A DNA stretch of 64,000 bases from Heterodontus francisci (lineage: Eukaryota). The stretch covers positions 32,830,430 to 32,894,429 of the forward strand of contig NC_090399.1 of the NCBI RefSeq assembly GCF_036365525.1, given 5' to 3'. Shown here piece after piece: positions 1 to 64,000 of this stretch. Numbering within the stretch: position 1 is the stretch's first letter; each line of letters starts with the position of its first letter. The translations under genes were made by a program, and so were the position numbers. The notes beneath the pieces are model-generated. The model saw only the letters and a program-made list of their open reading frames with translations, did not search any database and was not told the DNA's origin.

Positions 1-229
1 CAGAATGAACTGATGAAACGTCCAGTAGAATTCTGATGAGCAAATGTAATTTGAAGGTGTTATTAGGATGCTGTCAGATTGTGAGAGTTTAATTGTACTG
101 GTCAAGTGTGTTTATCACTGTCTGCTCCTCAGTCTGTTTTGCCGAATGCTACTTTTTCTTATTTACTGACTGAATAAATATACTTACAGAATAGAATCCA
201 AGATTTATTGTTTGTAATGAATCACATTA

Positions 230-835
230 GAATGAAATACAAGAAGTAGGAACAGGAGTAGACCATTCGGCCCCTCGAACCTGCTCTATAATTTATTAAG
301 ATCACGGCTGATCCACAACCTCAACTCCATATTCCCACACAAAACAATTATCCGGATATTCCATTAGACTCCCAAAATCTACTGAGCTCAGTCTTTAATA
401 TACTCAATGACTGAATATCCACAGCACTATGGAGTGGACATTTTCAAAGATTCACAATCCTCTGAGTGAAGAAATTTCTCCTCATCTCAGTGGGATTGGT
501 CGATTCCTTATCCTGAGACTCTGTCCCCTAGTTCTAGACTCTCCAGCCAGGGGGAAACAGTCTCTCTTCTACCCTGTCAATCCCTCTCACAATCTTGTAT
601 ATTTCAAGGAGACCACCTCTCATTCTGCTAAACTCCAGAGAATATAAACCCATTCTCCTCAATCTCTCTTCATACAACAATCTTCTCATCACAGGAATCA
701 ACATCGTGAAGAAGTTTGTCACATCCCCTCTATGGCAAAAATTTCCTTCTTTAGGTACACAGACCAAAACTGTACACAGACCAAAACTGTACACAGTACT
801 CCTGGGGTGGACTCATCAAAGCCCTGTACAATTGC
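230..835 (-). mobile_element. CR1 LINE 3' fragment
   Basis: LYEERLRRMGLYSLEFSRMRGGL..; 3' tail matches the CR1 end at ~19750-19830. Confidence 0.75.
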
Positions 836-1349
836 AGTATTTAAATCTCCATTATGCAAGTTTGTTAATGTCTTCAGGTATTTTATTGCACTGTTCCTCT
901 GTATTAACTTACTCTTAATTTGGATTTGTCTGCAAATCTTGCTAACAGCACTGAGATGAAGAGAAATGTCTTCACTCAGAGGGTTGTGAATATCTGAAAC
1001 TGTCCACTCCATATGGACTGCAGTGGTTCAAGAAGGCAGCTCCCCACCACCTTCGCAAGGGCAATGAGGGATGGGCAATAAATGATACTATTCAAAGAAT
1101 TCAATAAGGTTGGTCAAGTGTGACCTTCCTTTTACAATATGTGCTGACTACTCTTTATTCTATTATGTGTTTCTTGATGTGTTTCTGTTACATCTTTGAA
1201 TAAAGATTCCATTATCTTTCCTGTCACTGACATTATGCTAACTGGTCTGAAGTTTTTTGGACTTGTTCTATATTCTGCTTTAATACAAGAATCAGACTCA
1301 TGGCACTATTCCCTATTCTGATGATTATTAATGAACAGATAATTCACAG

Positions 1350-4300
1350 AATCACTCAGAACCACAGATTAATTTCAGTGCAGAAGGTGGCCATTCAGCC
1401 CATCATGTCTGCACTGGCTCTCTGAAAGAGCAACTCCCTCAGTTTCATTCCCCTGCCTTCTCCCCATAACCCTGCACATTCTTCCTTTTCATATAACTGT
1501 CTAATTCCCTTTTGAATACTTCAGTTGACCCTGCCTTCACCATGTTCACAGGCATCGCATTCCAGACCTGAACCACTCGCTGTGTTTTTCCTCATGTCAC
1601 ATGCTTCTCTTACCAAATACTTTAAATCTGTGCCCTCTTGTTCTTGATCCTTTCATGAGTGGGAACAGTTTCTCCCTATCTACTCTGTCCAGACCCCTCG
1701 TGATTTTGAATATCTCTAACAAATCACCTCACAGCCTTCTCTTCTCCAAGGAAAACTGTCCTAACTTCTCCAATCTATCTTCATAACTGAAATTCTTCAT
1801 CCCAGGAACCATTCCCGTGAATCTTTTCTGTACTCTCTCCAATGCCCTCACATATTTCCTCAAGTGCGGCGCCCAGAACTGGACGCAATACTCCAGCTGA
1901 GGCCGAACTAGTGCCGTATACAAGTTCAGTATAACTTCATTGCTCCTGTACTCTATGCCCCTATTAATAAAGCCCAGGATACTGTATGCTTTATTAACTG
2001 CTCTCTTAACCTGTCCTGCCACCTTCAATAACTTATGCACATATACACCTCGGTCCCTCTGCTTCTGTGACAATATTGAAAATGCTGGTCCCTTTAATTA
2101 AACAGGACTCATTTCAGTATTAATAGAGAGCAGGTGATGCTCATTATAGTTTTGTATTTAGGGCTGGGTTTTTGCCCAGTTGCAGGGTTGCCTCTGGATA
2201 GAGAGTTAGTCCAGATGGAAAGAGTGGGAACTGATGTTTGGACTGAACTATGAATTGCCAATAAAACAGTTGTGGATCAGTGACTGAGATCGGCTTCCTA
2301 ATTTTGGTGACTGGACATCTGTCTGTTTAACACCTGAACCCCCTTTAGAATTGTCCCCTTTATTTTATATTGTCTCTCCATGTTATTCTGACCAAAATTA
2401 ATCACTTCACATTTGTCTGCATTGAACTTCATCTGCCACCTGTCTGCCCATTCCACCAACTTGTCTATGTCTTTCAGTTCTACACAATCTCCACACAGTT
2501 CACAATACTTCCAAGTTTTGTCTGCAAACTTTGAAATTGTGCCCTGTACACCAAGTACTAGGTCATGAATATATATCAGGAAAAGCAAGGGTCCCAACAC
2601 TGATCCCTGGGGAACTCCACTACAAACCTTCCTCCAGCCTGAAAGCATCAATTATCCACTACTCTGTCACTCAGCCAATTTCATATCCATGTTGCTACCG
2701 TCCCTTTTATTCCACGATCTACAAGTTTGCTCACATGCCTGTTGTATGGCACTGTATCAAACACCTTTTGAAAGTCCATGTACACCACATCAACAGCATT
2801 GCCCTCATCAAGCCTCTCTATTACCTCCTCAAAAAACTCCAGCAAGTTAGTTAAACATGATTTTTCCTCAAGAAATCCATGCTGGCTTTCATTAATTAAC
2901 TCTCATTTGTCCATGTGACTATTAATTTTCTCCCGACTTATTTTTACTAGTAGTTATCCCACCATCGCAGTTAAACTGACTGGCCTGTAGTTGCTGGGCT
3001 TATCTTTACACCATTTTTTGAACAAGGGTGTAACGTTTGCAATTCTCCAATCCTCTGGCACCACCCCAGAGTCTAAGGAAGACTGAAAAATTATGGGCGA
3101 TGCCTCTGCGATTTCCACCCTCACTTCCCTCAGTATACTTGGATGCAGACCTGTTGCTTCATTCTCTTTAAGTACAAACAGCCGATCTAATATTTCTTCT
3201 TTATCAATTTTAGACCCCTCTAGTGTCTGACTTACCTTCTCTTTCAATATTGCCTGGGTTACATCTTCTTCCTTGGTAAAGACAGATGCAAAGTATTCAT
3301 TTAATACTTCAGCTATGGCCTCTGTCTCCATGTGTAAATCCCCTTTCTGGTCTCTAATCGGTCCCACTTCTCCTTTTACCACCTTTTTACTATTTATATG
3401 CCTATAGAAAACTTTCGGCTCTCCTTTCATGCTAGCTGCCAGTCTCTTTTCATGCTCTCTCTTTGCTTCTCATATTTGCTTTTTCACTTCCCCTCTGGAC
3501 CTTTTATATTGAGCCTGGTTCTCAATAGTATTTTCTACCTGGCATCTGTCATAAGCACACTTTTTCTTCTTTATCTTAATCTCTACTTATTTTGTCATCC
3601 AGAGATCCCTGGATTTGTTTGCCCAACTTTTCCCCATCAAGGGAATATACCTTGACTGTGCCCAAACTATCTCTTCTTTGAAGGTAGCCCATTGTTCATT
3701 AATAGGTTTTCCTGCCAGCTTTTGACTTATTTGCCTCAGCTTCTTACCCATTCTTATCCTGGATTGCTCTTTGTCCTTTTCCATAGTCAGCCTAAACCTT
3801 ATGATATAATGATCACTATCCCCTAAAAGCTCTTCTACTGATACTTGATCCAATTGGCCCACCTCATTCCCAAGAACCAAGTCTAGCAGTGCCTCCTTTC
3901 GAATTGGACTAGCAACATTCTATTGTAGAAAATTTTCCTGAACACACTCTAGGTACTCTTGCCCCTCACTGCCCTTTACACAACTATTATCCCAGTCTAT
4001 GTTTTGATAATTAAAGTTCCCCATTAAAACTACCCTATAATGTTTGCACCTCTCTGTAATTTCCTTGCAAATTTGTTCCTCCACATCCTTCCCACTAGCT
4101 GGTGGCCAATAGACAACACTGAGCAATGTAACGGCACCTTTTTTGTTCCTTCGCTGTAGCCAAATTGTTTCTGTCCTCGACCCCTCTGGGATATCCTTTT
4201 TTCTCCAGCACTGCAATGTTCTCCTTAATCAATACCGCCAGCCCTCCCCCTTTTTTTCCCTTTCCTTGTATCCAGGAATATTTAACACCCAGCCCTGCCC

Positions 4301-4430
4301 TTCTTTGAGCCAGGTCTCTGTTATACCACAACATCATATTTCCACATGACAATCTTCACCTGTACCTCAGCAGTCTTATTAACCATACTCCCTGCATTCA
4401 TATACATGCAGATTAACCCTGATTCGGCCT
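1350..4430 (-). mobile_element. Degenerate CR1 LINE (EN+RT) with a ~270-bp unrelated insert at ~2070-2335
   Basis: Fragmented ORFs: VVLMGNFN (EN), PEDWRIANVTPLFKK..NYRPVSLT, SGVPQGSVLGPLLF, LEYCVQFWAP. Confidence 0.9.
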
Positions 4431-4725
4431 TTATTACTGATGTTAAGCTAATCGGTCTATTGTTCCCTGGAAATGTTCTATCATCTTTTTAAATATAGGA
4501 ATCACATTATCTGTCTGCCTGTCCTCTTAATGAATTTTTAATTCTAATTCGAATGAACTTGTATATCTATGTAATAGAGCCTCTGTTATCTCTTCCCTAA
4601 CTTCTCATAATATTCACAGATACAGGCCATCTGGATCAGGGGTTTTATCCTTTCTAAGTTTGATTAGTTTATCAATTATTTCCTCCCTTTCTTTCTTTAT
4701 AGCTTTTTGATTTCTTCCTCTAATG

Positions 4726-4993
4726 TCATAGAATCATAGAAAGTTTAAGGCACAGAAAGAGGCCACTTGGCCCATCATGTTTGTGCCGGCTGAAAGATGA
4801 TCCACCTATTCTAATCCCACCTTCCAGTTTTTGGTCCGTAGCCTTGGAGATTAGAGCACTTGAGGTGCATATCCTGACTCCTTTTAAATGAGTTGAGGGT
4901 CTCTGCCTCAACTATCCTTTCAGGCAGTGCGTTCCAGACCCCCACCACCCTCTGGGTGAAAAAGTTTTTCCTCATTTCCCCTCTAAATTTCCC
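4726..4993 (-). mobile_element. CR1 LINE 3' end
   Basis: FFTQRVVGVWNALP motif plus 3' tail. Confidence 0.8.
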
Positions 4994-4994
4994 C

Positions 4995-7110
4995 ACATGA
5001 CAACTATCTACATGGAGTCATGGAGAGAACCAGGATTGCTGGGATTAAGCTAAACACAGACAAATGCATTGTGAAAGTGACAGAATGCCAGTTCTTGGGA
5101 ATGGTGTACACACCTGATGGAGTCAAGCCAATCCCTGAAAGAATCTCAGCCATCTCGAGAATGGAAGCCCCAAGACATAAGAGAGAGTTGAGAAGTTTCC
5201 TTGGTTTGATACAATACATGAGCTCCTGTATTCCACACATGTCGGAACACATAGCAAACCTGCAGGAGCTGATGAAAGAAGATGTAGAATACCAGTGGTC
5301 AGAGTCATGACAGGAGTTTCAACAAACTCAAAAAGGTAGTATGCAAGCAGACAAGTCTGTTATACTATGACAGAAAGAAACCTGTCACTCTGCAAGTAGA
5401 GGCTTCTACAAAATGAATGGGAGCAGCCCTGGTACAAGAGGGAAAGCCTCTTTGCATTTGCATCCAAAGCTCTGACATCGACTGAGACAAGATATGCCAA
5501 CATAAAGAGAGAGCTTTTGGCAGTCATGCATGGATGTGAGAAGTTCCACACATATCTTTATGGGAGGGAGTTCACAGTGGGAAGTGATTATCGTCCACTG
5601 GAGCAGATCTACAAGAAAAATCTATGTAAAGCACCCGCAAGACTGCAGAGGTTACTCTTGAGGCTTCAGAGTTATGATTTCACTCTGAAATATGAGCCAG
5701 GAAGAGAAATGGTGCTGGCAGACACCCTATCTCAGTTGTCACCATAGGAGAACCATGAGATAGAAGAGCTGGGCATAAAGATTCATCACCTAGTGGATGT
5801 AACACCACCAAAACTGAGTCAAATTAGAGATGAGACCAGCAAAGATGAGGAGTTACAGATGCTGTCTCAGCAAGTGATCCAGGGATGGCCTGATAAGTTA
5901 CAGCACACACAGCCAGCAATACGGAAGTACTGGTCTATCAGAGATGACATCTCACTAGAAGATGGTGTTCTGCTGGCTGGATCCAGAATAATCAAACCCA
6001 AAACAATGCAGGAAGAACTTCTCCAAAAGATACATGAAGGCCACATGGGAATGGAGAAGTGTAAGCTCAGAGCCAAATCAACTGTGTACTGGATAGGCAT
6101 ATACAAAGACATTGAAAATATGGTGTTTACATGCAGTGTATGCCAGAAGTACAGAAACTCACAACAGAAAGAAGAGATGATAGCTACTGAATTATCACTC
6201 AGACCATGGCACACTGCAGGAGTCAATTTATTCACACATAATCAAGAATGGTATCTAATAGTCACAGACGACTGCTCAAAATTCCCTTTTATCCAGAAGA
6301 TGAAAGACTTGAGAGCCACAACAATAATCTCAGCAGTACGAGTTCCATTTGCTGAGCAAGAGATTCCTGAAAGGTTAATATGTAACACTGGCACCCAATT
6401 TACATCCAGAGAATTTAAGGAATTCACTGACCAGTATGGGTTCAACACCATCACCTCATCACCACACTATCCATGGGGACACGGATTTATAGAAAGACAC
6501 GTCCAGATGGTCAAAAGAACACTTGTGAAATGCCAAGAGAAAAAGGAAGACCCAAAACTGGCCTTACTATCACTCCGATCCACACCTCTCAAGGCTGACA
6601 TGAAATCACCTGCAGAGATGTTAAATGGAAGAAAATATAAGACAACTCTGCCAAGCAAAATACATCCTTCATGTGACCAGGAGGAAGTGAGGCAACAACT
6701 CACTGAGTACAGGAAAGAGGAGAGCAACACTTCAACAAATATGCTAAATCCCTACCCGAGCTGTTGAAAGGACAAACTGTACACGTACCGGATCCAATCA
6801 TGAAAACCTGGAGCCCAGCAAAAGTTGTTAGTGAAGCTGAGACCCCAAGGTCATATATCATTAAGACCAAAACCAGTAACCAAGTGAGAAGGATCAGAAT
6901 CCATATTCAACCTACACCTGAGCTGGAACAACAGAAAAGACCATCAACAACACCGGAAACATCATTATCAAGTGAGACAACATTATCAACATCATCAGCA
7001 AGTGGCACAGATCACCTGTACAGCATACCAATTCACCATTAAGAGCAAAAAATGCCAAATCTAAAAGATGGAGGCACAACATCTTACCACCCAAGCGATA
7101 CCTTGAATAA
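4995..7110 (+). mobile_element. Ty3/Gypsy LTR retrotransposon pol remnant (RT end-RNase H-integrase)
   Basis: LRSFLGLIQY (RT), CEKFHTYLYGREF (RNase H), integrase HHCC (IHEGHMG..CSVC) and TSSPHYP..GFIER; order RT-RH-IN. Confidence 0.9.
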
Positions 7111-7126
7111 TATTTTTTTTTTAAAT

Positions 7127-10100
7127 CTTCTTCTTCTTTGGCCTCCTTGTCTCGAGAGACAATGGATACGCGCCTGGAGGTGGTCAGTGGTTTGTGGAGC
7201 AGCCCCTGGAGTGGCTATAAAGGCCAATATTAGGGTGACAGACTCTTCCACAGGTGCTGCAGAAAAATTTGTTTGTCGGGGCTGTTACACAGTTGGCTCT
7301 CCCCTTGCGCTTTTGTCTTTTTTCCTGCCAACTGCTAAGTCTCTTCGACTCGCCACACTTTAGCACTGCCTTTATGGCTGCCCGCCAGCTCTGGCGATCG
7401 CTGGCAACTGACTCCCATGACTTGTGATCAATGTCACAGGACTTCATGTTGCGTTTGCAGACGTCTTTAAAGCGGAGACATGGACGGCCGGTGGGTCTGA
7501 TACCAGTGGCGAGCTCGCTGTACAACGTGTCTTTGGGGATCCTGCCATCTTCCATGCGGCTCACATGGCCATGCCATCTCAAGCGCCACTGACTCAGTAG
7601 TGTGTATAAGCTGGGGATGTTGGCCGTCTCGTGGACTTCTGTGTTGGAGATATGGTCCTGCCATCTGATGCCAAGGATTCTCCGGAGGCAGCGAAGATGG
7701 AATGAATTGAGACGTCACTCTTGGCTGACATACGTTGTCCAGGCCTCGCTGCCATAGAGCAAGGTACTGAGGACACAGGCTTGATACACTCGGACTTTTG
7801 TGTTCCGTGTCAGTGCGCCATTTTCCCACACTCTCTTGGCCAGTCTGGACATAGCAGTGGAAGCCTTTCCCATGCACTTGTTGATTTCTGCATCGAGAGA
7901 CAGGTTACTGGTGATAGTTGAGCCTCGGTAGGTGAACTCTCGAACCACTTCCAGAGTGTGGTCACCAATATTGATGGATGGAGCATTTCTGACGTCCTGT
8001 CCCATGATGTTCGTTTTCTTGAGGCTGATGGTTAGGCCAAATTCATTGCACGCAGCCGCAAACCTGTCGATGAGACTCTGCAGGCACTATTCAGTATGAG
8101 ATGTTAAAGCAGCATTGTCAGCAAAGAGGAGTTCCCTGATGAGGACTTTCCGTACTTTGGTCTTCGCTCTTAGACGGGCAAGGTTGAACAACCTGCCCCC
8201 TGATCTTGTGTGGAGGAAAATTCCTTCTTCAGAAGACTTGAACGCATGTGAGAGCAGCAGGGAGAAGAAAATCCCAAACAGTGTGGGCGCAAGAACACAG
8301 CCCTGTTTCATGCCACTCAAGATAGGAAAGGGCTCTGATGAGGAGCCACTATGCTGAATTGTGCCTTTCATATTGTCATGGAATGAGGTGATGATACTTA
8401 GGAGCTTTGGTGGACATCCAATCTTTTCTAGTAGTCTGAAGAGACCACGTCTGCTGACGAGGTCAAAGGCTTTGGTGAGATCAATGAAAGCAATGTAGAG
8501 GGGCATCTGTTGTTCGCGGCATTTCTCCTGTATCTGGCGAAGGGAGAACAGCATGTCAATGGTCGATCTCTCTGCACGAAAGCCACACTGTGCCTCAGGG
8601 TAAACGCGCTCGGCCAGCTTCTGGAGCCTGTTCAGAGCGACTCGAGTAAAGACTTTCCCCACTATACTGAGCAGGGAGATTCCACAGTAGTTGTTGCAGT
8701 CACCGCAGTCACCTTTGTTTTTATAGAGGGTGATGATGTTGGCATCGTGCATGTCCTGGGGTACTGCTCCCTCGTCCCAGCACAGGCAAAGCAGTTCATG
8801 GATTGCTGAGAGTATAGCAGGCTTGGCACTCTTGATTATTTCAGGGGTAATGCCGTCCTTCCCAGGGGCTTTTCCACTGGCTAGAGAATCAATGGCATCA
8901 CTGAGTTCCGATTTTGTTGGCTGTATGTCCAGCTCATCCATGACTGGTAGAGACTGGGCTGCATTGAGGGTGTTCTCAGTGACAACATTTTCCCTGGAGT
9001 ACAGTTCTAGGTAGTGCTCAACCCAGCGGTCCATTTGCTTATGTTGGTCAGTGATTGTATCCCCTCATTTAGATTTGAGGGGGGCGATCTTCTTGATGGT
9101 TGGCCCAAAAGCTCTCTTAATGCCATCATACATTCCTCTGATGTTTCCGGTGTCTGAGGCCAGCTGAATATGACTGCATAGGTGTTGCCAGTAGTCATTT
9201 GCGCAGCGCCTGGCTGTTCTTTGTGCAGTGCTTCTGGCTGCTTTAAGTGCTACGGATGTTAACTCGCTGGGGGCTTTCTTGTCGTTCAAAAGTGCAATGC
9301 GCTTAGCGGCTATGACAGGTTCCAGCTCTTCAAAATGAGATTGAAACCAGTCTGCATTTCTCTTCACACGTTTGCCATAGGTGGTCATAGCTGACTCACA
9401 GATGGCGTCTCTGATGTGGGCCCACTTGGTCTCAGCATCCCCTGTGGGTGTTTTTTGAAGGGCTTTTACAAGTGAATTTAGAAATTTTTGTAACAGCTGT
9501 GGATAAGAAATTCTGCTCGTGTTGATGCGCGGGTGGCCCTTCTGCTTGCAGTGATGCATCTTCTTTGGTTTGAGGCTAACCTTGCTGCACACCAGGGAGT
9601 GGTCGTTGTCGCAGTCCGCACTGTGGAAGCTGCGTGTGATTTGAACACTGTTTAAGGAGGCTCGCCTTGTGACGATGAGGTCCAGCTGGTGCCAACGATG
9701 TGATCTTGGGTGCCTCCATGAAACCTGGTGACAGGGTTTAGTGTGAAAGAACGAGTTGGTGATGCAGAGGTTATGATATGTACACAACTCAAGCAGTCTC
9801 TGTCCATTTTCATTCATCCTTCCAACACCATAGCGCCCAAGGCAGGAGGGCCATGAGTCATGGTCGGCCCCAACCCTGGCATTAAAGTCCCCCAGCAGTA
9901 ACAGATGTTCGGTGTTGGGGATGCTACTAATGGAGTTCCTTGTAGAACTGGTCTTTAGCTTCAGGTGGGGAGCAGAGTGTTGGAGTCTCGATGCTGAGTA
10001 GGTGTACTGGACCAGAGGCGGTGAGCAGTCGGATGGACAGTATGCGTTCCGAGCCATTTGAGGGAGGCTCTTTAATGCTGAGTAAGGGGTTTCTGATGGC

Positions 10101-10885
10101 GAAGCCCACTCCATGCTGCCTTGGTTCTTCAGGATCCCTACCCTGCCAGAAGAAGGTGTAGTCTTGCTCTGTTAGAGATCCACTTGCAGGGAGGTGTGTC
10201 TCCTGAAGTGCTGCAATGTCTACTTTGAGTCTACTGAGCTCGTTGTTAATGATGGCAGTCTTCCGAGAATCGTTGATTTGTGTAAGGTCTTCCGACAGGC
10301 CAGGACACATAGTTCTGACGTTCCAGCTTGCAAAACGAAGGGCTGGTACCTTCTTTCCTTTATCCGTGCTATTTGGTGAGGTGTTGCAGTCCACTTTTCA
10401 GGCAATGACCCTGAGCTCCAAGCACCCATTGAAGCAGGTGGACTGTGGCGGGTCAGAACCTTATTGACCGGGGGCTGCCCGGTTTGAGGCGTGCGGTAGC
10501 TGTCCAGTGAGATGCGATGACCTCTCCCACTGACAAAGGCAACCCGTGGCGCCCAATCTCTACGCCAATTGAGCTGAACTTATAACCCGTAACGGCTGCC
10601 TTCCGTCTTCTTTCAGTCGCTGTGAGGCGACTATGGAGTGACCTCTCCATGGCGCATGCCTGGGCGAATGTATGGAGGTTGAGAGTTGCCCAAGCATCAA
10701 AACCCCCCTCTCGGCCTTTCTGGTGGGGTCCAAAGGAGTGCAGAGCACGACGTTTGGCACCGGTATGGCTGCAGGAACTGCCGGAAACATGCCAAAGGTA
10801 ACACATGACCGCCTATGGGGTTCCGCTCCGGATTTTCTATTCGGGTTTACTCCCTTAGCCTTGGTCTCTCCCGAGACGCCCACAT
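7127..10885 (-). mobile_element. Near full-length RTE (BovB-like) LINE nested in the Gypsy element
   Basis: FASWNVRT..ALQET and LLGDFNARVG (EN); IDLTKAFD, GMKQGCVLAP, LFADN (RT); C-terminal CSTC..SH; (GAA)n tail; few frameshifts. Confidence 0.92.
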
Positions 10886-11240
10886 GCTATAAAAGACTCT
10901 AAAAAGGCGTTCAGATTATTTTCAAAAGTCAGATGATAATCTTCTTTATTTATAGTGACAGTTATATTGATATAGGGGGCTTTATGTTTTAAAGAAAGAG
11001 GGATGTTATATATTGTTATACTATCTGTACAGTGTTAGGAACTAATTAGCTGGGAACTAGTTGTTATGTGTAAGCGTTCCAGTAGCGGGGTGTGGGGGGG
11101 CCACATTCACTGCTGCACTGGGGAGTCCTGTTATATGTAACGCAAGAATCAGTTGAATCAGGTTCGAGAGCACAGAGGTTCTGTAATAAACAAGACTGAC
11201 TCCAGCCTTTTCCAAGTTTAAAGTGTGATTCTTTCCAACA
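10886..11240 (+). mobile_element. 3' end and 3' LTR (11004-11240) of the Gypsy element
   Basis: Polypurine tract AAAGAAAGAGGGA directly before TGTT...AACA termini; AATAAA at 11185. Confidence 0.65.
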
Positions 11241-11329
11241 TCTGGGAACCAGAAACGACATAAAGACAAAACACTATCAGACAGACAGAGACAGAGTCAG
11301 TGAGCAAGATACAAAGACAGATGGAGAGA

Positions 11330-11595
11330 CAGAGGGAGACACAGGGACAGAGGGGGACAGGGGGATGGAGGGAGACACGGAGATGGAGGGGGACACAGGG
11401 ACGGAGGGGGACATGGGGACGGAGGGGGACACGGGGACGGAGGGGGACACGGGGACGGAGGGGGACACGGGGATGGAGGGAGTCACGGGGACGAAGGGGG
11501 AGACGGGGACGGAGGGGGACATGGGGACGGAGGGAGACACAGGGATGGAGGTAGTCACGGGGACGGAGGGGGACATGGGGACAGAGGGAGACAGA
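11330..11595. repeat. 18-bp G-rich minisatellite (GGGGACACGGGGACGGAG)
   Basis: About 14 tandem copies, producing the periodic ORFs in the track. Confidence 0.9.
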
Positions 11596-11954
11596 GCAAT
11601 GAGCTGTTGAGTGTATCAGACACACAATGATCAATGAGCATGTGGTTTCCGTCTGTTCACTCGAGGCCTTCCGCGACCGATGAGCATCGCAGGGACTGGA
11701 GAGCATTATCGATGTGGATGATAGGGTCTCAATTCAAGTTTTGTTTTATTTTGCTGTTTTCATCATGTTATTTATTTAAAATACAGATAAATGGGGCCTG
11801 GGGAATAAAGGCCACCTCAACAAATTAAAAAAAGGTCAGACACAGATTCAAGCTCCCTGTACAATGTCTGATCAAACACTCCCAGTGCAGTTACAAAAAA
11901 AAACAAAAAAGAAAGCTCCCTCTACACCTTCCAAATAGTAACAGTGAGTAGGGA

Positions 11955-12600
11955 TGAATGGAGAGAGAGAGGGAGGGGTGAGGGAGGGAGAGAGGCAGAG
12001 GGAATGGGAGAGGGAGAGAGAGTGAGTGGGACAGGCGTTGGTACGGGGGAGATGGTGAGGGAGGGTGGTGGGTGAGGGTGAGAGACGGATTGAGTAGAGT
12101 GAGTGGAGGCAGAGGGTGAGATAGAGGGAGAGATGGACCGGGGAAGGGAGGATGTAGGGTGCGAGGGAGTAGGACGAGAGAGGGAAGAGAGGCGGGAAAG
12201 GGGAGAGGGATTAGGAAATGGGGGGAGGGTGAGGGTGAGTGAGGGGAGAGAGAGTCTGGAGGGGTGGGAGAGAGACAAATTGAGAGAAAGAGGGTGACTG
12301 AAAGCGCAAGTGAAAGAGAGTATACCAGAGAAGGGAGCAGGAGGGTGAGGGCTAGAGAGAGGGGAAGAGAGAGGGTTGGAGAGAGGAGGGGGGAGAGAGA
12401 GAGGGTTGGAGAGAGGGGAAGGGGAGAGAGAGTATGTTGGAGAGAGGTTGGGAGGGTAAAGGGAATTGAGAAACGAGAGATTGAAAGTAACAATGAGACT
12501 GAAAGAGAAAGTGTGAGCAAAAGACAGAAAGAGGCAGAGAGAGACGAAGAAAGGAACAAAGAGAGAGACAGAGGGAAAGAGAGACAGAGAGGAGCAATCA
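11955..12600. repeat. GA-rich low-complexity tract
   Basis: Strongly purine-biased (GA/GGA) runs. Confidence 0.85.
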
Positions 12601-12699
12601 CTGCCCACGTAGAGAGGAGCAATCACTGCCCACGTATTTCCAGGTTGGAGATGGTGTAGAAGTATTTAGAGAGGTTGAGTGGGTCTACACTGGGATTGA

Positions 12700-13000
12700 G
12701 GAGGTGTAGGGTATAGCGATAGGGGGGGTGTAGGGTTGGAGCAGGTTACAGAGATAGGGAGAGATGTAGGGACTGGTGGTATTTACAGAGATAGGGAGGC
12801 TTTTTGAGCTGGAGGAGGTAACAGAGATAGGGAGGGGTGTAGGGTTGGAGCAGGTTACAGAGATAGGGAGGGGTTACAGAGATAGGGAGGGATGTAGGGA
12901 CTGGTGGCATTTACAGAGATAGGGAGGCTTGTAGAGCTGGAGGAGGTGACAGAGATAGGGAGAGGTGTAGGGGCTGGAGGAGGTTACAGAGATAGTGAGG
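12700..13000. repeat. ~36-bp tandem repeat (gttacagagatagggaggggtgtagggctggaggag)
   Basis: About 8 degenerate copies at the 3' end of the L2 element. Confidence 0.75.
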
Positions 13001-14190
13001 GGTGAGGTAATGGAGGGATTTGAAAGCAAGGAGGACCGGGAGCCAATGAAAGGCAGCGAGCACAGGGGGTGATGGGTTCGGTGATGAACAGGGTTTAGTG
13101 CGAGTTCAGACATGGGCAGCAGAGTTTTGGATGACCTCAAGTTTAAGGAGGGTAGAATGTGGGAGACCAGCCAGGAATACATTAGAATAGTCGAGTCTGG
13201 AGGTAACAAAGGAATGGATGAGGGTTTCAGCAGCAGATGAGCTGAGGCAGGGGTGGAGTCGGGAGATGTTACAGAGGTTGAAATAGGCGGTCTTAGTGAT
13301 GGAGTGACTATGAGCTCGGAAGCTCATCTCAGGTTGTGAACAGTCTGGTTGAGCCTCAGACAGTTGCCAGGGAGATGGATGGAGTCGGTGGCTCGAGAAC
13401 AGAGTTTGTCGCAGTACCAAAGAGAATGGCTTCTGCCTTCCCGATACTTAAATGGAAGAAATTTCTGCCCTCCCAGTGCTGGATGTCAGATAAGCAGTTT
13501 AATAATTTATCAACAGTGGAGGAGTTGAGAGAGGTGGTGGTGAGGTAGAGCTGGATGTTGTCAGTGTACATGTGAAAATTAACAGTGTGTTTTCAGATGA
13601 TGTAACTGAGGGGCAGCATGTAGATGAGAAATAGGAGGGGGTCAAGGATAGATCATTGGGGAACACCAGAGGTAACAGTGAGGGAGCCGGAAGAGAAGCC
13701 ATTGCAAGTGATTCTCTGACTACGATTAGATAGATAAGCATGGAACCAGGTGAGAGCAATCCCACCCAGCTGGACGACAGTGCAGAGGCATTGGAGGAGG
13801 ATGGTGCGGTCAACCATGTCAAAGGCTGCAGACAGGTCGAGAAGGACGAGGAGGGAAAGTTTACCTTTGTCACAGTCACATAGGATGTCATTTGTGACTT
13901 TGATAAGAGCTGTTTCAGTACGGTAACAGGGGAAGAAACCTGATTGGAGGATTTCAACATGGTGTTCCGGGAAAGATGGTCATGGATTTGGGAGGTGACA
14001 ACACGTTCAAGGACTTTGGCGAGTGAAGGGAGTTTGGAGATGGGACATTCATTTGCAAGGACAGAGCGGGTCAAGGGATTTTTGCTTTAGGAGAAGGGTG
14101 ATAACCAGAGATTTGAAAGAGTGAGGGACAGAACCTGAGGAGAGGGAACCGTTATCAATATCAGCGAACATGGGAGCCAGGAAGGGACTT
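13000..14190 (-). mobile_element. L2-clade LINE fragment
   Basis: PISKLPSLAKVLERVV, YTDNIQLY, ETLIHSFVTSRLDYSN, VIQNSAA motifs. Confidence 0.85.
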
Positions 14191-14734
14191 GGCCCCGTCC
14201 ATCCGAGCACCGCGAAGCTGAGGTCCCAGGGCTGCCGGCTCCTGTGCCGAGCCCGACCCCATTCCCTCACCCCAGGTCCCAACTCCCTATCCCAGACCCT
14301 TGACTGGGCTTGTCCTGACACAAACCCCCCACTCACACAACATTGTCTTACTCGGAGACAGAGGGAGAAAGAGAGACGCTAGTGACCAGGTGGTGGGAAT
14401 GGAAAGGAGACGGACTCAAATAAAGAGCCTCCAGAAAAAAATTAATTCACACGAGAAGACTTTCAGCATCTGCATCATTTTGGCTTTTGTGAGAATGATT
14501 TGTTTTCTGAGCAGATGTGAGGAACTGAGAATGGAACCAGTAGATGTGGAGGAGAGACTGTGGATGCTGTATCCCCTCCTGTCCTGCAGGGGGTGGTCTC
14601 TTCCAGCCCCCACTCCGCCACTGGGGATTTTTTCACATCCCCAGTGATTCCTGCTGTCATTCAGTTGATGGAAGTCTGGGGATAAATATTCCATTCATGG
14701 ACTGGAAACACGGGGACCTGCCTCTGGGCTGCTC

Positions 14735-16626
14735 TCAGTTGTTTTGTTTGTTCATCAATTGAATAATTGATGTAACCGGATATTTCACCGCTCTCTTGAC
14801 CTGCTCTCTGAACTTGGACTGAGTCACCACATAAATAAATGTGTTTGTGCAGCAACTTAAATTCAGCAGCATATATCCGACTTCTTGAAATGTATAATCA
14901 GAATCAGAATCGAAGTGATCTGCGATTCCAAAGTAATATAAAACATATACCAACCACAGTTCCACAAGGATCTGTTCTGGGACCTCTGCTCTTTGTGATT
15001 TTTATAAATGACTTGGATGAGGAAGTGGAAGGCTGGGTTAGCAAGTTTGCCGATGACACGAAGGTTGCTGGAGTTGTGGATAGTGTGGAAGGCTGTTGTA
15101 GCTTGCAACGGGACATTGACAGGATGCAGAGCTGGGCTGAGAAGTGACAGATGGAGTTCAACCTGGAAAAGTGTGAAGTGATTAATTTTGGAAGGTCGAA
15201 TTTGAATGCGGAATACAGGCTTAAAGAAAGGATTCTTGGTAGTGTGGAGGAACAGAGGGATCTTGGGGTCCATGTCCATAGATCGCTCAAAGTTGCCACC
15301 CAAGTTGATAGGGTTGTTAAGAAGGCATATGGTGTGTTGGCTTTCATTAACAGGGGGATTGAGTTTAAGAGCCGCAAGGTTATGCTGCAGCTCTATAAGG
15401 CCCTGGTTTGACCACACTTGGAATATTGTGTTCAGTTCTGGCCACCTCATTATAGGAAGGATGTGGAAGCTTTAGAGAGGGTGCAGAGGAGATTTACCAG
15501 GATGCTGCCTGGACTGGAGGGCATGTCCTCCGAAGAAAGATTGAGGGAGCTAGGGCTTTTCTCATTGGAGCGAAGAAGGATGAGAGGTGACTTGATAGAG
15601 GGGTACAAGATGATGAGAGGCATAGATAGAGTGGATAGCCAGAGACTTTTTCCCAGGGTGGAAAGGGCTATCACCAGGGGACATAATTTTAAGGTGATTG
15701 GAGGAAGGTTTCGGGGAGATGTCAGAGGTAGGTTCCTTACACAGAGAGTGGTGGGTTCGTGGAATGCGCAGCCAGCGGTGGTAGTAGAAGCAGATACATT
15801 AGGGGCATTTAAGCGACTCTTGGATAGGTACATGGATGATAGTAGAATGAAGGGTAGGTAGTTAGTTTGATCTTAGAGTAGGTTAAAGGTTCGGCACAAT
15901 ATCGTGGGCCGAAGGGCCTGTACTGTGCTGTACTGTTATATGTTCTATGTTCTTGAAGTATGAAGTTGCCGGATATGGTGAAGAGTAAAATCACAGACTT
16001 CCTTCTGCTCTCCATCTCTGGGTCACTGCGATTCTCTCCCTTGCTCTGACCCCTCAGTCCCTTACGGACTCGACTGGTCACTAAAATGTGACTGACTGTC
16101 AGAGCATTAAGCAACAGGATTAAAGCGAATGGGATCAATGGAGTTAAAAGCTTTTCAAACTTGGCAAATCCCACCCATCCGGGCTCAGTATAACAGCTTG
16201 GCTTCATAAAACAGAATAATGGCACATTCTCGATTATCTCTCCAGGTTCATATACAATGTAAAAGGGGATGTTTTTTGAATAGAGCAGAATACAGGTTGT
16301 TGCTAGAACCACAGCCGCAGTTTTCTTGGTGCAACATTTTGTTTTCAGCTTCTGGCAACAAATGGCCACAAATCGATCAAAGGTGAAAGTGACGGTGAAC
16401 CAGACAGAACAGTCTATGGCTGTGTGGATCAGGACATTGATAACACTACACACAGGGGTGATGTCCAAGAAAGACACCGGGAAATAATAATAATTGATCT
16501 GGAACAGAATGACCTCAGTGATAATGACCAGTAGATCCACTGTTGCCATGACTACCAGGTAGCGAGTGGTGCAGGTGGAGAGGTTGCACTTTCCCCGGGA
16601 CAGGATCACAATCGCCAGTAAATTAA
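14735..16626 (-). pseudogene. GPR139-like rhodopsin-family GPCR, main coding exon (TM1 end to C-terminus), disrupted by a CR1 insertion in TM6
   Basis: Acceptor tctcttatag| at 16627. Reads (V)NLLAIVILSRGKC..DLLVII..FDRFVAIC..LIPFALILLLNALT..SGNFIL (16626-15956) and LWLVYV..SCCTNTFIYVVTQSKFR..* (14959-14735). Removing the insertion restores one open frame. The first exon was not located. Confidence 0.85.
14960..15954 (+). mobile_element. 5'-truncated CR1 LINE inserted in the GPCR exon
   Basis: VPQGSVLGPLLF..FADD RT motifs, CR1 C-terminus (EYCVQFW..LERVQRR..RGDLIE) and ttctatg-type 3' tail. Confidence 0.93.
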
Positions 16627-18129
16627 CTATAAGAGAGAGAAGGGAAAAGAGACTGGAAATTACTGATCAAATTCTCCATGTCTGACCCAGACAGTAAAGG
16701 CAGGATTTTAGCAACAAAAATAGTGGGGACTGGGGGCGGGTCAGAGGTTAAAATTTAAAAATCTCAACCCCCGACCCCAAATGACCTCTGAACCACCCAC
16801 TTCCCAGTTTAACGGAGTCAGGAAAGGGGACGGACAGACAACCACTCCCAGGAGGCGGGTTGGTAATTTAAATATTTAAATCAGAAGTCTCTGATTTACT
16901 CTGTTTTACAGGTTTAACTCTGTCCGGCTGGGATTCCCCGTTATACCCCACATCACATACAAAGACACCTGGGATTGGTCATTGGAACACGTTATGGGCT
17001 GTGGATGGTGGAACAAATGAGACACAACCTTGATCAGATCCAAAGTGGGGCGGTACCGGATTGGATCTATAGCACACAGTTGGCCCAGTTAGCTGGACTC
17101 AGGGGAATACGGGACAACTGTACCTTGAAGGGTTTGACCAGGGTATATCCAGCAGTCCCCAATTGCGAAGTCAGCCATATCATCGGGATAGAATGGTCCT
17201 TATGATTCCCATTGTTCCTGCGGATACCGGTCCTCTCCATGGATGATGCCATGTGCTCAAATGCTTGGGACATGGCAGCTGTCATGGCCTGGATGGACTC
17301 CCCCATCATCTGTTCAAGACTGCGCACGGCCTGTGACATCTCCACCAGATGTTGCCATGACTGCTGCTGCAGTTCCAGGATGCCCTGTGCTGTCCACAAC
17401 AGAGGGTCATCAGTAGCCTGGGCTCAGCATGGGCCTGGCCAGCCACAGTCCTCCAACTGTCAGGGGCCTCGGCTTTCTCAGTCTCAATCAGCTGCACGGG
17501 TGCGTGTGAAGTGCTCTCACCAGCCTGTGAACCATACTCTAAGGCCAATCGCATTCCCACCGAGGTGACTGTATCTGCGCTGGTGAAAGGTGCAGGAGTG
17601 TCATGGGACACTTTTTCTTCGGAGGATGTCTCTTCCTCTGAGGTGCAGGAGGTGTCCTGGGCCACCAAGGCATTAACCTGCATTTTACAATGATAATAGT
17701 ACACTCTCAGTCTTTATGGTACTTCTGTAACGATGATGACAGCATTGTCTCAATCAGTACGATTTTCACAGTGATCATTGTGTGTATCAAATGGCTGTAC
17801 GTTCATACAGGACCCCGAGCTCAATGTCACTGACTGCACAGTCCACATGTGTCGCTGCCAGTTTCAGGGCCTCCTCCTCAGCCTGTGTCAGCGTCTGGAG
17901 AGCCGGTACTCCTCCACCAGTCCGACTCGCCTCCTGAGCATTGTGGGATCTCTTTGCCTGGAGCAGCAAGGAGGTAGATATAAAGGATGATAGATCAACA
18001 AGTTGACACGTGTCACAAGAGGTGTGCTGGGCCCAAAGTTGGGTGATGCTCGGTGTGCACCACAAAGTGAGCCACCCATGTAGATGCCATGCTCTGAGCA
18101 TCAGACTAGGGTGAGTTCTTTCACTAAGG

Positions 18130-19830
18130 AGGACACAAATAACCTCCCAGAAATATTTGGGAACCAAGGGTCCAATGAGAGGGAGGAACTGAAGGAAATC
18201 ATTATTGGTAAAAAAAAATAGTGCTCGGTAAATTAATGGGGTTAAAGGCTGACAAATCCCCAGGCCCTGATAATCTACATCCCAGAGTACTAAAGGAAGA
18301 GGCCCTGGAAATAGTAGATGCATTGGTGGTCATCTTCCAAAATTTTATGGACTCTGGAGTAGTTCCTACAGATTGGAGGATGACAAATGCAACTCCACTA
18401 TTTCACAAATGAGGGAGAGAAAAAACGGAATTACAGACCAGTTAGCCTCACATCAGTAGTGGGGAAAATGCTAGAGTCTATTATAAAGGATGTGATAGCA
18501 GAACACCTGGAAAGCCATAAACAGGATTGGGCAAAGTCAGCATGGGTTTACTAAAGGGAAATCATGCTTCACAAATCTACTGGCGTTTTTTGAGGATGTA
18601 ACTAGTAGAATAGATAAGGAAGAACCAGTGGATGTGGTGTAATTGGATTTTCAGAAGGCTTTTGATAAGGTCCCACATAAGTGGTTAATGTGCAAAATTA
18701 GAGCACATGGGACTGGGGTAATATATTGGCATGGATTGAGAATTGGTTGACGCACAGGAAACAAAGAGTAGGAATAAACGGGTCTTTTTCCAGTTGGCAG
18801 GCAGTGACTAGTGGGGTACCGCAGGGATCAGTACTTGGGCCCTAGCTATTCACAATATATATTAATGACTTGGGTGAGGGAACTAAATGTAACATTTCCA
18901 AGTTTGCAGACAATGCAAAGCTGGGAGGGGAATGTGAGCTGTGAAGAAGATGCAAAGAGGCTCCAATGTGATTTGGACAAATTGGGTGAGTGGATAAATG
19001 CATGGAAGATGCAGTATAACGTGGATAAATGTGAGGTTATCCACTTTGGTTGTAAAAACAGAATGGCAGATTATCTGAATGGTGATAGATTGTGAAAGGG
19101 GGAGGTGCAACGAGATCTGGGTGTCCTTGTACACCAGTTGCTGAAAACAAGCATTCAGGTGCAGCAAGCAATTAGGAAGGCGAATAGTATGTTGGCCTTC
19201 ATTGCAAGAGGATTTGAGTACAGGACCAAGGATGTCTTACTGCAGTTATACAGGGCCTTGGTGAGACCACATCTGGAGTATTGTGTGCAGTTTTGGTCTC
19301 CTTATCTGAGGAAGGAGATTCTTACCATGGAGGGAGTGTAAAGAAGGTTTACTAGGCTGATTCCTGGGAATGCAGGATTGACATAGGAGGAGAGATTGGG
19401 TCGACTAGGCCTCTATTCACTAGAGTTTAGAAGAATGAGAGGGGATCTCATAGAAGCCTATAAAATTCTAACAGGACTAGACAGGCTAGATACAGGGAGG
19501 ATGTTCCTGATGGCTGGGGAGTCCAGAACCAGGGGCCACAGTATCAGGATACAGGGTATGCTATTTAGAACTGAGATGATGAGAAATTTCTTCACTCAGA
19601 GGGTGGTAAACCTGTGGAATTCTCTACTGCAGAAGGCAGCGGACTCCAAGTCATTAAATCTATTCAAGAAGGAGATAGATATAATTCTTAATGCCAAAGG
19701 GATCAAGGGATATGGGGAAAAAGTGGGAACAGGGTACTGAATTAGACAATCAGCCATGATCATTTTTGAATGGTGGAGCAGGCCCAAAGGGCCGAATGGC
19801 CTACACCTGCTCCTATTTTCTATGTTTCCA
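18130..19830 (+). mobile_element. CR1 LINE (RT half plus 3' tail)
   Basis: KSPGPDNLHPRVLKE, LEYCVQFWSP, RGDLIEAYK, FFTQRVVNLWNSL. Confidence 0.9.
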
Positions 19831-19844
19831 TGTTTCTTTCATTC

Positions 19845-21376
19845 TGTTATGACCAGGTGAGAAAGAGATCTCGGGTTCCCTTTTAGCCTTCACCTGGTCT
19901 TACAGTAGAGTCATAGAGTCGTACAGCATAGAAACAGGCCCTTCGGCCCATCGTGTCCATGCTGACCATAATGCCTATCTATACTAATCCCACCTGCCTG
20001 CATTAATTCCATATCCCTCTATGCCTTGCTCATTCAAGTACCTGTCCAGATGCCTCTTAAACATTGCTACTGTTCCTGCCTCCACCACCTCCTCAGGCAG
20101 ATCATTCCAGATACCCACTATTCTTGGTGTAAAAAAATTACCCCTTTGATCCCCTTTAAACCTCCTCCCTCTCACCTTAAATCAATGCCCTCCAGTTTTA
20201 GTCACCCCTACCATGGGAAACAGACCCTGGCTATCTACCCTATCTATGCCTCTCATAATTTTTCATACCTCTATCATGTCTATCATGTGTGGGATTAAAA
20301 TTCCCCCCATGATTGCAGATGACCCAGGTTAGAAACTAAATACCTTTTAGAAAACATAGGCAAAATTGCAAAAGAGAGTGTAAAGCCCTGAAAATGAAGG
20401 ATGATGTAAAGAAGCAGTGAGACATATTCCTGCAATTTTTTTTCTCCTTCAGGTATTTATCCAATTCCCTTTTGAAGGCCACTACTGAATTTGTATTTGG
20501 AAGTGCATTCCAAATCCAAACACTTAACAGGATTTAATTTTAAACACACCGTGTTTTTAGCTCCCCCTGCCTGAATCCTTGTTCACTGCTTTCCAATTAT
20601 AAGGCAAAGAAACCAGCACAAACAGGCTTTCTCAGGTTTAAAAAAGAAAAGATGAAATTTATTAAACTTAAATTCTAATTCGGTTAATGCCTATGGATAC
20701 ATGCTGCGCCCCACGCCAGCATGCATAGGTGATACGCACATGCAAATAGAGACAGAAAAGAGCAAAAGAAAAATAAAGTGGAAAGGTCTGAGGCAATATC
20801 TGAAGAGTTGTTGTTATGGTTCTTCGAGCTCATTGTGGAGTCCTTGATTGTCGGTAGATCTTGCTTTTCATTGGGGCCCAGTATTCTTCTTAAACCTTGT
20901 TTGTGGTAGGAGACTTTTCTCACTTGGGGTTCATGAGTCTTCACTGGATTCAGAGGCTTGTGAGAAAGAGATGGGAGCAGACAGGAGAGAGCAATCTGCT
21001 CAGTCCAGGAGCAAACTGCTCTCTGCCCAAATCGTTTGGAGAAATTCAAAAAGCTCAGGTTGCCCAGCAGGTTAGTCATGTGACTAGCTGGTTTGACCAT
21101 GTCTGTTTGTGTATTCGCCCATCTTAGCAGTCAACCTGGAATGTGAGCTCCCCCACCTTCAACGTCTGGTGATCAAAAGTCCATTATAGTTTGAATATCA
21201 GGAAATGGCTGCTTTGTCCTTCCAAACACTGACTATTAATATGCAAATGTATTTTCTAGCCATGGCTGATCTGTTCAACAAGTACTGTTTAACTCCAGTA
21301 ACAATTTAAAATGTTTAAACAGTTCATGACAAAATCAATGTGCCCCATTCTTGGCAGGTGGGGACCGAGCATGACA
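19845..21376 (-). mobile_element. Solo LTR (same family as 26598-27398) interrupted by a CR1 3' fragment at ~19908-20280
   Basis: Termini tgttatgaccaggtgagaa...gcatgaca resemble the reverse complement of the 26598 LTR. Confidence 0.7.
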
Positions 21377-22199
21377 ATACATTCATCCATTTATATCACG
21401 TCATTCCTCCCTGCCCAAACTCACTGTCTTCGGCATGGCAGTGGTACACATGTGTCACTTTGTGAAGGGGACACCCAGGTTCAGTGGAGCCAGGACACAA
21501 AGTGCCATTTACTTGTGCGGTGTGGAGAAGATCGTTCATCCTCTTTCGACACTGAACCCAGTCACGCCGGATGACCCCACGGCTACTGACCTCCTCTGCC
21601 ACCTCCAGCCAGGCTGCTTTGGTCGGGCGGCAGGGCCTCTTCTTAGCATCACTGTGGAAAAGGACCTCCCGCCTTTCCCGCACAGCCTGGAGGAGAGTGA
21701 GCAGGGAGGCATCCCTGAACCATGGGGCCACCCTGGAGCATCCCTCTGACATCTTTGGATTTTTGTCTGGTCCTTTAAATGCACAGGTTATTCTACAATG
21801 TAACTGCTCGAACATCTGGCTGCAAAGGCCTTTTCTCAGGTTTTAAAACTAATGCGGGACTGGCTGCCCAGCACCTGTTTATCATACGACCCAACACCGA
21901 TCATAGCGCCAGAAATCCTGTCCCCGCCACATTTTTTGTTGGGGGGTGGGGGGGAGGGGGCAGCACATCGCGTGTATGTTAATTAGCCGTCGCGCTCAAG
22001 ATTGGCGGCAAGCTGGTAAAATGCAACTCACTGTCTCCCACTGTCTCCGAGCTCAAAACTTAACAAAGAGAGCTGTAAGAAAACAGTTATATCGTAAGTA
22101 GGTGTAAATGGTCAGCATCCATCCCCATTGTGTAGAAACGACTTAGACCTTCAAATCATTCTGGGTGGACAATAGAAGCTTTGATCAGCTGCAAATGAA

Positions 22200-24635
22200 A
22201 CAGTATCCCCCTATCCCCCGATGGAAATGAGCAAGTCCATCGTACTGCTCAGGGATACCGGGGCCACTCAATCCCTGATGTTGAAAAAGACCTGACACTT
22301 CCCCCAGAAAGCTGCATGAATGCCAAGACCCTAATCAATGGGATTGGAGGAGGATACATGTCCATTCCCCTCTATTGGGTTCACTTACAATGTGACCTAG
22401 TCTCCAGACCAGTCACTGTAGGGATTGTCCCTGAGCTGTCGGTGGCTGGGATAGATTTCCTGCTGGGTAATAATTTAGCTGGCAGTAAGGTGGTAATATC
22501 CCCCATAATCCTAGACCAGCTGAGTGAGAAGAGAGAAACAGAGCAGTTACAGGAGGAAGTCCTGGGGTTCTTCCCAGACTGTGTAGTGAGCCAATCCCAA
22601 ACCAGGCAGGTAAGTTTAAATAGTGAGATGCCAGGAACTCGGTTAGATGAGCCAGAGGTCTGGTTGTCTGAGAGCTTCTTTGGGAACCTGAATGAAGGAG
22701 AGGAGGTGCTCAGCCGAGCCTCCTTAGCTAAGACTCAGCAGACAGACCCTACCCTAAAGTCTATAGCACAGACTGTCTGCTCTGAGGCAGAATCCATCCA
22801 GGTCCCAGGTACCTGAGAGATGGGATAGTAATGCAGAAGTGGAGATTCCCTGAGAGACTGGTAGAAGAGGAGCGGACAGTGCTTCACCAGATTGTAGTGT
22901 CCCCAGAGTACTGTAAGGAAATCTAACAAATTGTCCGTGTTCTTCTAATGGCTGGACGGGGGGCGGGGGGCGGGGGGGTGGTGCGGGGGTCACAAGACCC
23001 CAGCCCGAATAAGCAGCCATTTTTACTGGCCTCACCTCTGGTCTGATGAGGCCGAATTCTGCAAGACCTGTCACACTTGTTAGTCTGCGGGAAAGCCACA
23101 GTGCACAATGAAACCTGCCCCAATCAAACCCGCACTGGTGTTTAGTGAACCCTTTAACAGAATCCTGATAGACTGTGTAGGACCCTCACCCAGAACCAGG
23201 ACAGGGTATCAGTACCTCCTCACTATAATGGACCTGGTCACCTGACACCCTAAGGCCACACCCCTCCCAACCCCCCTCAACAAAATCACAACTAAAGATG
23301 TGATTGAGGGTCTGATCCAGTTCTTTACCCTGTATGGCCTGTCAAGAGAGATCCAATTAGATCAGGGAATGAATTTCATGTCCCATGTGTTTCAGGAGGT
23401 TGTCCACTGCCGAGGTATAATACAGTTAAAATCCTCAGCCTCCCACCCACAGACCCAAGGAGTGTTAGAACGGTATCATCAGACCCTCAGAACCATGATC
23501 TGAACATACTGTCTTGAATACCCTCATGATTGGGATAAGAGATTAGGATTCTTATTGTTCACCAAGAGAGATTCACCTAATGAATCCACAGGCTTCAGCC
23601 CATTCAAATTAATTTATAGACATGAAGTGCGAGGCCCCTAAAGCCAGTAAAAGATAAATTTCTGGAGCTAAGGGAGGAAGCCTCACTATTAGATACGTGT
23701 CCACGTTTCATGAATTGTTCTTTAACGCGTGTCTGTGGCCAAAGAGCATTTAAAAGATTCACAGCCAATCATGAAGAAGCAGGTAAACAGACAGACTGAG
23801 ACTTAAACTCTCCAGCCAGGAGATCAGGTCTTGGTCCTGTTACCACTACCAAGTCATCCCTTTGGAGCAAAATTTCGTGTCCAGTACAGTGTGACTAAAA
23901 GTATCAATGAGGTAAATTATCTGATTCGTACCCCAGACCAAAGAAAGAAACACCATTTAAACCACCTTAAAATGTTAAAAAATATTATTTCCGAGAACCC
24001 AGCCAACCAGTCAGTGTTTGTCAGAAGGTGGGGATAGAAGAGGACAGCAGTGTCAGCAAGGACGGGATAGACGAGGAAGAGGGACTAGAAAACTCACAGG
24101 TTGAACCCCTGACTGTACGACCGGCAAACACAGAGATTGTGGAGGGTTTAAACATCATGATGACCTATTTAATTGATGACCTAAAGAAAAATATAACCAG
24201 CCTGCACAGGGAGTTTAAAGAAGTTTGGGCGGCACAGTGGCGCAGTGGTTAGCACCGCAGCCTCACAGCTCCAGCGACCCGGGTTCAATTCTGGGTACTG
24301 CCTGTGTGGAGTTTGCAAGTTCTCCCTGTGTCTGCGTGGGTTTCCTCCGGGTGCTCCGGTTTCCTCCCACAGCCAAAAGACTTGCAGGTTGATAGGTAAA
24401 TTGGCCATTATAAATTGCCGCTATTATAGGTAGGTGGTAGGGGAATATAGGGACAGGTGGGGATGTGGTAGGAATATGGGATTAGTGTAGGATTAGTATA
24501 AATGGGTGGTTAATGGTCGGCACAGACTCGGTGGGCCGAAGGGCCTGTTTCAGTGCTGTATCTCAAAATCAAAATCAAAAAAGTGCCTAGTGATGAACCG
24601 GGATGTTCCTTGCCGACAGTTCATGGTGTGGATGT
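22200..24635 (+). mobile_element. Gmr1-like Gypsy remnant (protease-integrase-start of RT)
   Basis: RDTGATQSL (22251), DFLLGNNLAG, ILIDCVGP, LDQGMNFMS..HPQTQGVLERYHQTL; integrase lies upstream of RT. Confidence 0.8.
24228..24580 (+). mobile_element. tRNA-derived SINE (HE1/V-SINE-like), full length
   Basis: A-box-like TGGCGCAGTGG, B-box-like GGTTCAATTC, core ttctccctgtgtctgcgtgggtttcctccggg, CR1-like 3' tail gggccgaagggcctgt. Confidence 0.85.
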
Positions 24636-25836
24636 TGTAATGTGTGTACAGAAAGTGTGTTCGTATTTCTCTTGCTTTACCGGGAAAGCAATGTAAAAGA
24701 AAAAGACATTCCACTCTTTCTCCATGTGGCGGAGGTGTGTCATACCCAGTAAAGTTATGGCCTATTCATAACATTAAACATGAACTGGATTCTGCATAGA
24801 ACCTTCTGGAACTGAATTGTCTTTTCAATGAACCACAACAGACATTATAAGTCTACACAAGATGGCTGCCAAGGGTCAGGTGACTTTTGCAATTTCAGCC
24901 CAGACTCAGAGTTATCTCCAGCCTCCGGAAAGTTCCTAATTGAATGACCATGGATGGAGTGCCTCCCTTTAATGGACATAACAAAGACAAAACCATTTGT
25001 GGAATTCACACCTCCGATTGTTTGTGGTCTGACCCAAAACTCAATATCTATGAACTCACTGTCTCTGAGCTCAACACTTAACAAAGAGAGCTAGAAGAAA
25101 ACAGTTAAATCATAAGTAGGTGTGAATGATCACCATCCATCCCCATTGTGTAGAAATGGCTTCAACCTTCAAATCATTCTGGGTGGACAATAGAAATATT
25201 GTTCAGGTGGTCACCTGACTGAAACTCATCACAAATAATGAATCTTATTACTCCAAGCAGCAGGGAGAAACTGGTCATTCTGAAAACGGCAGCCGGAGAG
25301 ACAACAACAGAGGCAGAGCACCTATACCTTAAAACTGGAGGCTGTAATATTCTAAGGTCTCCAAACCTGTTCCTTTTCAAGTTCACCAGTCCAGAAAACT
25401 GACCTCTGAGTGATGAGACTACAAGAAACTAATTTCATGACCTGCTGAAAATCCACCTCATCGAGAGAATCTGGCAATAACTTTGATTTACTACTCCGTC
25501 TATCAAATCCACATAACTGCATTTCAGGATTAACAACGCCTTCATCACCAGGACCATAACACATCCCTTTTCCCCAAGATGAGATAAATCACATGATTTA
25601 CGAACTATTCCTTTGTTGGCAATTTGTAAAAGTGCATTATCCCCTTTAACGACTTTCTTTCTCGGGTGTGTGAGTGGTGAGTGAGTGGAATTGCGTTAGA
25701 GTTTCTGGGTGCATGTGAAAAAAAGAATCCTCTTTAGTTAAACCTATGAAAAGCGTGCTACTAATTATTCAAGTTGGACATTCACTGAGCGGTTAAGAAA
25801 CACAGCCACTTTCTTGTCAAAAACACACTGATTACG
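24636..25836 (+). mobile_element. Probable solo LTR
   Basis: TGTAAT...ATTACG termini; its internal segment 25054-25195 recurs at 22025-22177. Confidence 0.5.
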
Positions 25837-26300
25837 AAAGTAAAGGGAAGTAAACTGGGGTTTCAGTTCTCTCTCAATCCTGTCAGTAACAGACATTTAA
25901 GTTAGAAAGTGGGGAGATATTTGATAATAAAAGAGATGGTAAACGCTCTGGTTTGGATGCATTGCATCCAGACAAACTATAAAACGAAGGGAAGAGATAG
26001 ACATTATGTTCTGAGGATTTTAAGTGTAAGAAACGTCATTATACAGAGGATTAAGATGCTGTAAAAGTGCTGTCCTGCTCTTTAACTGTCAGTAAGTAGT
26101 TAACATCTGTTTCTGTTGGAGCAGTTCAATAGGAGACAGAGCAATATCAATATATTTCACTTTATACACTTATTACCAAACATCAGCAAACACCACTTTG
26201 CAATCAATTACATTTTTAAAACACAGAGGTAGCTTCATGCAATGGAGATATCAGATACATGAAACAGTGATTTCAAAATAGAACTGGGTTGTACAATTGT

Positions 26301-26597
26301 ACTCAGTACAATTCCACAGTGACAGATACTCCCAGTAATACATGGTCACTGGGTTCAGGTGTTCCCCTCAAGTTAGTGACCCACACTCAGTACAATTCCA
26401 CAGTGACAGATGCTCCCAGTAATACATGGTCACTGGGTTCAGGTGTTCCACTCCAGTTAGTAACCCACATTCAATACAATTCCGCAGTAACAGATACTCC
26501 TAGCCATACATGGTCACTGGGATCAGGTGTTGCACCCCAGTTAGTGACCCTCACTCAGTACAATTCCACAGTGACAGATACTCCCAGTAATACATGG
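26301..26597. repeat. 84-bp tandem repeat, about 3.5 copies
   Basis: Units start at 26301, 26385, 26469 and 26553; truncated by the LTR. Confidence 0.9.
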
Positions 26598-29500
26598 TGT
26601 CAGGCAAACCCTCCACCTGGCAAGACTGAGGCACGCATGATTTTCCACATGAACATTAAAACTTAAAAAAAGAAAACCCCTGACTCAAAATACATTTGCA
26701 TAGTAACAGACAGTGTTGGAACAATGGGGACCCAGTCGATGCTTCCCCAATACACAGAAGAAATGGTCAGACCAGTTTTAGTCACATGACTATCTAGCTG
26801 TTGCAGAGGTTTGAATTGAGAGTTTTAAATTGGAGAAAACAGTATTTGAAATCATAAAGCACTTTTCTCCTGGACTGATAAGACCTCCCTCCTGTCCGCT
26901 CTCATCACGCTCACACCAGCATCAGAAGCCATTGAAGACATATGAACATTAAGAGAGAAAAGTCTCCTCAATGAACAAGGTTTAAGAAGAATACTGGGCC
27001 CCAACCAAAAGCAAGACGACCTACAATCAAGTATTACAGCGAGCTCGAAGCCCAGTAAAAACCCATCTTCAGAGATTGCCTCAAACGTATTACTTTATTG
27101 TTTCTTCTGCTCTTTTCTGTCTCCACATTTACATACGTGTATTGTGTGTGCATGCTAGCATGGGCACATCGTATATCCGTAGGTGTTAACCGTATTAGAG
27201 TTTAAGTTTAAGGTTTAATAAATTTCATTTTTCTTCTTTGAATGGAAGAAAGCCTGTTTATGCTCATTTGTTTGTCTTATAAATGGAAAGCTGTGAACAA
27301 GGATTCACAAAGGGGAGCTTAAAATTAAACACTGTTACAATAAGACCAGGTGAAGATTGTAAAAGATCCCTAGACACCTTTCTCACCTGTTCATAACAGA
27401 AATTTGGGTGCTTGCATCTGGAATTTTACCTACAGATAAATGAGTGAAATTGGAAGTGGGAAGCCAAATTGTTCCCAATCAAAAGGAACAAATTTCAATA
27501 CAGGCTTTCTTGTGGTTGTGTGTGATTGAATACTAACATGTCTGCAACATAAATTAACAGCTCTCCAAGCCAGGGTGAAGTAACTTGGGATAAGTTAAAA
27601 GCACTGTCTGTGGAGGAGTTGAGGAAAATGGCTGAGCAGTGTGGGATCACTGTACTTGACAAGACTAGGAAGTCTGAACTCCTAAAGCTAGTGGCCATCC
27701 ACTTTCCCTTGAATGTGAAGAAGCAGAAGCAATGTTAGAAGCAGACCCTGACAGGGTACTGTTACCAAGGTTGCAATTGGAACAAAGGAAACTTGAATTC
27801 GAGGAAAAATAGAAAGAGACAGGAAAGCGAGAGAGAGAGGGACAGGAGAGGGAGAAAGAGCATGCCTTCCAAAAGGAACATAAACAGAAAGAAAGGCAGG
27901 GGAGAGAGAGAGAAAGAATATTCCAGGAAGAATCCAAAGAGAGAGAATAGAGGCTGCTTGAGTTATTTAGGGGGCGATAGAGTAAACCCAGTGAAAACAT
28001 GGCCAATATTGAGGAGCGCAATTCAAGGCTGGAAACGAGTTTGTTAAAAGTCGCTCAATTAATTCCAATATTCAATGAGGAAGATGTGGAAGCGTTTTTT
28101 TTGTCGTTTGAGAAACTGGCAAGGCAGCTAAAATGGCTAGCTGAGACCTGATGTCTCTTATTGCAAAGCAAACGAACTGGAAAAGCCCATGAGGTTTATT
28201 TCTTGTTGCCAGATGAGACTTCATCAAATTGTGAACTGACCAAAAATGCTATCCTCGGGGCATATGAATTAGTACCCAAGGTCTATCGCTAAAAGTTTAG
28301 AACCCTCAAAAAGCAAGCCCATAAAACTTATCTGGAGTTAGAAAGAAGCAAGCAGCTGACTTCTGACCAGTGGCTGAGGGCTTTAAACATATAGTTCAGC
28401 TATAAGACTCTCAGAGAAGTAATCCTGTTAGAGGAATTTAAAAACTGTCACCCTTTCTCAATAAAGACCCATGTGAGAGGAGCAATGGGTTCAGGGAGCC
28501 CGGCAAGCGGCCGTCCTGGCCAATGAGTTTGCTTAAATTTATAAGTCAGTTTCCCAGAGGGAGAACGTTTCCTAATCACCCCCACAAATCCAGAAAAGAC
28601 AAAGGGTGGGAAGGTGATATCTGCCCAGGCAGACCTGGAAGAGAAAGGAAAGCACGAGACACAGGGAGCCCTCCTCCATCTGAAAAGGAAGGTGCTGTGA
28701 GCAATAGTGAGACCCAGAGACCAGTGTGCTTCCATTGTAATAAGGCAGGGCATTTAAAAGCTGACTGCTGGAAACTAAAGGGAAAGCTGGTAGGGTTAAT
28801 CAGGGCACACCCACTCAGTGCAGATGGGACCCTGAGGGAACACATGGAATAAACTATGGCTTTAACTGCAATAAGAGTTCCACCCAGGAAGCTTACTACG
28901 GCAAATGCAGGAAAAGTTATTAGGATTCCTGAAGGTTATCAGCGTTTTTTTTTCCTTATTCACTCACGGGATGTGGGCGTCGCTGGCCAGGCCAGCATTT
29001 ATTGCCCATCCCTAATTGCCCTTGAGAAGATGGTGGGTGAGCTGCCTTCTTGAACCGCTGCAGTCCATGTGGGGTAGGTACACCCACAGTGCTGTTAGGA
29101 GGGGAGTTCGAGGATTTTGACCTAGCGACAGTGAAGGAACGGCAATATAGTTCCAAGTCAGGGTGGTGTGTGACTTGGAGGGGAACTTGCAGGTGGTGGT
29201 GTTCCCATGCATTTGCTGCCCTTGTCCTTCTAGTTGGTAGAGATCGCGGGTTTGGAAGGTGCTGTCGAAGGAGCCTTGGTGCATTGTTGCAGTGCCAAAA
29301 GAAAGAAAGAAAGAATCTTGTAGATGGTACACACTGCTGCCACTGGGCATCGGTGGTGGAGGGAGTGAATGTTTGTAGATGGGGTGCCAATCAAGCGAGC
29401 TGTTTTGTCCTGGATGGTGTCGAGCTTCTTGAGTGTTGTTGGAGCTGCACCCATCCAGGCAAGTGGAGAGTATTCCATCACACTCCTGACTTGTGCCTTG

Positions 29501-31100
29501 TAGATTGTGGACAGGCTTTGGGGAGTCAGGAGGTGAGTTACTCGCCTCAGGATTCCTAGCCTCTGACCTGCTCTTGTAGCCACGGTATTTATATGGCTAC
29601 TCCAGTTCAGTTTTCGGTCAATGGTAGCCCCTAGGATGTTGATAGTGGGGGATTCAGCGATGGTAATGCCATTGAATGTCAAGGGGAGATAGTTAGATTC
29701 TCTTTTGTTGGAGATGGTCATTGCCCAGCACTTGTGTGGCGCGAATGTTACTTGCCACTTATCAGCCCAAGCCTGGATATTGTCCAGGTCTTGCTGCATT
29801 TCTACATGGACTGCTTCAGTATCTGAGGAGTCACAAATGGTGCTGAACATTGTACAATCATGAGTGGTGGAATACTGCAGGAGTTGCCCCATGTGCCAGG
29901 TTGAGGAGAAACCTCAACCTGCAGCGAAACCTGCACCCTATGTCCTGTACCAGTGTTAGGAAGACCATCCAGCAGAGGGTTGCTGAACTGTAAGGGACTC
30001 CCGCCAAGAACAAAGAGGACAAGCAGGCACATGGCTGGCAAAAGTTTAGAAAGAGAAGAGGAAAATGTGACCAAGAGGGCACATTAGAGGAAGTCTGGAA
30101 AGAATCCCGGATGAAAACCCCTACTGCCTGGTCAACCAACCCCGAAAAATGTGAAAACTTAGACCCCACGTCCTCCTATGTAAATGCAGACTCTAGAAGC
30201 ACCCCACCAGAGTTGCTAACAGCTTTTTCAGAAACTTGTAGAAAGAAAGAGAGACCTCTGAGGGGTAGAGAAACCATGAGGGTGATGCTTCACCAGTCAA
30301 AGTGCCATAGGATAGTGCAGCCAAGTTTGCACAAATACCTACAGGTAGGAGTTCCCCAGAGAACAAAGGGGAGAGTAACAAAGACTCCTCCCCCACAGTC
30401 AGAGGAAAAGGGAACCACCCATCCTCTCAATTCAGAAGTCTTTGCATGACTTAGAGGGTTCAGGACTGACCCGCCCAAGACCAACTCTCTTGAGGAAAAA
30501 AAGGGGGAAATTAAAACAGTCCCGGCACCCAGAATAGACCATTTTTAATCGGCTTTAAGATTGGTGAATGGATGGAAATGAATGAGAGAAGTGCATGGTT
30601 TTTCTTTCTGTATCTAATATTTCTCACAAACGCTGTAATGAAATGCACCAGTTTTCCTCAAATTGCATTTCATTTCCCTGGGTCTGGAGGTGTCAGGCAA
30701 ACCCTCCACCTGCCAAGACTGAGGCACATATTATTTCGCCACATGAACATTTAAACGTAATAATTGCAAGCCCCTGAATGGAAATATATTTGCATAGTAA
30801 CACACAGTGTTGGAACAATGGGGACCCAATTATTCCTTCCCCACTACTCAGAAGAAGTGGTCAGACCAGTTGTAGTCACATGACTAACTGGTTCTTGCAG
30901 AGGTTTGAATTGAGAGTTTTAAATTGGAGAAAACAGTAATTGAAATCAGAAAGCACATTTCTCCTGGACTGCTAAGACCTCCCTCTTGTCTGCATCTCAT
31001 CTTGCTCACAGCATCGGAAACCATTGAAGACATAAGAACAGTAAGAGAGAAAGGTCTCCTCAGTGAACAAGGCTAAAGAAAAATGGTGGGCCCCAACCAA
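26598..31100 (+). mobile_element. Gmr1-like Gypsy provirus lacking most of pol: 5' LTR 26598-27398, degenerate PBS, gag, 3' LTR from 30691 (truncated)
   Basis: Both LTRs start TGTCAGGCAAACCCTCCACC; gag zinc knuckle CFHCNKAGHLKADC (~28726); purine tract before 30691. Confidence 0.85.
28958..29860 (-). mobile_element. CR1/L2-group LINE 3' part, a family distinct from the dominant CR1
   Basis: QQDLDNIQAWADKWQVTFAPHKC..YKAQVRSVMEY; a short 3' piece of the same family lies at 1014-1085 (+). Confidence 0.8.
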
Positions 31101-31103
31101 AAT

Positions 31104-31204
31104 TGCAGTGGTTAGCACTGCAGCCTCACAGCTGCAGTTCTGGGTACTGCCTGTGTGGATTTTGCAAGTTCTCCCTGTGATAAAGTGGGTTTTCTCTGGG
31201 TGCC
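31104..31204 (+). mobile_element. SINE 5' fragment
   Basis: Matches the head of the 24228 SINE. Confidence 0.7.
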
Positions 31205-31209
31205 AAGCC

Positions 31210-32892
31210 TGTTATGCTCGCAGCACTCCATGAACTGCTTTGCCTGTGCTCATGAGGGAGCAGTACCACAGGACATGCGTGATGCTAATATTATCACCCA
31301 ATATAAGAACAAGGGTGACCGCAGTGACTTCAACAACTACCATGGAATCTCCCTGCTCAGCATAGTGGGGAAAGCCTTCGCTCGAGTCATTTTAAACAAA
31401 CTCCAGAAGCTGGCTGAGCGTGTCCACCCTGAGGCGCAGTGTGGCTTTTGAGCAGAGAGATCCGCCATTGACATGCTGTTCTTCCTTCGCCAGATACAGG
31501 AGAAAAGCTGCGAAAAACACATGCCCCTCTACGTTGCTTTCATAGATCTCACCAAAGCCTTTGACCTTGTCAGCGGATGTGGTCTCTTCAGACTACTAGA
31601 AAAGATCGGATGTCCACCAAAGCTACTCAGTATCATCACCTCATTCCATGACAATATGAAAGGTACAATTCAGCATAGCGGCACCTCATCAGACCCCTTT
31701 CCTATCCTGAGTGGAGTGAAACAGGGCTGTGTTCTCGCACCTACGCTGTTTGGGATCTTCTCCCTGCTGCTCTCACATGAGTTGAAGTCTTCAGTAGCAG
31801 GAATTTTCCTCCACACAAGATCAGGTGGCAGGTTGTTCAACCTTGCCCGTCTAAGAGCAAAGACCAAAGTATGGAAGGTCCTCATCAGGGAAGTTCCCTT
31901 TGCTGACGATGCTGCTTTAACATCTCACACTGAAGAGTGTCTGCAGAGACTCATCGACAGGATTGCGGCTGCCTGCAATGAATTTGGTCCCCTAACCATC
32001 ATCCTCAAGAAAGCGAATATCATGGGACAGGACGTCAGAAATGCTCCATCCATCAATATTGTAAACCACGCTCTGGAAGCGGTTCAGAGTTTACCCACCT
32101 GGGCTCAACTATCACCAGTAATCTATCTCTCGATGCAGAAATCAACAAGCGCATGGAAAGGCGTTTGCTGCTATGCCCAGACTGGCCAAGAGAGTGTGGG
32201 AAAATGGCACACTGACACGGAACACAAAAATCCGAGTGTATCAAGCCTGTGTCCTCAGTAACTTTCTCTACGTCAGCGAGGCCTGGAAAATGTATGTCAG
32301 CCAAGAGCGATGTCTCAACGCATTCCATCTTCGCTATCTCTGGAGAATCCTTGGCATCAGGTGGCAGGACCGTATCTGCAACGCAGAAGTCCTCGAGGTG
32401 ACATCCCCAGCATATACACACTACTGAGTCAGCGGCGCTTGAGATGGCTTGGCCATGTGAGCCGCATGGAAGATGGCAGGATCCCCAAGGACACATTATA
32501 CAGCGAGCTCGTCACTGGTATCAGACCCACTGGCCGTCCATGTCTCCACTTTAAAGACGTCTGCAAACGCGAAATTAAGTCCTGCGACATTGACCGCAAG
32601 TCGTGGGAGTCAGTTGCCAGTGATCGCCAGAGCTGGTGGACAGCTCTAAAGGTGGGCTAAAAAGAGGCGAGTCGAAGAGACTCAGCAGTGGGCAGGAAAA
32701 GAGACAGAAGTGCATGGAGAGAGCCAATTGTTTAACAGCTCCAACAACCAATTTTATCTGCAGCAGCTGTGGAAGAGTCGGTTACTCTAGAATTGGCCTT
32801 TATAGCCACTCCAGGCGCTGCTTCACAAACCAGTGACCACCTCCAGGCGCTTACCCATTGTCTCCCGGGACAAGGAGGCCAAAGAAAGAAAG
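31210..32892 (+). mobile_element. 5'-truncated RTE (BovB-like) LINE
   Basis: Closely similar to 7127-8830; RT motifs and ggccaaagaaag tail. Confidence 0.92.
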
Positions 32893-33241
32893 ACTTAATT
32901 TGGAAACTTAAAAAATTGATTAAGTAATGTGAGACAGCTACCTTAAAGGCAATCAGTATTTAAACTTGCACTATAATAAGATACAATTGATTATGTAACA
33001 CGAGGGTAATTGTATAACCTATTGGTAGATACTTAAAATGATTTAATGAATGATTAATGTACTCTAAAAATAAAATTGCGACTGTATTATGATTGCACAA
33101 TTGATTGATTATGTAATAGTGATGCTGAAATTGTGCTTTCTTTAACATTACACTGCTTATGCTTTGGCTTTTAAAATGAAATTGTAATTGCACAAGTGTA
33201 CTACCTAAGAGACATAGCCCTGCAGGATCAAAGGGGGGGAC

Positions 33242-33821
33242 TGTAGACCCAGTAAAGCACATAAGAACTTAGTTGAAACAAAGGGCTAGTTAGACATAAT
33301 TATACAGTGTGCTGAAACATGGGGGAGGTGGGGGGTGGTGGTTGGGTAGAAAGGGGAACAGCAAAGATGCTAACAGACTGTATTCTTGCACATACCAGAT
33401 AAAGGTGTCGCTATGGACACAAGATACAATTAGACTCACAGTAGACAATGGGAAACTAAAGAAATGAACCAGGTTCTCACTGAGCCAAATAAGGAATTAT
33501 CATTATGTCATTATACCAGACCCCTATGAGTAAGTAAGAGGGGCGGGTCTTGGAAACAAGATTTAACCCCTGACTGAAACTGTGTAAGGCACGAGAACCC
33601 CAGGGAAGAACACTCGAGAAGATACCCTGTGCCAGGGGCTCAGAGAACAGAAGAGCAGCCGCAAGTCCGACACTGATCACCTCGTGCCTTGATGGGTAGT
33701 ATACTGTGCAAGTAGTGAGAGCTTGTACTTGATGATTTAGTGCATGAATAAAATATTGATATGCCTTTCACCAATCAGCTTCTGTGGATTCTTTAAGAGT
33801 AAGTGCGGATTAGACACAACA
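33242..33821 (+). mobile_element. 3' LTR of an LTR element/ERV
   Basis: Polypurine tract AAAGGGGGGGAC directly before TGTAG; ends CAACA; AATAAA at ~33747. Confidence 0.6.
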
Positions 33822-33984
33822 AGAGTAGCCCAGAGACAGAGAGCACAGTCAGACTGGCGGGAGGATAAAAGCAGCCCGGAGAGTGAGAGCACAGCGAGAC
33901 CAGCGATGTGGATAAAACAGCAGCCTGGAAAGTGAGAGCACAGTGATCCTGGTAGGGAAGATGAAAGAGCTGTCAAATACAATT

Positions 33985-36745
33985 AGTTGAAAGGGGAGGT
34001 GAAGAGGAAAATAAGACTAGCAAAGAGAGAACATGAGAATAGAATGACAGCCAGCATAACAGGGAACCCAAAAATCTTCTGCCGGCATGTAAATAGTAAG
34101 CGGGTAGTAAGAAGTGCAGTGGGGCTGATGAGGGATGAAGAGGATAATATAGACTTCAAGGTACAGGTCAAGGCTAGAATACTTAATGAGTACTTTGAAT
34201 CGGTGCTTATCGGAAGAGGAATCTGACAAAATACCAGAGTAGGGTAAAAAATGAGAGGGGTGGCACTAAAAAGGCTGGCAATGGTTAGGGTAGATAAGTC
34301 ACCTGGACTGGATGGCTTGCATCCCAGGTTGCAAAAGGAAATGGGTGGAGATAGTGGAAGGGCTTGCCATAATCTTCCAGTTTTCCCTAGACATGGGGGA
34401 GGTGCCAGAGAACTGGACAGTATCAAATGTGGCATCCTTATTCAAGAAAGGATGTAAGGACAGTCCTAGCAACTACAGGCCAGTTAGTTTAACATCAGTG
34501 GTGGGTAAGGTTTTAGAAACAATGATCAGGATAAAAATCAACTGACACTTGGAGAGGTTTGAGTTAATTAAGGAGAACCAGCATGGATTTGTAAAAGGTA
34601 GATCATGCTTAACTAATCAAATTGAATTTTTTGATTAAGTAACAGAGAAGGTTGATGAAGGGAATGTGATGGATGTTGTTTATGTGGATTTTAAGAAAGC
34701 GTTTGATAAGGTATCAAAAACAATTCTGGTTAACAAAATTGAGGCTCATGGAAGAAGAAAGTTAGAGTCCAATTGGATAAAAAATTGGCTTAAGTACAGA
34801 GAACAGTGAGTAGTGGTAAATGGCTGTTTTTCAGACTGGAGGATGGTAGACAGTGATGTTCCCCAAGGGTCAGTGCTGGAACCACTGCTTTTTTTGCTTT
34901 TGATAAATGACTTGGATCTTGGAATACAGCATAGAATTTCCAAATTTGCCAATGATACCAAACTTGGAGGAGTGGCAAACAGTGAGGATGATATAAACTG
35001 GACATAGGGTAGCAGAGTGGGCAGATAGGTGGCAGATGAAATTTAATACTGACAAGTGTGAGGTGATACATTTTGGCAGAATGAATAGGGTGAGTCAATA
35101 TAAACTTAATGGCATAGTTCTACAGAGTGTGCAGGAACAGAGGGATCTCGGGGGGCATATGCATCAACCTTTGAGGGTGACAGGACATATTGAGAGAGTG
35201 GTTAGCAAAGCATATGAGATCTTGGGCTATATAAACAGAGGCAATGAGTACAAAAACAGAGAAGTTGTGCTGAACCTTTATAGAGTTATGGTTAGGCCCC
35301 AACTAGAGTATTGCAACCAGTTCCAGTCACCACACTTCAGGAAGGATGTGAGGGTCATTGAAAGGGTGCAGAGGAGATTTACCAGAATTGTTCCAGGGAT
35401 GAAGGATTTAAGTTACACGGTTAGGTTGGAAAAGCTGGGGATATTCTCCCGAGAGCAAAGGAGATTGAAGGGAGATTTGATAGCAGTTGCTACGACCAGG
35501 TGAGAAAGAGATCTAGGGGTTCACTTTCAGCCTCCACTGGGGCTTACTGTAATCGGATTTTTGTTTTAAATGCACTGTGTTTTAGCTCCCCCTTGATGAA
35601 TGCTTGTTCACCACTTTCCAATTATCAGGCAAAGAAATGAGCACAAACAGGCTTTCTTTGGTTTAAAGAAGAAAAGTGAAATTTATTAAAACTTAAACTC
35701 TAATTCAGTTAACGCCTATGGATACACGTCACGGCCCACGCTAACATGCATACGTGATATGCACATGCAAATCGAGGACTGAAAAGAGCAGAAGAAAAAT
35801 AGTGGAGAGGTTTGAGACAATCTCGGAAGAAGGGTTTTTGTTACTGTGCTTCGAGCTCACTGTAGTCCTTGCTTGTAGGTAGATCTTGTTTTTCTTTAGG
35901 GCCCAGAATTCTTCTTCAACCTTATTCACTGGAGGAGACTTTTCTCTCTCGGGGTTCATGTGTCTTCAATGGATTCTGAAGCCTGTGAGAGAGATGACAG
36001 CAGACAGGAGAGGCTTTTTTCAATCCAGGAGCAAACAACTTTCTCGCAGTTCAAAACTCTGTGACAAGTGCAAATTCAAAAAAGTCAGGTTGCCCAGCAG
36101 GTTAGTTATGTGTCTAGTGGGTGTGACCACATCCGGTTGTGTATTCGGCCATCTTAACAGTCAACCTGGAATGCCAGCTCCTCCACCCTCAATGTCTAGT
36201 AATCAAAAGCCCATTGTCGATTAATTTGAAGCAGGGAGTAGCCCCTTTGTCCTTTCCAAGTACTGTCTGTGACTATGCAAAAATGTCTCTCCAGCCAAGA
36301 ATCCATTGCGGGTTTTTTAAACCAGTTCTTTCTTCACTCCAGTTACAGTATAAAATTAATGTACATGTGGTAAAATTAATATTCCTCATTCTTGGCTTGC
36401 ATGACATAGTATATAAGATTATGACAGGCTTTGATAAGGTAGACAAGGAAAAACTGTTCCCATTAACTAATCAAACAAGTACTAGGGGAACAGATGGAAA
36501 GTTTTGGGAAAATGATGCAGGGTGAATGTGAGGAAGAACTTTTTTACGCAGCGAGTAGTAATGACCTGGAACTCACTGCCCATGAGGGTGGTGGAAGTGG
36601 AGACAATCAATGATTTTAAACGGAAATCGGATGGACAGTTGAAGGAAATAAACTTACAGGGCAACGGGGATTGAGCGGGGGAGTGGGATTGACTGGATTG
36701 CTGCATGGAGAGTTGGCATGGACTCGATGGGCCAAATGGACTCCT
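33985..36745 (+). mobile_element. CR1 LINE interrupted by a solo LTR
   Basis: KSPGLDGLHP, NYRPVSLTSVVGK, VPQGSVL, LEYCNQF; resumes at 36407 through the 3' tail. Confidence 0.88.
35488..36406 (-). mobile_element. Solo LTR (26598 family)
   Basis: TG...CA termini, near-matching 4-bp flanks cagt/tagt, similar to 19845-21376. Confidence 0.75.
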
Positions 36746-37009
36746 CCTATGCCGCATATGAATCAGAAAGCACATTTGCATGCCAAGGGTAATAAACATT
36801 TGGTGCTCCCTACTCAAAATGGTTGTGCAGGTTGGGACAATTGGAGTTTTTCAGACTAAGATTGCTCAATTCAGACCTGGAAAATGGAATTAGATGCAGG
36901 ATCAGCAATGCCCTATTTGAATAGTTTGGCAGGCCCCAGGGACTGACTGACCACCTTCTGTTCCTAATATTCTTCCCTCTATCAATTCCTGGATTAAACG
37001 CTTATCCGC

Positions 37010-37051
37010 CCTGGCAACTGGTGATGTAACTATCAGCATTTCTCTGATTGG
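37010..37051 (+). promoter_or_regulatory. MHC SXY-type module: X1 box (RFX), X2 (CREB/ATF-like), Y box (NF-Y)
   Basis: CCTGGCAACTGGTG (37010-37023), overlapping TGATGTAA, then CTGATTGG (37044-37051) exactly 20 bp after X1. Lies about 300 bp upstream of the class I ATG. Confidence 0.75.
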
Positions 37052-37083
37052 ATAATTCACGATATTCCATTTGTTGGGGATCC

Positions 37084-37179
37084 TGACTCAAACTGTCTGG
37101 GACTATTCTGCCTGGAGCCTTTTGACTCACAGTCTGTTTTAATTCTGATTGGATATTAACTTATCGTCCAACCAATCAG
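37084..37179 (+). promoter_or_regulatory. Additional proximal promoter motifs (2x AP-1, 2x CCAAT)
   Basis: TGACTCA at 37084 and 37123; CTGATTGG at 37145; CCAATCAG at 37172. Confidence 0.5.
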
Positions 37180-37353
37180 TCTAGGGCAGTCTGAGGAAGC
37201 AGGACCAGTGTTTAATCTCATCAGTACAGGACACAGCTCACAGACTGAGACACAGTATCAGTACAGGACACAGCTCAGAGACAGTGAATCAATGGTCTTT
37301 TGGAAAAGGATTTCCAACAAACTGCTCATCCCAGCCTGTCGAGGGAAGCAACA

Positions 37354-37402
37354 ATGATTGCACTCATAGTGCTGGTCCTTCTGTGTGGAGGGGTCTCTGC
37401 AG
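37354..37402 (+). CDS. MHC class I heavy chain, exon 1 (signal peptide MIALIVLVLLCGGVSA)
   Basis: acaATG start, 16 hydrophobic codons ending VSA, then G|GTGAGT donor (phase 1). Joins to 49071 to give GGC=Gly of GSHSLRY. Not in the ORF track because it is too short. Confidence 0.9.
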
Positions 37403-38449
37403 GTGAGTAATGGGGTGTGAGAGGGGCAGTGCCAGACTGGGTATTGGGACATTAACTCTCGGTCAGTGAGTAATGGGGTGTGAGAGGGACAGTGCCAGAC
37501 TGGGTATTGGGACAGTAACCCTCTGTCAGTGAGTAATGGGACGTGAGAGGGACAGTGCCAGACTGGGTACTGGGACAGTAACCTTCGGTCAGTGAGTAAT
37601 GGGGTGTGAGAGGGACAGTGCTAGACTGGGTACTGGGGCATTAACCCTCGGTCAGTGAGTAATGGATTGTGAGAGGGTCAGTGCCAGACTGGGTATTGGG
37701 ACAGTAACCTTCGGTCAGTGAGTAATGGGGCGTGAGAGGGACAGTGCCAGACTGGGTACTGGGGCAGTAACCCTCGGTCAGTGAGTAATGGGGTGTGAGA
37801 GGGACAGTGCCAGACTGGGTACTGGGACAGTAACCTTCGGTCAGTGAGTAATGGGGTGTGAGAGGGACAGTGCCAGACTGGGTACTGGGGCATTAACCCT
37901 CTGTCAGTGAGTAATGGATTGTGAGAGGGTCAGTGCCAGACTGGGTATTGGGACAGTAACCTTCGGTCAGTGAGTAATGGGGCGTGAGAGGGACAGTGCC
38001 AGACTGGGTACTGGGGCAGTAACCCTCGGTCAGTGAGTAATGGAACGTGAGAGGGACAGTGCCAGACTGGGTATTGGGACAGTAACCTTCGGTCAGTGGG
38101 TAATGGGGCGTGAGAGGGACAATGCCAGACTGGGTACTGGGGCAGTAACCCTCGGTCAGTGAGTAATGGGGTGTAAGAGGGACAGTGCCAGACTGGGTAC
38201 TGGGGCAGTAACCCTCGGTCAGTGAGTAACGGGGTGTAAGAGGGACAGTGCCAGACTGGGTACTGGGAAATGAACCCTCGGTCAGTGAGTAATGGGGTCT
38301 GAAAGGGACTGTGCTAGACTGGGTACTGGGGCATTAACCCTCCTTCAGTGAGTAATGGGGCGTGAGAGGGACAGTGCCAGACTGGGTACTGGGACACGAA
38401 CCCTCGGTCAGTGAGTAATGGATTGTGAGTGGGACAGTGCCAGACTGGG
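37403..38449. repeat. 63-bp minisatellite at the start of MHC intron 1 (resumes 41256-41450)
   Basis: Unit gtcagtgagtaatggggtgtgagagggacagtgccagactgggtactgggacagtaaccctcg; about 16 copies plus about 3 after the Penelope insertion. Confidence 0.95.
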
Positions 38450-38512
38450 ATAAAAACAAGAAATGCTGGAACCACTCAGCAGGCCTGGCAGCATCTGTGG
38501 AAAGAGAAGCAG

Positions 38513-38549
38513 AGTTAACGTTTCGGGTCAGTGACCCTTCTTCGGAACT
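38513..38549 (-). ncRNA. Minimal hammerhead ribozyme motif (PLE-associated)
   Basis: Exact reverse complement of 41117-41153. Confidence 0.7.
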
Positions 38550-41116
38550 GACAAATATTAGAAAAGTCACAGGTTATAAGCAAGTGAGGTGGGGGTGGGG
38601 CAAGAGATAACAAAGGAGAAGGTGTACATTGGACAAGGCCACATAACTGACCAAAAGGTCATGGAGCAAAGGCAAACAATATGTTAATGGTGTGTTGAAA
38701 GACAAAGCATTAGTACAGATTAGGTCTTAACGGACTGAATATTGAACAGCAGCAAGTGCAAACCTGAAAAAAAACAGTGGGTAAGCAAATTGAACAAACT
38801 AAGATGAAATGAAATAAATGCAAAAAAAAGATTGTAAAAAATGTAAAAAAGAAAAAAAGAAAAAATAACTAAAAATGAAAGTAAAATGGGGGGCTGTCAT
38901 GCTCTGAAATTATTGAACTCAATGTTCAGTCCGGCAGGCTGTAGTGTGCCTAATCGGTAGATGAGATGCTGTTCCTCGAGCTTGTGTTGATGTTCACTGG
39001 AACACTGCAGCAATCCCAGGACAGAGATGTGAGCATGAGAGCAGGGGGGAGTGTTGCAATGGCAAGCAACCGGAAGCTCAGGGTCCTGCTTGCGGACTGA
39101 GCGGAGATGTTCCGCAAAGCGGTCACCCAGTCTGCGCTTGGTCTCCCCAATGTGGAGGAGACCACATTGTGAGCAGCGAATGCAGTATACTGAATTGAAA
39201 GAAGTACAAGTAAATCGCTGCTTCACCTGAAAGCAGTGTTTGGGGCCTGGGATAGTGAGGAGAGAGGAGGTAAATGGGCAGGTATTACACCTCCTGTGAT
39301 TGCAGGGGAAGGTGCCATGGGATGGGGACAAGGTGGTGGGGGTAATAGAGGAGTGGACCAGGGTGTCGCAGAGGGAATGATCCCTTCGGAATGCTGACAG
39401 GGGAAGGGAGGGGAAGATGCGTTTGGTAGTGGCATCACGCTGGAGGTGGCGGAAATGGCGGCGGATGATCCTTTGGATATGGAGGCTGATGGGGTGGAAA
39501 ATGAGGTCAAGGGGAACCCTGTCGCGGTTCTGGGAGGGAGGGGAAGGGGTGAGGGTAGAGGTGCGGGAAATGGGCCAGACACGGTTGAGGGCCCTGTCAA
39601 CCACAGTGGGGGGAAATCCTCGGTTGAGGAAAAAGGAGGTCATATCAGAAGCACCGTCATGGAAGGTAGCATCAACAGAGCAGATGCGTTGGAGACAGAG
39701 AAACTGGGAGAATGGAATGGAGTCCTTACAGGAGGTAGGGTGTGAAGAAGTGTAGTCGAGGTAGCTGTGGGAGTCGGTGGGCTTATAATGGATATTAGTA
39801 GACAGCCTATCCCCAGAGATGGAGACAGAGAAGTCGAGGAAGGGAAGGGAAGTGTCAGAGATGGACCATGTAAAGGTGAGAGAAGGGTGGAAATTGGAAG
39901 CAAAGTTGATAAAGTTTTCCAGTTCGGGGCGGGAGCAGGATATGGCACTGATACAGTCATCAATGTACCGGAAAAAGAGTTGGGGGAGGGGGCCTGAGTA
40001 GGAATGGAACAAAGAATGCTCGACATATCCCACAAAAAGACAGGCAAAACTAGGACCCATGCGGGTACCCAAAGCAACAGCTTTTACTTGAAGGAAGTGC
40101 GTGGAGTTGAAGGAGAAGTTGTTCAATGTGAGAACAAGTTCAGCCAGGCGGAGGAGGGTGGTGGTGGATGGGGACTAGTTGGGCCTCTGTTCCAGGCAGA
40201 AGCGGAGAGCCCTCAAACCATCCTGGTGGGGGATGGAGGTGGAGAGTGATTGGACATCCATAGTGAAGAGGAGGCGGTTGGGACTAGGAAACTGGAAATT
40301 GTCAAAATGACGTAGAGTGTCAGAAGAGTCACGGATGTAGGTGGGAAGAGACTGGACCGGGGAAAAAAGATAGAGTCAAGATAGAAAGAAATAAGCAATC
40401 GCAGGAGGTGTAATACCTGCCCATTTACCTCCTCTCTCCTCCCTATCCAAGGTCCCAAACACTCCTTTCAGGTGAAGCAGCGATTTACCGTATTCGCTGC
40501 TCACAATGTGGTCTCCTCTACATTGGGGAGACCAAGCGCAGACTGGGTGACCGCTTTGCGGAACACCTCCGCTCAGTCTGCAAGCAGGACCCTGAGCTTC
40601 CGGTTGCTTGCCATTTCAACACTCCCCCCTGCTCTCATGCTCACATCTCTGTCCTGGGATTGCTGCAGTGTTCCAGTGAACATCAACGCAAGCTCGAGGA
40701 ACAGCATCTCATCTACCGATTAGGCACACTACAGCCTGCCGGACTGAACATTGAGTTCAATAATTTCAGAGCATGACAGCCCCCCATTTTACTTTCATTT
40801 TTAGTTATTTTTTCTTTTTTACATTTTTTACAATCTTTTTTTTGCATTCATTTCATTTCATCTTAGTTTGTTCAGTTTGCTTACCCACTGTTTTTTTTTC
40901 AGGTTTGCACTTGCTGCTGTTCAATATTCAGTCCGTTAACACCTAATCTGTACTCATGCTTTGTCTTTCAACACACCATTAACATATTGTTTGTCTTTGT
41001 TCCATGACCTTTTGGTCAGCTATGTGGCCTTGTCCAATCTACACCTTCTCCTTTGTTATCTCTTGCCCCACCCCCACCTCACTTGCTTATAACCTGTGAC
41101 TTTTCTAATATTTATC

Positions 41117-41153
41117 AGTTCCGAAGAAGGGTCACTGACCCGAAACGTTAACT
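41117..41153 (+). ncRNA. Minimal type I hammerhead ribozyme motif (PLE-associated)
   Basis: AGTT-CCGAAGA-A-GGGTC/ACT/GACCC-GAAA-CGTT-AACT: helix I 4 bp, helix II 5 bp, palindromic ACGT helix III. Confidence 0.7.
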
Positions 41154-41944
41154 CTGCTTCTCTTTCCACAGATGCTGCCAGACCTGCTGAGTGGTTCCAG
41201 CATTTCTTGTTTTTATTTCAGATTTCCAGCCTCTGCAGTATTTTGCTTTTATTTAAGTGCCAGACTGGGTACTGGGACATTAACCCTTGGTTAGTGAGTA
41301 ATGGATTGTGGAGAAGGACTGTGCCAGACTGAGCATTGGGGCACTAACCCTCGGTCTGTGAGTGATGGATTTTGAGAGGGACAGTGCCAGACTGGGTACT
41401 GGGACATTAACCCTCAGTTAGTGAGTAATGGGTGCGAGAGGGACAGTGCCATATGTATGTAACTTCCAGTACGTGCAAATTCACCAAACTTCAAGCCCTA
41501 CTGGCAATCTTAAATTGGTTATCAGTGTAATTCTTAGCACACTGTGGATTATTTAGCAAATGTTGTCCAATCGCAAATGTTGTTAATACAAAGGGCCCTG
41601 TTCTTTGCAGACAGAATATGTACAAACATTGTGCCTATTTCAGCTGAACAAAATAAGTGACAGCTGTTCGCTGGTTCATTACTCAGGGCAATGCCTTGAC
41701 CAATCAGAATCAAGCTGCCTTGTTTAAATTTTAAACAAAGCTTGGCAGTTAACTGTCAGTCACCTTGAATTGGTGCATTTGCCATGGCAACGCCTCCACC
41801 AATCAGAGTTCACTTGCTAACCAATCAGCACTCTCCTCATGCAGTATAAGTTGTTGTTCTCCCTTACATTGGATATACTTGCAACTGTCCTGATGAGTGC
41901 AAGACAAAAAGCTCCAACAGCATTTCTCTATTTTCAGCAATGCT

Positions 41945-42740
41945 CGAATCAGGATTAATTGAAGACCTCATAGTGAAGGCGTCCCTCGGTAGCAGCGATC
42001 ATAATATGACTGCATTTTGCATTCAATTTTAGGGAGAGAAGCATGGGTCCAAGACTAGTTTTTAACTGTAAAAAAGGCAATTATGAGGCATGAAAGCAGA
42101 GGTAGCTTAAGTGAACTGACAAATTAAGTTAAGGGATAGGTCAATAGGGATGCAGTGGCAGACATTTAAGGGGATATTTAAGAATACACAGAATAGATAC
42201 ATTCCAACGAGAAATAAAAATTCCAAGAAGAGGACCCACTATCCGTGGTTAACTAAAAACATTAAAAATAGTATCAAACTTAAAGAAAAAGCATATAATT
42301 GTGCAAAGATGGGTAACAGGTCAGAAGATTGGATGGAATATAAAATAACAGAAAAGAATGACGAAAAGATTGATAAGAAGGGAAAAGTTAGTGTGTGAGA
42401 GAAAGCTAGCTAGAAATAGAAAAACAGAGTTAGAGTTTGTATACATAGTTTAAAAAGAAGAGTTAGCAAAGTGAGCATTGGTCCTATGAATATGAGTCTG
42501 TGGAATTAATAAGGGAAAAATAAGGAAATGGCAGATGAATTGAACAGGTATTTCGCATCAGTCTTTAATACAGAAGATACAAGTAACATCCCAGTATTAG
42601 CTGTAAATCAGGAAATGGAAGGGAGGGGGGAACTCGAAAAAAAATTACAATTACCAGGAAGTGGTACTGAGTAAATTGTTGAAGCTGCGGGCTGATACGT
42701 CCCTGGGTCTTGATGGACTTCATTCTAGGGTCTTAGGTAG
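41945..42740 (+). mobile_element. Degenerate CR1 LINE internal fragment
   Basis: QWQTFK..YIP..PWLT linker; LNRYFASVF-like and SPG-like segments. Confidence 0.7.
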
Positions 42741-43565
42741 TTGATGCATTGATGTCTCTCTCTGTGCGTGGGATTGTTGTTCTGGGGTTCATGCCCTGTT
42801 TGTATCTGTGTGTGTATGCCTGCTTGCTTGCTGTTTTGAGGTCCTTTCCCTAATGTCTCGCTGTCTCCCTGTGTGGGGTTGGGGTCTGTGCTTTGGGGTC
42901 CATGCCCTGATATCCCTTATGTGTGGGATTAGTGTTTTGGGGTTTATACCCTGATGTCTCTCTCCATTTGAGGTTGGTGTTTGGGGTTTATACCCTGATG
43001 TCTCTCTCCATTTCGAAATGGTGTTTTGGGGTTTATACCCTGATGTCTCTCTCCATTTCGAAATGGTGTTTTGGGGTTTATGCCTTGATGTCTCTCTGCG
43101 TGGGGTTGGTGTTTTGGGGTTTATGCCTTGATGTCTCTCTGCGTGGGGTTGGTGTTTTGGGGTTCATGCCTTGATGTCTCTCTGTGTGGGGTTGTTGTTT
43201 TGGGGTTCATGCCTTGATGTCTCTCTGTGTGGGGTTGTTGTTTTGGGGTTCATGCCTTGATGTGTCTCTGTGTGGGGTTGTTGTTTTGGGGTTCATGCCT
43301 TGATGTCTCTCTGTGTGGGGTTGTTGTTTTGGGGTTCATGCCTTGATGTGTCTCTGTGTGGGGTTGTTGTTTTGGGGTTCATGCCTTGATGTCTCTCTGT
43401 GTGGGGTTGTTGTTTTGGGGTTCATGCCTTGATGTCTCTCTGTGTGGGGTTGTTGTTTTGGAGTTCATGCCTTGATGTCTCTCTGTGTGGGGTTGTTGTC
43501 TTGGGGTTCATGCCTTGATGTGTCTCTCTCTGTGGGTTTGTTGTTTTGGGGTTCATGCCCTGATA
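42740..43565. repeat. 43-bp GT-rich minisatellite (continues 48247-49060)
   Basis: Unit gatgtctctctgtgtggggttgttgttttggggttcatgcctt (e.g. 43173, 43216). Confidence 0.92.
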
Positions 43566-46500
43566 TAGTGTCATAGACTTATACAGCACAGAAACAGGCC
43601 CTTTGGCCCCTCGTGTCTGTGCTGGCCATCAAGCACCTAACTATTTTAATCCCATTTTCCAGCACATGGCCCGTAACCTTGTATGCTATGGTGGCATTTC
43701 AAGTGCTCATCTAAATACTTCTTAAATGTTATGAGGGTCCCTGCCTCTACCCACTCTTCAGGCAGTGTGTTTCAGATTCCAACCAACCTCTGGGTGAAAA
43801 AAAAACCTCAAATCCCCTCTAAACCTCCTGCCCCTTACCTTAAATCTATGCCCCCTGGTTATTGACCCCTCTGCTAAGGGAAAAAAGTTTCTTCCTATCT
43901 AATCTATCAATGCCCCTCATAATTTGGTATACTTCCATCAAATCCCTCCTCAGCCTTCTCTGCTCGAAGGAAAACAACCCTAACCTTTTCAGTCTCTCTT
44001 CATTGCTGATATGCTCCAGCCCAGGCAACATCCTGGTGAATCTCCTCTGCACCCTCTCCAGTGAAATCACATCCTTCCTATAGTGTGATGACCAGAACTG
44101 TACACAGTACTCCAGCTGTGGTGGAACTAGCGTTTTATACAGCTCCATCACAATCTTCCTGTTCTTATATTCTATGCCTCGACTAATAAAGGCAAGTATC
44201 CCATATGCCTTCCGAACCACCTTATCTACCTGTGCTGCTACCTTCAGTGATCTATGGACAAATACACCAAGGTCCCTCTGACCTTCTGTACTTCCTAGGG
44301 TCCTACCATCCATTGTATATTCCATTCCCGTGTTAGTCCTCTTAAAATGCATCACCTCACACTTCTCAAGATTAAATTCCATTTGCCACTGCTCCGCCCA
44401 TCTTACCAGCCCATCTATATCGTCCTGTACTCTAAGGCTTTCCTCCGCACTATTTACGACACCTCCAATTTTCATGTCATCTGCGAACTTACTTGTCATA
44501 CCTCCTAGGTTCACGTCTAAATCATTAATGTACACTACAAACAGAAAGAGTCCCAGCACCAATCCCTGCAGTACACCACTGGTCACAGGCTTCCACTCAC
44601 AAAAACAACCCTCAACCATCACCCTCTGCCTCCTGCCACTAAGCCAATTTTGGATCCAATTTGCCAAATTGCCCTGGATCCCATGGGCTCTTACCTTCTT
44701 AACCAATCTCCCATGCAGGACCTTATCAATAACCTTACTGAAGTCCATGTAGATTGCAACAGCTGCTTTACCCTCATCTACACATCTAGTCACCTCCTCG
44801 AAAAATTCAATCAAGTCAGTTAGACACAATCACCCCCCGACAAAGCCATGATGACTATTCCTGAATAATCCTTGCCTCTCCAAGTGGAGATTAATCCTGT
44901 CCCTCAGAATCTTTTCCAATAGTTTCCCAACCACTGATGTTAGACTCACCGGTCTGTAATTACCTGGTTTATCCCTGCTACCCTTCTTGAATAATGGTAC
45001 CACATTCGTTGTCCTCCAGTTCTCTGGTACCTCTCCTGTGGCTAGAGAGGATTTGAAAATTTGTGTCAGAGCCCCTGCTATTTTCTCCCTTGCCTCACAT
45101 AACAACATCCTGGGATAAATCTCATCTGGGCCTGGGGACTTATCCTCTTTGAAGCCCGCTAAAACAGCTAATATTTCCTCCCTTTCAATGCTAATATGTT
45201 CAAGTATATCACAATCCCCCTCCCTGATCTCTGCACCTACATCGTCCTTCTCCATAGTGAACACAGATGAAAAGTAATCATTTAGAACTTCACCTCTGTC
45301 CTCCGGCTCCTCACACAGATTGCCACTTGGGTCCCTAATGGACCCTACTCTTTTCTTTGTTATCCTCTTGCCCTTAATATACTTATAAAACGCCTTAGGA
45401 TTTTCCTTTATCTTGCCCGCCAATGTTTTTTCATGTCCCCTCTTTGCTCTCCTAATTACTTTTTTAAGTACCCCCCCCCACTACATTTTCTATACTTCTC
45501 TTGTGCCCCCACTGTTTTCAGCGCTCTGAATCTGCCATAAGCTTCCTTTTTTTTCCTTATCCAATCCTCTGTATCCCTTGACATCCAGGGTTCCCTGGAC
45601 ATGTTTGTCTTACCCTTCACCTTAATGGGTACATGTTGGCTCTGAACTCTCACTATTTCCTCTTTGAATGACTCCCACTGGTCTGATGTGGATTTTCCTA
45701 CAAGTAGCTGCTCCCAGTCCACTTTGGCCAGATCCTATTGAAATCGGCCTTCGCCCAATTCAGTACTTTTATTTCCAGTCCATCTTTGACCTTTTCCATA
45801 ACTACCTTAAATCTTACAGAGTTCTGGTCACTATCTCCGTAATGCTTCGTCACTGACACTTCTACCACTTGTACGGCTTCTTTCCCTAGTATTAGGTCAA
45901 GTACTGCCCCTTCTCTTGTAGGATATTCTACATACTGGCTCAGAAAGCTTTCTTGTATGCATTTTAAGAATTTTGCCCCCTTTACGCCTTTTGCAATAAG
46001 ACTCTATTCTTTGGCCTCCTTATCTCGAGAGACAATGGATAAGCGCCATTTGTTTGTCGGGGCTGTTACACAGTTGGCTCTCTCCTTGCGCCTCTGTCTT
46101 TTTTCCTGCCAACTATTAAGTCTCTTCGACTCGCCACACTTTAGCCCTGTCTTTATGGCTGCCCGCCAGCTCTGGCGAACGCTGGCAACTGACTCCCACG
46201 ACTTGTGATCAATGTCACAGGATTTCATGTCGCGTTTGCAGACGTCTTTATAGCGGAGACATGGACGGCCGGTAGGTCTGATACCAGTGGCGAGCTCGCT
46301 GTACAATGTGTCTTTGGGGGTCCTGCCAACTTCCATGCGGCTCACATGACCAAGCCATCTCAAGCGCCGCTGACTCAGTAGTGTGGATAAGCTGTTGACT
46401 CAGTAGTGTGTATATGCCTCCTCGAGGACTTGTGTGTTGGAGATACGGTCCTGCCACCTGATGCCAAGTCACACTAAGACTATCCCAGTTGATATTGGGG

Positions 46501-48246
46501 AAGTTGAAATCCCCTACTATTATTACCCTATTATTTTTACACCTCTCAGAGATTTGCCAACATATCTGCTCCTCCATCTCTCCCTGACTGTTTGGATGCC
46601 TGCAGTACACTCCCAGCCAAGTGATTGCCCCCTTTTTGTTTTTAAGTTCTACCCATATGGTCTCATTTGAGGAACCTTCTAAGATATCATCCCTCTTTAC
46701 TGCAGTAATTGACTCTGTGATCAACAGTGCAATGCCACCTCCTCTTTTATCCCCTCCCCTGTCACGCCTATGGATTCTGTACCCTGGAATATTGAGCTGC
46801 CAGTCCTGCCCCAGCTCAACCATGTCGCTGTGGTAGCAACAATATCATAATCTCCCAGCAAGGTTGTTGGTCCTGTCCAGCTTGTACAGGTCCCACCTTC
46901 GCCAGAAACAGACCCAATGATCCAGGAAACTGAAGCCTCCCTCCCTCCCTCCTGCACCATCTCCTCAGCCACACATTCATCTTCTCTATCCTCCCATTCC
47001 TATACTCACTAGCATGTGTCACCACGAGTAATCCATAGATTACAACCTTTGAGGTCTTGCTTTTTAATCTGCTACCTAGCTCCCTAAATTCTTGTTGCAG
47101 GACCTCATCCCTCTTTTTACCTATGTCATTGGTACCAATGTGTACTACGATCTCTGACTGTTCACCCTCCCCCTTCAGAATGTCCTGCAGCCGCTCTGTG
47201 ACATCCTTGACCCTAGCACCAGGGAGGCATCATACCATCCTGCAGTCATGTTTGCGGCCACAGAAACACCTATCTGTACCCCTGACAATAGAATCCCCTA
47301 TCACGATGGCTCTTCCACTCCTTTTCCTCCCCTGCTGTGCAGCTGAGCCACTCATGGTGCCACACACTTGGCTCTTGCTGCATTCCCTTGAGAAGCTAGC
47401 TTCCCCAACAGTACCCAAAGTGGAAAATCTGTTGGAAGGGAGATGGGCCCAGGGGACTCCTGCACTACCTGCCTAGTTCTTTTACTCTGCCTGGCGGTCA
47501 CCCATTCCCTTTCTGATTGAGCAATCTTTACCTGAGGTGTGACCACCTCCCTGTATGTGCTATCCACGATGATCTCAGCTTCGCGGATGCTCCACAGTGT
47601 CTCCACCCGCCGCTCCAGATCCGAAACACGGATTTCGAGTAGCTCCAACTGGAGACACCTGCTACACAAGTGTTCGCCCTGGACACTGGAGTGTCCTGAC
47701 TTGCCACATTGCACAGGAGGAGCACTCCACTTTGCTGAGCTGCCCTGCCATGACTTGCCCTTAATTTATCCCCTTAAATTACCCAAAATTAGAGATTATT
47801 TACAGTAGGGACCTTGATTCTCCAAAAAAAGAACTACTTAATATATTTTTAAAAACGTAAACCTTTCCCTTTACTTTTAGTTACTTACCCAGCTATTTAG
47901 AGTTATTCCCAAACAGCAGTTAATCACCAACCAATCACCTTGCAGCTTTCCTGTGATGTCACTGCTCACTTTGTTTTCAAACTCCGGCGCGTCTGGACTC
48001 TCGGCATTCTCCCCACAGGTCCGCTCCTCTCCGCTTCGCTCCCAGAAGACAAGTCACTGCGCCTCCATCCTCGGGCTCAATTTATTGGCTCTGCTCTTGG
48101 TGTTCTCCCCACAGGTCCGCTCCTTTCCACTCCGTTCCCAGAAGGTAAGTCACTGTGCCTCGATCCTTGGGCTCAATTTATCGGCTCCGCTGTCTGCATT
48201 CTCACCACAGGTCCACTCCTCTCCGCTATGTTCCTGGTAGGTAAGT
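43566..48246 (-). mobile_element. Near full-length CR1 LINE (ORF1 zinc-finger/esterase-like plus ORF2 EN-RT) with 96-bp 5' tandem repeats
   Basis: ORF1 HLCSRCLQL..AIVIGDSIVRG; ORF2 VIIVGDFNFP, KSPGPDEIYP, FADD; splits the 43-bp array. Confidence 0.9.
46004..46468 (-). mobile_element. RTE 3' fragment nested in CR1
   Basis: RWLGHVSRME..PKDTLYSEL plus RTE tail. Confidence 0.88.
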
Positions 48247-49060
48247 GTCTCTCTGTGTGGGGTTGGTGTGTTGGGGTTTGTGCACTGACATTTCGCTGTG
48301 TGGGGTTGGTGTTTTGGGGTTCATGCCCTGATGTCTCTCTCTGTGTGGGATTGGTGTTTTGGGATTTGTGTACTGACATTTCACTGTGTGGGGTTGGTGT
48401 TTTCTGGTTTGTGCACTGATGTCTCACCTAGCAAGGTTCATGGTTTGGGGTTCAAGCCACGATGTGTCTGTCCGTGTGGTGTTGGTGTTTTGGGTTCATG
48501 CCCTGATGTCTCTCTGTGTGGGGTTGGTGTTTTGGGATTTGTGTACTGACATTTCACTGTGTGGGGTTGGTGTTTTCTGGTTTGTGCACTGACATTTCAC
48601 TGTGTGGGGTTGGTGTTTTCTGGTTTGTGCACTGACATTTCACTGTGTGGGGTTGGTGTTTTGGGGTTCATGTCCAGTTGTCTCTCTCTGTATGGCATTG
48701 GTACTTCGGGGTTCAGGCCCTGATGTCTCTCTGTGTGGGGTTTCTTTGGGGTTTCATATCCTGATGTCTCTGTGTGTGTGGGTTTGTTGTTTTGGGGTTC
48801 ATGTCCTGATGTCTCTCTGTGTGGGGCTGGTATATTGGGGTTCATTCCCTGATGACTCACTCTGTTTCTCTGTGGGATTTTCTTTTGGAGTTCATGCCCT
48901 GATGTGTATTTCTGTGTGGGTTTGGTTTTTGGTGTTCATTCCCTGCTGGCTCCCATCTCTCTCTCTCTGTGGGATTGCTGTTTCGGGGTTCATGCCTGAT
49001 GTGTGTCTCGCTGTGGGATTGGTGTTTTGGGGTTCATACCCTGATATGTCTCTCTCTCTC
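48247..49060. repeat. 43-bp GT-rich minisatellite, distal part, abutting the alpha1 acceptor
   Basis: Degenerate copies of the 42740 unit; the last copy runs into the polypyrimidine tract. Confidence 0.88.
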
Positions 49061-49070
49061 TCTGTTTAAG

Positions 49071-49331
49071 GCTCTCACTCTCTCCGGTATTTCCTCACCT
49101 CCATGACTCCGATTCCCGGTTTGCCAGAGTTTGTGGTTGTTGGTTATGTTGACGAGGTCCTGTTTGTTATGTACAACAGTGAGCAGAAGGAGCTGATTCC
49201 CCGGGAGCAGTGGATGGTGGAGAGTGAGGGGCCCGAGGCCTGGGCACGGAAGACTTTCCTGGCACAGGAGCAGGCGGTGGATTTGAAAGCCTGTAATCAG
49301 ATCCTCATGTCCAGAACCAACCAGTCAGGTG
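49071..49331 (+). CDS. MHC class I heavy chain, exon 2 (alpha1 domain)
   Basis: Acceptor ...ctgtttaag|, donor G|GTGAGT. Translates (G)SHSLRYFLTSMTPIPGLPEFVVVGYVDEVLFVMYNSEQKELIPREQWMVESEGPEAWARKTFLAQEQAVDLKACNQILMSRTNQSG, with class I motifs GSHSLRYF, GYVD and the N86 glycan site NQS. Confidence 0.95.
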
Positions 49332-49479
49332 GTGAGTCCTTGCCTTCACACTTCACTTTACCTCTTTTTGTGGGTTACAGGTTCCAGGTGGGAATGGGGA
49401 GAAGCCGGCAGTAGAGCAGGATTTGGAAGGCAGGGTCCCAAAGATAAAGAACTCCCCAGGGCAGTTACCAATGGGATAA

Positions 49480-49755
49480 TCATTCCATTAAATACACTTC
49501 AGTTTCTGGGCATCCTTCAAATACACAAAGCAGGGTCCAGGATTGGGAAAATGTTCCTTTAAAAGCACAGAATAGTGTCGGGGCAGTGAGGGAAGTGTTC
49601 CTTTAAATACACGGAACAGGGTTCAGGAATTGAGGAGTGTTCCTTTAAATACCCAGAACAGTGTCCGGGGGTGGAGTGAGTGTTCTTTAAATAACAGAAC
49701 AGTGTCTGGGGATGGGGGGGATGTTCCTTTAAATGCACAGAACAAGGTCCAGGTG
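49480..49755. repeat. ~41-bp tandem repeat (gtgttcctttaaatacacagaacag...) near the start of intron 2; resumes ~53365-53425
   Basis: Recurrent tgttcctttaaa core, 6-7 copies. Confidence 0.75.
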
Positions 49756-50135
49756 AAGTGATTTATGACCTTAACCTCCTATGGGGGTTAAACCAAATAA
49801 GAGTACTCCCCTGCCAAGCCCTTTCACTTCAGTTTAAACCAGCCAGATCTTACAGATACTAGTTTTGGGCCTGAAGAACGAGTCTAGCTGTCGTTCAAAA
49901 AAAAAATCAGCAGAGAATATTACCATCTTTTGGATAACCTATTTTTTTGATAAGTATCAGCTAGGTCATAAAATATCCCAGATATTATAAGGGTCTGGTG
50001 GACTCTCTTCAATCATGTATCTCCCCACTTAAGGAGATACAGAGAGGGGTTCTTGTCGTTGTATACAGAATACTACATGAGACAATTTACTAACTTATTT
50101 ATAAATTTATTAAAGAATTGAACATGCAATACACT

Positions 50136-52265
50136 TTAATAAAAGCAAAATACTGCGGATGCTGGAAATCTGAAATAAAAACAAGAAATGCTGGAACCAC
50201 TCAGCAGGTCTGGCAGCATCTGTGGAAAGAGAAGCAGAGTTAACGTTTCGGGTCAGTGACCCTTCTTCGGAACTGACAAATATTAGAAAAGTCACAGGTT
50301 ATAAGCAAGTGAGGTGGGGGTGGGGCAAGAGGTAACAAAGGAAGTCTAGATTGGACCAGGCCGCATAACTGACCAAAAGGTCACGGAGCAAAGGCAAACA
50401 ATATGTTAATGGTGTGTTGAAAGGCAAAGCATTAGTACAGATTAGGTGTTAATACACTGAATATTGAACAGCAGCAAGTGCAAACCTGAAAAAAACAGTG
50501 AGTAAGCAAACTGAACAAACTAAGATGAAATGAAATAAATGCAAAACAAAGATTGTAAAAAAGAATGTGAAAAGAAAGAGAAAAAAAATTAAAAATGAAA
50601 GTAAAATGGGGGACTGTCATGCTCTGAAATTATTGAACTCAATGTTCAGTCCGGCAGGCTGTAGTGTGCCTAATCGGTAAATGAGATGCTGTTCCTCGAG
50701 CTTGCGTTGATGTTCACTGGAACACTGCAGCAATCCCAGGACAGAGATGTGAGCATGAGAGCAGGGGGGAGTGTTGAAATGGCAAGCAACCGGAAGCTCA
50801 GGGTCTTGCTTGCGAACTGAGCGGAGATGTTCCGCAAAGCGGTCTGCGCTTGGTCTCCCCAATGTAGAGGAGACCACACTGTGAGCAGCGAATACAGTAT
50901 ACTACATTGAAAGAAGTACAAGTAAATCGCTGCTTCACCTGAAAGGAGTGTTTGGGGCCTGGGATAGTGAGGAGAGAGGAGGTAAATGGGCAGGTATTAC
51001 ACCTCCTGCGATTGCAGGGGAAGATGCCATGGGAAGGGGACGAGGTGGTGAGGGTAATGGAGGAGTGGACCAGGGTGTCGCGGAGGGAACGATCCCTTCG
51101 GAATGCTGACAGGGGAATGGAGGGGAAGATGCGACTGGTAGTGGCATCACGCTGGAGGTGGCGGAAATGACGGGGGATGATCCTTTGGATATGGAGGCTG
51201 GTGGGGTGAAAAGTGAGGACAAGGGGAACCCTGTCACGGTTCTTGGAGGGAGGGGAAGGGGTGAGGGTAGAGGTGCGGGGAATGGGTCGGACACGTTTGA
51301 GGGCCCTGTCAACAACAGTGGGGGGAAATCCTCGGTTGAGGAAAAAGGAGGTCATACCAGAAGCACCATCATGGAAGGTAGCATCATCAGAGCAGATGCG
51401 TTGGAGACGGAGAAACTGGGAGAATGGAATGGAGTCCTTACAGGAGGTAGGGTGTGAAGAAGTGTAGTTGAGGTAGCTGTGGGAGTCGGTGGGCTTATAA
51501 TGGATATTATTAGACAACCTATCCCCAGAGATGGAGACAGAGAAGTCAAGGAAGGGAAGGGAAGTGTCAGAGATAGACCATGTAAAGGTGAGAGAAGGGT
51601 GGAAATTGGAAGCAAAGTAGATAAAGTATTCCAGTTCGGGGCGGGAGCAGGAAACGGCACCGATACAGTCATCAATGTACCGGAAAAAGAGTTGGGGGAG
51701 GGGGCCTGAGTAGGACTGGAACAAAGAATGCTCAACATATCCCACAAAAAGACAGGCATAACTAGGACCCATGCGGGTACCCATAGCGACACCTTTTACT
51801 TGAAGGAAGTGCGTAGAGTTGAAGGAGAAGTTGCTCAATGTGAGAACAAGTTCAGCCAGGCAGAGGAGGGTGGTGGTGGATGGGGACTGGTTGGGCCTCT
51901 GTTCCAGGAAGAAGCGGAGAGCCCTCAAACCATCCTGGTGGGGGATGGAGGTGTAGAGTGATTGGACGTCCATCGTGAAGAGGAGGCGGTTGTGACAAGG
52001 AAACTGGAAATTGTCAAAATGACGTAGGGCATCAGAAGAGTCACGGATGTAGGTGGGAAGAGACTGGACCAGCGGAGAAAAGATAGAGTCAAGATAGGAA
52101 GAAATAAGTTCAGTGGGGCAGGAGCAGGCTGACACAATGGGTCTGCCGGGACAGTCCCGTTTGTGGATTTTGGGAAGGAGGTAGAAGCGGGCTGTCCGGG
52201 GTTGTGGGACTATGAGGTTGGAAGCTGTAGGGGGAAGATCTCCAGAGGAGATGAGGTCAGTGACA
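50136..52265 (-). mobile_element. Second Penelope-like element, 5'-truncated
   Basis: ORF 52135-50798 (MDVQSLYT, GVAMGTRMGP, RYIDD, VVYCIRC..YIGET) with a frameshift near its end; 10-bp TSD GCAATACACT at 50126 and 52266. Confidence 0.92.
50238..50274 (-). ncRNA. Minimal hammerhead ribozyme motif (PLE-associated)
   Basis: Same 37-mer in the second Penelope copy. Confidence 0.7.
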
Positions 52266-52602
52266 GCAATACACTATAAGTGACTAAGTATATTACAACA
52301 TAAAAGATTACTAAAAGATCGAAAACAAAAGTCCAACCTTGACAATGTTACAGCAAAATGTCTTGGAATATCTATGAAAATTCAAAGTAAGCTGTTATCT
52401 TAAATTCCTCAAGTAAGCCTCCTGTTTAACAAAACAAAACACTCACGAATAATTCTCTTGTCATGCAGTCAGTCTCCTTTACCATAGATTGAGAAGCATT
52501 ATTGAGGAATTCAATACTTCTAATTTTTCAATTCAAAACTCTCACGCCTATACTGTTTCTAATCAATTAGTCATCCTTTGTAAATGTGGGTGTTACCTTT
52601 CT

Positions 52603-52702
52603 GGCCTTTATAGCCACTCCAGGCGCTGCTCCACACACCACTGACCACCTCCAGGCGCTTACCCATTGTCTCTCGAGATAAGGAGGCCAAAGACTACAAG
52701 AC
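52603..52702 (+). mobile_element. ~100-bp RTE 3' tip
   Basis: Matches the RTE 3' end; 9-bp TSD TACCTTTCT at 52594 and 52703. Confidence 0.85.
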
Positions 52703-53424
52703 TACCTTTCTTTGAATGTTCCTTCCTCTTTCATTATTCATATATGGTTGTATCTTTCACTTATTAATTATTTAATTGCTGGGGATTCCCTTATGAAGTT
52801 GTGAGCTTTTATCTGTTCAAAATGTTTGTAGTGTTTCATAGTAACAGTATGACCTTGCTTTATTGGTTACTTAACTTCATAAACGTGTTTTATTCTTCAA
52901 AGCTTTTTAAATGTCAGGTTAACTTAGGGTTACATAGCATCTGATTTTTGTCCATGATGTGCCATTTTGTGATTGATCATTCACAATGGTTCCTTAGTGC
53001 TACCTTGCACCATCTTCTTAAGACAGTGTGTCTATATTATATTTCATTATCAGCTAATTAGGACAGTAGTTATCAGTGTATATCATATACAGTATGTCTC
53101 ATTTTTTAATTAATTTAGCAGAGACATTGGGATGGATTTTTAACTAAAGGGCTTTTATTACACATTTCAATGTAGCAGAGATGTCAGGATGAATTTTTAA
53201 TGCTTTTATCTTGAAAACTGACAATTTACTCAATTTTTAATTGTATTAAATGAATCTTTATTCCTAAAGTGTAATTTATTATATCTGAATTCTACTTAAT
53301 TAAATGTATGTATTAATTATCTATATTCTTTCCTAATTATCCGTACTATACCTATAGTTCATCACACGGGTGGGGGAGTGTTCCTTTAAATACACAGAAC
53401 AAGATCTGGGGTTGAGTGTTCCTT

Positions 53425-56400
53425 GTGGGATGTTTTGCTGGTGCTGTTGGGGATGGTTTAAACTAGTTTGGCGGGGGGATGGGGACCTGAGGGTATACTC
53501 AGTTGGGAGAAAATCAGAAATAAAAATGGAAGGCAGAAAGTTAATGGTTGAGTCTGAAAGATAGAGGAAACAAAGGTTAGAAAACAAAAAAAAATTGTTG
53601 GGCAGTGGTCAAGATTATTTATTTCAGTGCAAGGAGTATAGCAAATAAAGCAGATGAGCTGAGGGCACAGATAGACACCTCGCAGTATATCATATCATTC
53701 GCTATTACAGAAACAATGCTTAAGGAGGGACAGGAATAGCAGTTCAACGTTCCTGGTTACAAGGTTTTCAGAGGCGATAGGGAGGGGATAAGAAATGAGG
53801 GGGAGTGGTAATTTTGGTTAAGGAAACTATTACAGCTGTGAGGAGGGATGATTTGTTGGAAGGTTCATCAAATGAGGTCATATGAATTGAGCTAAGGAAC
53901 AAAAAAAGGGCAATCACACTGCTGTGAGTGTACTATAGACCCTCAAACAGTCAGAGGGAGATAGAAGAGCAGATATGTGGGAAAATTTCTGGGAAGTGCT
54001 AGAACAATAGGGTAGTAATAGTAGGGGATTTTAACTACCCCAATACTAACTGGGATAGTTTTAGTGTGAAAGGAATTGAGGGAGCAGAATTCTTGAGGTG
54101 CATTCAGGAGAACCTTTTTGGCCAGTATGTAGCAAGTCCAACAGAGGGATAGACTTAGTTTTAGGAAATGAAAATGGACTGGTGGAAGGAGTGGCAGTGG
54201 GAGAGCATTTTGGTGGTAGTGATAATAATTCAGTCAGTTTTAACAGAATTATGGAAAAGGACAGAGATAGAACAGGAGTTAGAGTTCTCAATTGGGGCAG
54301 TGTAAGGCATTCAAGAGGGAGATTCAAGGGGTTCAGATTAAACATGTTCCTACAAAGAAAAGGAGTGAGATGGCCAAATCTGGAGCCCCATGGATGTCAA
54401 GGAGCCTACAGGGTAAGCTATGGCAGAAAAGGAAAGCTTATGTCCAACACTACAGAAAGTAGAAAGGAGAAATCAAAAAGGAAATTAGGAAAGCAAAGAG
54501 AGGGCATGAAAGAATATTGGCAAGTAAAATCAAGGTGAACCCAAAGATGTTTTATCAATACATTAAGAGTAAGAGGATAACTAAGGAAAGAGTAGGGCCC
54601 ATAAAAGACCAAAAAGGTAACCTATATGTAGGGGCAGAAGATGTTGGTATGGTTCTTAATGAATACTTTGCATCTGTCTTCACAAAAGAGGGGGATGATA
54701 CAGATTTAATAGTTAAGGAGGAAGAGTGTGAAGTAATGGATGTGATAAACGTAGGGAGAGAGGATTAATGGGATTAGCATCCTTGAAAGTTGATAATTCA
54801 CCAGGGCCAGATGAAATGTACCCTAGGCTGTTAAAAGACATGAGAGAGGAAATAGCAAAAGGTCTGACCATCATTTTCCAGGACTCACTGGGTACAGGTG
54901 TGATGCCAGAGGATTGGAGAACTGCTAACATTGAACCTGTTTGAAAAGGGAGCGAGGGAGAGACCAAATAACAGGTCAGTCAGTCAGTCTTACCTCAGTA
55001 GTGGACAAATTATTGAAATCTATTCTGTGAGACATTTTAAACTGTCACTTAGAAAGGCACAAGTAAATCAAGGATAGTCAGCATGGATTTGTTAAGGGAA
55101 GTTCTAGTTTGACCAACTTGAATGAATTTTTTGAAGAAGTAACAAGCAAGATAGATGAGGGTAATGCAGGTGATGTGGTCTACATGGATTTTAACAAGAC
55201 TATCGACGAGGTTCTGCATGGAAGACTGCATGAAAATAAATAAAATCCCATGGGATCCAGGGAAATGCAGCAAGGTGGATACAATATTGGCTCAGTGGCA
55301 GGAAACAAAGGGTAATTGTTGACAGGTGTTTTAGCGACTGGAGGGCTGTTCCCAGTGGCGTTCCGCAGGGCTCAGTATTGGGTCCCCTGTTTTCCATCCA
55401 AATCATTAATATATACCGTGTAAATATGGGGGGCACGATCAAGAAGTTTGCAGATGACACAAAGATTGGCTGTATGGTAGATAGCGAGGAGGATAGCTGT
55501 AGGCTACAGGAAGATATTGATGGTCTGTCAAATGGGCAGAAAAGTGGCAAATGGAATTCAACCTGGAGAAGTGTGAGGTGATGCATTTGGGGAGGTCAAA
55601 CAAGGCTTCTCAGTCTTTAGGGATAAGCCAGGATGTACAATCCTAACCATACATGATGTGGATATAGGAGGAACCATTCCTTTAAGACATCCTTACCACT
55701 TAAGTCCAGACAGGCCCAAGTAAAAGCAGAAATCCAATACATGCTGGAAAAAAACTTGATTGAACCTAGTCAGAGTAGCTTTTGGGGAGGAGGAATATAC
55801 AATTAATGGGAAAATACTGAGAAGTGTAGATGAAGTAAGGGGCCTTGTAGAGAATGTCTACAGATCCCTGAATGTAGCAGGACAGGTCGACAAGGTGGTT
55901 AAAAAAGCAATATGGAATCCTTTCCTTTATTAACTGAGGTATAGAATATAAGAGCAAGGAGGTTATGCTGGAACTGTATAATTCGGTGGTTAGACCACAA
56001 CTTGAGTACCGTGTGCAGTTCTGGTCACCTCATTACAAAAAGGATGTAATTACACTAGAGAGGGTACAGAGGAGATTTATGAGGATGTTGCCAGGACTGG
56101 AAAAATGTAGCAATGAGGAAAGATTGGATAGGCTGGGGTTGTTCTCCTTGGAACAGAGAAGGCTGAGGGGTGATCTTATTGAAATGTACAAAATTTTGAG
56201 GGGCCTGGATAGAGTGGAGGTGAAGGGTCTATTCATCTTAGAGAGGTCAGTGACGAGGGGGCATAGATTTAAAGTGATTGGGAAAAAAAAGAGATGAGGA
56301 AAACCATCTTCACCCAGAGGGTGGTGGGTGTCTGGAACTCACTGCTTGAAAGGGTAGTTGAGGCAGACACCCTGTACTTACTCAAAAGGAGCCTGGATAT

Positions 56401-56535
56401 GCACCTCAAGTGCAGTAATCTGCAGGGCTACAGACCAAATGCTGGAAGGTGGGATTAGAATAGGTGGATTGTTTTTTGGCCGGCACAGACACAAGGGGCC
56501 AAGTGGCCTCTGTGTGCCTTAATCCTTCTATGATT
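53425..56535 (+). mobile_element. CR1 LINE (ORF1 end, ORF2, tail) interleaved with 175 bp of Gypsy RT at 55605-55780
   Basis: LNEYFASVFT, FADDTKIG, LEYRVQFWSP and 3' tail. Confidence 0.85.
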
Positions 56536-57900
56536 CCAGCTGGAGTTCACCAATAGTTCTAGTACCTAAACCGGAGGTCTACCCGATTTTGTATAGACTA
56601 CAGAAAAGTCAATGCAGTAACGAAGGCAGACTCCTATCCAATTCTGTGTTTAGAAGACTGTATCGACAGAGTGGGCAGTGCTAGATTTCCCACCAAGATT
56701 TACTTGTTAAAAAGGGATACTGGCAAGTTCCTTTGACTCCTTGAGCCAGAGAGATATCAGCTTTTGTAACACCAGACGGTCACCATCAGTGCCAAGTGAT
56801 GCCATTTGGGCAGAAAAATGCTTCAACCACTTTTCAAAGATTAATGAATCAGGTGATATCCCGTGTTCCCAACTGTGTAGTGTATCTCGATGATACAGTA
56901 ATACTTGGCAAGAACACAAACCAGCTAAAAATTCTGTTTAAAAAAACTACAAACAGCGGATTTAGTGATAAATCTGGAAAAAAGTGAATTCAGAAAAGCA
57001 AGAGTAACTTCCCTCGGACACATAATTGGGCAAGGACAAGTATTGCCAAAAATGGCAAAGGTACGTGCCTTAACGGAGTTCCCAGTCCCTAAATGTAAGT
57101 GGGAAATAACAAGGTTTTTGGAGATGTGTGGAAATTTGTCCAGAATTTTAGTACTGTGGCTGCTCCATTAACCAATTTACTGCAAAAAAACAAAGTGGTA
57201 TGGTCAGGTGAATATCAGGCAGCTTTTGAAAAGCTAAAGGCAATCCTAACTAATGAACCAGTGTTGGCTGCTCCAAATTTTGCAAAACCCTTTAATATTT
57301 TGCTCAGTGGTAGCGATCTGGTGGTTGGTGCAGTTCTATTGCAGGATAACGAATCAGGCATAGAGAAGCCAGGAGGGTACTTTAAGAAAACTAAATTGCC
57401 ATCAAAAAAAGTATTTCACTGTGGAAAAAGAAACATTACGACTTTTACGGGATCTCGAACATTTCGAAGTATAAGTCCACTGAGACTATAAACAAACACT
57501 AATATACACTGACCATAACCCATTAACGTTTGTGGAAAAATTTAAAAACTGAAATGCTGGAATATTTTGATGGAGTTTGCTGTTACAACTTTATCATTTG
57601 AAAATCGGACATATTTCAAGGAAAAAACAAAGTTATCACTGACACTTTATCACAAATTTAACCATGTTAAGTTACACAGATGGCGATGGTACAAAGAAAA
57701 TGCTGCAAATTCACTGTGAATGATTGCGTGAAAGTAAAAAAAGCTAGCGGTTTTTCCCAGCTGCTATTTCTTTTGTATTGTAATAAGGTTCATGTCAAGA
57801 ATGTCGTTTCATATCAAGGACAAAGGTGGGTCACGGAACAATATTTATTTTCCCCTCAGATTAAAACAGTGTGTACCATTCAGACTCTGTTTTTAAACAG
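55605..57900 (+). mobile_element. Gypsy RT-RNase H remnant (55605-55780 plus 56536-57900)
   Basis: ..LIEPSQSS | WSSPIVLVPKP..DYRKVN..MPFGQKNASTTFQRLMN..YLDD; VGAVLLQ. Confidence 0.85.
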
Positions 57901-57904
57901 TGTG

Positions 57905-59160
57905 CCAGTGGAGGGGAGGGGGAGGGAGAGTGGAGGGGAGGGGGAGAGAGAGTGGAGGGGAGGGGGAGAGAGAGTGGAGGGGAGGGGGAGAGAGAGTGGA
58001 GGGGAGGGGGAGAGAGAGTGGAGGGGAGGGGGAGAGAGAGTGGAGGGGAGGGGGAGAGAGAGTGGAGGGGAGGGGGAGAGAGAGTGGAGGGGAGGGGGAG
58101 AGAGAGTGGAGGGGAGGGGGAGAGAGAGTGGAGGGGAGGGGGAGAGAGAGTGGAGGGGAGGGGGAGAGAGAGTGGAGGGGAGGGGGAGAGAGAGTGGGGG
58201 GGAGGGGGAGAGAGAGTGGGGGGGAGGGGGAGAGAGAGTGTGGGGGAGGGGGAGAGAGAGTGTGGGGGAGGGGGAGAGAGAGTGTGGGGGAGGGGGAGAG
58301 AGAGTGTGGGGGAGGGGGAGAGAGAGTGTGGGGGAGGGGGAGAGAGAGTGTGGGGGAGGGGGAGAGAGAGTGTGGGGGAGGGGGAGAGAGAGTGTGGGGG
58401 AGGGGGGAGAGAGAGTGTGGGGGAGGGGGAGAGAGAGTGTGGGGGAGGGGGAGAGAGAGTGTGGGGGAGGGGGAGAGAGAGTGGAGGGGAGGGGGAGAGA
58501 GAGTGGAGGGGAGGGGGAGAGAGAGTGGAGGGGAGGGGGAGAGAGAGTGTGGGGGAGGGGGAGAGGAGAGAGGGGGTGGAGGGGGAGAGAGTGGGGGTGG
58601 AGGGGGAGAGAGTGGGGGTGGAGGGGGAGAGAGTGGGGGTGGAGGGGGAGAGAGTGGGGGTGGAGGGGGAGAGAGTGTTGGCGGGGAGGGGGAGAGAGTG
58701 TTGGCGGGGAGGGGGAGAGAGTGTTGGCGGGGAGGGGGAGAGAGTGTTGGCGGGGAGGGGGAGAGAGTGTTGGCGGGGAGGGGGAGAGAGTGTTGGCGGG
58801 GAGGGGGAGAGAGTGTTGGCGGGGAGGGGGAGAGAGTGTTGGCGGGGAGGGGGAGAGAGTGTTGGCGGGGAGGGGGAGAGAGTGTTGGCGGGGAGGGGGA
58901 GAGAGTGTTGGCGGGGAGGGGGAGAGAGTGTTGGCGGGGAGGGGGAGAGAGTGTTGGCGGGGAGGGGGAGAGAGTGTTGGCGGGGAGGGGGAGAGAGTGT
59001 TGGCGGGGAGGGGGAGAGAGTGTTGGCGGGGAGGGGGTGAGAGAGTGGAGGGGGTGAGGGGGTGAGAGAGTGGGGGGGGGAGGGGGTGAGAGAGTGGGGG
59101 GGGGAGGGGGTGAGAGAGTGGGGGGGGGAGGGGGTGAGAGAGAGAGGGGAGAGAGAGTAG
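57905..59160. repeat. G-rich 21-23-bp minisatellite array
   Basis: Units gagtggaggggagggggagaga changing to gagtgttggcggggagggggaga; more than 50 copies. Confidence 0.95.
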
Positions 59161-59252
59161 GGGTAGATCAGTTCCCTCTACTGGCAAACTGTGGACAACT
59201 TCTACAGTTACCATTACCAGATATTAAGTCACATTTTAAGTGCTGTTTATAT

Positions 59253-59983
59253 TGTTACGACCAACCGTTCAAGTCAGAGCTCCCAAACAAAATATGCGAT
59301 TCTGATTGTGGGGCAGAAATGCTCTTGATTCAATCCTGCACCTCCACAGATAACCAGGTGTATTTAGATCAACAAATTACCTGTTTAATTAGAAAAACGA
59401 AATTATTAAACATTACGATATAAACTTTTAAAATAGAAAAATTAGTGTCCTTGCATACTTACAATCCTGCCGAAGTAGAATCTTCCAATGTGGAAGAGTC
59501 CAAGGTTGCTTAAAGTTCTCACAGATGGGGGAGAAAAAAAGGTTCTTCAACAGTAGAACAGTCCGTAGTCGAATTCAGCAGTCGAGTTGATGCTCTTTTC
59601 CAGTGATGAATTGCAACAATTACAGTTCTGTAGTTCAAGGAATTTGGTTATTTTCTTTTAAGAAATTAATGTTGCTTGACAGAATTCTGAGTGTATAATA
59701 AATGAGGTTTAAATAAACAAACAGAGAGCTCTCATTTCCTCCAGTATATGCTGGTCCAGCTGTCTGTATTAACTGTGTCTCAAAAAACAGTTTTCAACTA
59801 GTTTCAAATGTCAATCGGCAACAATATATCTCTCGATCCTCAGTCTGAGTGGCTTTATCCTGGGACAATGAGAATGAATTCTTTGACTCAGTCTCTGGAG
59901 CTTGTTGCCTTAAAGCAGTACTGCTCCTTTTCCAGCCTTACAGGCACACCACAGTCTTCCTGAAAAAAAACTACAGTATCATA
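59253..59983. mobile_element. Solo LTR nested in the Gmr1-like protease region
   Basis: Starts TGTTACGA; ATAT duplicated on both flanks; removing it restores VPLYKQHL on the - strand. Confidence 0.65.
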
Positions 59984-60535
59984 ATATAAAGGTACAGGTA
60001 TCTATTCCCCACCAATTCCATTAACTAAAACTTTAGCATTCAGAATGATCCCTGGTGAAATGTTATACCTTTCGCCAGCAAAAGTATTTGGGTTGCTCCT
60101 GTATCCCTGAGTATAATAGATTTTCCTGCCTCACTTAAAGGATATGGCATTACATTTCCCATTGACAAGAACTCATTACAACTTTCGGGTATCTCATGTA
60201 TAACCTCTACACTCACTTTAGTTTTTGTTTCTGGTTTGACAGCCACCGTTAAATCAATAACCTGGTCTATTTTACTCTCAGTCAGAGCTCATTTCTCTAC
60301 GTTAGCTTTGTGTACCTTAACAAGTCCTATGGTTTTATCGCACAACTGCCAGCATTGTGAATGAAGATGATCTGTTTTGTGGCAATGATAACACTTTAAC
60401 TTGTGAAACCCACTTCAACCCTCGGCACTTTCCTTTCTGGCCTGTGATGATGATCCTGGGACATTCCCAGCTGTTCCTTCTTGTCTCCGACTACTTGCCT
60501 TCCTTTCTCTTTCCCATTTTCTATCCTTCTCCGGT

Positions 60536-61255
60536 TTAGGGAGGTGATGGACAAAAGGTTTTAGTCCACAGGACCTGAAGATGGCAGGACAGGTAGATAG
60601 AGTGGTGAAGAAGGCATATGGAATGCTTTCCTTTATTGGCCGAGGTATAGAATTTAAAAACAGGGATGTAATGCTGGAACAGTATAAAAACGCTGGTTAG
60701 GCCACAGTTAGAGTATTGCATACAGTTCTGGTAACCACTTTACGAAAGGACATAATTGCTCGAGAGAGAGTACAGAGGAGATGTACAAGAATGTCACCAG
60801 GGCACGAAATTGCAGCTTTGAGGAAAGGCTCGGGTTATTTTGCTTAGAACAGAGGAGGCTGAGGGGTGACTTACTTGAGGTGTACAAAATTATAAGGGGT
60901 CTAGATAGAATAGACAGGAAGGACCTGTTTCCCCTAGTGGAGAGGGGAATTACCAGGGGGCATAGATTTAAGGTGATTTGTGGAAGGATTAGAGGGGACC
61001 TGAGGAAAAACATTTTCACCCAGAGCGTGGTGAGTGTCTGGAATTCACTGCCAGGAATGGTGGTGAAGGCAGAAACCCTCAATTCTTTTAAATGGTACCT
61101 GGACATGCACCTGAAGTGCTTTAACCAGCAAGGCTATGGACCAGGTGCTGGAAAGTGGGATTAAATTGGGTGGGTAGTTTTTTTTTCCAGCCGGCACGGA
61201 CATGACTGGCTGAATGGCCTCCTTCTGTGCTGTAATTTTTCTATAGTTCTGTGGT
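60536..61255 (+). mobile_element. CR1 3' fragment
   Basis: LEQRRLRGDLLEVYK..FTQSVVSVWNSLP plus tail. Confidence 0.88.
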
Positions 61256-63559
61256 TCTCTTCACAAGCTCAAAATCATCAGCAATTTCCACTGCTTGCCT
61301 AGCTTTCAAAACTCTCAGGTTATCTACATGAGTTCTCACTACTGAAGGATTGAAATTTTTAAACTCTTCCAAGAGAATCAATTCTCTAAGTTTCTCATAT
61401 GTGGCTTCCATCTTTAATGTCTGTATCCAATGGTCAAAATTAATTTGCTTCACCCTCAAATTCTACAAATGACCGTCCAGCCAATCTCCACAAGTTCTGA
61501 AACTTTTGATGGTAAGCTTCAGGGACTAACTCATAAGCAGCGAGAATAGCCTTTTTTGCCATCTCAATCTGCAGAAGCCTCTTCAGGAAGCATGTCATAA
61601 GCTTCAGGAGTTCTGCCCATCAACCTGCTTTGCATAAGCAGTGTCCAGCTTTCCTTCAGCCATTTCATTTGTTTGGCTATTTTTTCAAAAGATATGAAAA
61701 ATGCCTCCAAGTCCTTTTTCTCAAAGTTAGGGAGAACATGTATGATTTTAAACAGCTTTTAGCTGTGTCCTGGGCTGAATTCAAATTCCTACTGACAAAA
61801 AACTTTCTCTGGATTCAAGACGACCCCTTTATCTTAGTTCCATCTTTTTTAACCTAAATTCTTCTCTCCTCTTTCACTTTCTCTCTGATGTGCTCTCTCT
61901 TTCTCCCATTCCAATTCAAGTTTTCTTAATTCTTTTTCAGCCTCAAGTTTTTTTTTGTTTATAACTTAATCCTAGCCAATACCACTGACTTACTATTTAC
62001 ATTCTCTGACTTACTATCTTTTTGTTCTTTATCTTCTAATTCATCTTCTAATCATGCCAAAGATTTGCAGGTTGATAGGTAAATTGGCCATTGTAAATTG
62101 CCCCTAGTGTAGGTAGGTGGTAGGAGAATTGAGGGAAGATGGGAGAGGGAAATGGGATTAATGTAAGATTAGTATAAATGGGTGGTTGATGGTTGGCACT
62201 GACTCGGTGGACCAAAGGGCCTGTTTCAGTGCTATATCTCTCTATGGCTCTGTGACTCTAATTTTAAATGTTGGGCTATTATGTCAATTACCTGCTTTTT
62301 AGCACCTTATTTCAACTCTCATCCCAATTGTGCTGCCAATTCTTTCAGTTTATTTTTAAAGTTCACACAGCACTGAGGGATATTCTCCTCTCCCAGAAAA
62401 AAAAACTACTGCAACTGCTAATGCCAGTCTGATGGCATAGCCTTTATTGTAGAAGAAACCTGGTTCCTTTTATTTATTTTTTCTTTCAAATTATTGCTCC
62501 CTTTATAAATAAGGTCATTGGTATTGGATTTAGATTGGAGACCAGACATAAGAGCAATTTATGTGATCCCAGAGACAAGCCCCCAATTAATATGTTGTGA
62601 CTGAGGCGGGAGAAATGCACTGCCAATTCAATCCCAATACGCGATAGGTTGTAGCATAATAAACTTTTCCCACTTACCAGAAATTAGCCAAATTAAAAAC
62701 TTGAGTAACCCCCAGAATAAAACAGACAAAACCATGTTTCTTTCAACAACAAACTAATTATTAATAAACTAAATTTGGAGATAAATCTATGTCTAAAGAC
62801 CTTAGAACTTTTTAGTTTATCCTAACCTTCATGCACACACATCGTATATTCAACAACTAACTGTTAACTTTATTTTTTTAAAAAAACAAGAGCTGTTTCT
62901 TCGGAATAAATAGGTGGGATGTAAGTCCTGGTGAGTTATGTTCCCAATTGGTGAGGTGTCCCAGCATTGAGTCATCAGATGCAACTCAAAGTCTCCAGGT
63001 GAATTTGATGAACAGATTTTACTGGATAGGTATTCAAAGCACTCCGGTTGCAGTAGGTGTTGCATAGTTCTTTTAATAAAGAATGTAGCAACAGTATTAT
63101 TTGGATTTTAAAACTGGTAGTCTTTCAGGAGAAACTCTACTGAGAATTCCAGTAAACACAAACAGATAACAGAGTCACTCTTGAAGCAGAGAATTCTTAT
63201 AATTTTGAAGTGAAAAGGAATTTACTACCTTCAACAATGCAAATGTTCTTTTTCTAGGGTTTTTTCCTCTCCTTAGACAATATAGAACCTGAAAATAAAT
63301 GTAGATTTTCCTACCAAGAGAGGACACCTTCCTTTTAGTGAAACACACTTTACTAGTCTCCAGTTCAAACTGGTCTTAGCCAGTTTTTATACAGTCAAAA
63401 GTCACAGTACAGCATGTGACTTCCCTCTCCTGCTGTTGCCTAGGAAACAGATGCAGCTGCTGGCACATTGCCCCTTAGTTTTTAAAGGCACACCATTTTC
63501 AAACAAAGTCTTAAAGGTAGACTGTTTTAAACAGAGGAGAAAAAAAAAGTTCTATAACA

Positions 63560-63717
63560 GTGTGAGTGGGCAGGTCTCCCAGTGGGAGTGGGTCTGATTT
63601 GTCTTTGTGTGGGTGGATGGGCAAACTTTCCCAATGGGACTAGCTCTGATTGGCTGCATGTGGGTGTGGTCTCCCAATGGGACTGGGTCTGATTGGCTCT
63701 GTGTGTCTGATTGACAG
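63560..63717. repeat. ~45-50-bp tandem repeat ending at the alpha2 acceptor
   Basis: Three copies of gtctcccaatgggactgggtctgattggct..gtg. Confidence 0.7.
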
Positions 63718-63990
63718 GGATCCACACATACCAGCTGATGACTGGCTGTGACCTGCGGGACGATGGGACCAGCACTGGATTCAACCAGTATGGCTGGGAT
63801 GGGCAAGACTACCTCAGCTTTGACAAGGATCACATGGTGTGGGTGACACCGGTCCCATGGGGGCAAATCATCCGAAACATATGGAACCAGGACACAGGTG
63901 ACAACCTGCGGTGGAAGAATTACCTGGAGGAGGAGTGTATTGATTGGTTGAGGAAATACCTGCAGTATGGACAGCGAGAATTGAGATTCG
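63718..63990 (+). CDS. MHC class I heavy chain, exon 3 (alpha2 domain); gene continues beyond the window
   Basis: Acceptor gattgacag|, donor G|GTGAGT at 63991. Translates (G)IHTYQLMTGCDLRDDG...YGWDGQDYLSFD...WKNYLEEECIDWLRKYLQYG, with the C101-C164 pair, W147, Y159 and Y171. Confidence 0.95.
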
Positions 63991-64000
63991 GTGAGTGAGT

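Follow-up and report, generated by a model that had tools for sequence, protein, structure and literature searches.

Gene structure and product

The 64-kb window analysed here (the whole stretch of Heterodontus francisci DNA, numbered from its first nucleotide) contains three exons of an MHC class I gene, a copy of the lineage UBA, that join into one frame with zero stops across two long GT-AG introns (Table 1), as had been proposed in an earlier reading of the sequence alone (the sequence-only reading). Both groove exons match Pfam MHC_I (exon 2, E=1.7e-18; exon 3, E=5.1e-25), and for both the best match in the PDB is the nurse shark class I structure 6LUP. The donor of exon 2 at 49331 is backed by contig junctions in transcript run X1; an alternative donor at 49328, which also keeps the frame, was dropped because the contigs favour 49331. 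Exon 3 ends in a phase-1 GT donor that leads on to an alpha3 exon beyond the window. Most of the remaining sequence in the window consists of retroelement remnants and tandem arrays, and an insert of ~1 kb interrupts a minus-strand exon of a rhodopsin-family receptor.

Table 1. Features of the UBA copy, by position in the window.
Feature	Position	Strand	Remarks
Promoter-like stretch	37047..37176	+	Putative; motif scan with general consensus patterns, without shuffle control
Exon 1, coding part	37354..37402	+	Leader peptide; phase-1 GT donor; read from the letters; last letters occur as loose ends of contigs on exon 2
Intron 1	37403..49070	+	GT-AG, 11,668 nt; 63-bp array at 5' end, 43-bp arrays near 3' end, LINE fragments
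Exon 2 (alpha1)	49071..49331	+	Y7, A59 (49238), K63 (49250), C77 (49292), N78 (49295), R84, N86
Internal acceptor in exon 2	49177..49180	+	CAG 49177-49179, exon restart at 49180; exon 1 loose ends in X1 and X3
Intron 2	49332..63717	+	GT-AG, 14,386 nt; retroelement RT fragment; 22-bp array (57907-59149)
Exon 3 (alpha2)	63718..63990	+	C101, Y123, I143 (63870), I146 (63879), W147, Y159, C164, W167, Y171

The RefSeq protein XP_067865100.1 of H. francisci is 100% identical across both groove exons and is the protein of this gene. After the groove its model continues into alpha3, a transmembrane segment and a tail, so that the downstream exons called for by the sequence-only reading are present. The tail, which lies beyond the window and is known from the RefSeq model, is unlike those of the paralogs and lacks their Ser-rich end. 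The first 37-40 residues of XP_067865100.1 match a LINE fragment (34393-34518) of which the window holds further copies; this N-terminal extension was rejected as LINE-derived and a likely annotation artefact, and the true start is therefore likely to be the leader ATG at 37354. Upstream of it, the putative promoter-like stretch contains three CCAAT/Y-box-type pentamers (37047, 37148 and 37172) and two AP-1/X2-type heptamers (37084 and 37123), and the same scan found no match to ISRE, kB or TATA patterns in 36900-37353.

AlphaFold2, given a 67-row alignment, gave block pLDDT values of 80-97 over the ectodomain (overall mean 78.6). Foldseek ranked 6LUP first for this model (E=2e-35), followed mostly by MR1 entries. 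The nurse shark molecule (Gici-UAA, PDB 6LUP) is thus the best match both in structure and in PDB sequence, at 56% identity, whereas mammalian MR1, the source of the RefSeq name of XP_067865100.1, is ~41% identical and shows a general class I likeness.

Lineage

The UBA lineage was reportedly described in 1997. To place the gene, 121 ectodomain-covering proteins were aligned out of 135, the other 14 being partial rows. A quick tree was built from 109 rows after 12 near-identical Triakis alleles were left out, and a careful tree from 38 chosen rows; labelled UCA-UGA references are absent from both. In the quick tree the gene stands beside horn shark AAC60348.1, in a clade with nurse shark AAC60347.1, which carries the label UBA in Supplemental File 10 of PMC10751288. 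In the careful tree a 21-row UBA clade that includes AAC60347 has support of 100/99 (alpha1-3), and the gene falls within it in a 5-row horn shark clade (99/99). The UBA clade was recovered from alpha1 alone (99/86) and from alpha2 alone (98/92); in the alpha3-only tree UBA was not one side of a branch, a matter of three changes, none forced by starred branches. The gene lies outside the clade formed by Gici-UAA and the Triakis UAA alleles.

Identity to AAC60348.1 is 77% in alpha1, 82% in alpha2 and 92% in alpha3. Over alpha3 its identity to six horn shark UBA rows is 90-96%, as against 67-72% to three classical-type rows from the horn shark. Residues that anchor the peptide termini in classical molecules, which we take to be Y7, Y59, R84, T143, K146, W147, Y159 and Y171, are kept at five of the eight positions, the commonest score in UBA; UAA keeps all eight, and seven or eight are kept in 41 of 47 UAA-like rows (the remaining shark and ray rows, not all of them proven classical). 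A residue signature of UBA derived in the present analysis (not Y59, K63, I143, not K146, W156 and E163) is fully present. The UCA, UDA, UFA and UGA rows of Supplemental File 10 appear by eye to be much less similar to the gene than the UBA row is; no UEA row was seen in that file.

On these sequence comparisons the gene is assigned to the elasmobranch MHC-Ib lineage UBA, being neither classical UAA nor the founder of a new lineage. The sequence-only reading was right to call it non-classical; its view that the lineage was undecided or new is not supported. UBA is described in PMC10751288 as a multicopy cluster between c4 and rxrb, and in PMC12562908 (citing Bartl 1997) as derived from UAA; PMC6523485 gave nothing further on UBA in sharks. 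Neither c4 nor rxrb occurs within the 64-kb window. The lineage is also multicopy in the horn shark, several RefSeq proteins of the same 74.5-Mb contig falling inside the UBA clade. This copy differs from the UBA references in that no further class I exon was found in the window (tblastn with both groove exons as queries) and in its use of the out-of-frame internal acceptor.

Groove residues

HLA numbering was assigned by visual comparison with HLA-A2 and Gici-UAA as aligned in Supplemental File 10 of PMC10751288, and from alignments to 6LUP. These alignments bear out the residues listed in the sequence-only reading as kept (Y7, R84, N86, W147, Y159, W167, Y171 and the C101-C164 pair, of which Y7, R84, W147, Y159, Y171 and the pair are shared with Gici-UAA) and as changed (A59, K63, I143 and I146), and place its unpaired alpha1-helix cysteine at HLA position 77. 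Residues were tallied in 50 other distinct UBA rows and 47 UAA-like rows, with isoforms and close copies included, so that rows are not independent. Y59 is present in 1 of 50 UBA rows (two have gaps) but in 42 of 47 UAA-like rows, and K146 in 6 of 50 as against 43 of 47. Conversely, K63 is found in 45 of 50 UBA rows and 1 of 47 UAA-like rows, I143 in 41 of 50 and 0 of 47, and W156 in 38 of 50 and 8 of 47. The loss of Y59 and K146 and the gain of K63 and I143 are, by these counts, traits of the UBA family; the altered end pockets noted in the sequence-only reading are real, but not peculiar to this gene.

What sets this copy apart from other UBA is a smaller set of residues. Cys77 and Asn78 are private to it (0 of 50 other UBA rows), as are L32 and R144 (0 of 45), and I146 is nearly so (1 of 50). 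Asn78 sits at a site where the residue is nearly always hydrophobic and where none of 97 rows has N. A disulfide from Cys77 to another chain was discounted, as position 77 lines the groove. The disulfide link suggested in the sequence-only reading found no support: Cys77 has no partner Cys in alpha1-alpha2, and 10 of 45 other UBA rows also have an additional unpaired Cys in these domains, at other positions.

The two ends of the groove vary differently in the two groups. K63 is paired with E or D at position 163 in 40 of 46 UBA rows but in only 1 of 47 UAA-like rows. With groove positions grouped by pocket, entropy at the N-terminal end averages 1.02 bits in the 46 UBA rows and 1.46 bits in the 47 UAA-like rows; the C-terminal averages are 2.24 bits and 1.35 bits, respectively. 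The N-terminal end is thus fixed and the C-terminal end variable in UBA, the opposite of the classical-type rows. These residues suggest that the start pocket of UBA is fixed and partly closed, and that the variable end would have no grip on the carboxylate of a peptide. In a literature search of limited coverage, no publication centred on the groove of shark UBA turned up; the quantified pattern of fixed start and variable end may be a small new item, and an earlier description is possible.

Transcripts and an internal splice acceptor

Transcripts were surveyed in four runs (X1-X4) of one sample that are presumed to be RNA, none of the listed runs being recorded as such; they were used as contigs rather than raw reads, and contig depth cannot rank expression. 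In X1, exon 3 is tiled by four contigs at depth 407-488 with zero other letters and with loose ends that match the last letters of exon 2 and the first letters of alpha3, so that both downstream junctions occur in one run. A contig of X1 over 49224-49332 carries the Cys77 codon unchanged, a copy-specific stretch (63836-63938) is identical in all four runs, and non-repeat intron bins have zero depth.

Contigs of X1 and X3 that begin at 49177 carry 25 loose letters of exon 1 (37375-37399), meaning that exon 1 was spliced to 49180, in the middle of exon 2. No other junction of exon 1 was seen for this copy, and this one occurs in two of four runs; its lack in X2 and X4 is uninformative. The splice skips 109 nt and shifts the frame, giving a stop after 21 codons, 64 nt from the ATG. 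No upstream ATG in a rescuing frame was found; an in-frame ATG lies 20 nt past the early stop. The exon 2-exon 3 and exon 3-alpha3 junctions are in frame, but the sole exon 1 junction seen is not. The sequence-only reading, which missed the out-of-frame splice, described the gene as apparently intact; this holds for the DNA, where the frame is open, and is in doubt as regards the main transcript. The frameshifting form is not in the protein record XP_067865100.1, and a narrow literature search on such a splice found no paper.

The internal-splice contig of X1 has zero other letters and is unbroken to 49253, at a depth of 326 compared with 290 in the gene-specific contig next to it. Position 49123 falls within the skipped part, and there the listed depth in X1, X2 and X3 is entirely of the paralogs' letter, with none of this copy's. 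Coverage gaps (49071-49176 for this copy, and 49281-49331 in X2-X4) are no proof of absence. The absence of the normal junction is itself uninformative because a paralog of XP_067865793 type, present further 3' in X1 at depth 215-311, likewise has no contig over the 5' portion of that exon. Contig simplification can hide the normal form. In X1, the one run that allowed an estimate (with 31-letter words assumed), the broken form would make up about 20-100%, depending on the assumed local depth: 100% at 290-326, 47% at 400, 21% at 450 and, at the extreme, 4% at 488.

The normal acceptor of exon 2 has a long pyrimidine tract (0.94, versus 0.59 for the internal acceptor) with AAG at its end. The private Q32L codon (49160; Q32L in 0 of 45 other UBA rows) removes one AG from the tract ahead of the internal acceptor, and may have favoured its use. 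Relaxed selection at the protein level was not found by counting departures at conserved columns: this copy has four, and among 45 other UBA rows 12 have fewer, 3 as many and 30 more.

Interpretation

With modest confidence, the gene is interpreted as a transcribed UBA copy with an open DNA frame, the RNA of which includes an exon 1-mid-exon 2 splice with a stop after 21 codons, and which is probably a partly or largely silenced duplicate. RNA of the internal-splice form would cut the protein output of a duplicate whose frame is clean. Stops near the AUG can evade decay in mammalian cells, according to PMC3273812; the early stop of this form lies near the start codon, so the short frame would probably escape nonsense-mediated decay, which would account for the abundance of the form. 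If the loss of function is real, it would be recent or partial, because the four departures at conserved columns are fewer than those of 30 of 45 other UBA rows. Protein made from normal RNA would be a membrane-anchored heavy chain with the class I fold that would probably pair with beta2-microglobulin and bind peptide-like ligands without classical anchoring of their termini. The N-terminal end would have a fixed and partly closed pocket made by R62/K63, L66, E163 and W167, residues found family-wide. At the opposite, C-terminal end, I143 and I146 together with C77 would take away hydrogen bonds to the end of the peptide, so that the ligand would be gripped by its side chains or extend beyond the groove.

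The main rival, which is possible but distinctly less probable than a silenced duplicate, is a UBA paralog that is fully functional. Its out-of-frame RNA would then be a minor by-product, or would come from a near-identical allele or duplicate; the normal form would have been lost in graph simplification beside ten-fold more abundant paralogs, and Cys77, Asn78 and Ile146 would tune the C-terminal pocket. The frame that stays open across alpha3 and the transmembrane segment, the lack of surplus departures at conserved columns and the strong pyrimidine tract of the normal acceptor fit a working gene, as do the hole shared with the XP_067865793-type paralog in X1 and the exon 3 depths of 407-488, which permit a broken share near or below 20%. 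A minor by-product is harder to reconcile with an out-of-frame contig that survives in two runs and that in X1 is unbroken to 49253 at the depth of its neighbour, with the absence of the gene's own letter at 49123 from every listed contig of X1-X3, and with Asn78 at its nearly always hydrophobic site.

It is unlikely, though conceivable, that the UBA groove works in reverse: its fixed N-terminal pocket (R62/K63 facing E163, with L66, W156 and W167) would read one chemical mark on the start of the ligand while the C-terminal half varies by copy, and to this the present copy would add a reactive cysteine (Cys77) in the wall of the F pocket, with the out-of-frame acceptor as an on/off switch. Slightly less likely again is that the internal acceptor is a switch regulated by tissue or immune stimulation, between a productive form and one that is unproductive or N-terminally shortened (by restart at the ATG of the alpha1 loop), with Cys77 trapping a thiol-bearing ligand. 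Both acceptors look usable, an in-frame ATG lies 20 nt past the early stop and the junction occurs in two of four runs, but the two runs without it are uninformative, the private state of Q32L gives conservation no support, and a product restarted at that ATG would be missing the leader together with half of the groove floor. Highly improbable, finally, is that the gene is a divergent allele of classical UAA or founds a new class Ib lineage: residues 18-39 agree with XP_067865029.1, a classical-type protein of the horn shark, in five of eight diagnostic states, as against 6 of 77 elsewhere (Fisher p=0.0006, in a window picked post hoc, with interleaved states and at the protein level only), which hints at sequence exchange with a classical-type locus, but the full, alpha1 and alpha2 trees all nest the gene within UBA, which refutes both unless labelled references from outside this set break up the UBA clade, and its alpha3 identities and anchor score also side with UBA.

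The gene itself is ordinary, an annotated copy of the known lineage UBA, and its out-of-frame splice form is a new but small item. For UBA as a family, the fixed start and variable end of the groove, with K63 paired to E/D163, make a concrete prediction for ligand elution, for which the copy studied here may be a poor choice; this copy likely yields less functional protein than one would expect from its intact DNA. Out-of-frame splicing can occur in a copy whose DNA is clean, so counts of UBA copies made from open frames may overstate the working set.

Sequence surroundings of the UBA gene

The 63-bp unit of one tandem array derived from splice-site flanks of the UBA gene begins precisely at the exon 1 donor, and a donor-like hexamer recurs in the array; 43-bp G/T-rich array units are similar to the sequence preceding the exon 2 acceptor. 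These arrays could influence the choice of acceptor.

Features in the window
Feature	Position	Strand	Remarks
Tandem arrays derived from splice-site flanks	37403-38449, 42880-43564, 48246-49055		
Retroelement fragments	5748-6764, 31452-32258, 50801-52273		one integrase and two reverse transcriptase frames
Single-exon rhodopsin-family receptor	16666-14750	minus	Pfam 7tm_1, E=1.6e-14
LINE fragment	34393-34518		taken by RefSeq as first exon of XP_067865100.1

The N-terminal extension of the RefSeq model XP_067865100.1 is likely to be an artefact. At the C-terminus of P0002 (apparently the same protein), outside the window, the RefSeq tail lacks the Ser-rich end and is unlike every other horn shark UBA protein viewed, reflecting either misprediction of the last exon or an additional lesion.

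The receptor, presumably GPR139-like, sits 5' of the class I gene at a distance of ~21 kb. Its TM1-TM6 part stops near 15955 and its TM7/C-terminal portion picks up again near 14990-14750, with ~1 kb of LINE-like DNA between them; the gene was likely disrupted by insertion.

Relationship to classical class I

In alpha1 residues 18-39 (49121-49186), five of eight diagnostic residues are as in the classical-type horn shark protein XP_067865029.1 and not the UBA paralogs, in a post hoc comparison in which classical-type and UBA states are interleaved. This pattern may possibly reflect ancient sequence exchange. The peptide-anchor residue T143 is retained in three proteins that belong to the UBA clade or branch at its base, P0085 and P0087 (Stegostoma and Hemiscyllium) and P0031 (Pristiophorus), the last of which also retains Y59 and K146. 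These three are possible intermediates linking the classical UAA and non-classical UBA lineages.
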